Below are positions 1 to 64,000 of a stretch of 64,000 nt of DNA, in pieces. Numbering within the stretch: position 1 is the stretch's first letter; every line of letters starts with the position of its first letter. The position numbers and the translations under genes were made by a program. This DNA comes from an uncultured Gammaproteobacteria bacterium (GTDB lineage: Bacteria; Patescibacteriota; Microgenomatia; CAZETR01; Amesbacteraceae). The stretch spans positions 122,000 to 185,999 of the forward strand of contig CAZIVL010000001.1 of assembly GCA_964543035.1 (NCBI GenBank). Direction: 5' to 3'. Under the pieces are notes generated by a model, which worked only from the letters and a program-made list of their open reading frames with translations, made no database searches and had not been told where the DNA came from.

Positions 1-1266
1 GGCTGGGTAGACACGCGTCGTGATCACGGCAAGATTGTGTTTATCGATCTGCGTGATCGCACGGGCAAGATCCAGACAGTTCTCACGTCAGAACTAGCTG
101 CCGATCTTCACAGCGAAGATGTGGTGAGTTTTACGGGCCTTGTAAAGGCCAGACCGGAAAAGCTGATTAACCCCAAGATGGCCACGGGTACAGTAGAGCT
201 AGAAGTCAAAAATATCGAAGTGTTATCAAAATCAGACACTCTACCGTTTGATCTAAATCAAGAAACCCTGGAGCTGCAGCTACCCACATTGTTAGATTTT
301 AGAGCTCTTACTTTGAGACATCCAAAACTCCAGGCTATTTTCAAAGTCCAAGAAGTAATCATCGACAGTTTTCGAAAAAGTTTGCAAGAAAGAGATTTCC
401 GAGAATTTCAGGCTCCTAACATCATTTCTTCTATTCCCGAAGGGGGATCCGAAGTTTTCGAAGTAAAATATTTCGATCACAAGGCTTATCTGTCCCAGAG
501 TCCTCAGCTATACAAGTCCCTGTTGGTGGGAGATTTTGAAAGAGTATTTAGTGTAAACAAAGTTTTCCGCGCCGAGCCCAGTGTTACGACTCGTCATTTG
601 ACTGAAGTGGTCAGTCTCGATGCAGAGTTTGGATTCATCGAGTCTTGGCTCGATGTCTTGGAGATGCAAGAATACGTGGTCAGATATATATTTTCCGAAT
701 TGGAAAAAAAGTGTCAGGCCGAGCTGGATCTGTTTGGGGCCACCTTGCCCAAGTTGTCAGACAAGATCCCCTTGATCAAGCTCAGAGATGCCCAAGAAGT
801 GATCTTAAAAAGGACAGGCCGTGACAATCGTCACGAAAAAGATCTGTCTCCCGAAGACGAGCGGGAGATATGCAAATGGTCACTCGAGGAACACGGCTCG
901 GATCTAGTTTTCGTGTCTCATTTCTTGACCAAGAAAAAGCCATTTTATATCCAGCCAGACCCCGAAGATCCAGAGTTTGTTCTCAGTGTGGATCTGCTCG
1001 GCAGAGGAGTCGAGTGGTCCAGTGGTGGCCAAAGACTAAACGATTACGAACATATCAGAAAAAATGTAAAAGAATGGGGATTGAAAGAAGAAGATGTGGC
1101 CATGTATCTTCAGTCCTTTAGATACGGTGTCCCGCCTTTGGGTGGGTTTGCTCTAGGAGCCGAGAGAATGACTATGCACATTTTGGGATTACAAAACGTC
1201 CGCGAGGCCTCACTATTTCCCAGAGATATGGAGCGTGTAGATTTCCGCTTAGCGAGCTCCAGATGA
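1..1266 (+). CDS. aspS: Aspartyl-tRNA synthetase, archaeal/eukaryal-type (no GAD insertion), 5' partial (reading frame open from base 1)
   Basis: Frame 1 is open from position 1 (GWVDTRRDHGKIVFIDLRDR...), so the gene starts upstream of the window. Class II aaRS motifs (FRAE, GxGxER-like GAERM) are present; total length of about 440 aa fits the non-bacterial-type AspRS. Confidence 0.85.
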   Translation, partial: GWVDTRRDHGKIVFIDLRDRTGKIQTVLTSELAADLHSEDVVSFTGLVKARPEKLINPKMATGTVELEVKNIEVLSKSDTLPFDLNQETLELQLPTLLDFRALTLRHPKLQAIFKVQEVIIDSFRKSLQERDFREFQAPNIISSIPEGGSEVFEVKYFDHKAYLSQSPQLYKSLLVGDFERVFSVNKVFRAEPSVTTRHLTEVVSLDAEFGFIESWLDVLEMQEYVVRYIFSELEKKCQAELDLFGATLPKLSDKIPLIKLRDAQEVILKRTGRDNRHEKDLSPEDEREICKWSLEEHGSDLVFVSHFLTKKKPFYIQPDPEDPEFVLSVDLLGRGVEWSSGGQRLNDYEHIRKNVKEWGLKEEDVAMYLQSFRYGVPPLGGFALGAERMTMHILGLQNVREASLFPRDMERVDFRLASSR

Positions 1267-2153
1267 AAACTCTTCTTAGACTAGCAATCCTGCTCGTCTT
1301 AGTTTTACTTATTCTTTTTGCAGTTAGGTACATCGCCATCTCTCTCCTGGATTCTCCCATTACCAGATTTACACAAGTCGCACCAGTTACTCAGGGCCTT
1401 CCAGTTCCTGACGTTGTCGCAAAAAGTATTTTTATCATTGACCCAGATTCGCAGACCGTTTTGTACCAGCACAATGCCGACGAGAGATTGTATCCGGCAT
1501 CCACGACCAAGATGTTGACGGCTCTTGTGGCCAATGAATCATTTCCTCATGATCAAAAAATTACCGTTACAGTTTCGTATCCTGAGGGTCAGGATGCCGG
1601 CTTCATGCCAGGCGAAGTGGTAGATGTCGAAAATCTTCTCTACGCGCTACTCGTAAACAGTGCCAATGATGCAGCAGAGATCTTTGCCGAAAATTTCCCC
1701 GGAGGAAGACCCGCTTTCGTAGAAGCGATGAATCAAAAAGTAATAAGTTTAGGGTTGCAAAATACATATTTCAAAAATCCAACAGGTCTGGATGAAGACG
1801 GTCACTTCAGTTCAGCCGCCGATCTGGCCCGTATTGCCCAGGAGCTTATCCGCCATCCGTATTTGAGTAAGATTGTCTCCACCGAAGCCGCAGTTATCAA
1901 TACCGTAGATCGCACCATCTATCACCCAGTGACCAACATCAACGAGTTGTTAGGCCACGTCGAGGGAGTCGTAGGTATCAAAACCGGTTTTACCGATCTG
2001 GCCGGTCAGTCGCTAGTGACACTAGTGGATCGCAACCATCACCGGGTTCTGGTGGTACTTCTGGGTAGCACCGACCGCTTTGCAGATACAAAATCCCTCA
2101 TCGACTGGTCCTACTCAAACTTCGACTGGGAAACTGAGAAACTGGACAACTGA
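1263..2153 (+). CDS. D-alanyl-D-alanine carboxypeptidase (S11, PBP5-like)
   Basis: SxxK (ASTTKM), SxN (SAND) and KTG (KTGFT) motifs; N-terminal hydrophobic anchor; start overlaps the aspS stop (ATGA). Confidence 0.8.
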   Translation: MKTLLRLAILLVLVLLILFAVRYIAISLLDSPITRFTQVAPVTQGLPVPDVVAKSIFIIDPDSQTVLYQHNADERLYPASTTKMLTALVANESFPHDQKITVTVSYPEGQDAGFMPGEVVDVENLLYALLVNSANDAAEIFAENFPGGRPAFVEAMNQKVISLGLQNTYFKNPTGLDEDGHFSSAADLARIAQELIRHPYLSKIVSTEAAVINTVDRTIYHPVTNINELLGHVEGVVGIKTGFTDLAGQSLVTLVDRNHHRVLVVLLGSTDRFADTKSLIDWSYSNFDWETEKLDN

Positions 2154-2157
2154 TCAA

Positions 2158-3192
2158 CTACTCTACCAAATCAGATCTAATTGCCTGCACGTATCCCATA
2201 AATCCTCCATCGCCCTCAAACACATATACAGGTTGCAAAAAGTTTTGCGGCTCATTGGCCTCATAATATCCCAGAGTTACTTTTCGAACGACAGCAGTCT
2301 GCCCCACTGGTTTGGCGACAAATCCTCCAGCGCCAGTGGACAATTCAGTCCAAGCCTCTTGCACACCTTTCAGAGGATATGTAGCAAAGTCGTCATCGAG
2401 TACCCGTGAGTATTGGTATCCCATTTGCGTCAGCCTCTTGTTTCCTGGCAGTGGTGAAAGTATTGCATATACAGGTGACGCGTCACCTCCGGTTGTCACA
2501 ATTCTCATTTTATCTTTGTCAGCGCGAAACAGATCCACTTTTACAAAATTAGCATCTCGTATCGAGGTCGTCGGCACCATGGCCGATCCCGTGGCCACAA
2601 GGTATGTAAACTTGGCTTGACCTGTCGCCAGATCCGCTTCCAAGACTCCCAGATTTTGCATCAGAGATCTTACTTCTCCGATCGCTTGATTCCCCAGCGG
2701 CACATTGTGTTGGCCATATATAGAGGACTCATCAGTCCAATCAAAATTAAAAGCCATCCGGTCCGACACCACATTTACTTTTAGAGTAGCAGGGATAAGC
2801 GTGTGTTCAAACATATATTCCACTTCATTCAATTGAACTGGCTGATTAGTAAATCCCAGCACCTTTGCCTTTTCTCGGTATCTGTCCAATGACACGAGTC
2901 GCGATTTGTTGATACCTACCACATACGCTTTGGCCACATTTGTCAGATTTGGCAGTCCGCCCTCTATTGTTTCCAGTTTGTATTCCACGCCAGCAGCCGG
3001 GGGATCGACAAACAGCTTAGGGAGTTTTCCATATCTTACAGTCGGCGGAGGTGGCGGTGGAGGATTGAGACGTAAGTAAGTTTGTTTGGCAAAAGCCCAT
3101 ACAAACGGGATGATAGACAGGATCACTATTCCAATCAGCCCAAACTTGATCGTATTCCTCGCAATTCCGCTTACTTCAGTGAGGGTCGCCAT
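2158..3192 (-). CDS. Hypothetical membrane-anchored protein with a poly-proline (P8) linker
   Basis: N-terminal TM helix followed by PPPPPPPP and a roughly 280-aa extracytoplasmic domain; no recognisable catalytic motif. Confidence 0.5.
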   Translation of the reverse strand: MATLTEVSGIARNTIKFGLIGIVILSIIPFVWAFAKQTYLRLNPPPPPPPTVRYGKLPKLFVDPPAAGVEYKLETIEGGLPNLTNVAKAYVVGINKSRLVSLDRYREKAKVLGFTNQPVQLNEVEYMFEHTLIPATLKVNVVSDRMAFNFDWTDESSIYGQHNVPLGNQAIGEVRSLMQNLGVLEADLATGQAKFTYLVATGSAMVPTTSIRDANFVKVDLFRADKDKMRIVTTGGDASPVYAILSPLPGNKRLTQMGYQYSRVLDDDFATYPLKGVQEAWTELSTGAGGFVAKPVGQTAVVRKVTLGYYEANEPQNFLQPVYVFEGDGGFMGYVQAIRSDLVE

Positions 3193-3212
3193 AATGGTAA
3201 AATTATAGCATC

Positions 3213-4634
3213 ATGAGCTCCATTCGCACCCGTTTTGCCCCTTCACCTACAGGCACCCCCGACAGTGTTCATCTGGGCTTTGTCATCAGGGCGTTGTGGA
3301 ACTACGCATATGCCAAAAAAAATACTGGCCAATTTTTGCTACGTATCGAAGACACTGATCAAAAAAGATCCCGCCCCGACACCGAAGAAGCCATCTTCGA
3401 CACTTTACACAAATTTGGTATCACATGGGATGAGGGACCAGACGTCGGCGGTCCTTTTGGACCATATCGCCAGTCCGAGAGACTACCGTTATACAAAGAA
3501 GCCGCCATCAAATTAGTCGAAAAAGGTTATGCCTACTATGATTTTGATGCCGTCAAACGCGAAAAAGAAGAGATCAAGGCCGCCTACGAATCAGAAGAGC
3601 AGCTAGCCCAGCTCCAGGTCAGACCCGCCGCGCGTGACCTGGATCCCAAAGTGGCCCAAGAGAGAGTTGATGCTGGAGAGCCATATGTCATTCGTGTAAA
3701 GATTCCTGAAGACCGAGTTTTTGAATTTACCGATTGGATTCTAAAAAAGAAAATCAGTGTGTTAGGAAAGCATGTTTCTGATCTGATCATTCTCAAGTCA
3801 GATGGATTCCCGACGTATCATCTGGCCGTGGCAGTAGACGACATTGCTATGCAAATCAGCCATATTTTTAGAGGCCAAGAGTGGATCTCCACGACTCCTA
3901 TTCATCTATATATGTTCGAGGGTTTGGGTCACCCCGTTCCCCAGATCGGTCACTTCACCGTGATTTTGGACAAGGCTACAAACAAAAAATTTAGCAAAAG
4001 AGATCTCGAGGGCAAGTTCGGGGTCAAGCATTGGCTGGACCGAGGATATCTTCCCGAGGCAATCCTAAATTACCTGATGCTTTTGGGTTGGGCCCCCAAG
4101 GACAATCGCGAGATTTTTTCACTAGGTGAGTTTGTAGAAGCTTTTGACCAAGATGGTGTCCAAAAATCAAATCCCATTTTTGACGAAAGAAAGCTCGATT
4201 GGTTCAATGGACATTATATTAGAAGTACTGATGACACAAAGTTAGCTCAGCTGGTCAGACCATTTTTGTCTCGTGATATTTCAGACGGATTACTCCAAAA
4301 GATTATCCCCTTGGTCAAAGATAGAATGACTACTCTTGCTGATTTTCCATCTTTAACCGAGTTCTTTTTTGTCGCCCCCAGTGCTGTTTCAGATCCAGCC
4401 ATCAACCCTGACCATATCCGCTACGCGGTAGATCAGTTTGATAATTTGATAAAACCCGATTTTGTAGAAAGTGTAAAAGCCAAAGGGTACAAAGTCGGAG
4501 ACTTCTTTATGAGTCTACGTATTGCCATCACAGGCCAGCGCCAGACTCCCCCCATTACCGAAACCATGTTAGTCTTAGGTAAAGAAGAGAGCCTTTCTCG
4601 TCTTAACTTAGCGCTAAAAAATCTGTCATCCTGA
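3213..4634 (+). CDS. gltX: Glutamyl-tRNA synthetase
   Basis: Class I HIGH-like (SVHLGF) and KMSKS-like (KFSKR) motifs; N-terminal RFAPSPTG. Confidence 0.85.
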   Translation: MSSIRTRFAPSPTGTPDSVHLGFVIRALWNYAYAKKNTGQFLLRIEDTDQKRSRPDTEEAIFDTLHKFGITWDEGPDVGGPFGPYRQSERLPLYKEAAIKLVEKGYAYYDFDAVKREKEEIKAAYESEEQLAQLQVRPAARDLDPKVAQERVDAGEPYVIRVKIPEDRVFEFTDWILKKKISVLGKHVSDLIILKSDGFPTYHLAVAVDDIAMQISHIFRGQEWISTTPIHLYMFEGLGHPVPQIGHFTVILDKATNKKFSKRDLEGKFGVKHWLDRGYLPEAILNYLMLLGWAPKDNREIFSLGEFVEAFDQDGVQKSNPIFDERKLDWFNGHYIRSTDDTKLAQLVRPFLSRDISDGLLQKIIPLVKDRMTTLADFPSLTEFFFVAPSAVSDPAINPDHIRYAVDQFDNLIKPDFVESVKAKGYKVGDFFMSLRIAITGQRQTPPITETMLVLGKEESLSRLNLALKNLSS

Positions 4635-4653
4635 GCCGCGCGAAGGATCCAGG
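4626..4653 (+). promoter_or_regulatory. Conserved 28-nt intergenic motif GTCATCYTGARC-N9-10-AAGGATCCAG (copy 1 of 4); candidate promoter or short hairpin
   Basis: Near-identical motif at 5989, 20699 and 59918, each just 3' of a plus-strand stop codon and 5' of the next plus-strand gene; contains an ATCCT/AGGAT inverted repeat and a -35-like TGARC. Confidence 0.4.
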
Positions 4654-4691
4654 CTTTACTGGATTCTTCATTTCATTCAGAATGACTATAT

Positions 4692-5621
4692 ATGTTGAAA
4701 CCTGCCATAAATACGGATCTCTTGCGAAACAAGCTCAAGCTCAAATCTCTCCAGTCCGAAAATCTTCTCACCGCCCATCATGGCCCAGCCGTCAAGCTTC
4801 TCCAGTCTGTTGGTATTAGACCCGGAAAATTGCGCGATCATGCCAGAAAATTACTCACCGCCGGGGCTGCCACGGCCACCATCATGCTCACTCCAGGAAC
4901 TGCGCCTATGAGCCACCCCCTTCTTCCGGGATCCACTATTCAGGAATCAGCAACCACGTCGGTAGATCTTCACACCCAATTGGTCTCAGACATGCGAGAT
5001 ATTTTGCCAGAGCAAGTTAAGCCTTTGACCGAAGACCAAGAGATCAAGATTAGCGAAGTCTTGCAAAAGCGTTACGGTCTCCACGCTTATGCCAGGCTGG
5101 AGGGCAACCATCTCAACACAAGTTACGGCCTTATTGGCGCCGAGCAGCATCTGCCCCGTTTTCCAGGCGACACGGTCGAACAGCATGATGCGATTCAGAA
5201 AGCCGGCATCACTCCCGGTCGAGGAGCCTGGGGATATTTTGCATATTCCAAAGAGGATTTGACTCCAGATCTTATTGCCATTGAGCGCTACTACGCTGTC
5301 GTCCAGACTTTGTATTTACCCGACTGGACCACCCGACTTGCTTACTTGCGCGACTGGTACAAATACCGAAAAGTTGCCATCGTAAATCCTGTCAATGGAA
5401 AAGTCATGATCTCAGCTATCGCCGACGCTGGACCTGCGGCTTGGACGGGCAAGCACTTTGGTGGGTCTCCCGAAGTCATGGCCTATCTGGGTCTAAATGT
5501 TGGCAAGCAAAAAGGTCCAGTAGTATTATTCTTTGTAGACGATCCAGAAGACAAAGTGCCATTAGGACCACTTGAAGGAAATCTTGAAGCAAACAAAGTT
5601 TTATTAAGCACTAAATATTAG
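4692..5621 (+). CDS. Hypothetical protein; C-terminal region weakly RlpA-like (double-psi beta-barrel)
   Basis: C-terminal KVAIVNPVNGKVMISAIADAGP...GGSPEVMAYLGL loosely resembles the RlpA DPBB signature; this is a weak pattern-level call. Confidence 0.4.
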   Translation: MLKPAINTDLLRNKLKLKSLQSENLLTAHHGPAVKLLQSVGIRPGKLRDHARKLLTAGAATATIMLTPGTAPMSHPLLPGSTIQESATTSVDLHTQLVSDMRDILPEQVKPLTEDQEIKISEVLQKRYGLHAYARLEGNHLNTSYGLIGAEQHLPRFPGDTVEQHDAIQKAGITPGRGAWGYFAYSKEDLTPDLIAIERYYAVVQTLYLPDWTTRLAYLRDWYKYRKVAIVNPVNGKVMISAIADAGPAAWTGKHFGGSPEVMAYLGLNVGKQKGPVVLFFVDDPEDKVPLGPLEGNLEANKVLLSTKY

Positions 5622-5635
5622 GCATTAAACATTTT

Positions 5636-5968
5636 ATGTCAAAACTTTTTTACGATTCATTGACCGAGCACCAGGATCTTATCGATTCACTTGACCTCCC
5701 CATTGTTTCAGAAGATGAGCGAGTCGAGTTGAGTCAGCTAGTTGACGAGATCATGAGTCACAATATTCTCAACGTCATTCTCAATCATTTGCCAAAAGCC
5801 CATCACGAGGAATTTATCACCAAGTTGCATACCACTCCTCACGACCCAGAATTGTTGGTTTATCTACAAGAGCGTACTGAGGTGGATATCGTAGTCGAGA
5901 TAAAAAATCACGCTGACCGTATAAAAAAAGACATCGTCACAGATATTCACAAATCCCGCCAAAAGTAG
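5636..5968 (+). CDS. Hypothetical small acidic protein
   Basis: ORF in a gene-dense plus-strand run; no recognisable motif. Confidence 0.4.
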   Translation: MSKLFYDSLTEHQDLIDSLDLPIVSEDERVELSQLVDEIMSHNILNVILNHLPKAHHEEFITKLHTTPHDPELLVYLQERTEVDIVVEIKNHADRIKKDIVTDIHKSRQK

Positions 5969-5988
5969 TAGCGTCCAAGGTTAAGCCT

Positions 5989-6016
5989 GTCATCTTGAAC
6001 GAAGTGAAGGATCCAG
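5989..6016 (+). promoter_or_regulatory. Conserved 28-nt motif (copy 2); followed by TATAAT at 6020-6025, 6 nt before the ATG at 6032
   Basis: GTCATCTTGAACGAAGTGAAGGATCCAG, then TACTATAAT and an ATG six bases later, suggesting a leaderless transcript. Confidence 0.45.
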
Positions 6017-6031
6017 TACTATAATACGCAC

Positions 6032-6637
6032 ATGATTTATGAGGTAGTCTTCGACCTAGAAACCAAATCTTGGTTCACAGAGACCGGGACCAGTGACCCC
6101 AAAGATTTAGGAGCGTCCATAGTATCTCTCTACAAGCGCCAGCTTGATGACAATCACCAGGAGATAGCAGGAGAGATGCTGTCATTTTGGGAAAAAGATC
6201 TAGACCAAATGTGGAAGCATTTTTTTGAAGCCGATCGCATTATCGGTTTCAACTCTATCGATTTTGATGTCCGTGTATTGGAAGCCTACGCTCCTCGTGA
6301 TTTTGCCAAGTTGCCTCACTTTGACATCATCCAGCATGTAAAAAATTCGTTTGGTCACAGGGTATCCCTGAATGCGATAGCAAAAGACACTTTAGGAGAT
6401 ACCAAGATTGATTCCGGTGCCAACGCGGTCATGTATTGGCAATCCGGTGATCCAGATAAGCTCGCTCTCCTAAAAAAATATTGCGAAGCCGACGTCGATA
6501 TAACGAGGCGCATATATGACTACGGCCTCACGACAAAAAAACTAAAATTTACTGACAAGTGGAATACACCCCGCGTCATCGACATTGATTTTTCCTATCC
6601 CGAAACCACCTCCTCCGTCCAAACTAGTTTGTTTTAG
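6032..6637 (+). CDS. DEDDy-type 3'-5' exonuclease (RNase H-like fold)
   Basis: ExoI FDLET, ExoII GFNSIDFD and ExoIII YCEAD(V)D motifs. Confidence 0.6.
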   Translation: MIYEVVFDLETKSWFTETGTSDPKDLGASIVSLYKRQLDDNHQEIAGEMLSFWEKDLDQMWKHFFEADRIIGFNSIDFDVRVLEAYAPRDFAKLPHFDIIQHVKNSFGHRVSLNAIAKDTLGDTKIDSGANAVMYWQSGDPDKLALLKKYCEADVDITRRIYDYGLTTKKLKFTDKWNTPRVIDIDFSYPETTSSVQTSLF

Positions 6638-6660
6638 TCGTCTCATGCTAGAATAAAAAT

Positions 6661-7422
6661 ATGCCTCTCCTTTTTCTTATTATTCCCACAGTTATTCTTC
6701 TTCTAGTTTCAATAAAACAAATCAATCAGTACGAAAGAGGAGTTCTTTTCACTTTTGGAAAATTTACAGGACTCATGCAGCCAGGCTGGAATTTGGTCCT
6801 GCCAGTTATTCAAGGATATGAAAAAGTCGACATTCGTACCAAAGCCGTCGATGTCCCAAACCAAGAAGCCATTACCAAAGACAATGTCTCCACCCAGATC
6901 TCAGCCGTCATCTACTACAAAGTGGTTGATGCTTCCAAAGCCATTTTAGAAGTTGAAAATTTTTACATCGCCATCGATCAGCTCGCTCAGACTACCATGC
7001 GAAATATCGTGGGAGAAGTTGAGCTCAATGAATTACTGGCAAACCGTGATTCCATTGCCAATCGTATTCGCGACATAGTCGAAGGCACAACTGCTCAGTG
7101 GGGTCTTGAGGTTCTAGCAGTCGAGCTCAAAGATATATTGCTCCCCGCAGACATGAAGCGCACCATGGCCAAGCAAGCAGAAGCCATGCGCGAAAAGCAG
7201 GCCACAATTATCAACTCAGAGGGAGAAGTAGCAGCAGCCCAAAATCTAGCCAAAGCAGCGACTCTCATGGCCCAGACCCCCGGAGCACTCCATTTGAGAA
7301 CCCTAAATTCCATCAACGATATTTCCTCAGATCAGTCCAACACTGTAGTCTTCGTCACTCCCATTGAGGTATTAGAAGCCATCAAAGGCGTGTCAAACTT
7401 TTTGGCCAGCAAGACAAAGTAG
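6661..7422 (+). CDS. SPFH/band-7 (stomatin-like) membrane protein
   Basis: N-terminal TM helix and a canonical stomatin core (GKFTGLMQPGW...EAMREKQA). Confidence 0.8.
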   Translation: MPLLFLIIPTVILLLVSIKQINQYERGVLFTFGKFTGLMQPGWNLVLPVIQGYEKVDIRTKAVDVPNQEAITKDNVSTQISAVIYYKVVDASKAILEVENFYIAIDQLAQTTMRNIVGEVELNELLANRDSIANRIRDIVEGTTAQWGLEVLAVELKDILLPADMKRTMAKQAEAMREKQATIINSEGEVAAAQNLAKAATLMAQTPGALHLRTLNSINDISSDQSNTVVFVTPIEVLEAIKGVSNFLASKTK

Positions 7423-7431
7423 TACCAGCTC

Positions 7432-8004
7432 CTACTTGATGTGGCGCAATATATCCAAGAACTTTCCGTAATTGTTATAGATGATATAGCCGTTTAGGAT
7501 TAGTAGTCCGGGAAACACCAGCGCTTTTTCCATCATCTCTCCTGTCGTGATTCGTAGGGCCTTAAATGGGGGAAAACCAAATTTGATAGGAATGGGAAAC
7601 AGCCACGGCACCCCCTCTTTAGTAATAGTATCGGAGACTAGATGAGACACGTAACCGATCATAAAAGCCCACCACACGATATCCATATCGACAATCAAAA
7701 CTCCGCTAATTTTTGCCAAAAGCCATTTCAGTCCGATTCCGATTAGCCAGACTCCCAAGAGCGAATGTGATATCAGTCGGTGCCCACCCAGCAGCGGCGA
7801 CACAATTCTTGATATTATCGATCCCCCTCGCATCTTACGCCAGATATCCGCCGTCGCCTCATCCAGATCCGGTCCCAGTCCGCCCAGCATATTTGCCCCA
7901 AAAGAGACAACTGCTGTTGCCAGACTCATTTCAAATACAGGTTGATATGCGAGGACCGCCACCATCGCCGTAAATGCCGCCAGATCATGCGTCCTTCCTG
8001 TCAT
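7432..8004 (-). CDS. YdjM-like membrane-bound metal-dependent hydrolase (DUF457 family)
   Basis: Polytopic protein with conserved His clusters (GHRLISHS, SHLVSD) typical of the YdjM family. Confidence 0.55.
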   Translation of the reverse strand: MTGRTHDLAAFTAMVAVLAYQPVFEMSLATAVVSFGANMLGGLGPDLDEATADIWRKMRGGSIISRIVSPLLGGHRLISHSLLGVWLIGIGLKWLLAKISGVLIVDMDIVWWAFMIGYVSHLVSDTITKEGVPWLFPIPIKFGFPPFKALRITTGEMMEKALVFPGLLILNGYIIYNNYGKFLDILRHIK

Positions 8005-8036
8005 GTTTTCAATTTATCAAGTTAATTTTTATAAAT

Positions 8037-8297
8037 CTACCTTGGGGGCCATTTTTTGACAGGTTGCCCTGTCTCTCTATTTATCAGTGTGCATTTTTTG
8101 GGCTTTTCTCCAACAGCCAGACCCATTCTCTTTCCCACTCCCATGAGACACCACGCTTGTCCTCCCACCACTTTCATCGCGAGACAGTTCGGGCAATCCA
8201 GAGTTTCTGATTTCCACGTTCCAAACCATTCACTCCCAGGTTTTGCTTCGAGCACGTACCATTCATCAGGCGTCAGTCCAAACAAGACTTCGCTCAT
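8037..8297 (-). CDS. Small hypothetical protein (start taken at internal Met; ATGA overlap with the upstream NUDIX stop)
   Basis: The Met codon at 8295-8297 overlaps the NUDIX stop at 8294-8296, which suggests translational coupling. C-terminal DCPNC...C motif; weak support. Confidence 0.3.
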   Translation of the reverse strand: MSEVLFGLTPDEWYVLEAKPGSEWFGTWKSETLDCPNCLAMKVVGGQAWCLMGVGKRMGLAVGEKPKKCTLINRETGQPVKKWPPR

Positions 8298-8725
8298 AGA
8301 TTCACCATTTCTTCTATTTTTCCACCATCTATCTTCAACACTTTTCCAGCCAATACCAGTGGCAGCCATTCATCATTCCCTTTGTGCATTTGTGAGTAGG
8401 GGATTTCGTTTATTGAGAACCATCGCAATTCTTTGATGGTGTCTTCTCTTATTTTCATTTCACCAGACCACGTATCCGTTAGAAACACATTTAGTTTAAA
8501 TGACCCATTTAGTTCGGCCACTTTTGTAAGCCTTGTTTTATCAAATTCCAGATACGTTTCTTCCTGTACTTCTCGCACCACCGCTTCTTCCAGAGTTTCT
8601 CCTGCTTCTGCAAATCCACCCAATCCATTCCACTTCTCCTCACCGTTGTTGTAATGGATCAATGCCAAAAGTATTTTGTCCCCATTTCTTAGAAAACACA
8701 CCGTCCCCTGTCTATCTGAACTCAT
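8294..8725 (-). CDS. NUDIX hydrolase
   Basis: Nudix box GGFAEAGETLEEAVVREVQEETYL. Confidence 0.8.
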   Translation of the reverse strand: MSSDRQGTVCFLRNGDKILLALIHYNNGEEKWNGLGGFAEAGETLEEAVVREVQEETYLEFDKTRLTKVAELNGSFKLNVFLTDTWSGEMKIREDTIKELRWFSINEIPYSQMHKGNDEWLPLVLAGKVLKIDGGKIEEMVNL

Positions 8726-8729
8726 GGTT

Positions 8730-9071
8730 TTATTTTACTACCTCCACCTCAATCGCTACCATGCCAAATTCCGCTTCTTGTTCCGGTGTATAGAATCTTC
8801 TATACACCTCTATTCCCTGTTCTACAGTTTCCACATCGGGTAACAATTGTTTCAGAGATTCTCTTTCTAGCATACTTCTTATCGAGTCATATTTTGCGAC
8901 TCTTGTTACCACCACCTGCACACTTTCTGTCTCTTCGTTATTTCTGACTTCAATCTCATCGCCCGGTTTCACCTCTGCATACCAGCCCTTTCGCACTCTG
9001 CCCTCGATAGTTTTCTGACCATTTTTCAGAAAAGTAAAATACGGCTCAGCTCTGTGGTTATGATATTTCAT
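8730..9071 (-). CDS. ASCH (PUA-like) domain protein
   Basis: Size and a GRVRKGW...PGDEI pattern consistent with the ASCH fold; moderate support. Confidence 0.45.
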   Translation of the reverse strand: MKYHNHRAEPYFTFLKNGQKTIEGRVRKGWYAEVKPGDEIEVRNNEETESVQVVVTRVAKYDSIRSMLERESLKQLLPDVETVEQGIEVYRRFYTPEQEAEFGMVAIEVEVVK

Positions 9072-9087
9072 ATCTATTGCCTGCTTT

Positions 9088-9516
9088 TTAAAACCCAGTA
9101 GACCCTATTCCTCCTCTATCTTTATTTCCCAGTTTATCCACTTCTTCAATAATTACCTTCTCAAATTTTAAAACCATTATTTGTCCTACCCTCATACCCT
9201 TTTCTACTACCACCCGCTTTTTTGTAAAGTTTAAAGCCACAAACTTGTATTCATCGCTGTCACCTCTAAAGTCCCAATCACCAATCCCAATTCCAGCTGC
9301 ATTAATAAGACCCAGTTTATGAGTGGAGCTTCGAGCCGCCAGCATCACCCAACTCCCCTTTGGTACTTCAAGCGCAATGTTTAATGGGATATAGCCGATT
9401 GCGCCAGGAGCAATGGTCACCTTCTCACGAGCATAGACATCCATGCAAGCCGCCCCCTCAGTCTTATAACTGGGTAGTGGTATCGTTTTATCAAATCTTT
9501 TAACCTTTATTTTCAT
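9088..9516 (-). CDS. dut: dUTP diphosphatase
   Basis: Motifs GAACMD, RSS, GIGDWDFRGD and C-terminal RGGIGSTGF. Confidence 0.8.
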   Translation of the reverse strand: MKIKVKRFDKTIPLPSYKTEGAACMDVYAREKVTIAPGAIGYIPLNIALEVPKGSWVMLAARSSTHKLGLINAAGIGIGDWDFRGDSDEYKFVALNFTKKRVVVEKGMRVGQIMVLKFEKVIIEEVDKLGNKDRGGIGSTGF

Positions 9517-9519
9517 ACT

Positions 9520-10317
9520 TCACTTCAACTTTCCAAACTGAACTATTTCTAGCAACTTATCATGCAAAATTCCATTAGAAACAATACAACCAACACCATT
9601 TTGGTCATATCTTCTTTCGTTCCCATTCAAATCAGTAACTTTCCCACCAGCCTCTTCTGTAATAATTTTTAAAGCTGCAACATCATGACCATCTTTTTTA
9701 TAAAACACTCCAGCTGCAAACTTTCCATTTGCTACTTGAATAGCCCCGTAAATAAAAGAAGGAAACTTCATCACTCTAGATTTTTCATTGCCTAACAGTT
9801 CATGAACCGGTAAGTTTGAAAAACCTACGTCTTTTCCCGATGCGCCCGTAAGTGTATATGTATTTAAGAATGTTTTACTATCTGAGACAAATATCTGTTT
9901 TCCGTTTCTGTATGCTCCTCCATTTTTGACTGCCCAATACATGGTCTTCATAACTGGATCATTAACTAGACCCAAAATTGGTAACCCTTTTGATTGGTCA
10001 ACCAAGGCGATGGAAAAAACAAACAGGGGTAAACCACAGGAAAAAGCCATTGTTCCATCTATTGGATCACATACCCATATATATCTTGAATTTTTTTTCT
10101 TATAACTTTTTTCTTCTCCATAGACACTATGTTCAGGGTAGGTCTCCTTTATTCTTTTTATGACTAAGTCATTTATCTCTGTATCAGCTTTCGTAAGCGG
10201 TGTATCATCTTCTTTCCAGGTGCTGTCGATCTCAAAACTGAAATATTTTAAAGCAATCTCCTCTGCCTCATTAGCTAAACCTTTTGCAAATTCTAAATAA
10301 TTTTCCATCATTGTCAT
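9520..10317 (-). CDS. Inositol monophosphatase/SuhB family phosphatase
   Basis: WVCDPIDGT and related IMPase motifs. Confidence 0.75.
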   Translation of the reverse strand: MTMMENYLEFAKGLANEAEEIALKYFSFEIDSTWKEDDTPLTKADTEINDLVIKRIKETYPEHSVYGEEKSYKKKNSRYIWVCDPIDGTMAFSCGLPLFVFSIALVDQSKGLPILGLVNDPVMKTMYWAVKNGGAYRNGKQIFVSDSKTFLNTYTLTGASGKDVGFSNLPVHELLGNEKSRVMKFPSFIYGAIQVANGKFAAGVFYKKDGHDVAALKIITEEAGGKVTDLNGNERRYDQNGVGCIVSNGILHDKLLEIVQFGKLK

Positions 10318-10321
10318 TTCT

Positions 10322-10395
10322 TGGCTGCGGGGCAGGGACTCGAACCCCGATTAATAGATCCAGATTCTATTGGCCTGCCATTAGCCGACCCCGCA
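10322..10395 (-). tRNA. tRNA-Gln (anticodon CUG)
   Basis: Manual fold of the reverse complement: U1-A72 acceptor pair with G73 discriminator (a Gln identity feature), anticodon stem ATAGA/TCTAT, loop AUCUGGA, T-loop TTCGAGT, and an encoded 3' CCA. Confidence 0.7.
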
Positions 10396-10420
10396 GTATG
10401 GGCTAATTTTACCACTTCAG

Positions 10421-10930
10421 CTATATCAGCTCGTATATCTGTCTACTCACATCAGCCACTACTTCCAATGGCAAGTGCACACCATCTGCCATCCATGGGA
10501 GCCCCAGCTTGATCTTCGTCTCAGTCTTGTCCTTCATCACCTTGACTCTAAAGAACAAAGATTTATTTATTTGCATGAGAAACTCCCGGTATTTATCACT
10601 ATCTATTAGTTGCACGTCTATCTCATGGACGTTTACTCCTTCTACTTTGATTAGTTGTTTGTCGCGGGAGAGAGTCCGCCAGTCAAAATTAAAAGTCTTA
10701 GATGAATTGTCTCCAATTTTGTCGAGCTCTGACACAGTAAGAGCCGTCACACTGTCGTTCAGAAATATCTGATTCTCAAATATTATCTGGTTTTTTGTAG
10801 GCAGTCTTTTTTCTTTCTCCAGTCCAAAGCCCAGTTTTTCAAATATTTTTACAAAAGTTTGAAATATTTCTTGGACGATTTGCACCCTCCCCGCATCTTT
10901 ATGCACGTCCAGTGTATTTACATCGTCCAT
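10421..10930 (-). CDS. Hypothetical protein
   Basis: ORF only; no motif recognised. Confidence 0.35.
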   Translation of the reverse strand: MDDVNTLDVHKDAGRVQIVQEIFQTFVKIFEKLGFGLEKEKRLPTKNQIIFENQIFLNDSVTALTVSELDKIGDNSSKTFNFDWRTLSRDKQLIKVEGVNVHEIDVQLIDSDKYREFLMQINKSLFFRVKVMKDKTETKIKLGLPWMADGVHLPLEVVADVSRQIYELI

Positions 10931-10966
10931 ATTTGATCAATTTTACTCCCAATGTATACTTTATGA

Positions 10967-11254
10967 ATGGGTTCTATAGTAGATGCTCTTTTTTACACAA
11001 TTAACCGGGTCGAGGATGCGGTTCAGGTTGGAGCAATTACGACCGAGATTGAGATAGATCTAGGTGTCGCAGACAGATTGATTCGAAGATCTCAATCAGA
11101 CAAAAATCCTCAAACAAGAAGAGTCGCGGGTCTGGCAGCAGTAGATCTGATTGACATAATCACGGAAAATGCACAAAAGAAGCATGAACTACAAAGAGGT
11201 CTTTCGCTATCAGTCTTGGCGACAGGTTTTATCGAGGCTCTAAAAAGAGAGTAG
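10967..11254 (+). CDS. Hypothetical small protein
   Basis: ORF only. Confidence 0.3.
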   Translation: MGSIVDALFYTINRVEDAVQVGAITTEIEIDLGVADRLIRRSQSDKNPQTRRVAGLAAVDLIDIITENAQKKHELQRGLSLSVLATGFIEALKRE

Positions 11255-11257
11255 CAG

Positions 11258-11800
11258 CTACTCCTCTGGTGGCTCGCCGCCGACCATTTCTCCCGGTTTC
11301 AGCCATTGGATATAGTCACACCCAGTCGCCTTCTTGGCCGCACTATCCCAGCCCGAAGTACTACACTTGATCATTCGTTTTCCCGCCGCAGTCGTGTACA
11401 GGACCAGTTTGTTTTGACACTTGGGGCAGCTCTCAGACAGTTCTTCAGTGGTTCCATTTATCCACTCCACATAGTCACACCCAGTCGCCTTCTTGGCCGC
11501 ACTGTCCCATCCCCCCGTGCTACATTTTTTCATTTTTTTACCAAACCTGGTGACGGCCAACATCAGAGGATTTCCGCACTTGGGACATTTTTCATCCAGT
11601 TCTTGAGGTTCGACAGCCAGCCACTTTACATAGTCACAGCCAGTTGGTTTATTTTTTGGATCCCAGGGACCAGCTGTACTACAGCGCTGCAACTTGCGAC
11701 CAGAGTTTGTTTCAGTAACAGGAGCCAGTGGCGCCCCACACTTCGGACACATTTCATCTGCCATAGAAATAAATGATAACATAATATTATGCTTTCGCAT
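11258..11800 (-). CDS. YrdD-like protein made of three topoisomerase-IA-type C4 zinc-ribbon repeats
   Basis: Three repeats of CPKC(G/Q)..L...-N20-C(S/D). Confidence 0.6.
   Translation of the reverse strand: MRKHNIMLSFISMADEMCPKCGAPLAPVTETNSGRKLQRCSTAGPWDPKNKPTGCDYVKWLAVEPQELDEKCPKCGNPLMLAVTRFGKKMKKCSTGGWDSAAKKATGCDYVEWINGTTEELSESCPKCQNKLVLYTTAAGKRMIKCSTSGWDSAAKKATGCDYIQWLKPGEMVGGEPPEE
11312..11788. repeat. Three tandem 159-bp coding repeats (units start about 11312, 11471, 11630)
   Basis: The first roughly 40 nt of units 1 and 2 are nearly identical (atagtcacacccagtcgccttcttggccgcact); they encode the three zinc-ribbon modules of the YrdD-like gene. Confidence 0.6.
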
Positions 11801-12730
11801 CTTGCCCTATATGCAGCAGCTTTTGTGGGGATCTGGATTGGATCTGGTTTGACCATCAAAGCAGTAGAGCATCTGTCTCGCAAGCTAAAGCTATCCTCAT
11901 TTGCCGTTTCTTTCTTACTGTTGGGCTTCTTCACCTCAGCCAGCGAGATCTCAGTGGGTATCAATTCTGTTTTGACAAATAACCCCGAGATCTATGTAGG
12001 TAATCTCATCGGTGCTTCTCTGGTTCTCTTTGTTCTCGTGGTGCCTCTTTTGGCCATCGTGACTGGCAAGGTGGTAATAAACAAGCAGTTCCAGGGCTCT
12101 ACACTTTTTTACTCTCTAATAGTCATTGCAGCCCCGGTCGTTCTAGCAGCCGACGGCCGAATAGGAAAAATCGATAGCATTATTTGTATCGTTTTATACG
12201 TGATCCTGGCCGTCGCCATCGAGTCCAAGAGGGGACTACTGGCAGCAGCCAGTCAAAAAAATCCGATATCGACCATCCACATGGGCAAGATTGCGCTTGC
12301 CATGCTCGGAGGTCTCGCTTTGGTATTTTTCAGCAGCAAGATAGTTGTGAGCCAGACTCTGTATCTATCCGAGACCTTGGGTATATCCTCATTTCTTTTG
12401 AGTCTTTTACTTATCTCTATTGGTACAAATGTCCCCGAGCTTTCATTTGTCTTCAGATCCCTGTTTTCCAAGTCCAATCAAGTCGCCTTTGGTGACTATG
12501 TAGGCTCAGCCGCCTTCAATACTTTTTTGATAGGCATCCTTACTCTGTATTATGGCCAGACCGTGCAGCTGACAAACAGTTACCTTGTCAGTTTGTCTTT
12601 TTTGGTTGTCTCTCTCGTAGTCTTCTATATCTACGCCAGGACCAAAGGCTCACTTTCTAGGTTGGAAGGTTTTTGTCTCTTAGTCTTCTATCTTCTGTTT
12701 CTGGGCACCGAGATTCTTATTCATTCGTAG
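11789..12730 (+). CDS. CaCA-family (YrbG-like) sodium/calcium exchanger membrane protein
   Basis: Two alpha-repeat regions including GTNVPELS; about 10 TM helices. Confidence 0.65.
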   Translation: MLSHLALYAAAFVGIWIGSGLTIKAVEHLSRKLKLSSFAVSFLLLGFFTSASEISVGINSVLTNNPEIYVGNLIGASLVLFVLVVPLLAIVTGKVVINKQFQGSTLFYSLIVIAAPVVLAADGRIGKIDSIICIVLYVILAVAIESKRGLLAAASQKNPISTIHMGKIALAMLGGLALVFFSSKIVVSQTLYLSETLGISSFLLSLLLISIGTNVPELSFVFRSLFSKSNQVAFGDYVGSAAFNTFLIGILTLYYGQTVQLTNSYLVSLSFLVVSLVVFYIYARTKGSLSRLEGFCLLVFYLLFLGTEILIHS

Positions 12731-13801
12731 TCCAGAGCTTTTTCGATTTAGGTACCAGGCAGTCAATACGGCAGTCAGTGGCACTGCGGCAATGAGCCCC
12801 ACACTTCCTACTATCGTACGTATTATCTCTTCCATAATTATTTCGCTATTCAATATCGACCACAACGGATATCCGTTTGGATTCAAGACCAAAGTCAAAA
12901 ATATTGGCAACGAGGCTCCGGCGTATGCCAGAACTAGAGTATTTACCAGTGATGCGATATGTTCCCGGCCAATATTCATACCCATTTCAAATAATCTTGC
13001 AAACTTCAGTCTGGTATTAGCACTTGATATCTCAAACAATGAAGCCGAAAGACTTGTCGTCACGTCATCAAGTACGCCCAAGGTTCCGATCATCATACCT
13101 CCCAAAAGCAATCCTTTAAAATTGATAATCGATGCCGCACCAAATCGGAGCATATATGCCTCTTCACTTCCAAGACCTGTCAGTTGGGTAAAGTGTGTAA
13201 ACAAAACAGACAATAGGCCAGTACCCACTAGAGTCAAAAAAGTGGCCACCAACGCGATGGTCGTTTTTCGGGACAGTCCATGGGCCAGATAGATCGTCGT
13301 TATCATAATAAAAAAACATCCGGCTATGCTTATAATCAGTGGATCTCGCCCTGCCAATATTTGAGGAACTACAAATTTTACTATTACAATCAGGCTCAAT
13401 ATCATTCCCATGATTGATCCCACTCCTTTCCATCCAGCCAGTATCATGATTGCTCCAAAAAACCCAGCGATCACCCATCCGACTTTGTCCAATCTATATT
13501 TGTCTATAATTTGATATATTGGCGCATCATCCAGCCCTGAAGTTTTTACCACAACTACAATTTCACCCTCCGAGGCCATTTGACCAGCACTCAAGGTGTA
13601 CCCCTTTCCATGTTCAATCGAAAGACCTCTACCTTTCATATCACCCTCAAGAAACGTGACATCTATTATTTGATACCCATCTGCCTCATTTACTTTCTCC
13701 ACTCGTGCTCTATAAAAACTTTCTTGCGAACTTACCAGACTAGAAGCGTTCAAAAAAAACAAAAAAAAGACAAAAATACTTTTCGATAAAAACTTAATCA
13801 C
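12680..13801 (-). CDS. YibE/F-family membrane protein
   Basis: Signal/anchor, an extracytoplasmic domain, then a polytopic YibE/F-like core. Confidence 0.6.
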   Translation of the reverse strand: MIKFLSKSIFVFFLFFLNASSLVSSQESFYRARVEKVNEADGYQIIDVTFLEGDMKGRGLSIEHGKGYTLSAGQMASEGEIVVVVKTSGLDDAPIYQIIDKYRLDKVGWVIAGFFGAIMILAGWKGVGSIMGMILSLIVIVKFVVPQILAGRDPLIISIAGCFFIMITTIYLAHGLSRKTTIALVATFLTLVGTGLLSVLFTHFTQLTGLGSEEAYMLRFGAASIINFKGLLLGGMMIGTLGVLDDVTTSLSASLFEISSANTRLKFARLFEMGMNIGREHIASLVNTLVLAYAGASLPIFLTLVLNPNGYPLWSILNSEIIMEEIIRTIVGSVGLIAAVPLTAVLTAWYLNRKSSGLRMNKNLGAQKQKIED

Positions 13802-14598
13802 TTTACCCTGGTTGTCAAATAGGTGACAAAAAATATCGCCATTGTGTTCAATACGATCACTCCTCCCGGGGCCAGATTCAGATAAAATGACATAAATACT
13901 CCGCCAACCACCGAAACCACAGAGATAATCTGTGCAATTATGACTGTCGGGATAAATGTCTTTCTAAATTGCAAAGCAGATATGGCAGGTACAATAAGTA
14001 GTGCCGAAATCAGCATAATACCTACTATCGGAATTGACAGCGATATTGTGACTGCAGACAGTGCAATAAAAACTGTGTTTATAATTTTTGTTTTCAATCC
14101 AGCCACAAACGCCGAATCCTCGTCAAACGAAACATACAGGAGAGACTTATAAATTACGGCCATAATTACCATTACACAAAGTCCAAGTATGACGACAGTC
14201 CACACATCACCCGCAGTGACAGTCGCAATGCTTCCAAACAAGTAGGAAAAAAGGCTGGTGTTAAATCCGTTTGATAGGCTGATGAGGACAACTGCCAGAG
14301 CCAGGCTGCCAGACAAAAACAATGCCAGTGCAGACTCCCCATATACTTTTTTGGAATTTCTCAATTTTTCGATCACCACAGATGACCCCACAGTGGCAAG
14401 AGTTGCCGTGATCAGAGGATTTATCTTAAGCAGGAGCCCCAAGGCAATCCCAGCCAATGACACGTGTGCGAGTGTATCAGCAATCAGCGAGTACCTTCGC
14501 AAGACCAAAAAGATTCCGATGATTGGGGCAATGACGGCTATACAGACTCCAGCGATCAAGCCTCGGACTATAAAATCATATTGTAGTAGCTCGAGCAT
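13798..14598 (-). CDS. znuB: Metal ABC transporter permease (ABC-3 family)
   Basis: Typical ZnuB/MntB TM pattern; its start overlaps znuC. Confidence 0.8.
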   Translation of the reverse strand: MLELLQYDFIVRGLIAGVCIAVIAPIIGIFLVLRRYSLIADTLAHVSLAGIALGLLLKINPLITATLATVGSSVVIEKLRNSKKVYGESALALFLSGSLALAVVLISLSNGFNTSLFSYLFGSIATVTAGDVWTVVILGLCVMVIMAVIYKSLLYVSFDEDSAFVAGLKTKIINTVFIALSAVTISLSIPIVGIMLISALLIVPAISALQFRKTFIPTVIIAQIISVVSVVGGVFMSFYLNLAPGGVIVLNTMAIFFVTYLTTRVK

Positions 14599-14603
14599 GA
14601 GTA

Positions 14604-15269
14604 TTAGTGATGATGATGAATAACTTTACTGTCATTTAGAAATTCTTTGGGGGAACCGTGATATGTCATTGTCTGATTAATGCAGGCCAGTTCAGTGACT
14701 TCCTCAGTTATCACCTCAATATCGTGAGAGATGAGGATTAAGGTAATTCCCAAATCGTGGTTCAACTTAGAGAGCAAGTTGTAAAACTGTTCCTGCGATT
14801 CGAGATCCACCCCGCTCGTCGGTTCATCCAAAAATATGACTTCAGCTTCTTGGGCTAGGGCTCTGGCAATAAATACTCTTTGTTGCTGTCCCCCAGACAG
14901 ATCACCAATCAACCTGTCCGAAAGATCCAGAAGACCCACCTCATCCAGCGCTTTATTGGCTCTTTCTTCGTTATTCCCCATTGCCACCACCTCCCGAGCA
15001 GTCACCGGAAACAGTGAGTCAATATTTGTCGCCTTCTGAGCCACATATCCTACTGATTTAGTGTTCACCCGGATCTCCCCCGATTGAGATGGAATAAGTC
15101 CCAAAATAAGTTTGACCAAGGTTGTTTTTCCACCACCATTTGGTCCTACCAACCCAAGGTAATCTCCTCTATGGATATTCAGGTTAATGTCTTTCAAGAC
15201 CAATCGGTCGCCATATCCAAAGGACAGATTGTTTACCTCAACTATGTTCTCGTCGTGATTTACTTGCAT
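14604..15269 (-). CDS. znuC: Metal ABC transporter ATPase with C-terminal His tail
   Basis: Walker A GPNGGGKTT, signature LSGGQQQR, Walker B IFLDEP; C-terminal HHHH. Confidence 0.85.
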   Translation of the reverse strand: MQVNHDENIVEVNNLSFGYGDRLVLKDINLNIHRGDYLGLVGPNGGGKTTLVKLILGLIPSQSGEIRVNTKSVGYVAQKATNIDSLFPVTAREVVAMGNNEERANKALDEVGLLDLSDRLIGDLSGGQQQRVFIARALAQEAEVIFLDEPTSGVDLESQEQFYNLLSKLNHDLGITLILISHDIEVITEEVTELACINQTMTYHGSPKEFLNDSKVIHHHH

Positions 15270-16132
15270 GATAAAGCGAGTTCTAAGTTACTTAGATTAT
15301 CTCTCATTACTTCAAAATAATCCCGGCCCAGATAACCCTCTATCGGATCCAACACCAAAATCTTTGCTCCTACTTCATCTGCAAGAGTCTGTGCGAGTTT
15401 GGGACTGACTAGAGTTTCAAAAAAAATATAATTCACTTCATTTTCTTTTACAAAATTAGTGAGTTCTGCCAGTCCTTTTAGCGAGGGTTCCGCCTCAGGA
15501 GACAGGCCAGTGATTGGTACCTGTTTTAGACCATAGGCAGAAGCCAAATAGCCAAAAGCAGCGTGCGAGGTTACTATTTCCCGCCTGACACATTCAGCCA
15601 AACCCGACTCAAAGTCCCGGTCTAGCTCACTAAGTCTCGCAGATATATTGTCCATACGACTCACATAGTAGTCTTTATTGTCAGGATCAAGAGCTATTAG
15701 TTCGGCTCCTATTAGTCTGACCATTTCTTGGGCGAGTCCTGGGTCCAGCCAGATATGCGGATCCTTCATACTTTCTCCATCTTCGTCAATTTCAATCAAT
15801 TGTCCCAAGTCTCTATTCAGCTCCAAAACCTTTGTTTGGACATCACCAGCCCAAGGTTCCACCCCCCCGATTATGACCAGCAGTTTACTGCTTTGGATAT
15901 TGGCAATGTCTCTTGCGGTGGGTTCGTAATCATGTGGTTCTACGCCGGAAGGTGTGATATTTATCACCTTCATTTTGTCACCCGCAATTTGTGAGACAAA
16001 AAAATAAACCGGATAAAAAGACGTCGTCACCATTTCTGACTTGTTTGTCTTGTTTGACTTATAAGACATAAGTCCAGTTATTAGGATTACTGCGATTCCC
16101 AGTATCGTCAGAATTACAAACAGTTTTCGCAT
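15260..16132 (-). CDS. znuA: Metal ABC transporter substrate-binding protein (TroA/ZnuA family)
   Basis: HDYEPT and DPHIWLDP motifs; signal anchor. Confidence 0.8.
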   Translation of the reverse strand: MRKLFVILTILGIAVILITGLMSYKSNKTNKSEMVTTSFYPVYFFVSQIAGDKMKVINITPSGVEPHDYEPTARDIANIQSSKLLVIIGGVEPWAGDVQTKVLELNRDLGQLIEIDEDGESMKDPHIWLDPGLAQEMVRLIGAELIALDPDNKDYYVSRMDNISARLSELDRDFESGLAECVRREIVTSHAAFGYLASAYGLKQVPITGLSPEAEPSLKGLAELTNFVKENEVNYIFFETLVSPKLAQTLADEVGAKILVLDPIEGYLGRDYFEVMRDNLSNLELALSCK

Positions 16133-16473
16133 AAGCCAAAAAACTCCACACTGTGCCTTATTAGACTAAACCCTTTCACTTTTGGAAACAAATAACGCTC
16201 ATCCACTTTTACATCTTTTACCAAATTACATTTAGTGCAGATCGCGTGGTGATGATGATCTGATTTTGCCAGCTCATATCTTTTCTTACCATCCCCAAAA
16301 TCTACTTCCACGACACTTCCATCGGCAATCATCTTCGGCAGCTCTCTATATATAGTAGTCTTGTTTACGTGGATCTTCTCCACTAGGTCGGGTACAGCCA
16401 TTAGTCCTGATTCCAAAAGTTTTTGTATCTCGTTGCGGGTCTTTGAAATTCTCATGTGTCTATTATAATGCAA
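16114..16473 (-). CDS. zur: Fur-family regulator, probably Zur (start uncertain: TTG at 16473 or ATG at 16455)
   Basis: HHHHAICTKC and a C-terminal CENC motif; first gene of the znuACB operon. Confidence 0.7.
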   Translation of the reverse strand: MHYNRHMRISKTRNEIQKLLESGLMAVPDLVEKIHVNKTTIYRELPKMIADGSVVEVDFGDGKKRYELAKSDHHHHAICTKCNLVKDVKVDERYLFPKVKGFSLIRHSVEFFGLCENCL

Positions 16474-16484
16474 CTAAGTTGCAT
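16468..16484. promoter_or_regulatory. Perfect 7-3-7 palindrome ATGCAACTAAGTTGCAT at the zur start
   Basis: Read directly from the sequence; lies in the divergent zur/ORF16518 intergenic region. Confidence 0.4.
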
Positions 16485-16500
16485 GAGTCAATAGGTCTTG

Positions 16501-16518
16501 TGATTAATCAATTAATCA
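16501..16518. promoter_or_regulatory. Perfect 18-bp AT-rich palindrome TGATTAATCAATTAATCA (Fur/Zur-box-like)
   Basis: Read directly; about 30 bp upstream of the zur start, adjacent to the first palindrome. Confidence 0.45.
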
Positions 16519-16985
16519 TGTACATTAGTTCAGCCATGCAAGACGACTTAACAAAAGACCCCGAAGTGATCGAAGGCGAGGTAGTCGATGAAACTCCCAA
16601 CGTGGCAGTTTCCCAGACCCTAGATCTCACCAGTCTCATAAATGAGCATGTGGGCAGGATAGAAAAGCTCAAGATCGAGATGGGTAAATACAAAGAGATG
16701 TTGGATGACATTTTTCAAAATGATCCCACATATCAACAGCACGACAAGTTAGTCAAAGAAGCCCAAAAGGTGCGCAATGGGACGAAGAAACAGCTGATGA
16801 AGATGCCCCAGGCAGCAGATCTGGTGAGTAGGATCCAAGAATTCAAAAATATGATTAAGGAATCCAACGAGTCTCTGTCTGGATATTTGCAGGAGTATCA
16901 GAGATCCACCGGTTTGTTTCAGATCGAGACCTCAGACGGTTCAGTTCGAGAGATCATCTACACCGCCCGCCTCATAAAAGCGTAG
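16518..16985 (+). CDS. Hypothetical coiled-coil protein (start set at first non-overlapping ATG)
   Basis: The track ORF begins at 16443 inside zur; ATGs at 16518 and 16536 are more plausible starts. Confidence 0.4.
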   Translation: MYISSAMQDDLTKDPEVIEGEVVDETPNVAVSQTLDLTSLINEHVGRIEKLKIEMGKYKEMLDDIFQNDPTYQQHDKLVKEAQKVRNGTKKQLMKMPQAADLVSRIQEFKNMIKESNESLSGYLQEYQRSTGLFQIETSDGSVREIIYTARLIKA

Positions 16986-17049
16986 TAGATACACCACGTT
17001 TGTATATTGCTTTCGGTCAATTCGCATTGTACATTTAGATATCAATCAC

Positions 17050-17709
17050 ATGCAGCTTGCCAGACCCCTTTTTCTTGTAGTATTTGGCGGTACTCTTGCC
17101 CTCACTATTCTCCAGCTTACCCTGACGTCCGTGACCCAAGCGGCCATTCCTGCCGGTTGTGTGCCGGCGACAGCAGATGGCGTCTATGATTCTAGTCAGA
17201 CCGTGGCTTTCTGGAATAACAGGGAACTCAATGTCTCGCCCACGATTCTTGCAAACCTACCAGAGGATCAAGCAGTTCTAGGTGAAAACTCCGGGGACAA
17301 ATGGATTGAGATCGATTTGTCAGAACAAAAATTGACCGCCCACCAAGGCGACTCAATATTTCTGACTACCCTTATTTCCAGTGGTCTGACGAACAAGACT
17401 CCCGTAGGTGACTACCAGATCTGGTACAAGATTGCTTCGACCAAGATGGAAGGGGGCAACAAGCTCAATAGTAGTTACTACTATTTGCCAAATGTTCCCT
17501 TCACCATGTTCTTCAAGGGCGATTACGGTATTCACGGCACCTACTGGCACAACAATTTTGGCAATCCCATGTCCCATGGTTGTGTAAATACTCCGACCGA
17601 TATGGCCAGACGTCTTTTCTACTGGGCAGATCCAAAATTACCAGAGGGTAAGATGTTAGTTCGCGCTACTCCCGACAACCCCGGCACCCGCGTGGTTATC
17701 CACGAGTAA
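17050..17709 (+). CDS. L,D-transpeptidase (YkuD domain)
   Basis: Signal peptide; catalytic HG...SHGC(V)N motif. Confidence 0.8.
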   Translation: MQLARPLFLVVFGGTLALTILQLTLTSVTQAAIPAGCVPATADGVYDSSQTVAFWNNRELNVSPTILANLPEDQAVLGENSGDKWIEIDLSEQKLTAHQGDSIFLTTLISSGLTNKTPVGDYQIWYKIASTKMEGGNKLNSSYYYLPNVPFTMFFKGDYGIHGTYWHNNFGNPMSHGCVNTPTDMARRLFYWADPKLPEGKMLVRATPDNPGTRVVIHE

Positions 17710-17726
17710 TCCTGTAGTATAATCTG

Positions 17727-18167
17727 TTGATGACGGATAAAAGGGTAAAATATGCATATGTGCACGAGGGTTGCGTCTATAACCAGTTAGATCGAACAGA
17801 CCTGGAAACACACGCTCTGGCAAAAGCTCAATCCGCAGCTCAATTTTTAGACCGAATAAGACAAACAGATGGAATACGAATTGCAACAATTGACGAATCA
17901 AACAAATCCTGTTTTGACCCTGTCGAAATAGCCGAAGCTGACGTACTCATCGATAACGTTTCGGGTGCTGACTTAGAACAATGCGGGGCTGCGTGGGCAT
18001 TTGGCAGAAACGCCTCAATCGTATTAGCTTGTGGAGGTTTTGAAGAAGTATGTACAGAAGGAGCCAGGGATGTATTTAGAAGAGTTGGTGTGGATAGCGA
18101 TATAGAGCTTAGAGGTACGGTAAGATTATTCGATAAAGAAAATAAAAAATTATACCCTCCTCGATGA
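17727..18167 (+). CDS. Hypothetical protein (weak nucleoside 2-deoxyribosyltransferase-like pattern)
   Basis: EADVLIDNVSGADLEQCGAAWAFG loosely resembles the NDT-family core; low confidence. Confidence 0.3.
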   Translation: MMTDKRVKYAYVHEGCVYNQLDRTDLETHALAKAQSAAQFLDRIRQTDGIRIATIDESNKSCFDPVEIAEADVLIDNVSGADLEQCGAAWAFGRNASIVLACGGFEEVCTEGARDVFRRVGVDSDIELRGTVRLFDKENKKLYPPR

Positions 18168-18278
18168 TTAAACAACTGACACTCTTTGATACATTGACAG
18201 TTATCACTCGATGTTATAGACTGCCAATCGTAGATGATCATTTTATTAGTCGATCATCGGAGATATAGTTATTGAGTT

Positions 18279-20693
18279 ATGGCATTTTCGCTGACCAAAA
18301 CAGAAAACTTAGAAACCCGCGCTTATCCAGTCGTCGCCCTTCGTGAAGGAGTCGTCTTTCCCCATACCGAGGCCCACCTGACCTTTGGTAGGCCCAAGAG
18401 CAATTCTGCGATAGAAGCCGCCCTCAAAGTCGACAAACAGATTGTCTTTGTCGCCCAAAAGACTTCCACTTCCACTCCCGCCCCAGACGATCTGTATGAG
18501 ATCGGTACCTTGTGCACCGTCGAGCAAGTCGCTCCCTACGGCAATGAGTTACTGGCCCTCGTCAAAGGAATCTCAAGGGTCAGAATAGAAAAGTACGAAT
18601 CAGTCGATCCCTATTTCACAGCCACAGTCGAGACACTTCCCGAGACAGTGCACGAGAGTGACAAGTTGATTGCGATTGCCAGACAAGTCGTGTCTGAGTT
18701 CAAAAATGCTTTCAATCTGGGCAAATCGGTCGAGTTCCCTGTTTTCATGCGTCTCATGAGCGGAGTGGCAGCCACTGAGCTGGCTGACCAAGTGGCTAAC
18801 TCCATGGAGATCAATACCGAAGCCAAACAGGTTTTGTTGGAAGAATTGTCGGTCGAAAAAAGATTAGAGGCCGTGCTGCAGCACTTAGTCCATGAGATCA
18901 AAGTCTTGGAGCTCGAAAAATCGATTTCCAAAAAGACCCACGCCAAATTCGAAAAAAACATGCGCGAGCAGGTCTTGCGAGAGCGCAAGCGCACCATCCA
19001 AGAGGAGTTGGAAAAAATGGGCGCCGATGGTTTTGACGGTGAAGAAGGGGATGACGATATCGGTATTTTGAAAAAAAAGATCAAAGCCGCGGGTATGCCA
19101 CCGGATGTCAAGAAAAAAGCCGAAAAAGAGCTGAGTAGGCTTGCTCAAATGAGTTTCCAAAATCCCGAGTCCACATATGTGCGAAATTATCTGGATTGGT
19201 TAACCGATGTCCCTTGGTCAAAAGTCTCCAAAGGTAACGTTTCTCTAGGCAATGCCCAAAAGCATCTCGATCTCGACCATTATGGTCTAAAAAAAGCCAA
19301 GGAACGAATTCTCGAGTATCTAGCTGTTATGAAACTTAAGTCCAAGCAAGAAAACGGTGGCGACCCCTCATCGACTACCATTCTTTGTTTTGCCGGTCCT
19401 CCGGGCGTGGGCAAGACATCCATTGGCAAGTCTATTGCCAAGGCCTTGGGCCGCAAGTTTGTCCGTGTGTCACTAGGCGGCATCCGTGACGAAGCCGAAG
19501 TCCGCGGTCACCGAAGGACTTATGTGGGAGCCCTTCCCGGACGCATCATCCAAGGTATAAAAAATGCTGGGACCAAAAATCCAGTCTTCATGCTCGATGA
19601 AATCGACAAACTAGCCTCTGATTACCGCGGTGATCCTTCATCTGCACTTTTGGAAGCCCTAGATCCCGAGCAAAACAAAGAGTTTTCAGATCACTACCTG
19701 GAAGTTCCGTTTGATCTGTCCCAAGTCATGTTTATAACGACCGCCAATATGCTAGAAAACATTCCTCCAGCTCTCAGAGACCGCCTCGAGATCATCAATT
19801 TTGCTGGCTACACCGTAGACGAAAAAGTAAAAATTGGCAGTGAGTATCTCTGGCCCAAGCAATTGTCAGCCACCGGGTTGCCCAAAGATCTCAAGATTGA
19901 GGATGAGGCCCTAAAAGAGATCGCTACCCGCTACACGCGTGAGGCGGGAGTTCGCGACCTCGAGCGCCAGATTGCCAAGGTTTGTCGAAAAATCGCCAGG
20001 TCTCTGGCCGAGAAAAAACTAGCCCCCAAGTCTGTGACAGCCGAAGATGTCAAAAAGTTTTTGGGTGCCCACAGATACCCCGAGACTCTAGCCGAGAAAA
20101 AAGATCAGATTGGAGTCAGTACCGGTATGGCCTGGACCGAGGCCGGGGGTGACATCATGTTTATCGAAGTGGCGCTCATGCCAGGCAAAGGCGAGCTCAA
20201 GCTTACAGGCCAGTTGGGTGACGTTATGAAAGAGTCGGGCCAGGCGGCCATGTCCTTTATTAGGTCTCGCTGGAAGCAGCTGGGACTCAAAGAAGAGTTT
20301 TACAAAAAGATGGACATCCACGTCCACGTCCCCGAAGGCGCCACTCCCAAAGATGGTCCATCCGCAGGTCTGGCAATTGCTACTGCCATCGTGTCTGCCC
20401 TTACCAACACTCCCGTCCGGACCGACATTTCCATGACCGGAGAGATCACTCTTCGCGGTCGGGCTCTAGAGATTGGTGGGGTAAAAGAAAAAGTCATCGC
20501 CGCTCACAGATCAGGCATCAAAGAGATCATCTTGCCAAAAGAAAACAAAAAAGATGTTTTGGAGGATGTTCCAGCTGCAGTGAGGGATGATCTCAAGTTC
20601 CACTTTGCCGAAAATCTGGATGACGTTCTCCAAGTCGTCCTTCGCCCAAAGCCATCCGCCACTCCCCGCAAATTCCTCACCGCAACCGCATAG
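18279..20693 (+). CDS. lon: ATP-dependent Lon protease
   Basis: N-terminal LON domain, Walker A GPPGVGKTS and the Ser-Lys dyad region PKDGPSAG. Confidence 0.9.
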   Translation: MAFSLTKTENLETRAYPVVALREGVVFPHTEAHLTFGRPKSNSAIEAALKVDKQIVFVAQKTSTSTPAPDDLYEIGTLCTVEQVAPYGNELLALVKGISRVRIEKYESVDPYFTATVETLPETVHESDKLIAIARQVVSEFKNAFNLGKSVEFPVFMRLMSGVAATELADQVANSMEINTEAKQVLLEELSVEKRLEAVLQHLVHEIKVLELEKSISKKTHAKFEKNMREQVLRERKRTIQEELEKMGADGFDGEEGDDDIGILKKKIKAAGMPPDVKKKAEKELSRLAQMSFQNPESTYVRNYLDWLTDVPWSKVSKGNVSLGNAQKHLDLDHYGLKKAKERILEYLAVMKLKSKQENGGDPSSTTILCFAGPPGVGKTSIGKSIAKALGRKFVRVSLGGIRDEAEVRGHRRTYVGALPGRIIQGIKNAGTKNPVFMLDEIDKLASDYRGDPSSALLEALDPEQNKEFSDHYLEVPFDLSQVMFITTANMLENIPPALRDRLEIINFAGYTVDEKVKIGSEYLWPKQLSATGLPKDLKIEDEALKEIATRYTREAGVRDLERQIAKVCRKIARSLAEKKLAPKSVTAEDVKKFLGAHRYPETLAEKKDQIGVSTGMAWTEAGGDIMFIEVALMPGKGELKLTGQLGDVMKESGQAAMSFIRSRWKQLGLKEEFYKKMDIHVHVPEGATPKDGPSAGLAIATAIVSALTNTPVRTDISMTGEITLRGRALEIGGVKEKVIAAHRSGIKEIILPKENKKDVLEDVPAAVRDDLKFHFAENLDDVLQVVLRPKPSATPRKFLTATA

Positions 20694-20698
20694 CTTCT

Positions 20699-20726
20699 GT
20701 CATCCTGAGCCTGCGCAGGATCCAGT
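20699..20726 (+). promoter_or_regulatory. Conserved 28-nt motif (copy 3); TATACT at 20726-20731, ATG at 20738
   Basis: GTCATCCTGAGCCTGCGCAGGATCCAG with a 6-bp perfect stem ATCCTG/CAGGAT. Confidence 0.45.
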
Positions 20727-20737
20727 ATACTAACCTT

Positions 20738-22201
20738 ATGAAAAACTTGGTGGCATTGGCACTGTTTACTCTCCTCATGCTCGCTCCCTACTACCATTTT
20801 GGTGATGAAAATCATATCGAGCAATTGCCCTTCTTGTATTCCCAGACAGATCCTACGTATTTAAAAAACGATTTCTTCGTTTCATATACCAAAGAGTTGG
20901 GACCCAGGTATTACTACGCCAAGCTGATTTCAACATTCACCAGATTTATTCCACCAAAGCAAACATATTTTATATTGACCTATCTATCTCACTTTTTTAT
21001 ATATCTAGTTTCTCTCTCCTTGATCAAATTATTTGTAAAAGACAAATACTTTCCCTACTTTATTATTTATGTCCTCGCCCGGTTTCAACACGACACCATA
21101 GGTGATGCCGCAGTTTTAAATGACAATTATTTGACCCCCCAGCTTCTTGCCATGCCCATAATATTGGGTGGTTTGTACGCCTCGATTCGCGGGAGTTATG
21201 TATATTCGTTTTTAGCTACTCTTATCGCATTACCCATTCAGCCATCACTGACTCTTTTGGCTTCAGTTCCTATTGCTGGCAATTTGATACTGAATCACAA
21301 GTTTCCCAAGAAATTTTTAGTCACGGGCCTGTTTTTTGTAATCCTTATATTCTCCACATACTTTCTGTTTATCAGAGGCAGAGAGGCGTCGGTTCTAAGT
21401 AGTGAATCTTACATTCATATTTTGGCCTACTTCCGCCACCCGCATCATTACGTTCCATCAAGCTTTGCTATCAGTAAATATTTGTTCTTTTTTGCGGAAA
21501 CGGGCATTTTGATCGGATCATTCGTCTACTTACTAAAGAAAAAAAATAATCCCAAAGGTCTTTTGTCCATATTGACCATTTATATCCTTACAATACTCAT
21601 GTTGCCAGCAGCCTACCTCTTTGTCGAGGTGCTCCCCATAAAACAGATAGTCGAACTTCAGATATTTCGAGTTATTTTTATCCACCGCTGGCTTTTTATC
21701 ACGATGTCGCTCATCGCATTATTCCTGATTGTCTCAAAGAAAATCAATTCTAAGCTGATTACAGCTATTTGTTTTGTGTTCAGTCTGGGAGTACTGGTTC
21801 TCTGGCCTTCCCCGATTCGGCCCACCTGGCCATCACTTGCAATCAAATACGAACAAGATAGAGCTGGGCTTTACAGATTTTTAGAAAACCACACAAACAA
21901 GGATGCATTATTTTTGACGCCACCCGACTTTGGTAGTATGCGCATTATTCCCAAGAGAGCCATTGTTGTTGATTGGAAATCATTTCCTTTCAATCAGAGG
22001 CCTATGGCAATCTGGTACGAAAGGATCCAAAGCGTCTATGGACAGGGAGACTTGGACTCAAATTATCGCCAGATTACAGACGAGAAACTACTGTCTCTCA
22101 AAGACAAGTATGCATTTGATTATGCAGTTCTATATGTAAGCACCGATACCAATTTCGAAATCATATATACGGATGATATGTACAAAATAATAAGGATGTA
22201 G
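20738..22201 (+). CDS. Hypothetical polytopic membrane protein (glycosyltransferase-C-like topology, soluble C-terminal domain)
   Basis: About 12 predicted TM helices and a roughly 120-aa C-terminal tail; no catalytic motif recognised. Confidence 0.45.
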   Translation: MKNLVALALFTLLMLAPYYHFGDENHIEQLPFLYSQTDPTYLKNDFFVSYTKELGPRYYYAKLISTFTRFIPPKQTYFILTYLSHFFIYLVSLSLIKLFVKDKYFPYFIIYVLARFQHDTIGDAAVLNDNYLTPQLLAMPIILGGLYASIRGSYVYSFLATLIALPIQPSLTLLASVPIAGNLILNHKFPKKFLVTGLFFVILIFSTYFLFIRGREASVLSSESYIHILAYFRHPHHYVPSSFAISKYLFFFAETGILIGSFVYLLKKKNNPKGLLSILTIYILTILMLPAAYLFVEVLPIKQIVELQIFRVIFIHRWLFITMSLIALFLIVSKKINSKLITAICFVFSLGVLVLWPSPIRPTWPSLAIKYEQDRAGLYRFLENHTNKDALFLTPPDFGSMRIIPKRAIVVDWKSFPFNQRPMAIWYERIQSVYGQGDLDSNYRQITDEKLLSLKDKYAFDYAVLYVSTDTNFEIIYTDDMYKIIRM

Positions 22202-22767
22202 CACTGGAATCGGCTAATAAATTAGGTCATACTGACTACTAGCGGCCAAGATTAAGGAAAAATCTCGTGTTTCGTTAGCAGTTTTGACGACTGGGACAGT
22301 GCTGGCGGGTGGCTGGATTGTCACTCGGACGATTTAGTCACAGATGTAATGGACAGTAACTTTTTCAAAATTGCCAACAAGCAGGCCATCCGGCTGGCGA
22401 GCCTCGATGCACTTGAAGATAGTCTTTGTTACAGCCGTGAGTCCAACAATCACGGCTAACATTTATGCCAGGGAGCACAATTTAAGGATATATAGCAAAA
22501 GAAACCTCTCCAAATTCGAAATGTGTTATCAAAGCCAATTACGGCGCCCTCTCCAATGACTACAATTATTTCACTCCCGGTTGTAGGCATTATTAAAAAG
22601 CAATTGCCCCGCCTTTTTAAGACGACAGCAATTGACATGTACCTGGGCTTTATCCGCGACTTGAACCTGAATTAACTCCATTTTCTATCTCCTTTTTTAT
22701 ATTTTGTCCAAGTTGTTTTTGAGATCCCATATGGATATATTGTACAACTTTTATGGATAGCTCAAAG

Positions 22768-25700
22768 CTAATTCATCGCCTGAACTTTGAAGTCTTCCCA
22801 AACAAAGTGCAGGTTATCTATGGTTGTTTTAGTCTCGGGCAAGATTCTTGAAACGATAACATCGTTGCCAAATAGGTCGTTAATGACATCCCCTTCTTTG
22901 GTGAATATTTTTTCGGCAATCATTTCTTTGGCTTCAGCTGCGCCAATATAAACTGGTACATATTTTTTGCCACCGATATAGACTGGGTTAAAGCCATCAA
23001 CTGGGATCATTTCTTTGACTTCGGTAGGATAGCGTTTATCCATTAGGTAAAATTGTTTGACTACGCCTTCGGGTGTAGTGATTTTAACTATCTCACCTGC
23101 TTTTGGTGCAGCTTGTACTTGTTGGGTTTTATCCATAGGGTTTTCACTGGCCATAGTCGAGCTAAATCGAGCAAATTCAATAAATATGAAGGTAAATACA
23201 ACCATCATAACAGCGGGCGCAAACATGGAAACATAGTTCTTCTTGCCCGGAACAAATTGGCGCAATAGAAGTGAATTTCCAACAACGGAAATTGAACTCA
23301 GAGCCATAGCCAGCCCTGCGAGTTCCGGTTTGAGAACGAGTCCAGCAAATGCAAAGACACGGGCAGCCACGGGAATACCGATCACGTTATAAAACAGGGC
23401 AAAGAACATGTTTTGCTTTACTTTTTGCATGGTGGATTTGGAAAGGTCGATAGCGTGTACCACATCACGTAAGTCGTTCTTAATAATGACGATGCCTCCC
23501 GCTTCCATGGCCACATCAGTCCCTGAACCCATGGCAATGCCTAAATCAGCTTGAGCTAAAGCTGGCGCGTCATTAATACCATCTCCGACCATGGCTACCT
23601 TTTTTCCGGCATCCTGAAGCTTTTTCACTTCATTGGCTTTATCTTGTGGTAGGACTTCCGACAAGACATTGGTAATTCCAACTTGAGATGCAATGGCTTT
23701 AGCAGTTCGAGCGTTATCTCCCGTGATCATCCACACTTCAATACCAAGTTTTTGTAGCTTTTCTACTGCCTCTCGTGACGTTTCTTTGACTGTGTCGGCA
23801 ACTCCAATGATGCCCAAGATTCCGTCTTTAGTAGCCAGAGTCATCACCGTTTTACCTTGTTCTTCGAGTCGATTAATCTTTCGATCATACTTACCTACTT
23901 CTAGGCCAAGGGTGTCGGTCATGAGCTTTCTGTTACCAAAGTAGTAAACGGTGTCACCAATTTGACCTTTAACGCCGTGACCCGGAATGGCACTAAAGTT
24001 TTCGACACTACTTAAGGACACATTTTCTTCCTGAGCATAACTATAAATGGCTTCAGCCAATGGATGCTCGGATTGCTTCTCTAAGCTAGCTGAGATTTGC
24101 AGCACTTCATCTTCAGTAAAGCTGCCAAAGTCTTCAATATCTGTTACCTCGGGTTTGCCTTTTGTAATGGTTCCGGTTTTATCAAAAATAATGGCATTTA
24201 CTTTACAAGCCGATTCTAATGGTTCTCCACCTTTGACCAGTATTCCATGTTCAGCACCCTTGCCAGTTCCCACCATAATGGCCGTGGGTGTAGCCAAACC
24301 TAGAGCACAAGGACAGGCAATGACAATAACTGCTGTAAATGCCATTAAAGCAAAAGACAAAGTGGACCCAAGCAGGAAGTACCAGACACCAAAGGTAAGT
24401 AGAGCCACGATAATAACCGCTGGAACAAACCAAGATGAAATGCGGTCAGCAAAGGCTTGAATTGGCGCTTTTGAGCCTTGAGCGTCTTCGACTAATCGAA
24501 TAATTTGTGACAAAGTGGTTTCTGAGCCTATACGAGTGGCTTTGAATTCAAAACTTCCGGTTTTATTAATAGTACCTCCAATGACATTGTCGCCGGAATT
24601 CTTCTCAACGGGTAGACTTTCACCAGTAATCATTGACTCATCTATGGCTGACATACCTTTGAGAATGACACCATCAACCGGAACTTTTTCTCCCGGACGA
24701 ACGACAACAATGTCATCTTTCACGACCTGATCAACTGGAATATCAAGGGTACTGCCATTACGAACCACGCGCGCGGTCTTGGCCTGAAGCCCCATGAGTT
24801 TTTTAATTGCTTCAGACGTTCGACCTTTAGCTTTGGCTTCTAAAAACTTCCCTAATAGCACAAAGGTAATCAAGAATGCAGCAGTTTCAAAATACAGCTC
24901 AGGAATTTTGGCACCACCAAGTCCGATTAAAGAATCGTTTATGGCAAAGTATTTAATGAAATTGACGACACTGTAAAAGTAGGCTACAGAGGTGCCAATG
25001 GCGATTAAACTATCCATGTTAAAGGTACGCATACGAAGAGCCGACATCATGCCTTTATAGAATCCCGATCCGATGAAAAATTGCACCGGTGTTGCTAAAA
25101 CAAAAGAGATAACTCCCACCCATGGAAGTAGCAGCTTTGCGCCGGGAATAAAGTTGAAGAAATCAAACAACATAAAGTAAATCATGGGTAGTGACAAGAT
25201 AAAGCTAACTAGAAACCGTTTGTATTGGGACCTAATTTCGTTTTGTTGGCGAAGGGATTGTTCCTTTGTATCGGCTGTATCGGCAACCTCTGCTTTGTAT
25301 CCGGCTTTTACAACGGCTTGCAATAAATCCTGGTTTGATGCCTGAGACGGATCAAATACGACTGCAGCTTTTTCTGCCGCAAAATTAACCCGGGCTTCGG
25401 TAACTCCTGAAACCTTTTTTAATTGACGTTCAATTATTTGAGCGCAAGAAGAGCAGTGCATACCGAATATTGCTAAATTAGCCCGACCTGTTTTTTCGCT
25501 TTTAACAGCGGCGGATACAACTTCAGAAGCTGTACTTATGGGTTGTTGTTCTGTATCAGTCGTTGTATTTCCAAAGCGCAATTTGCCTTTAATGCTAAAT
25601 TGCCCATCGGCATCACGGCCAATTTTTCCATCAATTTCAACTTCCTGTGGAAATGATATTTGCGAAACATAAAGGGGGGTATTAGGAGCGAGTACTCCGT

Positions 25701-25956
25701 TAACTTGCCCATTTGCATGTCCGTTTGAGTGGACAGTGTCGCCCATAACTCTACCTTTATAGCCTGCAGTTTGAATTGCAGACAGAATTTTATCGCTAGT
25801 TACCTGTTGATTTCCGGCAACTAGAGTCCCAAGGCCTGATTTAAATTCCAAGTTCACATCCTTTACACCCGGAATTGAACTTAATTCGTCTTTGATTAAC
25901 AGCTCGCAGGAAGCACAGTGCATACCATCTACTTGAAATTGAATTTTTTGGTTCAT
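22768..25956 (-). CDS. copA: Cu(I)-translocating P1B-type ATPase with two N-terminal HMA domains and a roughly 200-aa C-terminal extension
   Basis: Two MHCxSC HMA motifs, TGES, CPC ([12 protein letters not shown]), DKTGTIT and [10 protein letters not shown]. An extra TM helix plus soluble tail follows the last canonical helix. Confidence 0.85.
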
Positions 25957-26186
25957 AGTGTCTCCTTTTGAGTCGCCTCATACGGCGTGCCGGTCAAACT
26001 TGCTTGAATTTGATCCAGGCTCAAATTTGAATTCGATTCGACCGTAGCCTTACTGGTTTTTAAATCAACGCTGACTGTTTGGACCCCATTTATGGCGCCA
26101 ATTCGTTTTTCTGAAACTTTTTTGCAAGCAGTGCAAGTAAGACCTGATAATGTAAATAGTTGTGTATACATGAGTATTCCTTTCAT
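25953..26186 (-). CDS. HMA-domain copper-chaperone-like protein
   Basis: A single CTAC metal-binding motif in an HMA-sized ORF; start overlaps the upstream gene. Confidence 0.6.
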
Positions 26187-27928
26187 TAAATAACCTTTAT
26201 TTGACCCCTAGGTGCTCCCATAGCACACGTAATGCTGTAAGTACCTTTCTTGGTTGGGGTAAAGTCAAAAGCTGTAACTTTACCCTTAGTGAAGACTTCA
26301 ATTTTGGACGTCAATCCAGGAAGAGCCACACTGCCCATGCAACCCTGGCCGTCTTCTTTGGCATCGATTTCAAAACGAACCGGCTCATTGACTTTAACGG
26401 TAAATTGAGTCGGCGAAATATCCCCCCGAACGGTGTAACTTGCTGTTATAACTTGAGCATTTGCAGAACTAACCTGAGATGTTTGTGACTGATTTATAGT
26501 GTTGGTCAAAGCTGGTTGAGTATTGAAGTTGGCGGGTATTGTCGTACTTTGGTTGCTAGTTCCTTCAACAACCGTAAATGAACCGGTATACATGCCCATG
26601 ATGCAAGAGAAATTGATAGTTCCAGTCTGGGTTGGCGTAAATTCAATGATGTTTTCACCCTTTTGTAATCCTTGACGGATACCGAGTTTTTGGGAAATGA
26701 TACTGGCTGCACAGGTGTATGAATCTTCGGAGGTGATGACCCAGCGAGTTGGCAGACCCTTTCGAATCGTAAACTTATTTGGTACATAGCCTCCAGAAAC
26801 TTGTCTCATCCGCACAACTTGGACACCCTCTATGATTGATACATTAGTGTCTTTAGTACCTTCAGCACTGGCCTTACTAGTAAATGCTCCTAACACAGAC
26901 ACTGCTGGGTTTAACCCCAGTAAATTCAAACCGTTCGAAATGTTAAATATAGCCAAAAGTATGACCACTACACCTACTGTTTTGAAAAAGAGACGAGCGA
27001 CAGAGCCCTTAATTGCCGAGGTTAAACCACCAACACCCAAAAGCCCTGGCGCTGTGCCGAGAGCAAAGACGCCCATGGTTAAGGCCCCGGCCAAGGCACT
27101 GCCCGAACTAATAGCGTAAAGTTGCATGGCTTGAGTAAAGCCACAGGGTAAAAAGAAAGTTAAGGCTCCCATGATGACGGCATTCTTATTGCTGTATTCA
27201 ACTTCTGCTCGATTTTTAACACCAAAGAATCGGCTGATTCCGGTAGGAAGCGTAAAGGATATCTTTTTTAAGAATGGGAATATTTCTATGAGCTGGCTGC
27301 CCAAAAGCAACATCACGATGCCAACCGCGACAGTCATAATACCCAAGGCAGAAGAAGATAACTGGAATAATGTACCGGCATAGCCAATTACTCCACCTAA
27401 AATAAAATAGGAAACAACTCTCCCCAAATTAAAGTACAAATGTGGTGTAAATTTCTCCATACCTGTAGCGTTTGGATGTTTCTCGGCAAAGCGTGCTGCC
27501 GCTCCTAAAACCAAGCCACCGACTAATGCCATACAGGTAGAAATTCCAGCGGTAAGCCCTACAAGAAATACGGTGGGTAAACTGGAATAATTATTGGAGA
27601 CATTGCTGACTAGGTTAAACAAACCCAAGCTTCGGGCAACCAAATACAAAACAATGGCTACAAAAAAAGCAATACCAAGTTCCTTGTAATCATATGGTTT
27701 TTTGGAGAAAAGTTCACGTTTTTCAACTCCAAGCATGTATCCTGCACGCTCCACTGCTCTTTGAACTGCTTGGTCATCAAGTACATTCTCGTAATGAATA
27801 AAGGCGTGGCCTTTGTGGTGATTAACTACCGCCTTGGTTACACCAGGAACTTTTTTGAGTTCGTCTTCAATTAAGATTTCGCAAGATCGGCAGTGCATGC
27901 CTTTGATAAGAATTTTGCAGTTTTGCAT
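26186..27928 (-). CDS. Fusion protein: HMA domain, DsbD_2/CcdA-like Cys-bearing TM domain and two cupredoxin-like beta-sandwich repeats ending C-x-MGM / C-AMG
   Basis: MHCRSCE HMA; TM core with paired Cys (ISTCMA, LPCGFTQAM); C-terminal repeats FSCIMGMYTGSF and ITCAMGAPRGQ. Paralog of 54512-55779. Confidence 0.55.
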   Translation of the reverse strand: MQNCKILIKGMHCRSCEILIEDELKKVPGVTKAVVNHHKGHAFIHYENVLDDQAVQRAVERAGYMLGVEKRELFSKKPYDYKELGIAFFVAIVLYLVARSLGLFNLVSNVSNNYSSLPTVFLVGLTAGISTCMALVGGLVLGAAARFAEKHPNATGMEKFTPHLYFNLGRVVSYFILGGVIGYAGTLFQLSSSALGIMTVAVGIVMLLLGSQLIEIFPFLKKISFTLPTGISRFFGVKNRAEVEYSNKNAVIMGALTFFLPCGFTQAMQLYAISSGSALAGALTMGVFALGTAPGLLGVGGLTSAIKGSVARLFFKTVGVVVILLAIFNISNGLNLLGLNPAVSVLGAFTSKASAEGTKDTNVSIIEGVQVVRMRQVSGGYVPNKFTIRKGLPTRWVITSEDSYTCAASIISQKLGIRQGLQKGENIIEFTPTQTGTINFSCIMGMYTGSFTVVEGTSNQSTTIPANFNTQPALTNTINQSQTSQVSSANAQVITASYTVRGDISPTQFTVKVNEPVRFEIDAKEDGQGCMGSVALPGLTSKIEVFTKGKVTAFDFTPTKKGTYSITCAMGAPRGQIKVI

Positions 27929-27948
27929 ATAAAATAAAGATAACCACC

Positions 27949-28131
27949 CTAATGCTTGTGGTTACCACCTTTCATCATAAGAATATGGAGAAGCGGACAG
28001 GCAAGGATGAATCCATAGGTGAGGACCGATCCTACTGGCAGCTTAAAAACAAATAATGCCAAGCCTCCAGCAACTAGTCCCAAGAGGCAGATAATCAAAA
28101 CAGGGTGAGCCTTGAGTATATTCATACTCAT
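27949..28131 (-). CDS. Small two-TM protein with C-terminal LACPLLHILM...HKH motif (DUF2933-like)
   Basis: Paralog of 37469-37675; both lie immediately downstream of a histidine kinase. Confidence 0.5.
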   Translation of the reverse strand: MSMNILKAHPVLIICLLGLVAGGLALFVFKLPVGSVLTYGFILACPLLHILMMKGGNHKH

Positions 28132-28149
28132 TACTGTAACGTCTGAGGA

Positions 28150-28166
28150 ATTAAGATTTTATGAAG
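28150..28166 (-). promoter_or_regulatory. Conserved island motif (minus-strand sense CTTCATAAAATCTTAAT), copy A
   Basis: The identical 16-nt core occurs at 32850 and 36179, each 23-33 nt upstream of a minus-strand start codon. Confidence 0.4.
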
Positions 28167-28170
28167 ATGT

Positions 28171-29559
28171 TTAACGGGGAAAGTTCACCATAATGGTAGT
28201 AACCTTTTTAGGAGTACTTTCAATAGTAATTGTGCCCCTATGGGCTTCAATAATAGATTTACAAATAGCCAGTCCTAATCCTGATCCAAAAGTTGTCACT
28301 TTTTTGCCACCCCGGTAGAAGCGGTCAAAGACATGGGGTAAGTCGGCTTTTGAAATACCTGGTCCAGTGTTGGTAATTTCAATTAAGTCTGACGATTTGG
28401 TTCTTGATAAGGTCACAGAGATTCTGCCCTTTTCAGGTGTATATTTGACAGCATTCTCTAAAAGATTAAAAAATGCCCGAAATAGCTTTTGGCGTTTTCC
28501 GGCAATCTCAATATGCTGTTTGATTTCCTCAATTACATAGATCTGTTTCGCCTCTGCCATTTTCTTGGTGATATCGACAAGTTCTCCTAGCATTTCCGAC
28601 AGGTCAACCCTTTCAGTGTTTAAAAGTGGCTTGTCTGATTCCGACCAGGCCAAATCCAAAACATCATTAACAGTTCCGGATAAATGATCTACATCAACCA
28701 ACGTTTCGTTTAGTGTGTGCTGGTACTCTTTGGCGGTTCTGTCTTTTGAAAGTGTTACTTCAATTGAGTTTTTTAACGTTGATAAGGGTGTGCGTAGTTC
28801 ATGAGCTACATCGCCAATAAATTGCCGTTCTCGAGTAAACGAATCTGAAAGTCTAGTGAGCAGTGAGTTAAACGACGTAGATAATTCTTCTAGTTCATCG
28901 CCTGTTTTGAATATATGAATCGGTTGAGATAAATTTGACAGCGAAATCTCTTTGAGCTTTAAAGACAGTTGGGTTACGGGTTGCAACGCTTTTTTTGAAA
29001 TAATAAGGCCTCCGATAAGAGACAGTACGCTGGCTATACCAAAGATTAAGACAAGTTCTGAGGACAGCTTATTTAGCGAGTCAGTAATGACATCTGTCGG
29101 GTGACCGACTAAAACGAGGTTGTCTGTATTTTCATTTGTTGAAACCGGAAAGATTCCCACACGCATGTGAGTAGTTCCGATCGTTAGTTCAATAAATGAA
29201 GAATTGATTAGATTAGCCGATTTTTCAAAAACGTCTTTAAGTGTTTTTGTACTCGACTCAACTATTTGAGAAGAGCTTAGAATTTCCCCGTTTCTGTTGG
29301 CAATGACAATAAGCATTCCCGGCATTTCCGAAAACTCCCTACTTAGTTGTTCTTGGGGGAAAGAAGTATGCATGCCTACACTTTGTTGTGCAATTAGATC
29401 GACTATTTGCTCACCATGTTGAGTAATTTCTTGATCGGTTTGGGCTAGTAACGTTTGCTTAGTCACGACATAAAATATGCTAAATACTACTGCCGCGCTA
29501 ACAAAGAAGGTTACAAAATACCACAGTGATAATCTGAATCGAACGCTTTTCAGGTTCAT
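28171..29559 (-). CDS. Sensor histidine kinase (CusS/CopS-like)
   Basis: Two TM helices, HAMP, HisKA (AHELRTP) and HATPase (GSGLGLAI). Confidence 0.8.
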   Translation of the reverse strand: MNLKSVRFRLSLWYFVTFFVSAAVVFSIFYVVTKQTLLAQTDQEITQHGEQIVDLIAQQSVGMHTSFPQEQLSREFSEMPGMLIVIANRNGEILSSSQIVESSTKTLKDVFEKSANLINSSFIELTIGTTHMRVGIFPVSTNENTDNLVLVGHPTDVITDSLNKLSSELVLIFGIASVLSLIGGLIISKKALQPVTQLSLKLKEISLSNLSQPIHIFKTGDELEELSTSFNSLLTRLSDSFTRERQFIGDVAHELRTPLSTLKNSIEVTLSKDRTAKEYQHTLNETLVDVDHLSGTVNDVLDLAWSESDKPLLNTERVDLSEMLGELVDITKKMAEAKQIYVIEEIKQHIEIAGKRQKLFRAFFNLLENAVKYTPEKGRISVTLSRTKSSDLIEITNTGPGISKADLPHVFDRFYRGGKKVTTFGSGLGLAICKSIIEAHRGTITIESTPKKVTTIMVNFPR

Positions 29560-30233
29560 GATTTTTGCTCCGAAACTTTAAACCCTACACCATGGACTGT
29601 TTGAATTAATTTCACTTTGTCACCTCCGTCAATTTTTTTGCGCAAAGTGGTGACAAACACATCAACGACATTGCTCATACTGTCAAAGTTATAGTCCCAA
29701 ACATGTTCGGTAATCATGGTTCGGGTCACGACTTCATTTGGGTGACTCATTAATAGTTCCAGAATGGCAAATTCTTTGGGAGTGAGAGAAAGGTCTTTTC
29801 CACTTCTGACTACGGTGTGTTTAATGGGGTCAAGTTCCAAGTCAGCAACTTTTAGTGTAGGAGATGCGCTGTTGTGCGTTCTCCTAATCAAGGCCTGCAA
29901 ACGTGACTTTAATTCGATAAAAGAAAAAGGTTTGGACAAATAATCATCTGCGCCACTATCAAGTCCTTGAGATATGTTTTCAACAGTCCCCTTTGCAGTC
30001 AGCATCAATATGGGAGATTTATTCTTTTTGTTGCGCAAAGTTTTACATACCTGAATGCCGTCGACTTTTGGCAGCATGATATCTAAAATTATGCAGTCGT
30101 AGGTTTCCGATTCGGCCAAATACAGCCCTTCTTCACCATCAAAAGCTTGATCGACAGCAAATCCAGACTCCATCAGACCTTTTTTAAGAGAATCGGAAAG
30201 GCGCTTCTCGTCCTCAATAACTAGTATTCTCAT
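29556..30233 (-). CDS. OmpR-family response regulator (CusR/CopR-like)
   Basis: Receiver domain (DCIILDIMLP, LMLTAKG) plus a winged-helix domain. Confidence 0.85.
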   Translation of the reverse strand: MRILVIEDEKRLSDSLKKGLMESGFAVDQAFDGEEGLYLAESETYDCIILDIMLPKVDGIQVCKTLRNKKNKSPILMLTAKGTVENISQGLDSGADDYLSKPFSFIELKSRLQALIRRTHNSASPTLKVADLELDPIKHTVVRSGKDLSLTPKEFAILELLMSHPNEVVTRTMITEHVWDYNFDSMSNVVDVFVTTLRKKIDGGDKVKLIQTVHGVGFKVSEQKS

Positions 30234-30284
30234 AGGTATATTGTATAACTTTTGCGGTTTTTCGGCTTAAATCAGCAAATTTTC

Positions 30285-31247
30285 TTATACTCCACATCCA
30301 CCATTTCGTTTTGGCGGCTCAGCCACTATTCCTTGGTCTATTAACCAACGCTTTGCTTGTTGAGAACCAGATGCCGATGAGAAGTCTTTAGACAACAGGG
30401 TTCTGGCATCAATCTGATCAAAGCTTTTACCTTCTTTGTTTTTGAAGTAAACGGCCAGATCATAGTAATTGCCGGGGAACCAGTAAGCATTAATATATTT
30501 GGAAGTATTGTACATATCCTCTTCTGAAGCACCATTTGCAGCCATTATCTCCAATATTCCCAACAGAGCCATTCCGTGATTACAATCAGGAAAAGCTGTC
30601 GAATTGTTACAGCAAGGCCTAAAAATGCTGGCAGCAACCTTTTCGACTAATTCTTCTTGAGCGGCAGTCAAAGGTATCAAGTTTCCTTTGGAGTAGTATT
30701 TCATAGCATCGCTTTTTCCAAGCGTCCAGCCACCGGTTGAAGCAAAGTTTTTTACTCCCTCAATGCCACCGTACTGAGTCATTTCCCCTTCAGTTAATAG
30801 CTTAGTTTTATTGGAAAGCCCCACTGCCCAAAAAAAGTTCAAAAGAAAATACGAATTTTCCTGATTGATAACAATGGTTTCATCCGAACCGTCAGTGAGG
30901 ATTCGCTCAAGATCTTCATAGAACGGCTTTCCAGACTTAAGGTACGCATCTTTAAACTTTTGTAAATCAATCACACCTTGATCAACCATTTTAGGACCCA
31001 ACTGGCCGTAAGAAACATTAAGGGAAATGCCCCTAGAAGGATTAATCTCCTCAAATATCGCTTGTGATTCTTGAGAAGAAGCTTGTGAACCTGTTACAAC
31101 TGTGGCTTGTGTCAATTTATCTTTCCTAAACACCGCCTTTATATCGGTAGCCTTTTTAGTTAGGGCCGGGAGGATCTGAAATAAATTAAGACCCACACTT
31201 ACAAACAAAAGCAACACAATTTTGTTTTTTAGAATTTTATTCTTCAT
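30285..31247 (-). CDS. Hypothetical secreted protein with Cys cluster PCCNNS-x7-DCNHG
   Basis: Signal anchor; a single conserved-looking Cys/His cluster that could bind metal. Confidence 0.4.
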   Translation of the reverse strand: MKNKILKNKIVLLLFVSVGLNLFQILPALTKKATDIKAVFRKDKLTQATVVTGSQASSQESQAIFEEINPSRGISLNVSYGQLGPKMVDQGVIDLQKFKDAYLKSGKPFYEDLERILTDGSDETIVINQENSYFLLNFFWAVGLSNKTKLLTEGEMTQYGGIEGVKNFASTGGWTLGKSDAMKYYSKGNLIPLTAAQEELVEKVAASIFRPCCNNSTAFPDCNHGMALLGILEIMAANGASEEDMYNTSKYINAYWFPGNYYDLAVYFKNKEGKSFDQIDARTLLSKDFSSASGSQQAKRWLIDQGIVAEPPKRNGGCGV

Positions 31248-32061
31248 GAGATTTTCCTTTGTATTTAAGTAACTTGTAGAAAATAAAAATAACTATGGCG
31301 AAAACTACTAAATCCACAATTGGGTTTTTAAAGTACTTGGCAATTTCAAAGACAACCAAACGAATTGTTTGACTGTATCCTTCCATCTGATCCATTTGAA
31401 TTTTTCCTTGATAGTTAAAATAGGCAATCAAAATTCCAGTCAAGAAGAAGATTCCTGCTGCCAACCACTTGAAAACGTCGTAAATCTTTTTGCGGTTTTT
31501 GCCGAACTTGTGTGATGCCTTGTCGTAAAAAAGAGACAGGACAAAGAGCGGCATCACGATACCTAAAACATAGGCGAATGAAACAATGGCTGCTTGTAAT
31601 AGTGTGGGTGATAGTGACGTTAAAGTCACAGCGGCAAACAATACAGGAGCACAACATGCTGAAGTCAGTCCGGACATTAGCCCTAACCCAAAGACACTTG
31701 CGGTATTAACCCTGGGATTTGCTTCCCCACCCACATGGAAGATTTGGGGAAGGTGAAATATAGGCTTGATGGTCGAAATACCCATGAGTACCATTACTAA
31801 GGCGCCCAGGTAATAAATCTGAGTATGGTACGCATCAAGTAAATAAATGGCTGAGCGAATGCCTAAAGAAATGGGTACTAAAATAAAAGCCAAACCTAAG
31901 GCAAAAATCAGAGTGTAGTACATAACTCGTTTATGGTTTTTAAAGATTGATCCCAGGTAAGATGGAAATAGAAACGTGATGCAACAGGGTGCAAATAGTG
32001 CCATAACCCCTGCTAAAAATGAGGCTGTGAGAGAGATGCCGAATAAAAAGCCTGTGTCCAT
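31237..32061 (-). CDS. CcdA/DsbD-like polytopic membrane protein with two intramembrane Cys-Cys pairs
   Basis: APCC in TM1 and SACCAP in a later helix (MerT/CcdA-like); six or more TM helices. Confidence 0.5.
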   Translation of the reverse strand: MDTGFLFGISLTASFLAGVMALFAPCCITFLFPSYLGSIFKNHKRVMYYTLIFALGLAFILVPISLGIRSAIYLLDAYHTQIYYLGALVMVLMGISTIKPIFHLPQIFHVGGEANPRVNTASVFGLGLMSGLTSACCAPVLFAAVTLTSLSPTLLQAAIVSFAYVLGIVMPLFVLSLFYDKASHKFGKNRKKIYDVFKWLAAGIFFLTGILIAYFNYQGKIQMDQMEGYSQTIRLVVFEIAKYFKNPIVDLVVFAIVIFIFYKLLKYKGKSHEE

Positions 32062-32558
32062 TAGTTTACCCTCGCTTGAATTGAAAACGATAATTTAGAA
32101 TTTTGCGGATCATTGGTAGTTACATAGACTTCACGGGTGACAAGTCCGTTAACTGGCATTGTGGCTGGTCGGTAAGTCAGGCGTACGGTGGCTGAATCGC
32201 CCGGGGCAATTTCGGTCACAAAACCGCTTTGCTTGTGCATGCCGAATTCTTTACTGGTTTCGCCTTTATAAATTATTTGTCCGGCGGTGCAACCACAGCT
32301 GGTATTGACGTTTAATATTTGTAGAGGCTTAGTGCCACCATTGGTGAGAGTAAAGTCTTGCACCTTAACATCTGAAAGCTTAAGGTCACCGACATCAAAA
32401 AATCGCTCAGAGACTTGGGCTATCGGACGGTCAGAGTCTGTTGCTGAGTAAGCTGCATTTGTAGGAGTGGGTTTTTGATTACCGCTAAACAGAAAAGCCG
32501 CTCCTACCACCATGATTATCAGAATAAATATATAAATAAGAACAGTTTTGGTTGACAT
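32061..32558 (-). CDS. DUF1573-like secreted protein (SCGCT motif)
   Basis: N-terminal anchor and a TSCGCTAG motif as in DUF1573. Confidence 0.5.
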   Translation of the reverse strand: MSTKTVLIYIFILIIMVVGAAFLFSGNQKPTPTNAAYSATDSDRPIAQVSERFFDVGDLKLSDVKVQDFTLTNGGTKPLQILNVNTSCGCTAGQIIYKGETSKEFGMHKQSGFVTEIAPGDSATVRLTYRPATMPVNGLVTREVYVTTNDPQNSKLSFSIQARVN

Positions 32559-32559
32559 A

Positions 32560-32826
32560 TTAATTCAAATACCTAAAGCTTTTGACTATTTCTTGAACGT
32601 AATAGGCACTATTGTCTCCTTTTAAGCCTAAGCTGCACTCAACAACATAATTGCGAATTAACAAATCGGATCCGTCTTTAATTTCTTGGCGAACTAGTCT
32701 AGTTAATCGAAGAGCCTCGTTACAGTTATTATCTTTCTCAATAAGTGACATGACTATGTTTAAGCCACTTTGTGCGTGTTCTAGTTTCTCTATAACCTTT
32801 TTGGTACTCGCATTTTTCAATCTCAT
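32560..32826 (-). CDS. CsoR/RcnR/CstR-family (DUF156) metal- or persulfide-sensing repressor
   Basis: Helical roughly 88-aa protein with Cys at the positions of the CsoR family's Cys ligands and Tyr/Asn in place of the usual His ligand (CstR-like). Confidence 0.55.
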   Translation of the reverse strand: MRLKNASTKKVIEKLEHAQSGLNIVMSLIEKDNNCNEALRLTRLVRQEIKDGSDLLIRNYVVECSLGLKGDNSAYYVQEIVKSFRYLN

Positions 32827-32849
32827 GAGCTAATGCTACAAAGGCAGGT

Positions 32850-32866
32850 ATTAAGATTTTATGAAG
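32850..32866 (-). promoter_or_regulatory. Conserved island motif, copy B (upstream of the CsoR-like gene)
   Basis: The 16-nt core ATTAAGATTTTATGAA shared with copies A and C; 23 nt upstream of the start at 32826. Confidence 0.4.
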
Positions 32867-32946
32867 GGGACCTTGCTTTAAACTAGGAGGAAGAGAACAA
32901 AAACAGCAACCTATTAAGTCGGGTGCGTGTACATATCTTTCAGAAA

Positions 32947-33213
32947 TCAAGTCTTAATTTTGCTAAAGTAGTTGTAAACTACCGCAAAAATGTATCCTAT
33001 AAGCCATGCGCTAGCAACAGATGTTACTAGACCAAGAACAAAAGAACCTGGGGAAAGGCTCCATTGTGAACTTAATTGCAACCCATGGAACCATGATTGT
33101 GCAATGGACATGGACAAATCTGGAAAAAAGGTAAGGGCAAGCCTACATACTACATAAAATATGCCAACTGTTACTGCAGCGGCATTAGCTGTAGCGTTTG
33201 GTAAATGTTTCAC
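32947..33213 (-). CDS. Small two-TM hypothetical membrane protein
   Basis: ORF with two hydrophobic helices. Confidence 0.35.
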   Translation of the reverse strand: MKHLPNATANAAAVTVGIFYVVCRLALTFFPDLSMSIAQSWFHGLQLSSQWSLSPGSFVLGLVTSVASAWLIGYIFAVVYNYFSKIKT

Positions 33214-33572
33214 TAATACTCACCTCCCTTGCTAAAATACTGATATGAGCCTTGGATCATCTGCTTCACACACCAACGAGCATACATATTTCCAAATAGT
33301 TTTCCAAGCCAAGTGTGTTTCTGAGGCATTTTGTAATCGATAAAGACCCGCAAACGGGATTCATTCCCTTGCGGTGTAATTTCAATGCCCATCTGATACC
33401 GACCAATAACTATCAGCTTTGGATTGCCAACTGTTTGCCAGGTCTTGGCAAGAGACGGTTCATAGCGAGTGACTACTTCATCAAGAGATAACCTTATCCC
33501 AAAGGCAGTTCCCGACATACGAATATGCGATCCCACCTTTTGGCCGTTATCCTGGTCTACCCAGGTCTCCAT
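33213..33572 (-). CDS. SRPBCC (Bet v1-like) fold protein, possibly N-terminally truncated
   Basis: Short for this fold; a C8 homopolymer sits immediately upstream of the start. Confidence 0.3.
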   Translation of the reverse strand: METWVDQDNGQKVGSHIRMSGTAFGIRLSLDEVVTRYEPSLAKTWQTVGNPKLIVIGRYQMGIEITPQGNESRLRVFIDYKMPQKHTWLGKLFGNMYARWCVKQMIQGSYQYFSKGGEY

Positions 33573-33701
33573 TTTTCCCCCCCCATCATCAATGAAGTCT
33601 TAGCCATATGCGAGGAAAAAAGTTTATGATTATCTACAAAAGCAAATAATTGTTGTGGAGAAGTTGGTATTAGTCGGTTGTCTTCGTAAAACATACTTAA
33701 G

Positions 33702-35957
33702 TTAAACCGTTACAAGATCCTGCTCTGCCCGGTTTAATAACACTGCATTCGTAGCTACTATGATTGATGAAATACTCATCAGAAGAGCTGCGAATTCAGG
33801 TCGAAGCTCAATTCCATATTTGGGGTATAGCACTCCAGCAGCAACTGGAATAGCTAATAAGTTATAAATTGACGCCCAAAAAAGATTTTGCTTCATTTTT
33901 ACAACTGTTGCTTTTGATAATCTGATGGCACGTAAAATGTCGGCCGGGTCTGAACGCATTAGTACGACTTTGGCCGTTTCTATAGCCACATCAGTTCCAG
34001 CTCCAATTGCTATGCCTATATCAGCTTGGGCTAACGCCGGGGCATCATTTACACCATCGCCAACCATGGCTACAAACTTGCCCTCCTGTTGAAGCTTTTT
34101 AACATATGAAGCTTTATCTTCTGGTAAAACTTCAGAAAATATTCTATCGATATCTAACTGCTTCCCGATCGCCTCAGCAGTCTTTTTGTTATCACCAGTA
34201 ATCATAGCTACTTCGAGTCCTAGTTCCTTCATACGAGAGATTGCTACCTTGGCATTTTCTTTTATTGGGTCGGTGGCCGCAGCAACTCCTGCAACTTTTT
34301 TGTCCACAGCGAGTATCATGATTGTCTTTCCCTCAGAAAGAAGTTTATCAATATCCTGTTGTAGCGGAGAAATATCAACGCCTGAATCATTCATTAGTTT
34401 TAATGTGCCAACGAGGATATGTTTACCGTCTACAAGTGCCTCCACGCCGTGGCCAGCTAAATTGTTAAATTTTTCAACTTTAGTGGAGATTGTTAACTCT
34501 CTAGTCTTTGCCTCTTCTAAAATGGCCAGGCTCAATGGGTGAGATGACTTTACTTCAGCTGCAGCATCAAGCTCAATTATTTGGTTCTCGTTAAATCCTT
34601 TAGCGGCTATAATGTCGGTTATCTTTGGTTTGCCTTCCGTAAGAGTCCCGGTTTTATCAAGGACAATAGCCTGTATTTTTGAAACCTGTTCAAGTGTCGG
34701 CGCATCCTTAATCAAAATATTATGCTTGGCCCCAAGACCAGTCCCCACGGCAACCGCAGTAGGCGTAGCCAACCCAAGAGCATCAGGACAGGCGATAACC
34801 ACGGTAGAAATGGCAAAGGTCAGTGCCACCATAAGCGGCTGACCCAATACAAAAAACCATATTACAAACGTCAATAGACCCCCACCCACCGCAACAATAA
34901 CTAAATACTTGGCAAATCTATCGGCAATCTTTTGTCCAGGAGCTTTAGAATTTTGGGCCGTTTCTACCATTTTGACAATTTGTGCGAGCGCCGTATCCTC
35001 ACCAACCTTTGTAGCCTTAAACTTTACCGATCCGGAGGTATTGATTGACCCACCAATTACCCTATCTCCAACGCTTTTAGAAACAGGCAGTGATTCTCCG
35101 GTCACCAACGATTCATCAATGGCTGTTTCACCCTCAATAATCTCTCCGTCAACAGGAACCTTGTCTCCAGGCTTTAAAATGAGAATATAGTCAAGTTTTA
35201 CGTCTGAGGTCGAAATTAAAGTCTCTTTATGATCTTTCCAAAGCCTGGCTTGAGGTGGGACAAGATCAAAAAGGGCTTGAAGTGCATCTGTCGTTCCACG
35301 TCTAGATTTCATTTCCATCCAGTGTCCAAAAAGTACAAAAGTGGTAAGCATGGCTGCTGCTTCATAAAACGACTCCTCACTCCCAAGGAGTGTTAAAACA
35401 ACACTAAATACGTAGGCTGCAGTAATGCCAACGGCGATTAACACCGCCATATTGAGCGTTTTCGCTTGCAGAGCTTTGTATGTGGAGAAGAGAAATATCC
35501 ATCCCGAGTAAAAATACACAGGGGTAGTTAAAAGAAACATGATCCAATTAGCCGGAATGGGAGTAGGGAGGCTTAGTCCTAGGATGTTAGTCCCCAGCGG
35601 GGAATAGGCAATAATTGGCAGTGTCAGTATAAGTGCCACAAAAAACTTATTACGGATGTCTTCCTCCATCAGTTTTGCCATTTCTCGCCCCGCCAAGCCT
35701 CCATGCTCCATGCCCATTGCCATGGTCATACTCATTTTGAATTTTTCCCAAAATGACATTTGAGCTACAGGCTTCATCACATGGTCTTTATGATCCATGG
35801 CAGCATGATCCGTCGGATTTCCTGTAGCACCTTTTACTGGGACTAATGTCATTCCACACTTAGGGCAGGTTCCAGGAGCGTCTTTTACCACGTCCGGATG
35901 CATTGGACAGGTGTATCTTGAAGCCAATTTCAAATGGGTGTGTTGTGCATGATTCAT
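33702..35957 (-). CDS. P1B-type heavy-metal ATPase with atypical CPD TM motif, His-rich N-terminus and a CPMHP...CPKCGM metal-binding domain
   Basis: TGES, IACPDALGLATP (the gat codon was checked in the DNA), DKTGTLT, GDGVNDAPAL, YN in TM7 and MSISS in TM8. N-terminal HTH...DHAAMDHKDH and YTCPMHPDV...GTCPKCGM. Confidence 0.85.
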   Translation of the reverse strand: MNHAQHTHLKLASRYTCPMHPDVVKDAPGTCPKCGMTLVPVKGATGNPTDHAAMDHKDHVMKPVAQMSFWEKFKMSMTMAMGMEHGGLAGREMAKLMEEDIRNKFFVALILTLPIIAYSPLGTNILGLSLPTPIPANWIMFLLTTPVYFYSGWIFLFSTYKALQAKTLNMAVLIAVGITAAYVFSVVLTLLGSEESFYEAAAMLTTFVLFGHWMEMKSRRGTTDALQALFDLVPPQARLWKDHKETLISTSDVKLDYILILKPGDKVPVDGEIIEGETAIDESLVTGESLPVSKSVGDRVIGGSINTSGSVKFKATKVGEDTALAQIVKMVETAQNSKAPGQKIADRFAKYLVIVAVGGGLLTFVIWFFVLGQPLMVALTFAISTVVIACPDALGLATPTAVAVGTGLGAKHNILIKDAPTLEQVSKIQAIVLDKTGTLTEGKPKITDIIAAKGFNENQIIELDAAAEVKSSHPLSLAILEEAKTRELTISTKVEKFNNLAGHGVEALVDGKHILVGTLKLMNDSGVDISPLQQDIDKLLSEGKTIMILAVDKKVAGVAAATDPIKENAKVAISRMKELGLEVAMITGDNKKTAEAIGKQLDIDRIFSEVLPEDKASYVKKLQQEGKFVAMVGDGVNDAPALAQADIGIAIGAGTDVAIETAKVVLMRSDPADILRAIRLSKATVVKMKQNLFWASIYNLLAIPVAAGVLYPKYGIELRPEFAALLMSISSIIVATNAVLLNRAEQDLVTV

Positions 35958-35969
35958 ATAAATTTAGTT

Positions 35970-36145
35970 TACTCCTCTTTTCTTTCATCTCTGGGAATCC
36001 AGTGTTCAGGATGAGCGTCAAATATTTCTTTGTCTTGGGTAGTGCAAAAATAATAATTTTTCCCCAAATAGGTTGAAACCGCTTTCATTTCATTCTTGGG
36101 TTTTTTCATCCCACAGACGATATCTTGGACAATTTCATCTTGCAT
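35970..36145 (-). CDS. YHS-domain small metal-binding protein (58 aa; below the ORF-track cutoff)
   Basis: Translated by hand: MQDEIVQDIVCGMKKPKNEMKAVSTYLGKNYYFCTTQDKEIFDAHPEHWIPRDERKEE. The CGM...YYFC YHS signature is present; a GGAGGG RBS precedes it; it lies 12 nt upstream of the ATPase start. Confidence 0.6.
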
Positions 36146-36178
36146 ATTAATCCCTCCGCTTAATGATACTAATTCTTC

Positions 36179-36194
36179 ATTAAGATTTTATGAA
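36179..36194 (-). promoter_or_regulatory. Conserved island motif, copy C (upstream of the YHS-ATPase operon)
   Basis: The same 16-nt core, 33 nt upstream of the YHS start codon. Confidence 0.4.
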
Positions 36195-36260
36195 AAACGT
36201 AACCAATGCTGAACCTACTACAATCAATAGTAGCAATATCATGTTGGAAAGGAAAGATTG

Positions 36261-36929
36261 TCACTGACTTCGAAGAGCTTTTCCGTGTTTTAGCGGCTCT
36301 GGAGTACTCACTAAGCGACTTAACGAAGGAACAAATCCAGGGACTACTTTCTTATACATACCGTATTCGTTTCCGAATCTCTCTTGTAACTCTTTCTCTT
36401 CAGCTCTGGCGAGTCCTACATATCGAAAAACGAGGATTGGAGCCATGGCTAAAGTAATCAAAGTTGGCCACTGAAGGAGAAAACCAAAAATAATCAGCAC
36501 AAAGGCTAGGTACTGAGGGTGTCTTATATATCTGTAGACACCTTTAACCGCGAGTTTCTGTTTCTTTTGCGACTCGTAGAGGACTTCCCATGCCTTACCT
36601 AGAAGCATAAGCCCGCCGATAATTAAAGTATAGCTTATAATATGAAGGAGGCTGAAATGTGGGTCACTTTTTATACCTAAAAGCGTATTGAGCAAGTGAC
36701 CATTGTTATGAGTAAAATCTAGCCCTAAACGATTACCAAAGAAAGAAGTCAGCAGGTAAATAGTTAACGGAAATCCATACATCTCTGCAAAGAGTGCGAC
36801 AATAAACGCTCCAAAGATTTTATAAGTTTTCCAATCAGTTTTCGTTCTTGGTTTAAATGCGCTTTTTATGAAATAGAGGAAAAGCACAATATTAAACAGT
36901 ACTAGAAACCAGTTACCGTAATCATTCAT
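36261..36929 (-). CDS. Isoprenylcysteine carboxyl methyltransferase / phospholipid methyltransferase family membrane protein
   Basis: GVYRYIRHPQY...EE..L...FG.EY motif pattern. Confidence 0.65.
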   Translation of the reverse strand: MNDYGNWFLVLFNIVLFLYFIKSAFKPRTKTDWKTYKIFGAFIVALFAEMYGFPLTIYLLTSFFGNRLGLDFTHNNGHLLNTLLGIKSDPHFSLLHIISYTLIIGGLMLLGKAWEVLYESQKKQKLAVKGVYRYIRHPQYLAFVLIIFGFLLQWPTLITLAMAPILVFRYVGLARAEEKELQERFGNEYGMYKKVVPGFVPSLSRLVSTPEPLKHGKALRSQ

Positions 36930-36994
36930 ATACGTGTAGTGTAACAGGGGATAGGTTAAGAAATTATGAGTTTCATCCTAGGTAAATATTAAAA

Positions 36995-37020
36995 ATCACC
37001 CTCGTGGTTTTGAGGGTGAT
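36995..37020 (-). terminator. Rho-independent terminator hairpin (9-bp stem ATCACCCTC/GAGGGTGAT, 8-nt loop) with flanking T-runs
   Basis: Read directly; lies downstream of the minus-strand gene 37106-37381 and is followed on the minus strand by TTTTTAATA. Confidence 0.45.
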
Positions 37021-37105
37021 TTTCATTGAAGTGCTACTCGTGAGTATTATGTTGTAGGACTTCTGCAGCGACTTTGACAGCAGGTCATATGGTTTCCTCC
37101 TTTCA

Positions 37106-37381
37106 TTAAGTTTCCTTACTCACCGTGTCATTTAAATGGCTACATTCCTGTATATCATTTCCATGATGTTGTTTCATCATCGTATTTATTTGTTGTTTCG
37201 TATCCAATGAAAGACTGTTCATATGATCAGCAGGACTTTTCGAGTCGTGCATCTGCGTCATATGTACCGAAGCTTCTTGTGCACTCACGGACTGCGTTTT
37301 AAGACTTACAGTTAATATTGCCACTGCAAAGAGGACTATTGCCATAATGCTGCCACTTTTTATTATTTGTTTGAGATTCAT
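37106..37381 (-). CDS. Small secreted Met/His-rich protein (candidate periplasmic Cu-binding)
   Basis: Signal peptide; HMTQMHD, ADHM and MMKQHHG clusters. Confidence 0.4.
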   Translation of the reverse strand: MNLKQIIKSGSIMAIVLFAVAILTVSLKTQSVSAQEASVHMTQMHDSKSPADHMNSLSLDTKQQINTMMKQHHGNDIQECSHLNDTVSKET

Positions 37382-37468
37382 TTTTATTCTTTCTTCTTCA
37401 GTTTTAACAACTAACTTAAGTATACTTTTAGACCTATTAAGTCTTTGTGAGTAAAAGATGAACTTTTA

Positions 37469-37675
37469 TTAATGTTTATGTTTTTCATCCTTTATCATCC
37501 AAATATGTAGCAGTGGGCAAGCAAGAACTAAACCAAGTAACACAATACTTTCCAGGGACACTTTAAAGATAACACCTGCAATTAATGCTATTGCCAGTAA
37601 TGCAACCCACATTAATAGATTATTTCTGCTGCTTAAATGAACTTTTAACTGCTCCATATAATTTGCCTGGTTCAT
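37469..37675 (-). CDS. Small two-TM protein with LACPLLHIWM...HKH motif (paralog of 27949-28131)
   Basis: Same architecture and C-terminal motif as the other copy; immediately follows the second histidine kinase. Confidence 0.5.
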   Translation of the reverse strand: MNQANYMEQLKVHLSSRNNLLMWVALLAIALIAGVIFKVSLESIVLLGLVLACPLLHIWMIKDEKHKH

Positions 37676-37736
37676 AAGATTTTTCTTTATAAAACTACTT
37701 TACTAATCATGGGCTTTAGAAATGATGAAGGAGACG

Positions 37737-38744
37737 TTAAGATATATTAATCTTTGGCAAAGATACCGCTACGAAAGTGCCTTTACCCACTTTACTCGTA
37801 ATATCAATAGTACCCTGATGGGCTTTTACGACTGCTTGAACTATAGCCAGTCCTAAACCAGAACCAAAAATTTTATCAGTTCTGGAGCCTCGGTAGAAAC
37901 GCTCAAATACGTATGGAAGATCTTCCTTGTGTATTCCCAAGCCATTATCCTTAACCTGAAATACTGCTAGGTTATTTTTAGTACGAAGGTCAATAGTAAT
38001 ACTGGCGTTATTTGGAGAAAACTTCACTGCATTATCGACAATATTCAAAAACGCTCGAAACAATTTATCTTTACGACCGGAAATTATCACATCCTTATCG
38101 ATTGAACCATTAATAATCAGATTTTTATCGAATGCTAATTTAGTGGCAACTTCTTTTACTTCTGTCACCACCTCAGATATATTAATCGTGGTCGCTCCTT
38201 TTTGGGCATCCTCAGTGTTGGACCAAGCTAAATCCAGAATGTTTTTTATAGTAGTTGAGATCCTGTTGGAGTCAGACAGGGCTTCCTCAATTGCAATTTT
38301 ATAGTCTTCTTTTGATCGATCCTTTGAGAGTGTTAACTCAAGCGATGCCCGCTGAACGGATAACGGAGTTTTAAGTTCATGAGCCACATCTCCAATGAAT
38401 TGACCTTCTCGCCTAAATGCTTCATCAAGGCGACTCAGTAGTTGATTAAATGCATGTGCCATCTCACCAATTTCGTCGTCTCGATTTATCTCGGTAATCT
38501 TCTCATTAAGGTTTTTGCTGGTTATTGTTTGTATTTTTGACGACAAATAGGTTAACCCGTCAGTCAATTTTCGAATAATAAAAAGACCCTGCAATGCCAG
38601 AACAAATACCAACAAAAAGTAGACAATATCCCCATTGGGTAGTCGTAATATATGAATACCTATATAAAAAAATGCAGTAATCGTTAATAATGAAGTTGCA
38701 TACCAAAGAATAAGTCTATTTCGAAAAGTGTTAAATCGTTTCAT
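37737..38744 (-). CDS. Sensor histidine kinase (second CusS-like paralog, short sensor loop)
   Basis: HisKA AHELKTP; HATPase GSGLGLAIV. Confidence 0.8.
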   Translation of the reverse strand: MKRFNTFRNRLILWYATSLLTITAFFYIGIHILRLPNGDIVYFLLVFVLALQGLFIIRKLTDGLTYLSSKIQTITSKNLNEKITEINRDDEIGEMAHAFNQLLSRLDEAFRREGQFIGDVAHELKTPLSVQRASLELTLSKDRSKEDYKIAIEEALSDSNRISTTIKNILDLAWSNTEDAQKGATTINISEVVTEVKEVATKLAFDKNLIINGSIDKDVIISGRKDKLFRAFLNIVDNAVKFSPNNASITIDLRTKNNLAVFQVKDNGLGIHKEDLPYVFERFYRGSRTDKIFGSGLGLAIVQAVVKAHQGTIDITSKVGKGTFVAVSLPKINIS

Positions 38745-38750
38745 GTGTAG

Positions 38751-39431
38751 TTAGGCAGACTCGCTAATCTTGTAACCTACTCCATGAACAGTATGGATGA
38801 GAGAACTACTTTTTTTCTTATCAATCTTTCGCCTAAGAGCTGAAACAAATACATCTACCACATTGCTCATACTGTCGAAGTTGTAGTCCCAGACCTGTTC
38901 GGTAATCATGGTTCTGGTAATCACCTCGTCTTTATGCCGAAGAAGTAACTCCAAAACTGAAAATTCCTTTTGGGTTAAATTGATTGGTTTTCCACCCTTA
39001 GAGACCTTATGTTTCAAAGGGTCTACTTCAAGATCGGCAACCTTTAGTACGATTGAAGTGTCTGACTTGCTGCGCCTGATTAATGCGTGCACTCGAGAAT
39101 GTAACTCAATATAAGCAAACGGTTTTGCAAGGTAGTCATCAGCTCCGCTATCCAGACCAGCCACTCTATCTTCTACCGTAGTTTTTGCTGTAAGCATTAG
39201 AACTGGAGTTTTTATGCGTTTTGCTCGAAGCTCTTTACAAATAGTTAATCCATCAATTTTGGGAAGCATGATATCAAGGATAATAAGATCGTAGTTCTCC
39301 GACTCTGCAAGGTATTGTCCCTCCTCCCCGTCATAAGCAGCATCTACTGCAAACCCATCCTCAGCAAACCCCTTTTTAATTACATTGGAAATTCGTCGAT
39401 CATCCTCAATGGCCAGTATTCTCATGACCAC
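38751..39431 (-). CDS. OmpR-family response regulator (second paralog)
   Basis: Collinear with 29556-30233 (same LDIMLPK.DG and LMLTAK motifs). Confidence 0.85.
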   Translation of the reverse strand: MVMRILAIEDDRRISNVIKKGFAEDGFAVDAAYDGEEGQYLAESENYDLIILDIMLPKIDGLTICKELRAKRIKTPVLMLTAKTTVEDRVAGLDSGADDYLAKPFAYIELHSRVHALIRRSKSDTSIVLKVADLEVDPLKHKVSKGGKPINLTQKEFSVLELLLRHKDEVITRTMITEQVWDYNFDSMSNVVDVFVSALRRKIDKKKSSSLIHTVHGVGYKISESA

Positions 39432-39566
39432 ATGGTATACCTTGAGAGATGAAGATATTATTAAGAAATCGTTTGGGGTTGATTAAGAGGATACCATCGA
39501 AACACAAAACCAATTAAGATAATTCCAAGAATTCAGACGAGAAAAACTCTTAATTTTCTTTATAAA

Positions 39567-41783
39567 TTATCTTTCTGAACCTTTAAAATCAGATAGCGTG
39601 GTAACCCTCTTGAGAGTTCTGGTATAAATCACAACTTTGGCGTCCTTCATGAGTTTTGTAGATAATTGTTCTGAAAGCTGGGTGTGTTTTTCTTGCGTTA
39701 GACGTTCTCGAATAAACTCTTTAGCATCTTCAAACGCAAGTTGTTTTGGCTCAGAACGGCCAAGCACTTCGACGATATAAATATACCCATTGGCTTCAAA
39801 TGGTGGCCCAATTTGTCCTTTGGGAATAACCTGCACTTGTTCGTGATATTGATGTTTTACGATTTCACCGACCACATTCATTTCTTCTTCAACCCACTCA
39901 GATACTTCACCACCTTTATCCTTTGTTTGCTCATCTTCAGAATACTGCTTAGCTACACTGGCAAAATCTTCACCTTTCTTAAGAGGTCCCGGCACAAGTT
40001 TTTTATACGCCTCATTTGCCTTTTCGAATGCTTTTTTGTGCTCGTCGTCTGTTTGGCTGTCAGAACTCCCAGCCCGAATAACAATTTGGCGAACTTTAGA
40101 TTTGGCCGGCATAACCAGCTCGGCTTTATTCCGATTGTAATAATCTTGCAAGTCCTTATCTTCGATTTTAATCTTTTCATCAACTTCTTCCTGTTCCAGC
40201 ATTTGGGCCAAGACTTTCAGTCGCATTTCATCTTTCCGCTCTTTCGTCTCGGTTTGCGACACCTGACTTAAACTGTCTTCATAGAGAAGCAGGCGCTCAA
40301 TGATTTTTTCAACCAGCGCCTGCTTACCCTCGGTGCCAGAATACGAAGTCAAGAAAGAAAGTGGCAGTTCCTGATATTCCTCCCAGAATTCACCTAGGGT
40401 AAACCTTTTACCGTTGACGGTAAAAAGCGTCCTGTCGGCATTGTCGGTATAGTATTTTTTTTCTGTTTCCGCCAACACTGCCGTTTGGACACTGGATTTG
40501 ACTTCTTCAAAACTCTGCTGCCTATCCGGTTGCTTGGAGATTAGCTTAACAATAGAGAAAGCATCTTTGTCAGTTATGACATCGCTTATCTGTTCTGGAT
40601 CTAACCGAAAAATGGCTTCTTCATAAGCAACATCCTGCTCTCCCTTGGTTTTGGTTTCCCCGGTCTGGGGAAGCGTTGAACTGCTTATTTCCTCATAGAC
40701 CTGACCAAAATCACTTCCCGAGCGGATTTTAGAAAGAGCTTGCTCGGCTTTTTCTTTAGCCTTTTTTTCGTCTGTGCCTTTTGGAATCCGGATCTCATGA
40801 ACCACTACCTGAGCTTTGACGAAATATTTATCCTTGTTGGCGTCATAGTAATTTCGTAGTTCCCAATCGGCTGGCACAGGAACAGCAAGTGTAGCTACGT
40901 CTTTGGTAATTGAAGCTCTGTTTTTGAGTCCAGTAATATAATTTTGAACAAACTGGTCTTCCTTCTCACTCTGAAGTTTAGTTTTTATTTCTTCACGGAC
41001 ATCAGTCAGGGTTTTATCGCCAAAATCTTTCTTGTTAGCCTCATAGTATGCACCTATATCGCCTTCGGTCACCCCAAGTTGGCCTTTGTGCATTTGGGCA
41101 TGTAATTCATCAAGATTTATTTCCTCTGTAATATGCTTCATCACGTGGGAAAATTCCTTGTCCTGGTCGGGTTTCCGGTTGGCTTGCCAGCGTTTGACGA
41201 TCTCATCGGTAATCATCTCCTGAACAATGAGTCCGTATCCTTGTGGACTCTTTAATTGTTTTCGATATTCCTCATCCTCAACAAGAGAAGCTAAGTGTTT
41301 CTCAACATCTTCGATGGTTATTCTGCCGCCGTCATAGGCAGCCACGACATTCGGTGCTGGTGGCCAGGGGGCAAAAATGTCCTCTCGGAATCTGAACACA
41401 AGAAATGCTGCGACTACTATTACACCCAAAATAATCTTCTTTTTTCGTGACAAATGAATGGTTGGTAGAGGAAAGCGGGACGGTTTGCTCTTCTCTGGCT
41501 GGTCTTCGCCCTCCATGGCATCAGGTGGCTGTACAGGATGAATTTCTTCTCGGAGAGTAACTGCTTCCGGCGGTTCAGTGACTTCTTTTTCTACAACCTT
41601 TTTCCTCGTTGGTGAAGGCTCCGGCTTTTTGGGAGCGGGTTTTTGTTTTTGGCTACCACCAGAAAAACCCAAAGATTGGCGTATATCGGTAAATATCTGG
41701 CCCCAGCCTTCGCTGGATTTGCCTTTATCGACCGTTTTCTGTTTGTGGTGGGAAGACATTGACTTTTGTTTCATTTCCTTCAA
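39567..41783 (-). CDS. PpiD/SurA-like membrane-anchored periplasmic chaperone with two parvulin-type PPIase domains and a K/P-rich disordered N-terminus
   Basis: One TM helix after a roughly 110-aa low-complexity region; two parvulin-like segments (KAQVVVHEIRI...; VRQIVIRAG...GGEVSEWV...NGYIYIVEV). Confidence 0.6.
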   Translation of the reverse strand: MKEMKQKSMSSHHKQKTVDKGKSSEGWGQIFTDIRQSLGFSGGSQKQKPAPKKPEPSPTRKKVVEKEVTEPPEAVTLREEIHPVQPPDAMEGEDQPEKSKPSRFPLPTIHLSRKKKIILGVIVVAAFLVFRFREDIFAPWPPAPNVVAAYDGGRITIEDVEKHLASLVEDEEYRKQLKSPQGYGLIVQEMITDEIVKRWQANRKPDQDKEFSHVMKHITEEINLDELHAQMHKGQLGVTEGDIGAYYEANKKDFGDKTLTDVREEIKTKLQSEKEDQFVQNYITGLKNRASITKDVATLAVPVPADWELRNYYDANKDKYFVKAQVVVHEIRIPKGTDEKKAKEKAEQALSKIRSGSDFGQVYEEISSSTLPQTGETKTKGEQDVAYEEAIFRLDPEQISDVITDKDAFSIVKLISKQPDRQQSFEEVKSSVQTAVLAETEKKYYTDNADRTLFTVNGKRFTLGEFWEEYQELPLSFLTSYSGTEGKQALVEKIIERLLLYEDSLSQVSQTETKERKDEMRLKVLAQMLEQEEVDEKIKIEDKDLQDYYNRNKAELVMPAKSKVRQIVIRAGSSDSQTDDEHKKAFEKANEAYKKLVPGPLKKGEDFASVAKQYSEDEQTKDKGGEVSEWVEEEMNVVGEIVKHQYHEQVQVIPKGQIGPPFEANGYIYIVEVLGRSEPKQLAFEDAKEFIRERLTQEKHTQLSEQLSTKLMKDAKVVIYTRTLKRVTTLSDFKGSER

Positions 41784-42858
41784 GTAACTTTAGATTAACC
41801 CGTTCTCCTGGTTTGACGATATAAGCAATGACTCTGGGAAATATCTTTTCCATGCGCTCCAAATACAATCGGAAGCGAGTTACTTGTTCTCCATAAATAC
41901 TACTGTTTGTTTTATATTCCGCTAAAATGCCAGTAAAAGCTACCGCCGACCCGCTGGCTTCGTTAATCTGCGCCTGAGCCGAGCTGCTAGCCTCAGTAAT
42001 CAGTTTTTGTGCTTGTCCACGCGCTTCGGGAATGATGCTATTTTTGTACCCTTCTGCTTCATTCATTGTTTTACTCTTGTCTTCTCTGGCACTTGAGACA
42101 TCACGAAAGGCATCAGCCACTTCATCTGGTGGATAGGCTTTTTGAAAGTTGACACTAACAACGGCCAGCCCGCTGTTATATGAGTCCAACAATGTTTGTG
42201 TTTCTTTCTGTAGGCGATTTAGGACGCTCTGGCGCTCTGAAGTAAGAATATTATCAACTGCTGTTTCGGCACTGATTTTGGTTACCGCAGCCCGTACCGC
42301 GTCGCGGACTGTCTGATAGGCAGCATAATCGATGTTGAATAAGTAATCAGCGGGGTCTCGTACTTGGTATTGGACGATGACTTCGTAGTCAATAATATTG
42401 GTATCTCCACTTAGAACTTGGAGTTTCCCTGGTTGTTCCACATGTTTCGGGTGTTCTGGTTCGGGACTCGAAAGACCGACACTCTCCCGCCTCACTTCAG
42501 AAACATTAACAATTGTTTCGCGATCAACGGGCCAAGGTAGGCGATAATGAAGTCCTTCTGATACTTTTGGGCTCACGACTTTCCCAAAACGAGTAACTAC
42601 TGCCGCTTCTCCTGATTTGACGATGTAAATACCCGATAGAAAATAAATGACTATTACGATTTTGACAATATTTCCTGAAACATAACGGGCATTGACGTGT
42701 TTAAAAGCAAGGCGAATATCCGTCATAGAAGATGATCCGTCAGCCGAACGGATTTTTTTCGTAGCAATTTGAACTAATCGTATAAATAAGCCAACGACTA
42801 CAAGTACACGTTTAGTAACCTGCGCCAATAATTTTTTTATGTTGTTTGTTTGTTCCAT
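41725..42858 (-). CDS. HflK-like SPFH/band-7 protein
   Basis: N-terminal TM helix, GEAAVVTRFGKV and a long C-terminal coiled coil. Confidence 0.75.
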   Translation of the reverse strand: MEQTNNIKKLLAQVTKRVLVVVGLFIRLVQIATKKIRSADGSSSMTDIRLAFKHVNARYVSGNIVKIVIVIYFLSGIYIVKSGEAAVVTRFGKVVSPKVSEGLHYRLPWPVDRETIVNVSEVRRESVGLSSPEPEHPKHVEQPGKLQVLSGDTNIIDYEVIVQYQVRDPADYLFNIDYAAYQTVRDAVRAAVTKISAETAVDNILTSERQSVLNRLQKETQTLLDSYNSGLAVVSVNFQKAYPPDEVADAFRDVSSAREDKSKTMNEAEGYKNSIIPEARGQAQKLITEASSSAQAQINEASGSAVAFTGILAEYKTNSSIYGEQVTRFRLYLERMEKIFPRVIAYIVKPGERVNLKLLEGNETKVNVFPPQTENGR

Positions 42859-42926
42859 ATAAAGATACCGACACTTATTTTGCTTATCTTTACTCCTATG
42901 TTCAGTGCTTTAACTAAATCCGCTGT

Positions 42927-43856
42927 TTATGGATTGAGATACTTCAGCAATTCTGAATCAGAGGGAAGAATAAGCGTTGTGCCATTATTTATGACCTTGT
43001 CGTACGACTCAAGCGTACGCAAAAACTGGTAGAATGCTGGGTCACGACCAAAGGACTGAGCATAAATGCGGATTGCCTGTGCTTCTCCCTCTCCTTTAAT
43101 TCGGTTTGATTCTTCCTGAGCTTTAGATAAAAGGGTGGTTTTTTCAGCATCCGCCTCAGCTCGAATCTTGGTCGCTTCCTCAGTTCCTTCGGACCTGAGT
43201 TGTCTGGCGATTTGCTGGCGTTCGGCTCGCATCCGCTGGAATACACTTTGCCTGTTTGCTTCAGGAAAGTTAAGCTGCTTGAGTCTGACATCGGCCACCT
43301 TAAAACCGTAAGCTCTGGTGCGTTCATCAGTCTGTTTGGTAAGTCCGGAGAGCATCTCGTCAAGTTTCATCTGACTTTGATCAGTGGTGACTAAGTTGGT
43401 CAGTTCATACTGTGATAGTGCCACACCAAGCTCAGAAGTAAGAATATCTGAGAGTCGAGACGATGCTCCTTGGGCGTCTCTGACACTTTTGAAAAATTGC
43501 ACCGGATCGTCTATCTGCCAAGTAGCATACGCTTCAACTAAGACATTTTTCTTGTCTTTGGTCAGAAATTCTGTTTGAGCGACATTCTGAACTTGTACTC
43601 GTTTATCCAGACGAATCAGATTTTGTAATGGATCGGGAAGTTTGGCATACAACCCAGGTTCTTTGATCGCTCGAATTGGACTGCCAAACTGAGAAACAAT
43701 AGCGTATTGGGTGCTGTCGACTTGAAATGCAACCAGTGTGGATATGATAAGCAAAAGTCCAACTATAATGCCTACCATAAATTTAGGCTGGCGCAGTGTG
43801 GACCAGTTAACTCTGCTTTTTGCTTGATCTATAAATTGAGATTGCCGTGTTTTCAT
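42927..43856 (-). CDS. HflC-like SPFH/band-7 protein
   Basis: N-terminal TM helix, QYAIVSQFGSP and a C-terminal coiled coil. Confidence 0.75.
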   Translation of the reverse strand: MKTRQSQFIDQAKSRVNWSTLRQPKFMVGIIVGLLLIISTLVAFQVDSTQYAIVSQFGSPIRAIKEPGLYAKLPDPLQNLIRLDKRVQVQNVAQTEFLTKDKKNVLVEAYATWQIDDPVQFFKSVRDAQGASSRLSDILTSELGVALSQYELTNLVTTDQSQMKLDEMLSGLTKQTDERTRAYGFKVADVRLKQLNFPEANRQSVFQRMRAERQQIARQLRSEGTEEATKIRAEADAEKTTLLSKAQEESNRIKGEGEAQAIRIYAQSFGRDPAFYQFLRTLESYDKVINNGTTLILPSDSELLKYLNP

Positions 43857-43870
43857 AAATTCGCCTCCTT

Positions 43871-45397
43871 TTAGGGTTGAGCAGTTTTTCCATTAGTAAT
43901 CCACAAATCAGTGGAGTTTGTTTCCACTCGTGGGTCGAGAATGTATTTTCTAATGTTTGGTAATACTTTCTCCAATGATTCTAGATACAGTCGTGTCCGG
44001 GTAACTTGCGGGGCAGTTTGGTAAGCTGCAAGTTTTTTACTGAACCGCTCGGCTTCGCCGGTTGCCAAAGCAATCTTACTTGTTTTCTCTGCAGTTGCTG
44101 TGGTTACTTGTTTGCTCGCTTCCCCTCGAGCCACTGCTACAGTTTCATTTTTATATGCCAAAGCTTCATTCATATACGTATTTTTGTCTTCTCGAGCGCT
44201 TGATACATCCAAAAATGCGTCAGCTACTTCGCTGGGTGGAGTGACGGAAAGCAGCTGGATATTGGCGACTTTTATGCCAGTGTTATGTTCCTCAAGTAAG
44301 CTTTGCGTTTTCATTGAAGTCTCAGCAAGAATTGCACTTCTACTTGCGGTCAGAAGATCGTCAACTCCTTTTTGCGCCACAACTGCTCTAAAAGCAGTTT
44401 CTGTTTCTTTGGCAAGCAAGTTTTCTGGACTTTGAGTACTGAAAAGATAATCCGCAGGATTGGTGATCGTATATTGGACGGTCAATTTTGTATTAATGAG
44501 ATTGGTATCTCCGGTGAGCACTAATGTGGCTTCGGTTTCTACTTGACGAACTTGGTCTGTATTCACTCTTGATATGGAGTCAATAAGGGGTACACGTATA
44601 TGAAGTCCAGAACCAAAGGTGCCAGCTACTTTTCCAAATCGCTGTATCACCGCTTGCTCACCGGCTTGTACGGTATAAACGCCTGATAGCAAAATGAATA
44701 CTGCTGCGATCCCACCTAGATAACCCAGTATTCGTTTATTGTGAAAAAGGGCCAGATGATGATGTCCTTCAAGGTGCAAGGGCAGCGATTGATTTGTTTT
44801 GAGGGCATGAATCGCCGATTCAGCAATTTCCCAACCAGAGGTGACGATGAGCATGATCACGAAAATCGCTGCTAGCTTATCAATGGCTGGAAATCCCACG
44901 GCCGCCGCAATTAATCCGACGACGACAAGGACTGAAGCGTAGAGATCCATACGTGAGTGGTAGCCACTGGCAATAAGACTGAGAGAATTAGTAGCACGAC
45001 CGACAAATTCTTTATACCGGGCGGTAAAGTAGGTTATAACAATAGTCAGAAATGCACCAATGGTAACTGGCCAGATATTTCGAAGATCTGGTGCTTCGGC
45101 AGCACCTGTCACTTCTCTAAAAATCTCAAGAGCTGAGAAAAACATCAGCCCTGAAACGATTAATGCCACGACATTTTCAATCGTTCCGGCTTGTAGTCGC
45201 CGTTTGGCTTCCCAAGCTGCTGATAAAAGCCCTATAAGTACAAAGACCGAAACAAACACATCACCGACTGAGTGCCAGGCACTGGCTTTGAGGGACAAAC
45301 TGCCCGATGAGGAAGAAAGAAAAAATTTAAGAAGAACAAGTACGATATTAGCGACAATGGTAACAACAATAGTTTTTTCTTTTCTATTCATAGCCAA
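43871..45397 (-). CDS. Fusion of a cation-diffusion-facilitator (CDF) transmembrane domain with an HflK-like SPFH domain
   Basis: CDF TM2 and TM5 HxxxD motifs (AWHSVGDV, GYHSRMDL), His-rich linker HLEGHHH, an extra TM helix, then GEQAVIQRFGKV and an SPFH core with coiled coil. Confidence 0.7.
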   Translation of the reverse strand: MAMNRKEKTIVVTIVANIVLVLLKFFLSSSSGSLSLKASAWHSVGDVFVSVFVLIGLLSAAWEAKRRLQAGTIENVVALIVSGLMFFSALEIFREVTGAAEAPDLRNIWPVTIGAFLTIVITYFTARYKEFVGRATNSLSLIASGYHSRMDLYASVLVVVGLIAAAVGFPAIDKLAAIFVIMLIVTSGWEIAESAIHALKTNQSLPLHLEGHHHLALFHNKRILGYLGGIAAVFILLSGVYTVQAGEQAVIQRFGKVAGTFGSGLHIRVPLIDSISRVNTDQVRQVETEATLVLTGDTNLINTKLTVQYTITNPADYLFSTQSPENLLAKETETAFRAVVAQKGVDDLLTASRSAILAETSMKTQSLLEEHNTGIKVANIQLLSVTPPSEVADAFLDVSSAREDKNTYMNEALAYKNETVAVARGEASKQVTTATAEKTSKIALATGEAERFSKKLAAYQTAPQVTRTRLYLESLEKVLPNIRKYILDPRVETNSTDLWITNGKTAQP

Positions 45398-45477
45398 TTA
45401 GTTTAGTTCTTTGGGCAATATTAACAATAATGATATTACTACAAATTGTAGTAAATTGTTGAGATAAATGCAACAGT

Positions 45478-46263
45478 TTATCTTATTAACTTATCTTCAA
45501 AGTCATGAAGTAAAAAAAGGCTGACATCATCTCGAGAAAATTCGCCCTCCTGAAATGGTTGTTCGATTTTTGTTATCAATCTAACAATGTATAAAAACAT
45601 GTATGAGATAAATCCGAACAGTACGAATGATTCCGGAGATCCTTCAGATTTAATAAACAACAAAAGGAATATTATTAAACATACAATTGACTGCCCAAGA
45701 ATAAATGCTGATGGTATAAATTGTGTTCGTTGAATGTGTAAAACACGTAGCACCGATCGTCTGATATTTCCCTGCTCAGTCTTTAATCTGACAAGATAGT
45801 TTGGAGGCATACCAAGCTGTTCCATTTCATAAAAATGTTGAGATAATTCGTCAATGGATTGTAAACACGGCTTCAAATTTATATGGTTTTGCTCATGGCT
45901 AATACCAAGGAAAAAGTTACTGATCACTTTTTTGAGAGTTTCTTTTAACCGCAAAATCTTAAACGTAGTTTTACCTTTTTTAAACAACTGCCCTTCTTCA
46001 AAAATATTTTCCAAAGATGCTCGAAGCTCTGAAGGTATCTTTTCTGCTTCTTTGTAATCAGTGATTAATCCTGACAAAAGAAAACCACATATAAACGTAG
46101 CTCCAGCTATAGCGCTTCCTGTAAGGGTATTAATTTCCAAAAACTCCCATTTAAAAAAATGTACTAAATACTTTATCAGTATCAACAGGATTACCCAGCC
46201 GATAGTTGTAATAGCAATATTAAAATGCTTGATACGATGGTGATTTAAAATAGTTTTAATCAT
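45478..46263 (-). CDS. Hypothetical membrane protein, possibly bestrophin/UPF0187 family
   Basis: N-terminal TM pairs and a C-terminal E.PF..G..S.DD(V/L) pattern reminiscent of bestrophin homologs; weak. Confidence 0.35.
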   Translation of the reverse strand: MIKTILNHHRIKHFNIAITTIGWVILLILIKYLVHFFKWEFLEINTLTGSAIAGATFICGFLLSGLITDYKEAEKIPSELRASLENIFEEGQLFKKGKTTFKILRLKETLKKVISNFFLGISHEQNHINLKPCLQSIDELSQHFYEMEQLGMPPNYLVRLKTEQGNIRRSVLRVLHIQRTQFIPSAFILGQSIVCLIIFLLLFIKSEGSPESFVLFGFISYMFLYIVRLITKIEQPFQEGEFSRDDVSLFLLHDFEDKLIR

Positions 46264-46267
46264 AGTC

Positions 46268-47200
46268 TTACCAAAATTTAAAGCCTTTAAGGATTCTCTC
46301 GTAGACCCGATATGGTTTAGGGCCGACTAGACCCTTACCGTTGATAAAAACCAGAGGGGTGCCATAAATATTTGTTTTTTCAAGTTGTATCCGTCTTTCA
46401 ATAACCGCGCTTTGCGTCTCAGAAGATTGACTGCAGGTATTTATAGCTGCAACATCATACCCAACGTCTTCGAGAATCTCATCGACAAATTCCTTCTTAG
46501 CTATGTCTTCCTTGCTATTTTCGAACAATTTATCATTGAATTGCCAGTATCTTTCCTTATCCTGCTGATAGGCACAATAACCGATTGGCAAGAGATACAA
46601 TGTTTCTTCCTTTACTGGGTAGTGGGCAAAAGTGTAGTTAACTTGGTTTTCGGAAATAAACTGCTTTATCAATGGATACGCTTTTCTAGTGTAATCGCAA
46701 CTGTAGCAACCAATGAGTACTACAGAGTCTTTTGAACCTTTATCAATATTTGGAAAAAGACTCAAATCAACACCTTTAAGGGTAACTTTGCTTTCATCTC
46801 CTACTCCATCCGAACAACTACCGCCAGTTTGAGAAACTTTATTATTTTCACCTTTAGGGTCAAGGGCGCAAAATCCTGATTTATTTAGGCCATTACAACT
46901 TCCATACATGTAGTAGTTGTATAAACCTTTCCCTGTCCAGAAAATGCTGGCCACTGTGGTTAGGAATAATATCCAAGACAGAAGTTCAAAGTGTCTGTTG
47001 ACGACTCTGGCTGCCACCTGAGAACGGGAAAGGAGCGTTCCCACCATCCGAGCTTTCATCTTTTCTTTAAACCCCGTAGTACACGGACGTAGTGTTATTC
47101 GGCGAAAAACACAATCAAATGCCTCCTTGGCCAACTGCCTGTGTGAGGCACTAAATATGCTGATAATTGATAAGGCGATAAACGCTAAAATGCAAAACAT
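46268..47200 (-). CDS. Membrane-anchored DsbA-like thioredoxin-fold protein (CxxC = CYSC)
   Basis: Two N-terminal TM helices, Cys-rich juxtamembrane segment, thioredoxin domain with CYSC. Confidence 0.6.
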   Translation of the reverse strand: MFCILAFIALSIISIFSASHRQLAKEAFDCVFRRITLRPCTTGFKEKMKARMVGTLLSRSQVAARVVNRHFELLSWILFLTTVASIFWTGKGLYNYYMYGSCNGLNKSGFCALDPKGENNKVSQTGGSCSDGVGDESKVTLKGVDLSLFPNIDKGSKDSVVLIGCYSCDYTRKAYPLIKQFISENQVNYTFAHYPVKEETLYLLPIGYCAYQQDKERYWQFNDKLFENSKEDIAKKEFVDEILEDVGYDVAAINTCSQSSETQSAVIERRIQLEKTNIYGTPLVFINGKGLVGPKPYRVYERILKGFKFW

Positions 47201-47202
47201 AA

Positions 47203-48399
47203 TTAGAGAACGCTTAATACTTTATGTAATTCTTTAACAAAAACTTCTGCTTCATCAAGAGTGTTATAAAAATAGACCGATGCCCGCACCGATCCGGGGA
47301 TTTCCCTGTCCGCAAACCAGGAATGTACGCAGTGTTGACCGGAGCGAACCATAATCTGTGAGGAGGCGTCAAGCATGAGAGCGATCTGATGATGGTCTTT
47401 GTCCGGAATATAAAAAGACACAATTCCGCCTCTTTCTTTGAAATCAGCCGGACCGATAATAAACAGATTGGGAATTCTCCGAAGTTCCCCAGTTATATAT
47501 TCATTTAACACTTGCTCCTTCTTTTGTATTTCGGCAAATCCAATCTTTTCCAGATATGAAGCCGCCTCACCTAATCCGATAATTCCTGCATAATCCTGCA
47601 GTCCTGCCTCAAACTTTTCAGGCGAAGGGAGAAACTCGCACGATTCATAAGTGGATGAGGAAACGGTATCACCACCGACTAAAAATGGCGACAATTTCTC
47701 CAAGAGCCCATATTTTCCGTAAAGGACTCCTGTACCAGACGGACCAAGCATCTTGTGGCCCGAGAATGCCATAAAATCAACATCCAGCTTTTGGACGTCT
47801 ATTGCTTGATGCGGAACAGCCTGAGCACCATCAAGAAGCACTAAAGCACCATGTTGGTGTGCCAAATGGATAACTTCGGCAGCTGGAATGCTTACACCGT
47901 CCAGATTTGAGGTCATGCCAAGAGCAACCAGTTTTACTCCCTTCTCAAGAGCTTTCTTATACGCTTCCATATCAAACGTGTTATCTTCGAGTGAACGGAC
48001 AATCCGGTGAGCAGTCCCGATTTTGTTGCGCAGAATCTGCCAGGGAATAAGATTGGAGTTGTGTTCCTTATCAGAAGTTAAAACAATATCGCCTTCTTTG
48101 AAGGCTAAGCTATTAGCTACCAGATTAATACTCTCAGTAGTATTACGAGTAAATACTATTTCCTCTTTTCGTTTTGCGTGTAGGAATTTAGCTATCTGTG
48201 TGCGTGCTTCATCACATTTTTGAGTGACCTTTGCTGCCAGATGATGGTTACTCCTGCCCCCGCACGCAGAATAATCTCGGTAATATTCAGTTATCGCATC
48301 AATGACCGATTGGGGACGCAAACTCTGACAGGCATTGTCAAAATAAATTTCTTCTTTTGAAATTACCGGAAAATCCTGTCTGATTTTTGTAATATTCAT
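47203..48399 (-). CDS. Cysteine desulfurase (class V aminotransferase, SufS/CsdA-like)
   Basis: PLP lysine in FSGHKMLGPSG; catalytic Cys in RSGQHCVH. Confidence 0.8.
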   Translation of the reverse strand: MNITKIRQDFPVISKEEIYFDNACQSLRPQSVIDAITEYYRDYSACGGRSNHHLAAKVTQKCDEARTQIAKFLHAKRKEEIVFTRNTTESINLVANSLAFKEGDIVLTSDKEHNSNLIPWQILRNKIGTAHRIVRSLEDNTFDMEAYKKALEKGVKLVALGMTSNLDGVSIPAAEVIHLAHQHGALVLLDGAQAVPHQAIDVQKLDVDFMAFSGHKMLGPSGTGVLYGKYGLLEKLSPFLVGGDTVSSSTYESCEFLPSPEKFEAGLQDYAGIIGLGEAASYLEKIGFAEIQKKEQVLNEYITGELRRIPNLFIIGPADFKERGGIVSFYIPDKDHHQIALMLDASSQIMVRSGQHCVHSWFADREIPGSVRASVYFYNTLDEAEVFVKELHKVLSVL

Positions 48400-48401
48400 A
48401 A

Positions 48402-50306
48402 TTAGTTTTTCTGGTAACCAAAATTAAATAATCTCAGACTGTTGACGACTACTAGGACGGTAACTCCTACATCGGCAAAAATGGCTAAAGCAAGACTGCT
48501 CTTTCCCGCTAGGGCCAAAAATAGAAAGATGGCTTTAACCGCGATAGCCGCACCGGTATTTATCCTAATCGTACTGCCTGAAACTTTGCCTAATCTGACT
48601 AGAAAGGGTATTAGCCCCAAGTTGTTATTCATAAGAGCTATATCGGCATTCTCAACCGCCACCTCTGAACCGATCGCCCCCATGGCAATGCCGACAGAAG
48701 CCGTTGAAAGTGAAGGCGCATCATTGACCCCGTCACCCACCATCGCTACATCTTTGTATTTGGTGACCAGATTTTTAAGCTGGATTACTTTCTCATCCGG
48801 TAGGAGTCTGGCGTGGACTTCATCAATACCGACTTCCTTAGCAACATATGAGGCTGCTGAAGCATTATCTCCGGTAAGAATTGCTGTTTTGACTTTTAAT
48901 TGGTGCAACTCCTTAATGGTAGAGGAGCTCTCGGGCCGGATTTCATCAACAATCCCGAGAACTCCTTTAATTTTTTTGTCGTCAGTGATAATAATAGCGG
49001 TTTTGCCTTCTTTTTCGAACCGCTCAACAATATCAACTGTTCGTTTATCTACCTTATGTTCTTCCATCACAAACTGAAGGGTCCCGATACAATGATGCTT
49101 ATCCACACACACCAGACATTCGCCTGAAATACCTTTTCCCATAATCGCTTTAAAGTTGGCATACTCGTGGTCTTTGATATCAGGGAAATTTTTCGAGCTT
49201 TCAACAATGCTCCTAGCAATCGGGTGTTCGGAAAAAGCCTCGGCTCCAGCTACACAAGCCAGAAGTTCAGCCTTCGTGTAACCGTTTAGAGGAATGACAT
49301 CGGAAACTACGGGTTCACCCTTGGTGAGGGTTCTGGTCTTGTCGAAGGCAATTGCCTTGACTCTGCCCATCTCTTCTAAAAACTGACCGCCTTTGATAAG
49401 AATTCCACGCTTTGTGGCATTGCCGATGGCTGAAAAGATAGTTATAGGAGTGGATATAACCAGGGCACACGGACAAGCAATCAAGAGGATTGTTAAGCTC
49501 TGGGCAAACCAAGGAGTAAACGGTTGGCCAAAAAAAAGAACAGGTATAGCTGTCAGGAAGAGCGCAAGCACTAATACTCCAGGGGTATAGTAAGAAGCAA
49601 ATTTTTCAATGAATCTAGCAGCCTGTGACTTACGCTCAGCCGCCTGAAAAGTCAAATCAACAATTTTGGCCAGTGTCGTATCTTTGGATACTTTAGTAAC
49701 TTTGATTTCCAAGTAGCCTTGGCTATTGAGTGTTCCAGCAAATACCGGCTCTCCTTCATATTTATTTTTCGGCAATGGCTCCCCGGTAATCGAGCTTTCG
49801 TCTACCAATGATTCACCTTTAATGACAACTCCGTCCAAAGGGATGTAGTCACCCGGTTTGATCACAACAATATCGTTAATGGCAATTTTCTCAATAGGAG
49901 TTTTGTTTTCTTGTCCTTTCAAAAGTGCGGCTTTAGGAGCTTTTTCCACTAGCTCTTCTAAAGCACTCTGGCTTCTGGTAATGCCGAACTCCTCCAGAGC
50001 CTCACTGACCGCAAACAGGACAATAATAATGACTGCTTCTTCGAGTTCTCCCAGATAGACTGCACCAAAGGTGGCCACAGTCATGAGTAAATTGATATTT
50101 GAGAATTTGAGTCTTGCAAGACTTTGTAGCCCACCAATAATTACTTCCCGGCCGAAGAAAAAGATGATGGCGGCAAATAAGGGATATTCGATAAATGCGG
50201 GTAAGTGAATGGAAAAAAGGGACAGAATCTCAAGAGGTATGATCAGAAGCAAAGTGGCAGCTAGCCGCTTGAACTTGGTTTCTTTAAGAATTTCTGAAAT
50301 AAGCAT
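48402..50306 (-). CDS. P1B-2-type (Zn/Cd/Pb) P-type ATPase lacking an N-terminal metal-binding domain; DKTRT in place of DKTGT
   Basis: CPC, TGEP, GDGVNDAPSL, TM7 N-x7-K and TM8 ADVG features; DKTRT checked in the DNA (gacaagaccagaacc). Confidence 0.8.
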   Translation of the reverse strand: MLISEILKETKFKRLAATLLLIIPLEILSLFSIHLPAFIEYPLFAAIIFFFGREVIIGGLQSLARLKFSNINLLMTVATFGAVYLGELEEAVIIIVLFAVSEALEEFGITRSQSALEELVEKAPKAALLKGQENKTPIEKIAINDIVVIKPGDYIPLDGVVIKGESLVDESSITGEPLPKNKYEGEPVFAGTLNSQGYLEIKVTKVSKDTTLAKIVDLTFQAAERKSQAARFIEKFASYYTPGVLVLALFLTAIPVLFFGQPFTPWFAQSLTILLIACPCALVISTPITIFSAIGNATKRGILIKGGQFLEEMGRVKAIAFDKTRTLTKGEPVVSDVIPLNGYTKAELLACVAGAEAFSEHPIARSIVESSKNFPDIKDHEYANFKAIMGKGISGECLVCVDKHHCIGTLQFVMEEHKVDKRTVDIVERFEKEGKTAIIITDDKKIKGVLGIVDEIRPESSSTIKELHQLKVKTAILTGDNASAASYVAKEVGIDEVHARLLPDEKVIQLKNLVTKYKDVAMVGDGVNDAPSLSTASVGIAMGAIGSEVAVENADIALMNNNLGLIPFLVRLGKVSGSTIRINTGAAIAVKAIFLFLALAGKSSLALAIFADVGVTVLVVVNSLRLFNFGYQKN

Positions 50307-50347
50307 AGTTTAATTGTACCGCGTAATGGTTTCATAGATCGATACAT

Positions 50348-50812
50348 TTACTCTTGTCTGAGATCCCCAATAAAGAGCTTTTCCAGCTGTGTTATAGCTT
50401 GTGCAGGATGCGGCCCTTTATTATTTGTCGGTCTATCATTAAATAAGGTTGTGGCATCTTTTCCGCAACCAGCAAGAACAGCCTTCCCTCCCGGGTGATT
50501 GGGAATAAACTCAGTAACGTCGTAGACTTTTCCTTCAATTGCCAGCCAGCAATCTGTCTCTAAATTATGTGTGGCAATTTCTTCAAGCGTATATGTTTTT
50601 GTGGCTGGTGTGGGGCTGCTAGAAATTTGAGATTCAACTCGATTCTTAGTGGTATCTGTATTTTGTGAAGGAGATGATAGTACAGGTTTTCTATTTGAAA
50701 ATAATAAAAATCCTCCACCCACCAGCAGAATGCCAATTATTACGACACCCATAACTACGGAATTTTTTGATTGCTTAGATTGATTATTTTGTTCGGTCTT
50801 ATCTGGATCCAT
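50348..50812 (-). CDS. Membrane-anchored cytochrome b5-like heme-binding domain protein
   Basis: HPGG motif within a YTLEEIATHN...VYDVTEF...HPGGK b5 core; N-terminal TM helix. Confidence 0.6.
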   Translation of the reverse strand: MDPDKTEQNNQSKQSKNSVVMGVVIIGILLVGGGFLLFSNRKPVLSSPSQNTDTTKNRVESQISSSPTPATKTYTLEEIATHNLETDCWLAIEGKVYDVTEFIPNHPGGKAVLAGCGKDATTLFNDRPTNNKGPHPAQAITQLEKLFIGDLRQE

Positions 50813-50827
50813 TTATTTCGCCTCCAT

Positions 50828-51952
50828 TTAGCAATCAGTTCCTAAGCCACCCACACAATTTTCAGTAGGTGGTTTACCCCGTTCTGGGCATTTTTCTGAA
50901 TAAACACAGGCTCTGTCGGTTATTTCTGATAACTGCTTGTCAGTTATCTCGCTAGCTGTTGCGCCAAAACTCATAACAATCCTGTCCAGATCTTTAAATT
51001 CGAACGCTCTCCAATTTCCTGCTTGTTTTTTTCCGTTTACATACCAACTAACTTCAGACGGGAAGTTTGCTTTCCAGGAGTCAATGAGCTGACCTAATGT
51101 AACACCGGTCTTATGTTTATGAATTACTTCTTCGGTATCTTTGTGTGAATGAATGTCTGGGTCTTTCTCAAAATAATCCGGATTGTCCTGGAGTAACACT
51201 CTCTTTCCATTCACATACAAAGCGAAATCGGCATGCTCGTGCACTTTCTCACCTGTCGATTGACCAGAGGGCTTAGGAGCTTTAAGAATGGCTGCATTGA
51301 TAAAGGTCTTAAAGTCCTCCGGAGTTTTGGGATTAGGGATTTTATCACCATTGAGAAAAAACGTTGGCGTGCCGGACACTCCCAATTTGGTGCCGGAGTT
51401 TTTATCCCGCTCAACCCTGTCTTTCACCTCTTTTGAGGCAACGTCTTTTTTGAACTGGTCCATATTCAAGCCGATTTGCTGAGCATAACCTTCAAATATT
51501 TTTGGGTCTGCAGCCGGTTTTTCTCCCCAGTTCTTCTGCTCTGCAAAGAGCTTATCATGCATTTCCCAGTATTTGCCCTGTCTGGCAGATGCTTCAACCG
51601 CAAGAGCAGCAGGTAAACCGTTTTTATGTCCAGGAAGCGGGAAATAGCGGTTGACAAAGCGAACGTCAGTTTTGAACTCTTCTGCCAGTTGTTTTACGAG
51701 CGGGTAATATGCACCACAAGCTTCACACTCAAAATCAAGATACTCGATAAGTGTTACGGATGCCTCTTTGTTGCCTTTAATGTAGTCATCAGGAACAACC
51801 TCTAATAATTTTTTCTGATCATCGGAGACTGGAGCAGAAGCTGAAGTAGGAGAATTTGAGGAACCCATCTTACTAGCAAAAAATACTCCCCCAATGAGAA
51901 GAACTACTGTAGCAATGATAATGCCGATAATAAATTTTTTGTCGCCACTCAT
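50828..51952 (-). CDS. DsbA-like thioredoxin (CEAC) with His-rich and Cys4 C-terminal extension
   Basis: TM anchor, LDFECEAC thioredoxin motif, C-terminal HEH..HSHKD..HKHK and C-x5-C-x11-C-x7-C. Confidence 0.6.
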   Translation of the reverse strand: MSGDKKFIIGIIIATVVLLIGGVFFASKMGSSNSPTSASAPVSDDQKKLLEVVPDDYIKGNKEASVTLIEYLDFECEACGAYYPLVKQLAEEFKTDVRFVNRYFPLPGHKNGLPAALAVEASARQGKYWEMHDKLFAEQKNWGEKPAADPKIFEGYAQQIGLNMDQFKKDVASKEVKDRVERDKNSGTKLGVSGTPTFFLNGDKIPNPKTPEDFKTFINAAILKAPKPSGQSTGEKVHEHADFALYVNGKRVLLQDNPDYFEKDPDIHSHKDTEEVIHKHKTGVTLGQLIDSWKANFPSEVSWYVNGKKQAGNWRAFEFKDLDRIVMSFGATASEITDKQLSEITDRACVYSEKCPERGKPPTENCVGGLGTDC

Positions 51953-52005
51953 AAAATGTTATTTTACTATGTTTTGTAGTAATTAGGAAGCCATTGTATG
52001 AGCTT

Positions 52006-52209
52006 CTATTTATCCCCCTTTTTCTCACCGCGCATAAAAAACGCCATAGCACCGCACATAACAGTACACCCCAAAAGAGGTGCTGCTGCTATTAAACCGG
52101 CAATGCCAATAGCAGGAACGAAAATAAGTAATGAGACAATAATAACTCCCAAAATAAGAAGAACTTTTGGATTTAGACATCTCCTACATGAATGTAATAA
52201 TTTATTCAT
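52006..52209 (-). CDS. Small Cys-containing membrane protein (CRRC, GCTVMCG), start overlapping the copA stop (ATGA)
   Basis: Start ATG at 52207-52209 overlaps the ATPase stop at 52206-52208. Confidence 0.35.
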   Translation of the reverse strand: MNKLLHSCRRCLNPKVLLILGVIIVSLLIFVPAIGIAGLIAAAPLLGCTVMCGAMAFFMRGEKKGDK

Positions 52210-54497
52210 ATTCTCTGCGTCCTTAATCGTAACGAGTTTGTGACCACCGAAACACTACTAAATCCCATTGCAGCTCCAGCAATTGCGGGGTTTAAAAGAA
52301 TACCGAAAAATGGATACAATGCTCCAGCTGCAATTGGAATACCAATGACATTATAGAAGAATGCCCAAAAGAGGTTCTGCTTGATAATACTCATCGTTGC
52401 TCTAGCTAACTTTACCGCTTTTGGTAGTTTAGAAATATGTCCCCCTAAAAGCGTTATCCCTGCTGACTCAATTGCTACATCGGTTCCTGTCCCCATCGCA
52501 ATCCCCACATCAGCTGTAGCCAAAGCTGGCGCATCATTAATGCCGTCACCCACCATTGCCACTTTATAACCTTCTTTTTGGAGTTTCTGAATTTCACTGG
52601 CTTTGTCTCCTGGTAAGACTTCGGCGATGACTCGATCTATACCTACTTGTTTAGCGATGTGCTGAGCAGTTCTTTTGTTGTCTCCTGTAAGCATTGCGAC
52701 TTTAATACCTTGCTTGTGAAGCTCCGCCACTGCTTCTTTTGCATCGTCTTTGATGGTGTCAGCAATACCAATGTAAGCAATAACGTGCTTCCTGTTCATG
52801 AAGACTACTGGTGTTTTCCCTTGTGAAGCAAACTTTTTAATCATTTCTTCATCAATTTTTACTTTGAGATCATCAACCAACTTAAGATTACCAGCATAAT
52901 ACTCAGTATCATCAATACTTCCCTTTAGCCCTTTACCTTCAATTGCCTCAAAATCTTTTACTTTATGGAGGCTAATTTTTTCATCCTTAGCTTTTTCAAC
53001 GACTGCTTGGGCTAGTGGATGTTCAGAATGGCTTTCTAGTGAAGCGAGGAGTTGCAAAATATCTTTCTCTGAATGAGAGCCAATTGCCTGAATATCAGTC
53101 ACTTCCGGTGCCCCTTTAGTAATCGTTCCCGTTTTATCCATGACAACAAAGTTGACCCCATTAAACTTTTCTAGACTTTCAGCATTCTTAATCAAGATGC
53201 CATTCTGAGCAGCTTTGCCAACACCGACAATAATAGCGGTAGGCGTAGCGAGACCCATTGCACATGGACAGGCAATGACCAGAATTCCCACAAAACTCAA
53301 AATACCGAGCGTTAGTGCCTGGGAAAATGGCATGAATTGAACACCAATCACCAACCAAAGTATTAATGTAATAACTGCCAGGACCAACACCGCTGGGACA
53401 AAAATGGCTGACACTTGATCGGCCATCCGTTCAATCGGTGCTTTGGATCCCTGAGCCTCCTCAACCATTTTAATGATTTGCGAAAGCATGGTATCACTGC
53501 CAACTTTAGTAACTCTAATCTGCAATGAGCCTTGTTTGTTAATGGTCGCTCCGATAACAGTATCCTCTGGTCCTTTATCTACCGGAATAGGCTCACCGGT
53601 GATCATCGACTCATCAATAGAGGATTTGCCTTCGATAATGACTCCATCCAAGGGAATCTTGGTTCCAGGTTTCACGAGCATAATATCGCCAACTATAACT
53701 TGATCGATGGGTAATTCCACTTCCTTGCCATCTCGAAGAATGAGAGCATTTTTGGCCTGGAGTCCTAAGAGTTTTTCTATGGCTTCACCAGTCTTTAACT
53801 TCGAGCGAGCTTCGAGGAATTTCCCGAGGGTAATAAAACCAATAACAACAATAACGACGTCATAATAATTTTGCTGGGTATTAACATAAGGAGCCAGCAC
53901 TTTATCAAATGCAGTTACACTAAAGCTGTAAAGGAAAGCCACCAACGTTCCAATCCCTACAAGCGTGTCCATATTCGCCACACGATATTTTATAAAACGG
54001 ACGATTCCTTGAAGATATGGAACCCCAATGACAAACATTGTATAGGTGGCAAAAATCGGCAAAAGATGATGGAAAAACTCCATGATGGCTTCCGGCATCT
54101 CTGGCCATAACCGTAGAGGGTCAGCTCCTATTTCCCAGGTCATGACAAAAATGCTAAAGGCAACAAAAGGCATGGCAATCTGAACGTGCTTTTTTAGCTT
54201 TGAGAGTTCCTGGAGTTTTTGCTCTTTTGCAGTTTGGTCAGAGGAAACCGGCGACATATCATGGCCGGCATGAGGATTGGGTGGATTTTCTAAACTATAC
54301 CCAAGTTTTTGAACCTGGTCATTCATTTGGGAGAGGTTGACCTTGTCAGCGTCGAATGAAACTTCGGCTTTTTCTGTACCGTAATTAACGTTGCAAGAAA
54401 CTATACCATCCAGTTTTTCAAGTTTGCGCTTGATAATGCTGGCGCAAGATGCGCAGTGCATCCCTTTAACTGGAAATGTTTGTTTTATCTCTCCCAT
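52206..54497 (-). CDS. copA: Cu(I)-translocating P1B-type ATPase with a single N-terminal HMA domain
   Basis: [40 protein letters not shown]. Confidence 0.85.
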   Translation of the reverse strand: MGEIKQTFPVKGMHCASCASIIKRKLEKLDGIVSCNVNYGTEKAEVSFDADKVNLSQMNDQVQKLGYSLENPPNPHAGHDMSPVSSDQTAKEQKLQELSKLKKHVQIAMPFVAFSIFVMTWEIGADPLRLWPEMPEAIMEFFHHLLPIFATYTMFVIGVPYLQGIVRFIKYRVANMDTLVGIGTLVAFLYSFSVTAFDKVLAPYVNTQQNYYDVVIVVIGFITLGKFLEARSKLKTGEAIEKLLGLQAKNALILRDGKEVELPIDQVIVGDIMLVKPGTKIPLDGVIIEGKSSIDESMITGEPIPVDKGPEDTVIGATINKQGSLQIRVTKVGSDTMLSQIIKMVEEAQGSKAPIERMADQVSAIFVPAVLVLAVITLILWLVIGVQFMPFSQALTLGILSFVGILVIACPCAMGLATPTAIIVGVGKAAQNGILIKNAESLEKFNGVNFVVMDKTGTITKGAPEVTDIQAIGSHSEKDILQLLASLESHSEHPLAQAVVEKAKDEKISLHKVKDFEAIEGKGLKGSIDDTEYYAGNLKLVDDLKVKIDEEMIKKFASQGKTPVVFMNRKHVIAYIGIADTIKDDAKEAVAELHKQGIKVAMLTGDNKRTAQHIAKQVGIDRVIAEVLPGDKASEIQKLQKEGYKVAMVGDGINDAPALATADVGIAMGTGTDVAIESAGITLLGGHISKLPKAVKLARATMSIIKQNLFWAFFYNVIGIPIAAGALYPFFGILLNPAIAGAAMGFSSVSVVTNSLRLRTQRI

Positions 54498-54511
54498 ACA
54501 TATTTTTTACT

Positions 54512-54727
54512 TCAGGCCGCTATAACTACCTCGTATTCAAGTTTTTGTATAACAGCAATGATTTGGTCATGGTGGACTTTATCAGGATCGTATGTAACGA
54601 CCGAAATCTGTTTTGCATAGTGAGTTTTTGCCTCTTTTACACCATCCAAATCCCCCAACTCAAAGTCAATGTTGATGGCACAACTCGTACAGTGCATGCC
54701 CACGATTTCTAAAGTTATTGTTTTCAT
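54512..54727 (-). CDS. copZ: HMA-domain copper chaperone (CopZ-like)
   Basis: MHCTSCA motif in a 71-aa ORF. Confidence 0.7.
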   Translation of the reverse strand: MKTITLEIVGMHCTSCAINIDFELGDLDGVKEAKTHYAKQISVVTYDPDKVHHDQIIAVIQKLEYEVVIAA

Positions 54728-55779
54728 ACGCCTTTATCTTGAACGACATTTATCTCTCCACGAAACATACCCATGCTGCACATAAAGGCAAGTGGACCAG
54801 GAGTTGTGGGAGCAGTAAATTCAAGTGTGTCCGATTGACCAATCGCAACAACCCGCTGCAAACCAAGCTTGGGAACTGTTAGTGATTGCGTACATCCGCC
54901 TCCACCTTGATTGACAATGTTGAATTTGACCTTTGATCCAGCTCTAACATTAACAACAGCCGGTTCTGTCCGATAACCGTTTTGGGTGATAAAAATAGTC
55001 GCCTCCTTCACCGTAGCTGAATTAGTTGTAGCTCCAGCTACCCGACCTTCATCACAAAAACTAATCGTGCAAGTAATACTGGTTAAGACATTTTCAAAAG
55101 TGAAGTTACTGCCACTAAGTGCCAAAGCTCCATTAAAGTTATAGAGGGCTACCAAAATAATTGCTGCAGCTGCCACCTTGTTAAAGGTTCCACTGAGTGA
55201 ACTGCCTAGTTTCCGTGCCGCATACCCAAGAAGGAAAAATAACGGAGAAGTTCCTAGCATAAAAACAAACATGGTAGTTGCTCCGGCAAGAGGAGAGCCG
55301 GTTGAAATAGCATAAGCCATCATTGCTTGTGTTGCTCCACAGGGAATGAGAACCGTCATAGCTCCAAGGAGTGCCGGACCAAAGACAGCTTTACTCTTTG
55401 ATTGATTGCGTACTAATCGTGTTAAAAATTTGGGTGGCTGAATTACAAAGTAGCGAAAAATCGGGTGAACCTGAAGAAGATTAAGCGCAGTACCGACCAT
55501 AAACACTACTGCTGCAAATTGGAGGAGGACGCGGGCAGAAAGTGAAAGCTGAAATACTGAACCAAGAGATCCTAAGAGTAAACCAAGAATGGTATAAGCC
55601 ACCAATCGAGTAATTAAAAACGAAAGAATGGGGAGAAGATGTCCAAATCGTTTTGCGTCTTCTTCAAGCTTATTCTCTTCCTGCTGAGCAATTGAGCTGG
55701 CGAGAAGTCCACCCTGAACAGCTAGACACGTTAGTCCACCTGCAAATAATCCTGTGATGAAAATTGAGAGTATGTCCAT
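54724..55779 (-). CDS. DsbD_2/CcdA-like Cys-bearing TM domain fused to one cupredoxin-like C-terminal domain (C-SMGM)
   Basis: GGLTCLA and LIPCGATQAM TM cysteines; C-terminal FMCSMGMFRGEI. Paralog of 26186-27928 without the fused HMA. Confidence 0.55.
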   Translation of the reverse strand: MDILSIFITGLFAGGLTCLAVQGGLLASSIAQQEENKLEEDAKRFGHLLPILSFLITRLVAYTILGLLLGSLGSVFQLSLSARVLLQFAAVVFMVGTALNLLQVHPIFRYFVIQPPKFLTRLVRNQSKSKAVFGPALLGAMTVLIPCGATQAMMAYAISTGSPLAGATTMFVFMLGTSPLFFLLGYAARKLGSSLSGTFNKVAAAAIILVALYNFNGALALSGSNFTFENVLTSITCTISFCDEGRVAGATTNSATVKEATIFITQNGYRTEPAVVNVRAGSKVKFNIVNQGGGGCTQSLTVPKLGLQRVVAIGQSDTLEFTAPTTPGPLAFMCSMGMFRGEINVVQDKGV

Positions 55780-55801
55780 AGTTCATATTCCAAGTTAACC
55801 T

Positions 55802-56581
55802 TTATGATTGCAATGCCTTATCAATCATCGGCTTGACTTGTTCAAAAGGTAAGGCGCCTGGAACAAGCTGGGTATCACCTTTTGCGTTGATAATAATAGT
55901 TCCTGGTGTACCGGTTACACCCTCAGCTGTTCCCTTGGCCATCTGATCCTTGACTTTTTGAGCCATTTCTCCAGAGTCTAAACACTGTTTGAACGATGAT
56001 TCATTAAGTCCCAACTCTTTGGCCAACGGAGTTAATTTGTCCAAGGCAAATCCAGTCCCATTAGAGGTGGTGCGTTCAAAGATAGCATCTGTATATTTCC
56101 AGAATGCTTCATTTCCACCAATTTTTCCAGCACACTCTGATGCTTCAGCTTCTTTTTGTGCATTGGCATGGAAAGAAAGCGGATAATGGCGGTATACCCA
56201 TTTCACCTTATCCCCGTATTCTTTCATAACCTGTTGCATCGTCGGGTGAAAACTTTTGCAGAATGGACATTCTAAATCTGAATACTCTACCATTACAACT
56301 TTGGCATTTTTGTTACCTTTGTACCAATCCTTATCGGTTACTTCCGGTTTTTTGGTTGCCACCTGGGGTTGAGGTGCGCCTGCAGCAGCCGGAGCACCCG
56401 CAGCTTGATTAGTACCTGTCGTGGTTGTTCCAGCCACCGCAGCGCCCTTTTCGAGATACTTGACTTTGGTGTAGAGAGATCCAATAGCAAACGATGCACC
56501 AATAAGAACTAAAACGAGAATAATGCTGAAATTACCTGAAAGCATATTTTTAAGAGGAGATAAATTTTTTTCTTCAGTCAT
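55802..56581 (-). CDS. Membrane-anchored DsbA/BdbD-like thiol-disulfide oxidoreductase (CPFC)
   Basis: TM anchor, Gly/Ala/Pro-rich linker, LECPFCKSFHP. Confidence 0.75.
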   Translation of the reverse strand: MTEEKNLSPLKNMLSGNFSIILVLVLIGASFAIGSLYTKVKYLEKGAAVAGTTTTGTNQAAGAPAAAGAPQPQVATKKPEVTDKDWYKGNKNAKVVMVEYSDLECPFCKSFHPTMQQVMKEYGDKVKWVYRHYPLSFHANAQKEAEASECAGKIGGNEAFWKYTDAIFERTTSNGTGFALDKLTPLAKELGLNESSFKQCLDSGEMAQKVKDQMAKGTAEGVTGTPGTIIINAKGDTQLVPGALPFEQVKPMIDKALQS

Positions 56582-56636
56582 AATGATTATTATAAACTAA
56601 TATTACTACAAAGTGTAGTAACTCTATAAACCAATG

Positions 56637-57710
56637 TCAATAGGAAACTGACGTAAATTGTACTGGTGAATAAAGCCTTGAAGACTGAGGCGCCGAAATT
56701 GGAGGGGTCTGCATACAAGCATTAGTACATGCTCCACTTGGGTCAACACAAGCCATAACAGCATCTTCTCCCATGTCATGAAACTCGATAGCCTGTACTG
56801 GAGCTATTGTCAAACCACCCAAAATTGCCACGGACAGTATACTTATAACTACATTTCTTATTGAGAGGCACGGTGAAAATATTGTCTTTTTAGTAATGGT
56901 CCGGATACGAGTTTCTAATGTCTGAGCATCCATAAAACTTGGTACTATGGCTAAAGCCGGATAGAGATCATAATGCAGAAGTTTTGAAAGAACTGATCGG
57001 ACATGCTCCTTTCCATCATCCATAGCTGTAATTGCCGCATTATCAGCTTTAATTTCTCTTTGTGTTCTATACATTGCTATCAAATCCGTAAGAAGTGGGA
57101 AAAAAGGAAATAATGATTGAGTGAATACTGCAAATAGCATGATTAACGTATCATGATGCTCTAAATGATATTTTTCGTGTCGCAATACTGCTTCTATTTC
57201 ATCCGAAGTTGTAATTGCGAGCATTTGAGTAGAGATGTAGATTTTTGGCCTGGTAAATCCGAAACAAAAAGCGCCCACCTGTTCATCTTGTATAACCCGA
57301 ATTTTATTAACAAGGTGTAATTTTTTCGCAAGCGGCAGAATACTATCTTTCTCTACGATCTTTTCTTCAAGCGACTTATGTTGCTGAAAAACTCTCAGTA
57401 CTGTTAAAAAAACTTTTACTATTATATAGAGAGTCAAAGCAGCAAAACCCCACATCATAAAAAACTTAATATTCAAGCGTATTGGTTGCATCAAGACAGA
57501 CTGAAGCATTTCTCGGCAGTAATAGACAGTATTATGCAGAAGAAATGGAATGTATTTAGCACAAGCATTATATAGGAGTGTTCCTAACACAACAAAAATC
57601 CCTAAAAAAAACCACGCGTAGCTATTTATCTTTGTCATATATTTGTTCTTGTAAAAGTTTAAGAAAATACTCTTTTTTCTCTTTTGGCAAACGTTCGATG
57701 GATTGAGCAA
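56637..57710 (-). CDS. BlaR1/MecR1-type M56 zinc metallopeptidase with a Cys-rich C-terminal tail instead of a beta-lactam sensor (start probably the internal Met near 57638)
   Basis: Four TM helices, HEKYH(LEHHD) zincin motif, and a C-terminal TM helix plus ACVDPSGACTNACMQ. Confidence 0.65.
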   Translation of the reverse strand: MLNPSNVCQKRKKSIFLNFYKNKYMTKINSYAWFFLGIFVVLGTLLYNACAKYIPFLLHNTVYYCREMLQSVLMQPIRLNIKFFMMWGFAALTLYIIVKVFLTVLRVFQQHKSLEEKIVEKDSILPLAKKLHLVNKIRVIQDEQVGAFCFGFTRPKIYISTQMLAITTSDEIEAVLRHEKYHLEHHDTLIMLFAVFTQSLFPFFPLLTDLIAMYRTQREIKADNAAITAMDDGKEHVRSVLSKLLHYDLYPALAIVPSFMDAQTLETRIRTITKKTIFSPCLSIRNVVISILSVAILGGLTIAPVQAIEFHDMGEDAVMACVDPSGACTNACMQTPPISAPQSSRLYSPVQFTSVSY

Positions 57711-58044
57711 AAGAAGCTAGGGCAGCATCGCCAAATGTTCCGAAGAATTTATCTAAAAGATTCCTCGCCATTTTTTGGCTAAATTCCTCTTTAGTTTGTT
57801 TTGGGGCAAAGACGACGGTAAAAGCCGAGGCATCTTTTTCAACTAACCCTTTTTCATGCAACCTTTCTAAAATCGTGGCAATCGTCGTATACGCAAGAGT
57901 CTTTGTTTTATTCGTCTCATCGGCCACTTCCCTAATGGTGCATTCACCCAATGCCCAGACAACATTCATCGTTTCCTGCTCTAGGTCGCTCAAGTTTTTC
58001 TGTGCCATACTACGTATTGTAGAAGGTTGAATGAAAAAAGACAA
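57622..58044 (-). CDS. BlaI/MecI/CopY-family winged-helix repressor
   Basis: TIATILERLHEKGLV penicillinase-repressor signature; precedes the M56 peptidase. Confidence 0.7.
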   Translation of the reverse strand: MSFFIQPSTIRSMAQKNLSDLEQETMNVVWALGECTIREVADETNKTKTLAYTTIATILERLHEKGLVEKDASAFTVVFAPKQTKEEFSQKMARNLLDKFFGTFGDAALASFAQSIERLPKEKKEYFLKLLQEQIYDKDK

Positions 58045-58060
58045 CCCAACGCATTATTCT

Positions 58061-58970
58061 CCGTAGAAATCCGGCATTGGGCATACAATTATGGAAATGC
58101 TCAATGCTACAAAGATTGTTCTTGCCTGGGAGTTGTATGAGTCTGGTATTTGTAAGGTGGATGTAGCCAAAAGGTTGGAGGTAAATCGAGATACGGTTCG
58201 AGTTTGGATTCAGGGAGTCCAAAAACATAGCCTCAACACATTTCTTGATTTGTATGCCTCTGCAAAAAAGGGTTCAAGACCCAAACGCCAGATTGATCCA
58301 ATTCTCAAACGGTGGGTTTGGGATATTCGTGAACGGGAGTTGGACTGCTGTGGTCAAAAGATAAACTACTTTCTGGAAAAAGAACGTGGGGTAAGTGTGT
58401 CCATTCCCAAGATTTACGAGATACTCGCTGAAAAGTATCAAATAAAAAGTAAATGGAAAAAGAATCAGGCTCTAGGACCGGTACCAGAGGCCCAAAAGGC
58501 ACGTGAGGTCATCCAGATGGACTCCATAGACTTTGGCGGGATATTTGCATTTACTGCGGTGGATATATTTTCTCGCGAAGCTGATGTCTTGTTACGACCA
58601 TCGTTAACTAGTCATGACGGACTAGTTTTCTTGGAAACGTGTATGCCTCGGAGATTTGATGGCCACAGCAAGTTAATCCAATCTGATGGCGGACCCGAAT
58701 TCAAAGATGAATTCAAAGAAAACGTTGGACAATATACCGATAGATACCGAATTTCTGCTGCATACAAAAAGAACGAGCAGGCATATATTGAGTCGTTTAA
58801 TAGAACAGTTAGAAAAGAATGTTTAGGTTGGAGTAAATACCACCCTGATCAAATCACCCAGCTTAACTACCTGGTAAACACTTTCCTTGAGCGGTATCAT
58901 TACCACAGGCCACATTTAGGTCTAGGATTAAGACCACCGCTTACCAAGTCCTAGTGCCGGATATTTACGG
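58061..58970 (+). mobile_element. IS481-like insertion sequence (single transposase, imperfect roughly 17-bp terminal inverted repeats)
   Basis: Left end CCGTAGAAATCCGGCAT versus reverse complement of right end CCGTAAATATCCGGCAC (14/17 match), bracketing the transposase ORF. Confidence 0.55.
58091..58954 (+). CDS. DDE transposase (rve integrase core, IS481-like) with N-terminal HTH
   Basis: DDE residues in QMDSID, QSDGGPEF and IESFNRT contexts. Confidence 0.8.
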   Translation: MEMLNATKIVLAWELYESGICKVDVAKRLEVNRDTVRVWIQGVQKHSLNTFLDLYASAKKGSRPKRQIDPILKRWVWDIRERELDCCGQKINYFLEKERGVSVSIPKIYEILAEKYQIKSKWKKNQALGPVPEAQKAREVIQMDSIDFGGIFAFTAVDIFSREADVLLRPSLTSHDGLVFLETCMPRRFDGHSKLIQSDGGPEFKDEFKENVGQYTDRYRISAAYKKNEQAYIESFNRTVRKECLGWSKYHPDQITQLNYLVNTFLERYHYHRPHLGLGLRPPLTKS

Positions 58971-58985
58971 AAACATATCGTTTAA

Positions 58986-59222
58986 CTAAAATTCTACAGC
59001 GTATCTCGGACTAAAACTGAAATTGGTAAGGCTAGCTGATTCGATTTTGTCACAAATAAATTGTTTTATAGACTGTCTTCCAGATTTACCGCCACTGGTA
59101 TCATATCCCCAGAAGTACTCCATACCTACACCATTTTTTCTCACATAATATTTCATGGAGTAAGGTTCAACCAATCGATCATAACCATCGTATGACAATT
59201 CCAGCACCTTTTGTGACTCCAT
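58986..59222 (-). CDS. Doubtful small ORF (possible gene fragment); 5' end overlaps the tRNA-Glu
   Basis: ORF only; overlaps the tRNA 3' end by 9 nt. Confidence 0.2.
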   Translation of the reverse strand: MESQKVLELSYDGYDRLVEPYSMKYYVRKNGVGMEYFWGYDTSGGKSGRQSIKQFICDKIESASLTNFSFSPRYAVEF

Positions 59223-59286
59223 CCGGATTCGAACCGGAGTTCTCAGAATGAGAATCTGATGTCCTGGGCCTCTAGACGATGGAGCC
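59214..59286 (-). tRNA. tRNA-Glu (anticodon CUC)
   Basis: Manual fold: acceptor GGCTCCA/TGGAGTC, D-loop TCTAGAGGCCCAGGAC (a hallmark of tRNA-Glu), anticodon stem TCAGA/TCTGA with loop TTCTCAT, T-arm TCCGG-TTCGAAT-CCGGA. CCA is not encoded. The 3' end faces the island. Confidence 0.75.
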
Positions 59287-59451
59287 AGACCTAAATTCTG
59301 AGGCTAATTATACACTTTACTCACCCTCCCCACATTGACAAAATGGCCTCCAGAGAGTACAATCTACAGAGTTCAGTCACTCCGCAAGTGCGGAGTTTAT
59401 TTTTTCTTCAAGGGTGCTAAAACACCAGAAAACTAAAAAAATCACCAAAAT

Positions 59452-59913
59452 ATGATGAATAGTCCAGTTTTATTGACCCAGTCAGGCCTTGATCACCTCA
59501 AGGCCGAATTGACGGATCTCCAAGAGACAAAAAGACCCGCACTTGTCGCCCGTCTTTCTCTGGCTCGCTCCATGGGCGATCTGTCCGAAAACAGTGACTA
59601 TACTAGTGCAAAAGAAGAGCTGGCTTTTATGGACGGCAGGATCGAAGAGCTCGAGGATCTCACCCGTCATGCCCAGATCATGACCCCCAAAGGTGGCGAC
59701 TCCATAGATCTCGGTCACAAAGTCACAGTAAAAGTGGGAGAAAACCAAGCCACCTTTCATATAGTAGGCGAATGGGAAGCCAATCCAGCCGAAAAAAAGA
59801 TTTCCAACGAGTCTCCTTTGGGAGTAGCCCTCTTGGGCAAAAAAGTCGGGGAAAAAGTCGAAGTCGAGGCCCCAGCTGGAAAACTAGTTTACACAGTTGT
59901 TGGTATAGCTTAA
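59452..59913 (+). CDS. greA: Transcription elongation factor GreA
   Basis: N-terminal coiled-coil region with the conserved acidic tip (SENSDY) and a C-terminal FKBP-like domain. Confidence 0.85.
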   Translation: MMNSPVLLTQSGLDHLKAELTDLQETKRPALVARLSLARSMGDLSENSDYTSAKEELAFMDGRIEELEDLTRHAQIMTPKGGDSIDLGHKVTVKVGENQATFHIVGEWEANPAEKKISNESPLGVALLGKKVGEKVEVEAPAGKLVYTVVGIA

Positions 59914-59917
59914 TCCT

Positions 59918-59945
59918 GTCATCCTGAACGAAGTGAAGGATCCAG
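59918..59945 (+). promoter_or_regulatory. Conserved 28-nt motif (copy 4) followed by extended -10 TGATATAAT (59946-59954)
   Basis: GTCATCCTGAACGAAGTGAAGGATCCAG, nearly identical to copy 2. Confidence 0.45.
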
Positions 59946-60051
59946 TGATATAATATATTCATCATGCACAACTCAGTTAATTCCAAGAAGCACATCACTC
60001 TCTAACGCGGGAGCGATTTGTTTTGCTAACAACTCCCGCAAGGGAGTTTTT

Positions 60052-60882
60052 TTGTTGCATATGTCGCCAGAAAGGCATCTAGACCAAGAAAAAGTCGAAC
60101 GAGTCAAAAGAGCTCGGCGTTTATTATTGCCCAGGGATCTTGGACGTCTGGATTTGGATTACATGGCGGTTCAGATATCCAGACAAATCGCAGCCTACAA
60201 TTCCGATCATCCGTACGAAATGTTACCCAAAACCCCAGATATCATCACTCGTCAATTCCTTGATGGTAATTCAATTATTATTGCCGAACCCGATTCTACT
60301 GTTCTGTATCACGGAACTTATTACCCAAATTTTGAGAACGATGAGGATCAAATTTTGCGATTCCAAGTAGTCGAGCTCGGAACTGCCATCGCCCACCCCG
60401 AGTTCAGAAATGGCTACGGTCTAGGAGTGGAAGGTAGTGTTTTAAGGCTCAAAAAAGCTCGTCAGACCTGGCGCCACGTGATCGCTCTTTCTACCAACAA
60501 ACAAGTACTCACCACCCATGTACTGCATAGAGCCGGTATGCAAGCAGCTAGTTTCTGGGACTATCCCTATTTGTCATATCTGACCTGTACTTGTGAAAAT
60601 TCATCTGAAGCTTGTGGCTTCGAAAGCTGTATTTTTAGAAGATCTCCCCAAGAAAGCTCTCGCAGATCTCTGGATCTTATATACCGATCCCCACTCGGGA
60701 AAATGCCATGCACCTTGGTATTGTCAGATTTAAGAGCTGCCCGAGAATTTGAAAACATCTGTCGAGAAGTCGATAGTAAACTTGGTAACAAGCCGCTAGA
60801 AACAGGAAAAATCTCAAGAGAAAGTATGCAACATTCGGCCCAGTTCTTCTCTCGAGTTAAAATTTTATCTTCATTAAGATGA
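60052..60882 (+). CDS. Hypothetical protein, possibly GNAT-like acetyltransferase
   Basis: FRNGYGLG resembles the GNAT motif A; the rest is unrecognised. Confidence 0.35.
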   Translation: MLHMSPERHLDQEKVERVKRARRLLLPRDLGRLDLDYMAVQISRQIAAYNSDHPYEMLPKTPDIITRQFLDGNSIIIAEPDSTVLYHGTYYPNFENDEDQILRFQVVELGTAIAHPEFRNGYGLGVEGSVLRLKKARQTWRHVIALSTNKQVLTTHVLHRAGMQAASFWDYPYLSYLTCTCENSSEACGFESCIFRRSPQESSRRSLDLIYRSPLGKMPCTLVLSDLRAAREFENICREVDSKLGNKPLETGKISRESMQHSAQFFSRVKILSSLR

Positions 60883-61898
60883 GTACAACTCGCCTTATTA
60901 GTACATTTTGTGATTTAGTCCGGATCGACAGTCCATCGGGGCAAGAATCTGAAGTTGTCAAATTCATTTCAGAGGAGTTAAAAGAGTTAGGGATAAATTC
61001 AGAATCGGATGCGACTGGCAATTTGTTTGCTAGAGTTCCAGGAGTTGGTGACACAGTATTGTTATGTGCTCACATGGACACAGTAGAACCAGGAAAAAAC
61101 ATTCAGCCCAAAATCCATGACGACCATATAACCAGTTCAGGAGATACTATTCTTGGGGCAGACAACAAAGCCTGGATAGCAGCTATTATAGAAGCATTAA
61201 AGTCGACTCCGAAAAAAAAGACAAGGTCTTTGGAACTATTATTTACCACCCGCGAGGAGACCGATGGAGGAGTCAAAGAGTTTGACTGCCAGAAATTATC
61301 TGCAAAGACAGGCCTCATTGCCGACAGGGCAGCCCCAATTGGAACAATTGTCCTGTCATCGCCTTGGGTCACCGACCTTGTCTTTGAGTTTAGGGGAACG
61401 GCGACCCACGCGGCAGTTCCTGAAAAAGGGGTCAATGCTCTCACCAAATCGCTTTCAATATTATCGACCATTCCAGTAGGTCGCGTTGATTCAGATACGA
61501 CTATCAACATTGGGACAATCTCTGGTGGCACTGGAACAAATACTGTTCCAGATTTAGTAGTTGCCAGGGGTGAGATCCGTAGTTTTTCTAGAGAGTCTCA
61601 GGATACCTGGCTCAAAAAAATAAATCCCACTTCATCTCATCTCTATTGTCCAGGTTATACACATTTCACTTCCGATGCTTTTGTCAAAGATATTGTCAGA
61701 TTACATACACATCTCGGTATCAAGACCGATTTAGTCACTGCCCTCGGTGCCAGTGATGCCAATTTTCTAAATTCACAGGGGATTAAGGTCATAAACATAG
61801 GTTACGGTGCCGAAAACACTCATACAATCAGTGAGCGGATTGCAGTCAGTAGTTTAGAGAAACTATGCTCGCTTTTAGTTAAATATATTGTCTGTTAA
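60879..61898 (+). CDS. M20-family metallopeptidase (PepT/M42-like)
   Basis: LCAHMDTV and GADNKAW metal-ligand motifs. Confidence 0.65.
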   Translation: MSTTRLISTFCDLVRIDSPSGQESEVVKFISEELKELGINSESDATGNLFARVPGVGDTVLLCAHMDTVEPGKNIQPKIHDDHITSSGDTILGADNKAWIAAIIEALKSTPKKKTRSLELLFTTREETDGGVKEFDCQKLSAKTGLIADRAAPIGTIVLSSPWVTDLVFEFRGTATHAAVPEKGVNALTKSLSILSTIPVGRVDSDTTINIGTISGGTGTNTVPDLVVARGEIRSFSRESQDTWLKKINPTSSHLYCPGYTHFTSDAFVKDIVRLHTHLGIKTDLVTALGASDANFLNSQGIKVINIGYGAENTHTISERIAVSSLEKLCSLLVKYIVC

Positions 61899-63789
61899 AC
61901 TTATGGCCAATACTATGTCACAATCCCGGCTTTCAGAGATTAGGAATATCAGGTTGGATAGACTAAAAAAGCTTCGTGATCTGGGCATCGATCCATACCC
62001 TTCCAAACCATCTCAAGATTTCATCTCCACAGGAGGGGCCAGAAGACTCGAAGGTGAAAGTGTTTTTGTCGTCGGCCGGCTTAGATCATTTCGCGAGCAC
62101 GGCAATGTCATCTTTGCCGATCTAAGAGACGCCTCAGGTCAGATCCAACTCTTGTTCCAAAAGAAAACTCTCGAAGACAAATTTAAGGTTTTGAAACTCA
62201 TCGACTCAGGCGATTTCCTAGGTGCTGGAGGGACAGTCACGACGACTCAGTCGGGTGAGATCACCGTCGACGTCTCCCACTTTGAGCTGCTGGGCAAATC
62301 TCTTCGCCCTTTACCAGACGAGCTGTCAGACACCGAGGAGCGCTACCGTAAACGGTATCTAGATCTTCTTCTCGATCCCAGCGTTCGGACTCGTTTTGAT
62401 GCGAAGACAAAAATTTACAAAGAGACCAGAAATTATCTCGATTCTCTAGGTTTTTTTGAAGTCGAGACTCCCGTATTTCATCCATTATACGGCGGGGCCA
62501 ATGCCAAGCCATTTATTTCCCACATGAATGCCCTAGATCGTGACTACTATCTGCGCATTGCTTTTGAGCTGTATCTAAAAAGATTAGTAGTCGGCGGTTA
62601 CGACAAAGTGTATGAGATTGGAAGAGACTTTAGAAACGAAGGTATAGATCAAACTCACAATCCCGAGTTCACCATGCTTGAGTGGTACGAAGCCTATGCC
62701 GATTATCACCGGATCATGGATGTCACCGAAGGTTTGTTCAAGCATTTGGCTGGCGCCTTGTATGGTACGACCAAAATAAATGTTGGAGATCACGCCATCG
62801 ATATCGGCGTCAGCTGGCCCCGGATCCCCATGCAGACTCTGATCAAAGAAAAACTAGACTTGGATACAGATTCAAAAACCACAGAAGAGCTAGCTGCATA
62901 CTGCAAAAAAAATAATATTGCCTTAATTGGTGGGGAGACCAAGGGTCAGATTATTTTCCAGATTTTCGATGACCAGATCGCCGGGACTTTGATCCAGCCT
63001 ACTTTTGTCATCGATTATCCGGCGGATATCAGTCCCTTGTCCAAGCCACATTCAGATCGTCCTGACTGGGTCCAGAGGTTTGAAGGTTACATCGGAGGCA
63101 AAGAGATTGTCGATGGTTGGTCCGAGCTGACCGATCCCGAGATTCAAAGACAGCGCTTCGAGTTTGATGTCCAGGCGGTTCGAAAGGACAAAGAGGAGAT
63201 TCAGCAGACCGACGAAGACTTTTTGGAAGCTATGGAATATGGCATGCCTCCCATGGGCGGCATCGGCATTGGTATGGACAGGATTACCATGTTTTTTACC
63301 AATACCTGGACCTTCAAAGAGATATTACTATTCCCCACACTGAGGCCTGACAATGATGTGACTCCAAAGCAAGACTTCGATCGCAAATTAGTTGTGGTCA
63401 TTGATCCATCACTCCCCGCCTGGCAGATTATGAATACGTCCGCCCATATTTCCGCGTTTTTGGGCAACAAGATGACCACCAAATTTGATACTGGAAAGTA
63501 CTTTACGACCAAAGATGGTAAGAACCTGCCTCGCAATACTCAGTACCCGATAGTTACATTATCTGCGACTCAGTCTCAGCTGGCAGAATTGATATCGGAA
63601 GTCCGAAAGACAAATCTTTTGCACATAGGCTACGTCCCAGAGATGATGGAGACCACGGATGACAAAAAATTGGTCCAAATGTTGGGAGCCAAATCGAGTG
63701 ATGAAGTGACTTATGCCGGAGTTGGCATCTTTGGGCTGAAAAAAGAGGTGGATCTTCTGACCAAAAAATTCACTTTGTGGGGAAAATAA
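61888..63789 (+). CDS. lysS: Class II lysyl-tRNA synthetase with a roughly 135-aa C-terminal extension
   Basis: OB anticodon-binding domain, motif 2 (FRNEG) and motif 3 (GIGIGMDRITMFFT). The chain continues about 135 aa past the usual end (...FPTLRP). Confidence 0.85.
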   Translation: MSVKLMANTMSQSRLSEIRNIRLDRLKKLRDLGIDPYPSKPSQDFISTGGARRLEGESVFVVGRLRSFREHGNVIFADLRDASGQIQLLFQKKTLEDKFKVLKLIDSGDFLGAGGTVTTTQSGEITVDVSHFELLGKSLRPLPDELSDTEERYRKRYLDLLLDPSVRTRFDAKTKIYKETRNYLDSLGFFEVETPVFHPLYGGANAKPFISHMNALDRDYYLRIAFELYLKRLVVGGYDKVYEIGRDFRNEGIDQTHNPEFTMLEWYEAYADYHRIMDVTEGLFKHLAGALYGTTKINVGDHAIDIGVSWPRIPMQTLIKEKLDLDTDSKTTEELAAYCKKNNIALIGGETKGQIIFQIFDDQIAGTLIQPTFVIDYPADISPLSKPHSDRPDWVQRFEGYIGGKEIVDGWSELTDPEIQRQRFEFDVQAVRKDKEEIQQTDEDFLEAMEYGMPPMGGIGIGMDRITMFFTNTWTFKEILLFPTLRPDNDVTPKQDFDRKLVVVIDPSLPAWQIMNTSAHISAFLGNKMTTKFDTGKYFTTKDGKNLPRNTQYPIVTLSATQSQLAELISEVRKTNLLHIGYVPEMMETTDDKKLVQMLGAKSSDEVTYAGVGIFGLKKEVDLLTKKFTLWGK

Positions 63790-64000
63790 TCTCCTTGACT
63801 TCGGGTAATGCTGAGCAATGAACTTGTGACAAAATGTCACGCCATGGGTTGATTGACTAAATAATCAGTTGTCCGAAAAAATCGTACAACTGACCTATCT
63901 GTCCTAAAAGTCCTATCTGACTTATAATTCCCCCATGCTAACTCGCGATGCCGCTCTCGATCTTCTCAACACTCATATCCATAACCAAAATTTGCGCAGG

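Follow-up and report, generated by a model that had tools for sequence, protein, structure and literature searches.

Gene content of the block between lon and tRNA-Glu

The window, a 64,000-nt stretch of DNA, belongs to a CPR (Patescibacteria) host with a tiny genome, placed in the Microgenomates group near Candidatus Amesbacteria; its Lon shares 69-76% identity with Lon of Amesbacteria, and all named top matches were from Amesbacteria. Between lon and tRNA-Glu lies a block of Cu/Zn pumps and envelope thiol-repair genes of about 36 kb (Table 1). From 22768 to 58008 every accepted gene is on the minus strand, and the only plus-strand gene beside the block is the transposase (58091-58954), as the original prediction had stated, while the number of consecutive ORFs of at least 58 aa was about 37 rather than about 45. 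The tRNA-side end of the block is formed by the IS element expected there and then by the 3' end of tRNA-Glu(CTC), which faces the block since the tRNA gene is on the minus strand. IS481 was the best family match of this element, with a score under the curated cut-off, and the element lies upstream of blaI, 15 nt from its -35 hexamer. The 78-aa ORF next to the tRNA is probably a gene remnant; it is annotated as a gene in locus L168.

The whole block encodes four P1B ATPases (three Cu-type and one Zn/Cd-type, assigned by motifs, TIGR01511 and TIGR01512), two HMA chaperones, three DsbA-like proteins, two DsbD_2-cupredoxin fusions and one DsbD_TM protein, and its regulators are two two-component systems and a BlaI-like/BlaR-like pair. 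This ATPase complement had been predicted correctly, and Pfam matches recovered the predicted chaperones, DsbA/DsbD-type proteins, two-component systems and BlaI-like regulator; the CsoR-like regulator had been overstated, its PF02583 score lying under the cut-off. The zur-znuA-znuC-znuB operon ascribed to the backbone is present.

Module L (22768-39431, about 16.7 kb) contains 21 genes. Its CopA has an extra C-terminal TM and a tail of about 150 aa by TM scan, and its 751-aa ATPase combines an N-terminal HMBD with a His/Met-rich stretch and, in TM4, an unusual 'CPD' motif, which is also kept in the L084 and L088 orthologs. The response regulators RR1 and RR2 share 67% identity. Module R (39567-58008, about 18.5 kb) contains 19 genes, including the 634-aa ATPase, which has CPC, the TM7 Lys and DVG, is without a metal-binding domain and carries DKTRT in place of DKTGT, and the 763-aa ATPase, which is missing from the WWE3 and Beckwithbacteria versions.

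Table 1. Features of the lon/tRNA-Glu interval, in window coordinates.
Feature	Position	Strand	Basis or remark
DUF6798 membrane protein, 487 aa	20738-22201	+	Pfam PF20604
Decayed thermonuclease (SNase)-like gene remnants	22337-22593	+	Left junction, 566 bp non-coding
Operon L1	22768-28131	-	Pfam, motifs, TM scan
Cu(I) P1B-1 ATPase CopA, 1062 aa (L1)	22768-25956	-	CPC/YN/MxxSS, DKTGT
CopZ-like HMA (L1)	25953-26186	-	Pfam
HMA-DsbD_2-2x cupredoxin (L1)	26186-27928	-	Pfam
Small DUF2933-like membrane protein (L1)	27949-28131	-	Pfam
Putative response-regulator box 1	28150-28165	-	TTCATAAAATCTTAAT, exact copy
Operon L2	28171-32826	-	Pfam, TM scan
Histidine kinase HK1, ~130-aa extracytoplasmic domain (L2)	28171-29559	-	Pfam, TM scan
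Response regulator RR1 (L2)	29556-30233	-	Pfam
DUF1573; DsbD_TM/CcdA-like; 320-aa Cys-rich anchored protein without known function (L2)		-	Pfam, TM scan
CsoR-like, 88 aa (L2)	32560-32826	-	PF02583 sub-threshold: E = 0.012, 16.5 bits, cut-off 22.8
Putative response-regulator box 2	32850-32865	-	TTCATAAAATCTTAAT, exact copy
Operon L3	32947-36145	-	Pfam
119-aa SRPBCC-like protein; DUF5676 (L3)		-	Pfam
Cu-type P1B ATPase, 751 aa (L3)	33702-35957	-	TIGR01511, 575 bits, cut-off 397
YHS protein (L3)	35969-36145	-	Pfam
Putative response-regulator box 3	36179-36194	-	TTCATAAAATCTTAAT, exact copy
Operon L4	36261-39431	-	Pfam, TM scan
ICMT/PEMT-like methyltransferase (L4)	36261-36929	-	Pfam
68-aa DUF2933-like membrane protein; 91-aa secreted His/Met-rich protein (L4)		-	
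Histidine kinase HK2, two adjacent TMs, without sensor loop (L4)	37737-38744	-	TM scan
Response regulator RR2 (L4)	38751-39431	-	Pfam
Degenerate box upstream of operon L4	39449-39464		
Operon R4, distal end of module R	39567-45397	-	Pfam; colinear with WWE3 locus L166
PPIC-type PPIase, 738 aa (R4)	39567-41783	-	Pfam
Two SPFH/Band-7 proteins (R4)		-	Pfam
CDF-SPFH fusion (R4)	43871-45397	-	Pfam
BlaI-type operator TACTACAAATTGTAGTA, exact palindrome	45437-45453	.	Operon R4 promoter; same position in L166
Operon R3	45478-51952	-	Pfam, motifs, colinearity
DsbA-like 374 aa; cytochrome b5; class-V cysteine desulfurase; DsbA-like 310 aa (R3)		-	
261-aa membrane protein (R3)		-	Missing from WWE3
Zn/Cd-type P1B-2 ATPase, 634 aa (R3)	48402-50306	-	TIGR01512, 498 bits, cut-off 313
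BlaI-type operator, 2 mismatches	51965-51981	.	Upstream of operon R3; equivalent L166 site
Operon R2	52006-56581	-	Pfam, motifs, colinearity
Cu(I) P1B-1 ATPase, 763 aa (R2)	52206-54497	-	CPC/YN/MxxSS
DsbA-like 259 aa; DsbD_2-cupredoxin; CopZ-like HMA; 67-aa membrane protein (R2)		-	
BlaI-type operator TACTACAAAGTGTAGTA	56604-56620	.	Contains -10 TACACT of TTGACA-17-TACACT
BlaR-like M56/M48 membrane metalloprotease, 333 aa	56637-57638	-	PF05569, 63 bits, cut-off 31
BlaI/MecI/CopY-family winged-helix repressor, 128 aa	57622-58008	-	Pfam PF03965
Autoregulatory BlaI-type operator, 2 mismatches	58008-58024	.	Overlaps -10 of TTGTCT-17-TACAAT; abuts blaI ATG
IS481-like element, 912 bp, 22-nt inverted repeats	58060-58971	+	287-aa rve transposase (58091-58954)
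78-aa ORF	58986-59222	-	No family match; start overlaps tRNA 3' end by 10 nt
tRNA-Glu(CTC), full length	59213-59286	-	ARAGORN; Rfam RF00005, 56 bits

The block had been described as lower in GC than its flanks, and this held for coding GC (0.416 in the block, 0.452 in the flanks) and for GC3 (0.379 and 0.462; Mann-Whitney test of per-gene GC3, p = 1.6e-6), with GC2 equal in both. The shift is real but modest, its GC3 overlapping that of backbone genes, and expression level could explain part of the difference. The flanks also hold low-GC3 patches of their own (8.3-10.3 kb, 17.7-18.2 kb and 60.0-61.9 kb).

The DUF6798 gene lies within the lon/tRNA-Glu interval and outside the metal block; its GC3 of 0.455 is backbone-like, and it probably occupied the interval before the block did. 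No DUF6798 homolog was found beside Lon in relatives. At the left junction, tblastn recovered the SNase-like remnants as two fragments with 50% and 40% identity to a 225-aa SNase-like ORF of L018 (E = 1e-5). The gap 3' of tRNA-Glu in L027 also holds an SNase homolog.

Putative operators and response-regulator boxes

In module R, a palindromic putative operator, TACTACAnnnTGTAGTA, is found at the four promoters R1-R4, and the window has five operator-like sites where 0.14 would be expected by chance. At two promoters (56612-56640 and 58016-58044) the operator encloses the -10 hexamer. Upstream of dsbA or blaI, the operator is conserved in 24 of 80 metagenome loci, where the site precedes the dsbA homolog by about 40 nt, and in L023. 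Equivalent sites upstream of blaI are present in L023, L082, L084, L088 and L166. The BlaI-like repressor has one Cys and is without the CopY CxCx4CxC tail, and its F100 aligns with F102 of S. aureus BlaI (PDB 1sd4, E = 1.7e-8). The BlaR-like protease has HEKYH and a C-terminal extracytoplasmic tail, E-F-H...C-x6-C-x3-C; within its family HExxH is present in 112/112 members and the tri-Cys tail in 98/112.

In module L, the 16-nt TTCATAAAATCTTAAT is repeated exactly, three times across the window, each time in a promoter region and where a -35 element would be expected, about 8-12 nt upstream of -10-like hexamers, which is the PhoB-box type of arrangement. The three operons that it precedes encode two Cu pumps, a chaperone, the HMA-DsbD_2-cupredoxin protein, the CcdA-like protein and small His/Met/Cys proteins, and box-like sites precede the orthologous operons in L023, L163 and L165.

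Insertion of the block in a variable interval

The backbone order in relatives is YkuD-Lon-tRNA-Glu-GreA-LysRS. Lon and tRNA-Glu are separated by 9-10 bp in L006 and L009, by 0.1-8.8 kb of unrelated cargo in other relatives and by 38.5 kb in the window genome, indicating that the block was inserted into an interval of variable content. Insertion is also supported by the GC3 shift, by the decayed SNase-like gene at the left junction, and by two observations detailed below, the blaI-led blocks beside tRNAs in L023 and L154 and the side preference of variable DNA around tRNA-Glu in relatives. The block had been proposed to be acquired and not core, and this agrees with the relatives, which lack it at the locus and in many of which Lon and tRNA-Glu are adjacent. 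The cargo of the interval elsewhere is ordinary housekeeping or metabolic genes, and the interval may be a simple rearrangement breakpoint.

Entry of the whole block as a tRNA-targeting integrative element, by integrase action at the tRNA-Glu 3' end and with the integrase and att sites since decayed or deleted, possibly by the IS insertion, is possible but unlikely. The position of the block against the tRNA-Glu 3' end fits such an entry, as do the blaI-led blocks that begin immediately 3' of a tRNA in two other genomes (tRNA-Glu in L023, tRNA-Gln in L154), the bias of variable DNA to the 3' side of tRNA-Glu in 22 relatives (16 vs 6; median 1.6 kb vs 0.3 kb, Wilcoxon p = 0.006), the IS element and 78-aa ORF remnant filling the tRNA-proximal junction of more than 237 bp, and the mobile-type and prophage neighbours of the WWE3 and L083 copies described below. 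However, no integrase or recombinase domain was found anywhere in 20.7-59.3 kb, where the IS is the only mobility gene, and among 14 relatives no particular integrase family was prominent in this interval. The direct repeat of the tRNA-Glu 3' end that was expected at the other junction was not found with up to 3 mismatches allowed, junction matches being at most 8 nt, so tRNA-directed site-specific integration is unsupported. The evolutionary signals of the two halves also differ, which makes a single integration event unlikely.

Module R in other CPR lineages

Fifteen module R genes are colinear with loci L166 and L082, at 83-91% amino-acid and 73-79% nucleotide identity. The L166/L082 proteins match those of candidate division WWE3 RAAC2_WWE3_1 exactly, and the proteins of L083 match Beckwithbacteria/Microgenomates MAGs. 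The best non-self Lon, among 5.8e9 proteins, is 76% identical, and no WWE3 Lon was present among the best 120 Lon matches, all at least 60% identical, from which the WWE3 Lon would be less than 60% identical. Module R at 83-91% to WWE3 against 76% for the best Lon points to an old horizontal transfer within CPR. At conserved codons, the third-position identity of window genes to their WWE3 orthologs is 0.40-0.60 (0.50-0.60 for DsbA and BlaI), and that of Lon to Amesbacteria Lon is 0.36-0.39; synonymous sites are thus near saturation, so any transfer is old and not recent. The WWE3 copy adjoins genes for a type IV coupling protein, Replic_Relax, ArdC-N and DUF2958, and the L083 copy adjoins prophage genes. 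Judged from these sequences, the comparison indicates that module R is a discrete unit exchanged horizontally among CPR lineages.

It is rather improbable that the block is instead an ancient vertical supercluster, ancestral to Microgenomates and WWE3 and later shuffled or relocated, with the high identity due to strong constraint. Rearranged versions of the supercluster, with the same genes and cis-elements in varied order, do recur in many Microgenomates and WWE3 genomes, so the gene set is not peculiar to the window genome, and the near-saturated synonymous sites also fit this reading. In addition, the nearest homolog of the module L CopA is 72% identical, close to Lon at 76%, so vertical inheritance of module L is conceivable, and the named homologs of this CopA belong to CPR without exception. 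Module L resembles, in rearranged form, a cluster of the kind typical in Microgenomates. For module R, however, 15 colinear genes at 83-91% with another CPR class, while Lon reaches at most 76%, are hard to explain by constraint alone. The high-identity set includes soluble DsbA-like and SPFH proteins, and the third-position identity of DsbA and BlaI exceeds that of Lon. The closest relatives also lack the block at the Lon/tRNA-Glu locus, and its GC3 is shifted.

The region 22768-58044 is therefore probably a chromosomally fixed, composite metal/thiol-stress island whose two modules arrived or were assembled separately; the modules differ in regulators, cis-elements and evolutionary signals. 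Of the single acquired envelope metal-defence cassette originally proposed, the coherent content was retained and the single unit was replaced by two modules, of which the tRNA-side one shows clear phylogenetic incongruence.

Predicted function and comparison with known switches

For module R, we infer from the sequence that the BlaI-family repressor binds TACTACAnnnTGTAGTA, overlapping the -10 of four promoters including its own, and that binding of Cu(I) or another metal by the tail of the BlaR-like protease, or oxidation of the tail thiols, would activate the protease, which would cut the repressor near F100 and de-repress the four operons. The de-repressed set would comprise the Cu(I) pump, the Zn/Cd-type pump, the CDF-SPFH exporter and HMA chaperones, together with membrane-anchored DsbA-like oxidoreductases, DsbD_2-cupredoxin, the PrsA/SurA-like PPIase, cytochrome b5 and cysteine desulfurase. 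The BlaI-like protein could also respond to a signal unrelated to metals. Module L would be run by the two paralogous OmpR-type two-component systems, whose response regulators are predicted to activate the boxed operons. The expected output is cytoplasmic metal efflux with extracytoplasmic thiol repair and protection in a single-membrane envelope.

A role in metal/redox homeostasis or electron transfer instead of defence, in which cytochrome b5, cupredoxin and DsbD-like proteins serve respiration-like electron flow or metalloprotein maturation, is doubtful. [quoted passage not shown] 2013), cytochrome b5 and cysteine desulfurase lie within operons here, and cyanobacterial PetRP governs an electron-carrier switch, not resistance. 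But the predominant components of the block are four efflux-type P1B ATPases, a CDF exporter and HMA chaperones, its cupredoxin domains occur as fusions with DsbD_2 transmembrane domains and not as free carriers, and no oxidase or reductase partner was found in the block. An assembly or binning chimera, with a WWE3-like fragment joined to an Amesbacteria-like backbone, would account for the resemblance of module R to WWE3 but is hardly credible, since the 73-79% nucleotide identity marks a different organism, both junctions are spanned in independent Logan assemblies (the left by Logan contig L001, the right by two Logan contigs from two runs), which shows that the block is not chimeric, and the exact proteins sit on a 508-kb NCBI contig.

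The BlaI-like/BlaR-like pair of module R can be set beside known switches. BlaR1 has a beta-lactam (penicillin-binding) sensor domain, whereas the BlaR-like protein here has a short E-x-H...C-x5/6-C-x3-C tail instead. PetR/PetP of Synechocystis, a copper-dependent BlaI/BlaR-like proteolytic switch, is likewise without the sensor domain and is a precedent for the BlaI/BlaR-like pair of this island.

Host and the lon/tRNA-Glu locus

The Lon protein encoded at 18279-20693 was 69-76% identical to Lon of Candidatus Amesbacteria, the named top matches were all from Amesbacteria, and the next-best match after the window's own protein, among 5.8 billion proteins, was 76% identical. The Lon matches therefore place the host within the Microgenomates group of CPR/Patescibacteria, without a close relative among sequenced genomes. 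In some 30 Microgenomates loci, the backbone order YkuD-Lon-tRNA-Glu(CTC)-GreA-LysRS was kept. Lon and tRNA-Glu were 38.5 kb apart in the window, 9-10 bp in two compared loci (L006 and L009) and tens to hundreds of bp in many other relatives, and some relatives carried 1.5-8.8 kb of unrelated cargo at this place, e.g., glycogen genes, peptidases and ArgRS. As expected for the acquired island of the original prediction, the metal/thiol gene block was missing from the lon/tRNA-Glu locus of relatives, which held either unrelated cargo or 9-10 bp. Lon served as the anchor of this comparison instead of ORF 20738 (a DUF6798 protein gene left of the block), which had been proposed for it; a single-protein scan of genome contigs confirmed no relatives of ORF 20738, and its exact sequence was found only in one Logan contig from the same organism.

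The tRNA-Glu(CTC) gene (59213-59286) lies on the minus strand, and the tRNA 3' end (59213) therefore points at the block. In 22 relatives, the distance from tRNA-Glu to the next backbone gene was measurable on both sides; it was greater on the 3' side in 16 relatives and on the 5' side in the other 6, with medians of 1.6 kb and 0.3 kb, respectively (Wilcoxon p = 0.006, indicative only, as the 22 loci are phylogenetically related). A blaI-led block starts directly 3' of tRNA-Glu in locus L023, where the orientation of the tRNA relative to lon is opposite to that in the window, and directly 3' of tRNA-Gln(CTG) in locus L154. Alignment of the tRNA-to-blaI spacer of the window with that of L023 gave no similarity beyond the tRNA.

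No integrase or recombinase domain was found by Pfam or NCBIfam in any ORF between 20.7 and 59.3 kb, the IS481-like rve transposase being the only mobility gene. A repeat of the tRNA-Glu 3' end, which it had been suggested to look for in the left junction, was not found: with as many as 3 mismatches allowed, the 21-mer from the tRNA 3' end had no second copy, and junction-to-junction matches in short-word blastn were at most 8 nt. Integrases were likewise not detected in the lon/tRNA-Glu interval of relatives, among 10 + 58 proteins scanned with Pfam (25 of 49 families listed for the 58); the families listed in these scans were those of common metabolism and housekeeping, apart from a single IS200-like transposase.

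Several further features were observed around the locus. Between GreA and LysRS, 60052-61898 encodes a 276-aa protein without family match and an M20 peptidase (GC3 0.38-0.39); in L005-L009, GreA and LysRS adjoin each other directly, so the two genes represent a second small insertion, across the tRNA from the block. The neighbouring gene (61888-63789) encodes a class II aminoacyl-tRNA synthetase (tRNA-synt_2, OB anticodon domain) with a fused C-terminal DUF2000. The tRNA-Glu/greA gap holds, at 59335-59396, a near-consensus promoter (TTGACA-17-TACAAT), followed after 16 nt by a strong hairpin and a T-run, ACTCCGCAAGTGCGGAGT TTATTTTTTC, which may serve as leader or attenuator of greA or represent a small RNA. 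A low-GC backbone patch (8294-10317, 0.35-0.42) with strong negative GC skew encodes NUDIX, ASCH, dUTPase and inositol monophosphatase proteins and adjoins tRNA-Gln(CTG) at 10322-10395; the tRNA-Gln with the blaI-blaR-dsbA block at its 3' side in L154 is orthologous to this gene. The Amesbacteria-like locus L006 (Lon 68%) has a small copper cluster (2528-8844) upstream of YkuD-Lon, on the opposite side of lon from the window's island, which encodes CopA, DUF1573, DsbD_2-cupredoxin and CopZ proteins and a homolog of a 320-aa block protein, at 45-48% identity.

Extent, composition and integrity of the block

Every ORF accepted as a gene between 22768 and 58008 was on the minus strand. A run of about 45 consecutive minus-strand genes had been predicted; the strand is correct, and the count is about 37 ORFs, small ones included. 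The only plus-strand gene is indeed that of the IS transposase, a 287-aa rve gene (58091-58954). The IS element is 912 bp long with 22-nt inverted repeats at 58060-58081 and 58950-58971, and its best family was IS481, at a score under the curated cut-off. The reading of a 78-aa ORF (58986-59222) as a WYL fragment was dropped, as the ORF matched no Pfam or NCBIfam family. An Rfam search of the whole window returned two tRNAs and nothing else.

Coding GC was 0.416 in the block vs 0.452 in the flanks, and GC3 was 0.379 vs 0.462 (Mann-Whitney p = 1.6e-6), with equal GC2. The GC3 distributions of block and flanks overlap, and the backbone also has low-GC3 patches. The predicted lower GC and shifted codon usage are thus real, though modest.

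The 566-bp left junction contains remnants of a thermonuclease-like (SNase) gene at 22337-22593, and the GC3 of ORF 20738 resembles that of the backbone, indicating that the block proper begins at about 22.7 kb, in agreement with the predicted start. Intact SNase homologs were seen in locus L018 and in the tRNA-Glu 3' gap of locus L027. The backbone also carries the zur-znuA-znuC-znuB zinc-uptake operon, as noted originally. The block is not an assembly chimera, because independent Logan assemblies span both junctions (L001 the left one, L167 and L168, from two sequencing runs, the right one), and the window's exact proteins were found on one 508-kb NCBI contig.

Metal pumps and other gene content

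The content of the block was called from Pfam and NCBIfam scans and motif reading. Four P1B-type ATPases are encoded.

P1B-type ATPases encoded in the block
Predicted type	Position	Length	Features
Cu(I) P1B-1 ATPase (CopA1062)	22768-25956	1062 aa	two HMA; CPC/YN/MxxSS; extra C-terminal TM + tail
Cu(I) P1B-1 ATPase (CopA763)	52206-54497	763 aa	HMA; CPC/YN/MxxSS
CopB-like Cu-type ATPase	33702-35957	751 aa	HMBD; His/Met-rich N-terminus; passes TIGR01511; TM4 CPD
Zn/Cd P1B-2 ATPase	48402-50306	634 aa	no metal-binding domain; CPC, TM7 Lys, DVG; passes TIGR01512; DKTRT

In CopA1062 and CopA763, the CPC of TM6, the YN of TM7, the MxxSS of TM8, the DKTGT motif and the CxxC of the N-terminal HMA domain are all present. 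The last ~190 aa of CopA1062 (22768-23340) form an extra TM and a ~150-aa domain without family match; this extension is common to homologs of 1035-1072 aa across Microgenomates and does not occur in those of 905-935 aa. The CopB-like ATPase scored 575 bits against TIGR01511 (cut-off 397) and has YN and MSxSS, with CPD instead of CPC/CPH; CPD is kept in the CopB-like orthologs of loci L084 (6282-8576) and L088 (6292-8553). Its HMBD is N-terminal and zinc-ribbon-like. The predicted Zn/Cd pump scored 498 bits against TIGR01512 (cut-off 313), and its CPC, Lys and DVG residues are those that define the P1B-2 class. The phosphorylation motif DKTGT is otherwise invariant, and this pump has DKTRT in its place. 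Because DKTRT is conserved in orthologs of WWE3 (L082, 17735-19639) and Beckwithbacteria (L083, 17787-19700), at 84-90% identity, it reflects neither a sequencing error nor a pseudogene.

Besides the pumps, the block encodes two HMA chaperones, the fusion proteins HMA-DsbD_2-2x cupredoxin and DsbD_2-cupredoxin, one DsbD_TM/CcdA-like protein, three membrane-anchored DsbA-like proteins, a CDF-SPFH fusion and two SPFH proteins, a 738-aa PPIase, cytochrome b5, a class-V cysteine desulfurase, YHS, DUF1573 and DUF5676 proteins, an ICMT-like methyltransferase, and several small His/Met/Cys-rich membrane or secreted proteins. The regulators are two OmpR/HisKA two-component systems and a BlaI-like/BlaR-like pair. 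A CsoR-like regulator had also been proposed (32560-32826); the full-length match to PF02583 reached 16.5 bits, under the cut-off of 22.8 (E = 0.012), and the ligand positions read C35...N60...C64, without the His of the C...H...C set of CsoR.

One N-terminally anchored protein of 320 aa (30285-31247) has no family match and carries a CCNNSTAFPDC motif and a C-terminal GGCGV. Its homologs (35-57% identity) occur in copper clusters of six compared loci (L006, L087, L088, L089, L117 and L163), and it is always a neighbour of DsbD_TM/DUF1573 genes.

The predicted BlaI-like/BlaR-like circuit of module R

The right-hand part of the block (module R, 39567-58008) is predicted to be controlled by the BlaI-like/BlaR-like pair. 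The palindrome TACTACAnnnTGTAGTA, a candidate operator, occurs in perfect or near-perfect form at 45437, 51965, 56604 and 58008, each time inside an operon promoter; with a weak site at 36216, five such sites were found in the window vs 0.14 expected by chance. At 56612-56640 (TTGACA-17-TACACT) and 58016-58044 (TTGTCT-17-TACAAT) the -10 hexamer lies inside the candidate operator, which, as read from the sequence, is the classic layout for repression by occlusion and would include autoregulation of blaI. The IS element, located 15 nt upstream of the blaI -35 hexamer, disrupts neither promoter nor operator.

The putative repressor (57622-58008, 128 aa) matched PF03965 with 85 bits and the BlaR-like protease (56637-57638, 333 aa) matched PF05569 with 63 bits, both over the cut-offs. 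The repressor has a single Cys, at position 23, and no C-terminal CopY motif. Aligned to Staphylococcus aureus BlaI (1sd4, E = 1.7e-8), its F100 faces BlaI F102. The cleavage site of BlaI is N101/F102. A conserved Phe is also found at the PetR cleavage site (bioRxiv 10.1101/2020.07.31.226407).

The protease has a HEKYH motif and four hydrophobic segments and ends 38 aa past the last TM, at the place of the penicillin-binding domain of BlaR1; Pfam found no C-terminal penicillin-binding (transpeptidase-like) sensor domain in it, and a PDB sequence search gave no match at E <= 0.01. The short tail reads E-F-H...M-A-C-x6-C-x3-C. HExxH was present in 112/112 full-length homologs, C-x4-6-C-x3-C in the tail of 98 of them, and the named homologs were all CPR. 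No beta-lactamase or PBP2a gene was seen in the window, and the operators precede metal/thiol operons. In metagenome loci, an operator of the TACTACAnnnTGTAGTA type lay about 40 nt upstream of the dsbA homolog, often upstream of blaI too, in 24 of 80; among 80 Lon-anchored genome loci, an exact match occurred only in L023.

The predicted two-component circuit of module L

The left-hand part (module L, 22768-39431) encodes two response regulator/kinase pairs, RR1/HK1 and RR2/HK2, and the two regulators are 67% identical. The 16-mer TTCATAAAATCTTAAT has three mismatch-free copies on the minus strand (28150, 32850 and 36179), all in promoter regions and 8-12 nt upstream of a -10-like hexamer, and a degenerate copy lies at 39449, ahead of RR2. 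Box-like sites were also found ahead of orthologous operons and regulator genes in loci L023, L163 and L165, one of them, in L165, being exact. HK1 has an extracytoplasmic domain of ~130 aa; HK2 lacks a sensor loop, its two transmembrane segments being adjacent, and its gene is followed by genes for a DUF2933-like membrane peptide and a secreted His/Met-rich peptide. The features of CusRS/CopRS-type systems are thus present, namely an OmpR-type regulator, the extracytoplasmic domain of HK1, and a box before the metal operons and the system's own operon.

Evolution of the two modules

Module R aligned with the loci L082 and L166 over 15 colinear genes, at 83-91% amino-acid and 73-79% nucleotide identity, with operators at the same four promoters. 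The proteins of these loci were assigned by exact sequence match to candidate division WWE3 bacterium RAAC2_WWE3_1 (complete genome, 878,109 bp); those of L083, at ~85% identity, were assigned in the same way to Candidatus Beckwithbacteria and Microgenomates MAGs. Two indels are peculiar to the window, one holding a 261-aa gene and the other CopA763 plus a 67-aa gene; the WWE3 version instead has three ABC-transporter genes and a BacA gene; in both, the module terminates exactly at the PPIase gene. WWE3 Lon was not among the best 120 Lon matches, all of them at least 60% identical. Module R is thus far more alike than its hosts, a pattern indicative of horizontal exchange within CPR. At conserved codons, identity at third positions was 0.40-0.60 for module R vs WWE3 and 0.36-0.39 for Lon vs Amesbacteria; a recent transfer was rejected, as third-codon-position identity is near saturation.

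The WWE3 module has as neighbours a TraG/TrwB-like coupling protein, Replic_Relax, ArdC-N, DUF3644 and DUF2958, a gene set before module R that looks like an integrative conjugative or mobilisable element. The same stretches (L082, 265-7213; L166, 305-619) also encode an HTH_17/MerR-like protein and a DUF4825 protein, and the coupling protein has 967 aa. A 164-aa gene of L082 tried as a Woesebacteria-like backbone marker was dropped, since exact matches identified L082 as WWE3 RAAC2 and the gene lies among ICE-like genes. A coupling-protein homolog was also seen near a tRNA cluster in the Woesebacteria locus L161. In L083, prophage-like genes precede module R (942-8340: SU10-type major capsid, Amidase_2 lysin and many small ORFs). 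A search of viral contigs for the DsbA homolog gave one weak match (41% identity).

For module L, only patchy nucleotide matches (65-76%) were found elsewhere. The nearest homolog of its CopA is 72% identical, and the named homologs are all CPR; its genes occur in other orders in L084, L088, L163 and L165, the last of which combines the two modules within one block exceeding 23 kb. Module L may stem from vertical inheritance or from an older transfer.

The single cassette of the original prediction accordingly gives way to two modules with separate regulators (BlaI/BlaR and two-component), cis-elements and evolutionary signals. Of the acquired envelope metal-defence island as a whole, the insertion, the composition and the tRNA 3' neighbour stand, the single cassette does not, and no integrase or att repeat was found.

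Proposed resistance mechanism

Gene content, motifs, cis-elements with their positions and the comparative data are observations; what we infer beyond them is the following mechanism. In module L, HK1, and perhaps HK2 with its small metal-binding partners, would sense metal at the surface or outside the cytoplasm, and the phosphorylated regulator would bind the 16-nt box, which would stand in for a -35 element. Activation would yield two Cu pumps, a chaperone, the HMA-DsbD_2-cupredoxin protein and the CcdA-like operon, which includes RR1 and HK1 themselves. In module R, the tri-Cys tail of the BlaR-like protein may bind Cu(I) or another soft metal, or become oxidised, and the cytoplasmic Zn-protease domain would then cleave the repressor and release the four operons, in the manner of PetP/PetR, for which copper-driven repressor cleavage was shown (bioRxiv 10.1101/2020.07.31.226407).

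The output would be efflux of Cu(I) and Zn/Cd from the cytoplasm, metal binding outside it by cupredoxin and HMA domains, and upkeep of the thiols and folding of exported proteins by DsbA-like proteins, DsbD/CcdA-type reductant conduits and the PPIase. Copper tolerance through Scs and DsbC/DsbD is an analogue of this thiol maintenance. By TM scan, all partners are membrane-anchored, as expected for an envelope without outer membrane.

A further reading is put forward tentatively, as possible and rather less than likely: module R would be a CPR-specific mobile regulon whose BlaR-like protease directly senses Cu(I) or thiol oxidation at the cell surface with its conserved extracytoplasmic tri-Cys tail and destroys the repressor, so that ~18 kb of pumps and envelope thiol-repair genes are switched on, and which moves between Amesbacteria-like Microgenomates, Beckwithbacteria and WWE3, landing at tRNA 3' flanks, in WWE3 with an ICE-like element (type IV coupling protein, Replic_Relax, ArdC, DUF2958).

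Implications

With genomes of ~1 Mb, CPR/Patescibacteria are regarded as streamlined, dependent on hosts and carrying little mobile DNA. In this genome, ~36 kb are given to four P1B pumps, a CDF exporter and a large set of extracytoplasmic thiol-redox proteins, under two dedicated sensory circuits, and half of the block shares ~90% protein identity with a different CPR class. If this sharing is borne out, metal/oxidative stress at the surface would rank among the major selective pressures on these groundwater organisms, and large regulated modules would be passed around in the CPR gene pool. The family of >100 BlaR-like proteases with a tri-Cys tail would then also serve as a simple and testable model of non-antibiotic sensing by BlaR-type switches. 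The mobile-regulon reading, if true, would also mean conjugative-type flow of large adaptive cargo among ultra-small episymbiotic bacteria. No description of the cluster in CPR was found in the searchable literature; the cytochrome b5 and 'plastocyanin-like' protein of WWE3 were mentioned only as electron carriers (Kantor et al. 2013). If the sharing is borne out, these WWE3 genes would instead be read as parts of a stress regulon.

Comparison with known systems

PetR/PetP of Synechocystis sp. PCC 6803 is a copper-dependent pair of a BlaI/CopY-family repressor and a BlaR-like M48/M56 protease (bioRxiv 10.1101/2020.07.31.226407). Common to both systems are a gene for a BlaI-family repressor that overlaps the next gene, which encodes a membrane M48/M56 protease, an HExxH motif in this protease and the lack of a beta-lactam sensor domain in it, and a repressor that lacks the CopY Cys motif and conserves the Phe of the scissile region. 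The operator is TACTACAnnnTGTAGTA here and GACN5GTC in PetR/PetP; the protease here has an extracytoplasmic E-x-H...C-x5/6-C-x3-C tail, whereas PetP is proposed to use Met residues of the TM2-TM3 loop. The predicted regulon here is ~18 kb of pumps and thiol-redox genes, compared with an electron-carrier switch, and the host is CPR rather than Synechocystis; copper dependence was shown for PetR/PetP and is a prediction here.

With BlaI/BlaR1 and MecI/MecR1 of S. aureus, the pair shares the repressor fold (PF03965), the M56 protease with four TMs, and a TACA/TGTA-based palindrome that overlaps the promoter, with predicted autoregulation; unlike them, it has no penicillin-binding sensor and no beta-lactamase or PBP2a, and its predicted targets are metal/thiol genes. 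CopY, from Enterococcus hirae and streptococci, belongs to the BlaI family, represses copper ATPase and chaperone genes and binds a TACAnnTGTA-type cop box. A BlaI-family repressor ahead of copper ATPase/chaperone genes and a TACA/TGTA-type box are found here as well, but the C-terminal CxCx4CxC is absent, the spacer is 3 nt instead of 2, and a dedicated protease partner is present.

Scs, DsbD/DsbC and CcdA/TlpA are envelope thiol systems, and CusRS and CopRS control two-component copper regulons. As in the Scs/DsbD/CcdA systems, DsbD/CcdA-type and thioredoxin-fold DsbA-like proteins are encoded beside copper genes, and as in CusRS/CopRS, an OmpR-type regulator and a kinase with an extracytoplasmic domain are predicted to be autoregulated via a conserved box, although TTCATAAAATCTTAAT differs from the published CusR and CopR boxes. 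In contrast to Scs/CusRS-type systems, the layout fits an envelope with one membrane, its partners all being membrane-anchored, and no RND/CusCBA or multicopper oxidase was seen; in contrast to Scs/DsbD systems, DsbD_2 is fused to cupredoxin and HMA domains.

Metal-resistance islands associated with tRNA genes have been described in Acinetobacter G08/G62 (PMC6070778) and Mucilaginibacter (PMC6316836). The block resembles such islands of Proteobacteria and Bacteroidota in its P1B ATPases, chaperones, regulators and shifted composition, in the tRNA and IS alongside, and in being missing from the relatives' locus. It differs from them in having no integrase, att repeat or conjugation gene, in its reduced-genome CPR host, and in a donor/recipient pool that appears to be other CPR lineages. 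Metal-resistance islands beside tRNA genes, BlaI/CopY-family repressors and sensor-less BlaR-like proteases (PetRP) are already known; what is new is a reduced CPR genome in which ~7% of a 508-kb contig (~36 kb) goes to this function, a BlaI/BlaR variant that forms a family within CPR, marked by a tri-Cys tail, an operator of its own and a predicted 18-kb regulon, and sequence evidence that points to movement of the module R regulon between CPR classes.

Follow-up and report, generated by a model that had tools for sequence, protein, structure and literature searches.

Copper efflux in cells with a single membrane is usually described as the work of CopZ and CopA, and little is established about how Cu(I) is received or handled at the outer surface. 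Resistance operons that import their own metal exist, MerT/MerP and CopC/CopD being examples, and expression of MerT without MerA leads to hypersensitivity and to more cellular Hg. In CcdA, one cysteine is located in TM1 and one in TM4, and the two alternate between the membrane faces; to our knowledge CcdA and DsbD, the only characterised relatives of the scaffold dealt with here, carry electrons, not metals. Apart from the DsbD family, the LysE superfamily to which it belongs consists largely of metal-ion exporters (PMC4608589). CupA of S. pneumoniae, with a single N-terminal anchor, acts at the cytoplasmic face and is reported from a few streptococci only (PMC7558416). COG2836-type proteins of gut Firmicutes combine HMA with DsbD_2 (and DUF2318) and have a computational link to copper regulation through predicted CsoR-regulon membership (PMC4938975); they share this architecture with the proteins described below, carry DUF2318 in place of CupA-like cupredoxin domains, and are likewise uncharacterised.

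The stretch of DNA analysed here (the window, 64,000 nucleotides) contains two cop loci, A and B, with one module in two layouts. The features of locus A, from 5' to 3' along the minus strand, are the following.

28171..30233, minus strand: two-component system 5' of T1, histidine kinase at 28171-29559 and response regulator at 29556-30233 (NCBIfam)
26186..27928, minus strand: T1, a fused protein of 580 aa with HMA domain, TM0, DsbD_2 core and two CupA-like cupredoxin repeats (Pfam; AlphaFold pLDDT 80.9)
27737..27910, minus strand: HMA domain of T1, residues 7-64, GMHCRSC (Pfam E 1.3e-11)
27614..27676, minus strand: extra TM helix of T1 (TM0), about residues 85-105 (hydropathy, K+R tally, model helix 78-100)
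26948..27574, minus strand: DsbD_2 six-TM core of T1, residues 119-327 (Pfam E 1.9e-32, 113 bits against a cut-off of 24.9)
26570..26833, minus strand: CupA-like repeat 1 of T1, residues 366-453, with C406, C442, M444 and M446 (aligned to the Cys...Cys-x-Met-x-Met of CupA)
26189..26461, minus strand: CupA-like repeat 2 of T1, about residues 490-580, with C530-M531, C568 and M570 (Pfam, AlphaFold)
25953..26186, minus strand: CopZ-like HMA chaperone, a separate gene of 77 aa with a CTAC motif, its start overlapping the T1 stop (Pfam)
22768..25956, minus strand: first CopA, 1062 aa, two HMA domains, overlapping copZ (Pfam; sequence)

Locus B has the split layout.

55802..58044, minus strand: upstream cassette of a BlaI/CopY-like repressor (57622-58044), an M56 BlaR1-like protease (56637-57710) and a membrane-anchored DsbA-like protein with a CPFC motif (55802-56581)
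54724..55779, minus strand: T2, 351 aa, DsbD_2 core and one CupA-like repeat (Pfam)
54512..54727, minus strand: split-off HMA partner of T2, 71 aa, GMHCTSC, overlapping the T2 stop (Pfam)
52206..54497, minus strand: second CopA, 763 aa, one HMA domain (GMHCASC motif at the start), CPC, YN and MxxSS motifs (sequence)

T1 and T2 are the first genes of their respective operons, located 5' of chaperone and copA. The initial annotation had the module downstream of copA and its chaperone; with all these genes on the minus strand, it is in fact upstream. The start given there for the module, 25953, takes in the separate 77-aa CopZ gene, and locus B had been placed beside a separate chaperone of its copA, where the sole chaperone is the split-off HMA itself. 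Translational coupling to copZ and copA is seen in the overlaps TAATG (T1/copZ), ATGA (copZ/copA) and ATGA (T2/HMA), and 14 nt separate the HMA partner gene of T2 from the second copA. The first CopA also carries CPC, YN and MxxSS, which in both ATPases we take to be the Cu(I)-type P1B-1 signature. The cop operon of locus A appears to be under the control of a heavy-metal-type two-component system, the kinase and regulator of which match best cztS_silS_copS and cztR_silR_copR of NCBIfam, both slightly under the curated cut-offs; locus B appears to be under a BlaI/BlaR1-like pair, the protease having a Cys/Met-rich tail. The order RR-HK-...-T1-HMA-CopA is seen again in other loci. The CopY operator TACANNTGTA had no match within the window, and scans for promoters and terminators gave counts no higher than chance.

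The domain calls of the initial annotation (HMA, DsbD_2-like core, cupredoxin-like repeats) all lie well above the Pfam cut-offs, and its view of one module, fused in one locus and split in the other, is borne out by the Pfam domains of 26186-27928 compared to those of 54724-55779 plus 54512-54727. T1 and T2 align with 30% identity over 350 residues (E 3e-35) and are paralogs, as had been claimed; judged from this comparison, they are old ones. The HMA domains tested, with the motifs CRSC, CTSC and CTAC, match the HMA profile at E 1e-11 to 5e-14, and 120 orthologs have the same architecture as T1.

That the membrane core is of the DsbD/CcdA type, a test set beforehand, is evident from the DsbD_2 match of both proteins (in T2, residues 6-212, E 1.2e-33, 117 bits against a cut-off of 24.9) and from the additional DsbD_TM match of T2 (36.7 bits against a cut-off of 27.1). 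The invariant cysteines are C132 in TM1 of T1 (codon 27533-27535) and C262 (codon 27143-27145) within P261-C262-G263 in TM4, corresponding to C18 and P146-C147-G148 in T2; M133, M206 and H163 are further conserved residues of the T1 core. In the core model, the TM1 and TM4 helices are broken at the cysteines. The profile matches, the six TM helices in a 3+3 arrangement, the conserved cysteines in TM1 and TM4 and, in the model, the helix breaks are features in common with CcdA/DsbD/ScsB of the LysE superfamily. Unlike these, the proteins lack a thioredoxin-fold donor or acceptor and have metal-binding modules on both faces; TM1 has no Pro before the Cys, in contrast to CcdA/DsbD, and the window has a separate gene of the CcdA type. 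Solved structures, those of CcdA/DsbD included, were not matched significantly by the TM core, whether compared through the family profile or through the core model, and the six-TM subunits RnfA/RnfE and NqrD/NqrE, which form heterodimers within redox pumps, gave no significant hit in sequence or by Foldseek.

Hydropathy and the positive-inside rule agree in predicting the HMA domain inside and the CupA-like domains, with their C-x-M-G-M motifs, outside, as the initial annotation had proposed to check. Lys and Arg residues number 2-6 in the inside loops, in addition to a basic N-terminus, compared to 0-1 in the short predicted-outside loops and 1-2 in the long linker after TM6. The CupA-like domain is placed after six TM helices in T2 and after seven in T1, where TM0 would lead from the HMA in the cytoplasm to the beginning of the core on the outside.

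The cupredoxin repeats are homologs of S. pneumoniae CupA. The Cupredoxin_1 profile covers two stretches of T1 (E 5e-18, best at 366-453), the AlphaFold model places a second beta domain at 492-579, and in T2 the single repeat spans residues 255-343 with C296, C334, M336 and M338. The motifs read as first described, FSC-I-M-G-M (C442, M444, M446) in repeat 1 and ITC-A-M-G-A (C568, M570) in repeat 2 of T1, and FMC-S-M-G-M in T2. The earlier label of cupredoxin-like can be narrowed to CupA homologs that keep the Cu(I) ligands: repeat 1 of T1 and the repeat of T2 appear from alignment to retain both the S1 and the S2 site, presumably Cys74, Cys111, Met113 and Met115 in CupA numbering. Repeat 2 of T1 keeps only Cys...Cys-x-Met, that is, both cysteines and one Met, the second Met of the motif being replaced by Ala (C568-A-M570-G-A). 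Nearest among known systems are CupA and the cupredoxin-type N-terminal domain of S. pneumoniae CopA (PDB 4F2E, 2MRY, 4F2F). Compared to CupA, the domain here follows a core of six or seven TM helices, is predicted outside and occurs once or twice per protein; compared to S. pneumoniae CopA, the partner ATPases have HMA, not cupredoxin, metal-binding domains.

The family comprises 3583 clusters at 50% identity and includes candidate-phyla bacteria, Actinomycetota (among them Mycobacteroides abscessus), Chloroflexota and Deinococcota; the CupA-like domain occurs in no fewer than four phyla and probably in five. Among 118 diverse representatives (30-68% identity to the query), conservation of the two TM cysteines and of the Cys/Met motif amounts to 92-100%, as the initial annotation had expected among homologs. 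In detail, the figures are 100% for the TM1 Cys and for the TM4 Pro-Cys-Gly, 89% for the TM residue Met94, and 92-99% for the CupA-type ligands (two Cys at S1; the bridging Cys and two Met at S2, C-x-M-x-M); C13 and C16, the CxxC site of the T1 HMA, reach 99%. DsbD_2 matched all 119 proteins scanned, DsbD_TM 36 of them (35 of the 118 representatives, and T2), and a thioredoxin-fold domain was found in none (0/119, the 118 representatives and T2).

The invariant partner is the HMA, fused in proteins of the T1 type and encoded by the next gene in 35 of 36 loci of the T2 type. It is the next gene also in Deinococcus, Tsukamurella, Mycolicibacterium, Chlorohelix and M. abscessus; in Streptomyces mirabilis, the homolog is followed by a short gene annotated 'cation transporter', a putative HMA partner. 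The pairing with copA holds in part: a CopA-like ATPase is found within 400 bp of the family gene in 18 of 37 close loci and within 7 kb in 28 of 37, but at none of the 16 Peribacteria loci, where the copies stand in housekeeping contexts without copA and have a short Cys-rich N-terminal tail in place of the HMA.

Based on this collective evidence, T1, and likewise T2 with its HMA partner, are understood with a nearly even chance as a Cu(I) relay across the membrane, in which a scaffold of the CcdA/DsbD type would have changed its cargo from electrons to metal; Ag(I) or Hg(II) could possibly be carried as well. We infer both that metal rather than electrons crosses the membrane and in which direction it flows. 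Cu(I) would be held at the cytoplasmic CxxC of the HMA, fused in T1 or separate in T2, and would then reach the invariant cysteine pair at the TM1 and TM4 breaks through ligand exchange, with the conserved TM Met nearby. These cysteines may alternate between the membrane faces, as in CcdA, and so exchange the metal with the extracytoplasmic CupA-like domain, which would offer a bis-thiolate site and a Cys/Met/Met site. In the present cop operons the net flow would most likely be outward; the protein would then offer Cu(I) a way out next to CopA that needs no ATP and, tethered at the cell surface, would buffer it there. The Cu(I) relay gains support from a cytoplasmic partner that is always a metal-binding module (HMA or Cys-rich tail), from the lack of thioredoxin folds among the 119 members and the separate CcdA genes in the same islands, from the invariant TM cysteines, the TM Met, helix breaks, topology and coupling to copZ/copA, and from LysE superfamily kinship with metal-ion exporters. 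It is weakened by the electron transfer of CcdA/DsbD and by the TM core lacking a match among solved structures, and, as regards the cop context, by the Peribacteria copies. In addition, export by a passive carrier against the steep inward Cu gradient under copper stress needs coupling.

The main rival of the Cu(I) relay, in our judgement unlikely, is an electron relay in the style of CcdA: the TM cysteine pair would export reducing power to the outside CupA-like cysteines, perhaps also to a DsbA-like protein, keeping the cysteines reduced for binding Cu(I) or reducing Cu(II), comparable to the copper-protective ScsB/ScsC and DsbD. The DsbD_2 core, the DsbD_TM matches and the CcdA-like placement of the cysteines are consistent with it, yet the obligatory cytoplasmic partner is a metallochaperone fold or a Cys-rich tail, not a thioredoxin. 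Cysteine ligands exposed outside need a source of reductant, and a DsbA-like gene immediately upstream of the T2 ortholog in 18 of 35 loci fits a thiol-redox role. However, these islands have annotated CcdA genes of their own (the window, Tsukamurella, Streptomyces), the one in Tsukamurella with a TlpA gene beside it, and between T2 and the CcdA-type protein of the window the match is weak (E 3e-4); in the Mycolicibacterium stretch only a TlpA gene is annotated. Furthermore, copper tolerance has been associated with the DsbD family, for which roles in resistance to copper and mercury are reported (PMC4608589), and the cysteines of CupA are able to reduce Cu(II) in vitro (PMC7558416), but a redox role leaves the conserved Met ligands and the TM methionines unexplained.

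Improbable to a similar degree is a relay running inward by the logic of MerP/MerT, in which the CupA-like domain would capture Cu(I), Ag(I) or Hg(II) outside and pass it over the TM cysteines to the HMA, which would feed CopZ and CopA (MerA in actinobacterial islands) and so rid the envelope of reactive metal. Inward and outward relay would share one anatomy, the sequence not fixing the direction, and metal-importing resistance operons provide precedent. The Mer system (MerT/MerP, NmerA) is comparable in having a soluble metal-binding domain, membrane cysteines and a thiol acceptor opposite, with the HMA fold involved; MerT, however, is not known to be related in sequence, and the HMA (MerP) is outside there and inside here. 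Relatives adjoin merA in Tsukamurella and are near merB in Deinococcus, which makes import the logical direction at those loci, but MerH, known to import Hg in mycobacteria, is a member of the MerC family, which is unrelated. Under copper stress the outside-to-inside gradient favours entry, and both putative regulator types (the heavy-metal kinase below cut-off, and the BlaR1-like protein with its Cys/Met-rich tail) are of an outside-sensing kind. Against this, in a single-membrane cell the import of Cu for expulsion by CopA into the same compartment looks futile, and we know of no cytoplasmic Cu-detoxifying step, in contrast to the reduction of Hg by MerA. That the database names are right (a TauE/SafE sulfite or organosulfonate exporter, a UreH-type nickel permease or cytochrome c biogenesis CcdA) is very improbable, the source names TauE/SafE and UreH domain-containing notwithstanding, considering that the Pfam scan at E <= 0.01 gave no TauE match, that HMA, CupA-type Cu(I) ligands and cop context point to a thiophilic metal, and that urease and cytochrome c maturation genes are absent from these operons.

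Returning to the Cu(I) relay, we propose tentatively, at somewhat less than an even chance, that the family is an unrecognised, widespread class of copper transporter in which a CcdA-like scaffold mediates thiolate exchange between an HMA inside and CupA-type domains outside, with the first extracytoplasmic CupA fold. If true, a second, ATP-independent route, or a surface acceptor or buffer, would be co-transcribed with CopA, the CupA fold would widen from a reported streptococcal speciality to a broad outside-facing family, and the DsbD/CcdA scaffold would have a concrete instance of serving a metal. Databases list the family under the misleading names 'sulfite exporter TauE/SafE family protein' and 'urease accessory protein UreH domain-containing protein'. 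Its presence in tractable or clinically relevant actinobacteria (M. abscessus, Nocardia, Streptomyces) makes the hypothesis directly testable.

MerH of M. marinum pMM23, reportedly an Hg transporter with two essential cysteines, was considered as a characterised relative and set aside: it has 171 aa, belongs to the Pfam MerC family and gave an hhalign probability of 0.7% against the T2 family profile. Consistent with the earlier view that the module is not a textbook cop-operon component, no functional study of the family (DsbD_2, PF13386, COG2836) was found in the literature, the mentions there being the CsoR-regulon prediction for the related COG2836 group (PMC4938975) and one row of a neighbourhood table (PMC8756737). 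The paper on the Streptomyces mirabilis plasmid pI does not provide functional data, its copYZ (SMIR_41155, SMIR_41160) being another locus than that of the homolog on the same plasmid (PMC9195940). The cg3283-cg3282-copB genes of C. glutamicum are copper-induced (PMC3140484) and look similar to the family loci in gene order, cg3283 being a candidate member.

T1 (580 aa) is understood from its Pfam matches as a fusion of an HMA domain (residues 7-64), a DsbD_2 core (residues 119-327, E 1.9e-32) and Cupredoxin_1 in two stretches (E 5e-18). T2 (351 aa), its split-layout paralog, comprises DsbD_2 (residues 6-212, E 1.2e-33), also matching DsbD_TM over cut-off, and a single Cupredoxin_1 (residues 255-343). 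The two proteins share 30% identity over 350 aligned residues (E 3e-35) and are therefore old paralogs, not products of a recent duplication. A separate CcdA-type gene in the window (31237-32061, DsbD_TM match in Pfam) bears weak resemblance to T2 (E 3e-4). The genes concerned all lie on the minus strand and are given here in the order of transcription.

Locus A (T1 operon)
29556-30233, minus strand, response regulator; best NCBIfam match cztR_silR_copR, just under the curated cut-off
28171-29559, minus strand, histidine kinase; best NCBIfam match cztS_silS_copS, just under the curated cut-off
27949-28131, minus strand, small membrane ORF, 60 aa, between histidine kinase and T1
26186-27928, minus strand, T1, 580 aa
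25953-26186, minus strand, CopZ-like HMA protein, 77 aa
22768-25956, minus strand, CopA, 1062 aa, two HMA domains

Locus B (T2 operon)
57622-58044, minus strand, BlaI/CopY-like repressor
56637-57710, minus strand, M56 BlaR1-like protease
55802-56581, minus strand, DsbA-like protein, membrane-anchored
54724-55779, minus strand, T2, 351 aa
54512-54727, minus strand, HMA protein, 71 aa
52206-54497, minus strand, CopA, 763 aa

Both NCBIfam families of the two-component system are heavy-metal families. The junctions (T1/copZ, TAATG; copZ/copA, ATGA; T2/HMA, ATGA, then a 14-nt gap to the second copA) and the minus-strand gene order imply that T1 and T2 open their operons, upstream of both copA and the chaperone and not downstream of them as the initial annotation had it. 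Both CopA proteins carry CPC, YN and MxxSS transmembrane motifs, a set characteristic of P1B-1 ATPases of the Cu(I) type.

Judged by sequence similarity, the cupredoxin-like repeats are homologs of CupA. With T1 as phmmer query against PDB sequences, Streptococcus pneumoniae CupA (2MRY/4F2E) is matched at E 2.1e-10; S. pneumoniae CopA (4F2F) is matched through its cupredoxin-type metal-binding domain at E 2.8e-9. With a T2-family profile (119 sequences) the values improve to 1.2e-19 and 8.6e-17, respectively. C406, C442, M444 and M446 of T1 repeat 1, like C296, C334, M336 and M338 of T2, align with the Cys...Cys-x-Met-x-Met residues of CupA (presumably Cys74, Cys111, Met113 and Met115). Repeat 2 of T1 retains the two Cys and one Met (C530-M531 ... 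C568-A-M570-G-A). In CupA, described as restricted to a few streptococci, these Cys/Met residues form a high-affinity bis-thiolate site S1 and a Met-rich site S2, with a bridging Cys common to both (PMC7558416). The linker between the repeats contains a near-invariant Cys-rich S-C-x-x-G-G-G-G-C-G-C-G in most T1 orthologs of the alignment; that of T1 itself (about 26462-26569) is without the motif and Asn/Gln/Ser/Thr-rich instead.

Across 120 T1 orthologs, conservation is 97-100% for C13 and C16 of the HMA domain, C132 (TM1) and C262 (TM4), M133, M206, M268 and H163, and the ligands of both repeats. With T2 as query, exhaustive HMMER searching of representatives clustered at 50% identity returned 3583 clusters at E <= 1e-3, 294 of them reaching E <= 1e-30. 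Within 118 full-length representatives (30-68% identity to T2), conservation is 100% for the TM1 Cys, 100/100/97% for the TM4 Pro-Cys-Gly, 98% and 99% for the two cupredoxin Cys, 92% and 94% for the two cupredoxin Met, and 89% for the TM3 Met. A Pfam scan of these representatives plus T2 found DsbD_2 in 119/119, Cupredoxin_1 in 110, DsbD_TM in 36, HMA in 11 and a thioredoxin-fold domain in 0/119. The DsbD/CcdA-type core proposed initially is thus borne out by DsbD_2 in every scanned sequence, as is conservation of the Cys/Met motifs among homologs (92-100%).

Hydropathy gives six TM segments for T2 and seven for T1, the additional one (TM0) preceding the six-TM core. In T1, the predicted inside has a basic N-terminus and loop Lys+Arg counts of 2, 6 and 2, the predicted outside short-loop counts of 0, 0 and 0 and a post-TM6 linker with 2. 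In T2, the inside loops count 3, 6 and 2, the N-terminus and short loops outside 0, 1 and 0, and the post-TM6 linker 1. Based on these counts and hydropathy, both layouts are predicted to have the HMA domain in the cytoplasm and CupA-like domains outside the cell, TM0 of T1 being, as predicted, exactly the element needed to join a cytoplasmic HMA to a core starting outside. The module first noticed is real, and its initial interpretation finds partial support: architecture (Pfam), conservation (orthologs) and predicted topology (hydropathy, Lys/Arg counts) stand, gene order and constant partner need correction, and the relay mechanism is a proposal. Every domain is of known kind; the architecture is catalogued, mis-named and unstudied, and full-text literature searches found no functional study of the family.

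Scanning a single genome of each species gave 57 loci, nearly all in Patescibacteria; beyond these, Chloroflexota contributed one full-length locus, and an Anaerolinea contig a fragmentary match. Among 37 close loci, a small HMA is the next gene in 35 of the 36 evaluable, a DsbA-like gene lies directly upstream in 18/35 and a BlaI-like gene is present in 17/37 (usual order BlaI-M56-DsbA-module-HMA). Of the consistent pairing with copA and its chaperone claimed earlier, it is the HMA that emerges as constant partner, whereas a CopA-like ATPase occurs within 400 bp in 18/37, in the roughly 7-kb flank in 28/37, and in the flanks of 0/16 Peribacteria loci. The 16 Peribacteria homologs (L040-L055) are without HMA and have a short Cys-rich N-terminal tail (e.g., NCGCSDTEC, CQGACGSC) plus TM0, and retain G-C...FMCSMGM; L045, the sole one inspected by Pfam, has a housekeeping gene context. 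The order RR-HK-...-T1-HMA-CopA recurs around T1-type genes of MAGs from Woesebacteria and other Patescibacteria; CopA genes adjoining T1-type genes elsewhere are about as long as that of locus A (908-1049 aa). By tblastn against plasmids and annotation look-ups, the same core gene was found with an annotated HMA as its next gene in Deinococcus, Tsukamurella, Mycolicibacterium, Candidatus Chlorohelix and M. abscessus (chromosomal); in Streptomyces mirabilis it precedes a short gene annotated 'cation transporter'. Among the genes of the surrounding metal islands are, in varying combination, P1B ATPases, regulators of the MerR or two-component kind, merA or merB, a multicopper oxidase, BlaI with an M56/M48 protease (near the homologs in S. 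mirabilis and M. abscessus), and separate CcdA and/or TlpA. Acetoanaerobium noterae (Bacillota) has a full-length, unannotated match.

The anatomy of T1 and T2, as read from sequence, is best explained as a ligand-exchange Cu(I) relay across the membrane, compatible with either direction. A metal-binding module at the cytoplasmic face (HMA or Cys-rich tail) would exchange Cu(I) with a CupA-type domain outside through a membrane step involving the two invariant cysteines and conserved methionines of the CcdA-like core. An outward or bidirectional relay is put forward tentatively, at somewhat short of even probability; co-transcription with CopZ and CopA, apparently controlled by metal-responsive regulators, favours outward flow or surface buffering. 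An inward, MerT/MerP-like relay appears unlikely; in its favour are the merA and merB genes near the homologs of certain actinobacterial and Deinococcus islands, and a gradient pointing inward under stress. Equally doubtful is a CcdA-style electron relay, for which the frequent DsbA-like neighbour speaks. Metal is favoured over electrons by the HMA as obligatory partner, conservation of the Met ligands, the lack of a thioredoxin-fold partner and the coexistence of dedicated CcdA genes. The LysE superfamily groups the DsbD family (electron carriers) with families that are largely metal-ion exporters, and the reported roles of DsbD members include copper and mercury resistance (PMC4608589). Two papers touch on such proteins in passing: COG2836 (HMA + DsbD_2 + DUF2318) is a predicted CsoR regulon member in gut Firmicutes (PMC4938975), and one Chloroflexi MAG is recorded with a neighbourhood of CopZ, DsbD_2-cupredoxin, P-type ATPase and CsoR (PMC8756737). 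The functions implied by the database names of homologs ('sulfite exporter TauE/SafE family protein', 'UreH domain-containing protein') are highly improbable, and the Pfam scan listed no TauE family for T1 or T2. The Cu(I) relay hypothesis is directly testable in cultivable actinobacteria.

Several neighbouring genes deserve mention. In CopA of locus A, residues 906-936 form a ninth, additional hydrophobic segment, after which comes a C-terminal domain spanning some 125 aa (whole extension, residues about 906-1062) that has no Pfam or PDB sequence match and by topology would be outside the cell. Next to the operons lie two small membrane ORFs with two helices each (27949-28131, 60 aa, weak DUF2933 match; 52006-52209, 67 aa, several cysteines; both minus strand), with homologs at the related loci L013 and L015. 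Directly upstream of the locus A two-component system, a DUF1573 gene (32061-32558, minus strand) precedes the CcdA-type gene (minus strand) and an overlapping 320-aa ORF (30285-31247, minus strand) without family match, which contains a Cys-rich motif (PCCNNSTAFPDCNHG, ending GGCGV); its homologs lie near CopA-type ATPases in L021, L023, L028 and L032. In locus B, the BlaR1-like protease has a C-terminal Cys/Met-rich tail, MACVDPSGACTNACM, past its last hydrophobic segment, the BlaI/CopY-like protein lacks a cysteine-rich motif at its C-terminus, and no TACANNTGTA box occurs in the window; together the two proteins may form an extracytoplasmic metal sensor. Four P1B-type ATPases lie within about 32 kb (22768; 33702, with HMBD domain; 48402, with no metal-binding domain; 52206). 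Also including two DsbA-like genes and a cytochrome b5-like gene (50348-50812), the stretch 22768-58954 looks like a large metal-resistance island, which may be mobile; an integrase-like ORF is found at 58091-58954.

Follow-up and report, generated by a model that had tools for sequence, protein, structure and literature searches.

Two CopRS-like two-component systems, each followed by a DUF2933-family membrane protein, in a putative copper-stress island

Results

The window, the whole stretch of 64,000 nucleotides that was analysed, carries two sets of genes for a response regulator (RR1, RR2), a sensor kinase (HK1, HK2) and a tiny membrane protein (mini1, mini2). The six open reading frames that an earlier note on this DNA had described as two such sets are all present on the minus strand (Table 1), and its view that the two regulator-kinase pairs are paralogous is borne out by pairwise identities: RR1 and RR2 are 67% identical (E = 9e-116), HK1 and HK2 40% identical across the HAMP-HisKA-HATPase part (E = 5e-79), and the two minis 45% identical (E = 5e-13). 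The reading frames of RR1 and HK1 share 4 nt; 39 nt separate HK1 from mini1, 6 nt separate RR2 from HK2, and 61 nt separate HK2 from mini2.

Table 1. Genes and sequence elements of the window, in order of position.
Feature	Coordinates	Strand	Evidence or remark
P1B-type ATPase with N-terminal HMA domain, last gene of the putative mini1 unit	22768..25956	-	phmmer annotation; N-terminal GMHCASC motif
HMA (CopZ-like) metallochaperone, 77 aa	25953..26186	-	Pfam HMA
HMA-DsbD_2-cupredoxin fusion, 580 aa	26186..27928	-	Pfam; 20 nt downstream of mini1
mini1, DUF2933-family two-helix membrane protein, 60 aa (58 aa if the start is Met3)	27949..28131	-	Pfam, family profile, AlphaFold
Box 1, CTTCATAAAATCTTAAT, putative CopR-type operator in the HK1-mini1 gap	28150..28166	-	exact 17-mer
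HK1, CopS/CusS-like sensor kinase, 462 aa	28171..29559	-	HAMP, HisKA, HATPase_c domains
RR1, OmpR/CopR-type response regulator, 225 aa	29556..30233	-	Pfam Response_reg + Trans_reg_C
p88 (weak CsoR-like), DUF1573, CcdA-like and 320-aa Cys-rich p320, upstream of RR1	30285..32826	-	order conserved
Box 2, exact 17-mer copy, upstream of the p88-DUF1573-CcdA-p320-RR1-HK1 gene string	32850..32866	-	17-mer scan
HMBD-type P1B copper ATPase	33702-35957	-	Pfam HMBD, E1-E2_ATPase
YHS-domain protein	35969-36145	-	Pfam YHS
Box 3, TTTCATAAAATCTTAAT, upstream of YHS and ATPase	36179..36195	-	17-mer scan
ICMT-family methyltransferase	36261..36929	-	Pfam ICMT/PEMT
Degenerate box-like sequence upstream of the ICMT gene	36955-36971	-	scan
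Intrinsic-terminator-like hairpin closing the putative mini2-p91 unit	36991..37023	-	RNAfold; 12-bp stem, -17.2 kcal/mol, T-run
p91, small signal-anchored protein with MMKQHHG...C motif, predicted to be co-transcribed with mini2	37106..37381	-	homologues in related loci
mini2, DUF2933-family two-helix membrane protein, 68 aa (62 aa from the second Met)	37469..37675	-	mini HMM, E = 3.9e-28
Box variant CTTAACGTCTCCTTCAT, overlapping the HK2 stop codon, upstream of mini2	37725..37741	-	variant scan
HK2, CopS-like kinase, 335 aa	37737..38744	-	domain and NCBIfam searches, TM analysis
RR2, OmpR/CopR-type response regulator, 226 aa	38751..39431	-	domain and NCBIfam searches
Box variant CTTAATAATATCTTCAT, upstream of RR2	39449..39465	-	variant scan

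Both pairs share the architecture of Escherichia coli CusRS and Legionella LciRS, an OmpR-family regulator with a HAMP-HisKA-HATPase kinase, but all four proteins score below the NCBIfam cutoffs of the CusRS/LciRS-type families. The best match of the regulators is TIGR01387 (cztR_silR_copR; CusR/CopR/CzcR), with 258.9 bits for RR1 and 266.2 bits for RR2 against a cutoff of 279.2, and that of the kinases is TIGR01386 (CusS/CopS/CzcS), with 274.3 bits for HK1 and 210.3 bits for HK2 against a cutoff of 292.55. HK2 reaches 144.8 bits with the LciS-type equivalog NF045903, which requires 700. The recognition helices of RR1 and RR2 are near-identical.

As the earlier note had stated, the extracytoplasmic loop is large in HK1 and minimal in HK2. 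Transmembrane segments at residues 15-33 and 169-187 enclose about 135 residues in HK1, a full, His/Met-rich domain of CusS-like type and size, whereas those of HK2 (12-30 and about 39-57) leave only about 6-8 residues (RLPNGD), none of them His, Cys or Met. In its shortness HK2 resembles LciS (357 aa); LciS, however, has a 28-residue loop with essential copper-sensing His and Cys residues mapped by mutation (PMC6989116), both of which are missing from the HK2 loop.

Metal-related genes surround both sets: mini1 is followed by the HMA-DsbD_2-cupredoxin fusion, the HMA protein and an ATPase, and mini2 by p91, ICMT, YHS and an ATPase. The order DUF1573-CcdA-p320-RR-HK is kept in related loci L004, L035, L040, L043 and L093-L098, and p91 homologues follow a mini in L039, L044, L047, L096 and L097 and a kinase in L095. 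A scan with the mini HMM detected no copies in the window beyond mini1 and mini2, and an Rfam scan of the window returned two tRNAs only.

A profile built from the mini family matched 697 proteins at a permissive E ≤ 10 in a 5.8-billion-entry library, the best 120 of them all at E ≤ 1.4e-15, and 499 clusters at 50% identity in a 1.84-billion-entry library at E ≤ 1e-3. The minis are real genes and not chance ORFs: the profile finds hundreds of relatives, and the family has invariant residues. The profile was needed for this, as a single-sequence search with mini1 returned only mini1 itself. The relatives are 44-227 aa long; the PDB sequence search with the mini found none.

Mini1 alone scores 19.2 bits (E = 0.0014) against Pfam DUF2933 (PF11666), whose gathering score is 21 bits, and mini2 has no match at E ≤ 0.01. 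All five of the five aligned family members tested match PF11666 at E ≤ 1 (best E = 1.6e-5), many of the profile matches carry a precomputed PF11666 assignment, and two (P0003, P0085) are named "DUF2933 domain-containing protein" by NCBI; an hhalign comparison with one canonical DUF2933 member gave only 59% probability. Judged by these comparisons, the minis are divergent DUF2933 proteins, and the label "DUF2933-like" previously given to them is right at the family level, with mini1 and mini2 singly falling short of the Pfam threshold.

In the family alignment C45, P46, L47, H49, M52 and H58 are invariant and C15, M53, K59 and H60 at least 90% conserved, and almost all members from CPR bacteria end exactly at HKH. 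Mini1 and mini2 share an identical LACPLLHI block and both terminate in ...HKH. Mini2 lacks the cysteine of the first helix (TM1), so that a Cys-Cys site is not universal among the minis. The AlphaFold model is a hairpin of helices 8-28 and 33-54 (mean pLDDT 76), in agreement with hydropathy, and its register brings C15 level with C45/P46. The invariant Cys, His and Met residues make the earlier suggestion of metal binding plausible. Three relatives (P0344, P0350, P0378) are fusions of a YHS domain with DUF2933, and among the best 150 representatives YHS is the only such partner, kinase, ATPase and ICMT fusions being absent. These fusions suggest that the N-terminus of the mini is cytoplasmic and connect the module with a metal-binding domain located in the cytoplasm.

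The loci with minis come from metagenomes in which groundwater CPR (Patescibacteria) bacteria predominate, and the source of the window is placed by its relatives, Woesebacteria, Collierbacteria, Gottesmanbacteria and Daviesbacteria. A preliminary result that the triad is not conserved, which came from three genome-contig loci found with poor search patterns and none of them adjacent to a two-component system (TCS), was reversed by a scan of 80 metagenomic loci. Among 57 informative mini clusters, non-redundant at 90% identity, 25 (44%) are TCS-adjacent: 22 follow a CopS-like kinase gene of the same strand at a distance of no more than 200 nt, and three are divergent from a regulator. The preceding kinases fall into two size classes, about 333 aa in eight loci and about 465-487 aa in twelve. 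The order RR-HK-mini thus recurs in CPR copper islands and is not a one-off.

The kinase side was examined for the HK1 class in a small sample, the seven best-matching homologues of HK1 whose contigs reach 10 kb or more, with 4 kb inspected on either side. Two of the seven loci, close relatives of each other, carry a mini and five do not. In L092 and L095 the box described below overlaps the kinase stop codon and an effector gene comes directly next (a cupredoxin fusion and a p91-like gene, respectively); in L098 an ICMT gene follows the kinase, with neither box nor mini, and L093 and L094 have neither. The HMA-DsbD_2-cupredoxin gene stands directly behind the kinase, with no mini in between, in L092, L011 and L046. 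Minis outside TCS neighbourhoods follow genes for MCO, DsbA, Trx, CcdA or DUF5676, and the gene 3' of the mini is highly variable (CcdA 7, ATPase 7, Trx 5 and ICMT 4.5 of about 46 clusters); in all cases the neighbours are genes for copper or redox functions. Of the conserved RR-HK-mini triad proposed earlier, the recurrent order therefore stands when counted from the mini, and constant co-occurrence when counted from the HK1 homologues does not.

A 17-mer occurs in three near-exact copies, all in coding-strand orientation and each a short way upstream of a gene: mini1, p88 and YHS. The consensus of this box is a direct repeat, CTTCAT-N5-CTTAAT, with an 11-bp period. At up to three mismatches the window contains four copies where 0.56 are expected, and box variants, including those upstream of mini2 and RR2, number seven against 2.2 expected. 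A -10-like element follows box 1 (TACAGT at 28133-28138, 11 nt downstream) and box 3 (TATCAT, 10 nt downstream), and many related loci have a TATAAT-like hexamer about 10-12 nt after the box. The mini2-type variant (CTTAACGATTTCTTCAT) also precedes minis in L021, L023 and L053, and the DUF1573 operon of L093-L098 has a box upstream in the position of box 2. A generic promoter and terminator scan of the window did no better than chance and overlooked the box as well as the terminator behind p91.

Enrichment was assessed over about 90 related loci. A degenerate box, with a background rate of 0.017 per 150 nt, occurs within -110 to +40 of the start of 21 of 30 TCS-adjacent minis and 11 of 41 others. 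By gene family, the box precedes 21/29 RR genes (counted within -150 to +45 of the start), 33/67 minis, 12/26 ICMT genes and 5/16 cupredoxin fusions, with 0/31 kinases and 2/54 ATPases. We rejected the idea that the box is merely coding sequence for the kinase C-terminus, because it is also found in divergent RR-mini intergenic regions and upstream of RRs and of kinase-free minis.

The box resembles the CopR operator of Corynebacterium glutamicum, TGAAGATTTnnTGAAGATTT, for which binding was proven by EMSA (PMC3140484). That operator is a TGAAG direct repeat with 11-bp spacing, the reverse complement of the window box; positions 28151-28170 match it at 16 of 18 positions, the best copy in the window, and the core repeat of the model operator TGAAGATTT-nn-TGAAGATTT precedes mini1, mini2, RR2, p88 and YHS. 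The CusR and LciR operators, in contrast, are inverted repeats. From the position of the box and its similarity to this distant actinobacterial operator, we infer that RR1 and RR2 bind it; the copy upstream of RR2 would then provide autoregulation. No terminator was found in the HK1-mini1 gap, so that transcripts running on from the kinase operon would yield mini1 too.

Discussion

We hold with moderate confidence that the mini is an output of the regulators and is not a component dedicated to the sensor; it would be the CopR-induced first cistron of its unit and encode a hairpin that binds Cu(I) in the membrane. We read it as an output because the box and a -10-like element separate the mini from the stop codon of the kinase gene. 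The window would then carry a copper-stress island of a CPR-like genome, apparently controlled by two paralogous CopRS-like systems. Copper would activate the kinases, HK1 through its 135-aa extracytoplasmic domain and the almost loop-less HK2 by sensing within or at the membrane, and phosphorylated RR1 and RR2 would bind the CTTCAT-N5-CTTAAT repeat in place of a -35 element. Under such control the boxes would drive the p88-DUF1573-CcdA-p320-RR1-HK1 operon, RR2-HK2, YHS-ATPase, probably ICMT, and each mini, with mini1 heading the unit mini1-(HMA/DsbD_2/cupredoxin)-HMA-ATPase and mini2 heading mini2-p91-terminator. The apparent RR-HK-mini triad would then be a product of promoter position, the output promoter lying directly at the kinase gene's 3' end.

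With both ends of the hairpin in the cytoplasm, the terminal H-K-H, M52/M53, H49 and C45 would form a ladder of soft metal ligands through the cytoplasmic half of the bilayer, with the TM1 cysteine standing level with C45 in most members. The mini would most likely bind Cu(I) at the inner leaflet, and may buffer it or pass it to membrane partners, for instance a YHS protein with a P1B-ATPase, or CcdA/DsbD-type proteins.

A published parallel in gene order is the copper-induced C. glutamicum block copR-copS-cg3283-cg3282-copB (PMC3140484), where the RR and HK genes likewise precede a gene for a small uncharacterised protein and those for an HMA protein and a P-type ATPase. C. glutamicum, however, has a single operator upstream of copR for both divergent operons, whereas the window has several boxes, one of them between kinase and small gene. 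For proteobacterial DUF2933 the contexts were taken from the literature alone. They comprise MerR-CopA-cupredoxin-DUF2933-ICMT clusters in Alteromonas, Pseudoalteromonas, Vibrio and Salinimonas (PMC8478169), a DUF2933-ICMT operon of B. diazoefficiens controlled by FixK2 (PMC9104804), and a DUF2933 ORF on the Salmonella CHASRI/SGI-4 island (PMC12582456); a tblastn search of plasmids with the family consensus gave no match, for which low-complexity masking may be the cause. These proteins belong to the same two-helix family, with the core L-x-H-(I/L/V)-(F/W)-M-(M/H), and have the same classes of neighbour as the minis (cupredoxin, ICMT, P1B-ATPase). The window minis differ: their subfamily is centred on CPR bacteria and carries C-P-L-x-H and an HKH that is strictly terminal, and they stand behind CopRS-like kinases and a CopR-type box instead of in a MerR/CueR cluster. 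In the literature that names the family, neither the function of DUF2933 nor experiments on any member are addressed.

The mercury transporters MerF and MerE are hairpins of about 60-80 aa with two helices and intramembrane Cys/Pro motifs, encoded in metal-resistance operons and often promoter-proximal. The minis are alike in this general description. MerF and MerE bring Hg(II) into the cell to be reduced in the cytoplasm, and for copper import there is no obvious reason.

Tiny membrane proteins that regulate kinases, such as MgrB and SafA for PhoQ and MzrA for EnvZ, belong to the regulon and are often encoded near the TCS. We consider it rather unlikely that the mini is a regulator-induced feedback modulator of this kind, lying beside the kinase TM helices in the manner of MgrB with PhoQ and tuning kinase activity; it may in that case report membrane or cytoplasmic Cu(I) through CPLxH/HKH, which would matter most for the loop-less HK2 class. 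The TCS-adjacent minis adjoin both kinase classes while the downstream gene varies, and their share is far above that of random placement among some 20 island gene families, so a functional link between mini and kinase has to be taken seriously. Like MgrB-type regulators, the mini is predicted from its box to be a direct member of the regulon. The bare loop of HK2, set against the sensing His and Cys of LciS (PMC6989116), and the terminator-closed, self-contained two-gene unit mini2-p91 directly behind the second TCS point the same way. MgrB-like modulators would, however, be expected to accompany their cognate kinase consistently, and we found 25 of 57 mini clusters next to a TCS and two of seven HK1 homologues with a mini within 4 kb. 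A TCS is missing from the surroundings of many minis, proteobacterial DUF2933 is under MerR or FixK2 without an adjoining CopS, fusions are to YHS and none to kinases, and the invariant residues are identical whichever kinase class, or none, adjoins. Conserved metal ligands and kinase-free occurrence also set the minis apart from MgrB, SafA and MzrA.

A more specific form of kinase regulation, which we rate as less probable again, is that DUF2933 minis are CopR-induced, Cu(I)-loaded regulators docking on the TM helices of CopS-type kinases, as an intramembrane copper input or a negative-feedback brake, with Cu(I) bound at the inner membrane leaflet via C-P-L-x-H/M-M/H-K-H. They would then be a metal-dependent counterpart of MgrB-PhoQ and give a widespread DUF a function. 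Still more speculatively, the free, strictly conserved C-terminus of the mini might be carboxyl-methylated by the co-conserved ICMT.

Doubtful, and ranking lower still, is the reading that the mini serves a neighbouring membrane enzyme, as accessory subunit or as substrate; the enzyme would be ICMT (with ...HKH-COOH or ...SCH-COOH methylated) or a CcdA/thioredoxin electron-transfer pair, to which many minis are coupled in translation. ICMT comes directly after the mini in six loci (L011, L029, L031, L059, L079, L085), a canonical DUF2933 gene overlaps the ICMT gene by 8 nt in L097, and DUF2933-ICMT, the standard pair in Alteromonas and relatives and present in B. diazoefficiens, is kept from CPR bacteria to alpha- and gammaproteobacteria. 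For the other pair, the mini stop lies at most 5 nt from, or overlaps, the CcdA/Trx start in L001, L012, L050, L063 and L090. The exact end at HKH in almost all CPR members would also suit an enzyme partner. The lack of a constant downstream gene argues against it, as does mini1 itself, which has neither ICMT nor CcdA directly downstream; methylation, moreover, is speculation, as we know of no bacterial ICMT substrate.

The earlier note had taken the triad as a sign that the mini assists the kinase, as an accessory sensor or a metal-binding partner; the variable downstream gene, the many minis away from any TCS, the MerR and FixK2 contexts and the fusions to YHS give this no support. That the mini is an obligate co-sensor, needed for metal detection in a three-component system, agrees with the recurrent gene order and the metal-ligand residues but is very improbable, given a putative inducible promoter that would have the mini made only after signalling starts, close kinase orthologues without it, the full His/Met-rich domain of HK1 and a family widespread without kinases.

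The preferred reading, the mini as a regulator-induced output, bears on a family that has no assigned function and is found repeatedly in islands for copper and silver resistance, among them mobile islands of Salmonella and of marine bacteria. The window and about 95 related loci provide a subfamily signature, a likely topology with both ends cytoplasmic (supported by the YHS fusions) and a first-cistron placement behind a CopR-type operator, and with these the testable idea of an inner-leaflet Cu(I)-binding hairpin. As a caution on method, kinase adjacency can reflect promoter architecture and not partnership. CPR bacteria, whose genomes are very small, seem to retain a copper regulon of several operons, and its two kinases, with sensing domains that are very unlike each other, seem to act through a single type of operator.

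Two paralogous CopRS-like gene sets in a copper/redox island

Both response regulator-sensor kinase-small membrane protein sets (RR1-HK1-mini1 and RR2-HK2-mini2) lie within one copper/redox island at ~22.8-39.4 kb of the window, where all the genes described are on the minus strand. The mini proteins are small two-helix proteins of the DUF2933-like type (PF11666). The paralogy proposed in the earlier note was confirmed, with 67% identity between RR1 and RR2, 40% between HK1 and HK2 across HAMP-HisKA-HATPase, and 45% between mini1 and mini2 (E=5e-13), which share an identical LACPLLHI block and the HKH end. The predicted difference in kinase architecture also held: the transmembrane helices of HK1 (15-33 and 169-187) enclose a loop of ~135 aa, whereas those of HK2 (12-30 and ~39-57) leave only ~6-8 aa, a sensing loop unlike that of LciS. 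The best NCBIfam matches are the heavy-metal CopR/CusR subfamily for both regulators and the CopS/CusS subfamily for both kinases; since all scores fall under the curated cutoffs, we name these proteins CopRS-like and not members.

Features of the copper/redox island (window coordinates)
Feature	Position	Strand	Remark
RR1	29556-30233	minus	
HK1	28171-29559	minus	
mini1	27949-28131	minus	60 aa
RR2	38751-39431	minus	
HK2	37737-38744	minus	
mini2	37469-37675	minus	68 aa
Box CTTCATAAAATCTTAAT	28150-28166		in the 39-nt HK1-mini1 gap
Exact 17-mer copy (box 2)	32850-32866		upstream of p88, hence of the operon ending RR1-HK1
17-mer copy, one mismatch	36179-36195		upstream of YHS-ATPase
CTTMAT-N5-CTTMAT variant	37725-37741		overlaps HK2 stop codon, upstream of mini2
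CTTMAT-N5-CTTMAT variant	39449-39465		precedes RR2
p88	32560-32826	minus	first gene behind box 2, heads DUF1573-CcdA-p320-RR1-HK1 string
p320 (310-320-aa type)	30285-31247	minus	N-terminal anchor, Cys-rich C-terminal part CCNNSTAFPDCNHG...GGCGV
p91	37106-37381	minus	small signal-anchored protein, conserved MMKxHHG...W...C...MM motif
Terminator-like hairpin	36991-37023		strong, -17.2 kcal/mol, after p91

Behind mini1 come genes for an HMA-DsbD_2-cupredoxin fusion, an HMA protein and a P1B-ATPase. The mini2 gene is followed by p91, the hairpin, an ICMT-family methyltransferase (ICMT), a YHS protein and an HMBD-type P1B-ATPase. The genes between the sets (SRPBCC, DUF5676, p88, DUF1573, a CcdA-like protein and the 320-aa Cys-rich protein) lead straight into RR1-HK1. 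Because p88 weakly matches the CsoR-type metal-sensitive repressor family PF02583 over its full length (E=0.012, under the cutoff), the CopR regulon may enclose another copper regulator, a cytoplasmic one. The p320 protein has no Pfam or NCBIfam match, and its counterparts (L002 12455-13387, L004 and L093-L098 among the related loci) are always encoded after a CcdA-like gene and directly upstream of the regulator. Likewise without a Pfam match, p91 recurs 3' of the mini, or 3' of the kinase if the mini is absent (window; L039, L044, L047, L095-L097), and is probably an extracytoplasmic metal binder.

A second metal cluster at 48402-58044 on the minus strand encodes a BlaI/CopY-like repressor and a BlaR1-like protease, together with two DsbA-like proteins, one cupredoxin-domain protein and two further P1B-ATPases. 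This brings the totals for the window to four P1B-ATPases and three types of metal regulator. Outside the island, positions 8001-10000 deviate strongly in local composition (GC 0.406, GC skew -0.35, AT skew -0.17), next to a tRNA gene at 10325-10395.

Putative operators at the kinase 3' ends

The 17-mer found between HK1 and mini1 occurs four times in the window at up to three mismatches, compared with 0.56 matches expected. Its half-sites repeat directly at an 11-bp spacing, as is typical of OmpR-family sites. In reverse complement it corresponds to the EMSA-defined Corynebacterium glutamicum CopR operator TGAAGATTTnnTGAAGATTT (PMC3140484), matching at 16 of 18 positions at 28151-28170. Across related loci, a degenerate box was present between -110 and +40 of the start of 21 of 30 TCS-adjacent minis (those next to a two-component system) and of 11/41 other minis, against a background expectation of 0.017 per 150 nt; in the latter group, the mini of L002 has the 17-mer without any mismatch. 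In most cases a TATAAT-like hexamer lies 10-12 nt beyond the box. Occupancy was 21/29 for RR, 33/67 for mini, 12/26 for ICMT and 5/16 for cupredoxin fusion genes, as well as 0/31 for HK and 2/54 for ATPase genes. At two loci without a mini (L092 and L095), the box overlaps the kinase stop codon with an effector gene directly behind. What stays constant is thus a putative regulator-dependent promoter right at the kinase gene's 3' end, after which a mini often, but not always, forms the first cistron.

The boxes come in two flavours, CTTCAT..CTTAAT (mini1, p88, YHS) and CTTAAY..CTTCAT (RR2, mini2), and the predicted recognition helices of RR1 (NVVDVFVTTLRKKI) and RR2 (NVVDVFVSALRRKI) differ at three positions. 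These differences could reflect partial operator specificity or cross-talk between both systems. In the stretches 28120-28138, 32826-32838 and 39425-39440, the -10-like hexamers lie only ~6-11 nt from the likely start codons behind them (Met3 of mini1 and of RR2, and the p88 ATG). This distance and the absence of a Shine-Dalgarno sequence at all three starts suggest leaderless or very short-leader mRNAs.

Association of the mini with the two-component system

The first three related loci inspected had no adjacent TCS. We then used a larger sample of 80 metagenome and 8 look-up loci, annotated by phmmer against reference proteins taken from both the window and the loci, and counted adjacency over 57 informative mini clusters at 90% identity. 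A CopS-like kinase lay on the same strand no more than 200 nt upstream of the mini in 22/57 clusters, and the mini was divergent from a regulator in 3/57, making 25/57 (44%) TCS-adjacent, with both kinase size classes represented. The gene 3' of the mini varies (CcdA, ATPase, Trx, ICMT, p91, DUF305, a cupredoxin fusion or a convergent gene). Viewed from the kinase side, of the seven top-scoring HK1 homologues whose contigs reach 10 kb or more, only those of L096 and L097, which are closely related, are followed by a mini. In the others, the kinase is followed by a cupredoxin fusion (L092), a p91-like gene (L095), ICMT (L098) or, in L093 and L094, none of these nor a mini. The conserved triad suggested in the earlier note is therefore recurrent but not obligatory: the association is real and asymmetric.

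The mini as a candidate Cu(I)-binding hairpin

mini1 scores 19.2 bits against Pfam DUF2933 (gathering score 21), and mini2 gives no match at E<=0.01. A five-sequence mini profile retrieved 697 proteins at a permissive E<=10, with every one of the 120 listed reaching E<=1.4e-15; many have a precomputed PF11666 match or the NCBI name DUF2933, and almost all come from Patescibacteria (CPR) metagenomes. Searching 1.84 billion representatives with an HMM gave 499 clusters at E<=1e-3, with lengths of 44-227 aa. In mini1 numbering, L43, C45, P46, L47, H49, M52 and H58 are invariant, and C15 (TM1), M53, K59 and H60 are conserved in at least 90%; mini2 lacks the TM1 Cys. The AlphaFold model, with the family alignment as input, is a helical hairpin (H8-28/H33-54, mean pLDDT 76), and by its register C15 would lie level with C45/P46.

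In three high-GC proteins of ~200 aa (P0344, P0350 and P0378), the DUF2933 hairpin is preceded by a fused YHS domain at the N-terminus and followed by a long His-rich tail ending ...CH. In P1B-ATPase systems, YHS/TRASH domains serve as metal-binding modules on the cytoplasmic side. The fusions would therefore place the hairpin N-terminus in the cytoplasm, and with it the HKH tail at the C-terminus; the conserved Cys/His/Met would then line up as a ladder within the membrane's cytoplasmic half. The fusion architecture links the hairpin to YHS/P1B-ATPase copper trafficking.

On balance we lean towards a CopR-type-regulated output unit with a Cu(I)-binding mini hairpin. Copper would switch on the CopS-like kinases, and the CopR-like regulators would then occupy the direct-repeat boxes and from there drive the output units and, by autoregulation, the TCS operons. 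The mini, predicted to head each output unit of the window, would bind Cu(I) at the inner leaflet and buffer the metal or hand it to membrane partners. Of the two halves of this proposal, the regulatory placement has the stronger support; Cu(I) binding by the mini, and its partner, we infer. An MgrB-like feedback modulator of the kinase would fit the recurrent adjacency, yet we consider this role unlikely: DUF2933 also occurs without CopS, in MerR-CopA-cupredoxin-DUF2933-ICMT clusters (PMC8478169) and in a DUF2933-ICMT operon under FixK2 control, where it is the promoter-proximal gene (PMC9104804). A role beside ICMT or CcdA, as their partner or substrate, we regard as improbable. Among the best 150 representatives, fusions of the mini to kinase, ATPase or ICMT were absent. 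An obligate co-sensor is highly improbable, given that a mini follows only two of the seven best HK1 homologues.

The literature assigns no function to DUF2933. Among known systems, the proteobacterial DUF2933 genes and the C. glutamicum CopRS regulon come closest, along with CusRS/LciRS and small-protein modulators of kinases. A copper island with a DUF2933 gene is already known in kind, as is a CopRS-like regulon; the CPR-specific mini subfamily signature and the previously undescribed operator placement are new. The locus, no surprise in kind, offers a concrete route towards function for a common DUF.

Two variants of the family were also observed. An extended-tail mini subfamily (...MMKGHGGHDHKGKDDTKQxGKSCH; L048, L063, L065, L072, L077, L081, L087, L090) adjoins Trx-like/CcdA genes and has good Shine-Dalgarno sequences; box and TCS are absent alongside, and its regulation is therefore apparently unlike that of the HKH-ending subfamily. 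L097 carries two DUF2933 genes, a C-P-L-x-H mini directly 3' of the kinase (5448-5636) and a canonical A-H-L-F-M-H protein without Cys-Pro (6468-6662; Pfam 54.5 bits) that overlaps the ICMT start; the two subtypes may have distinct roles.
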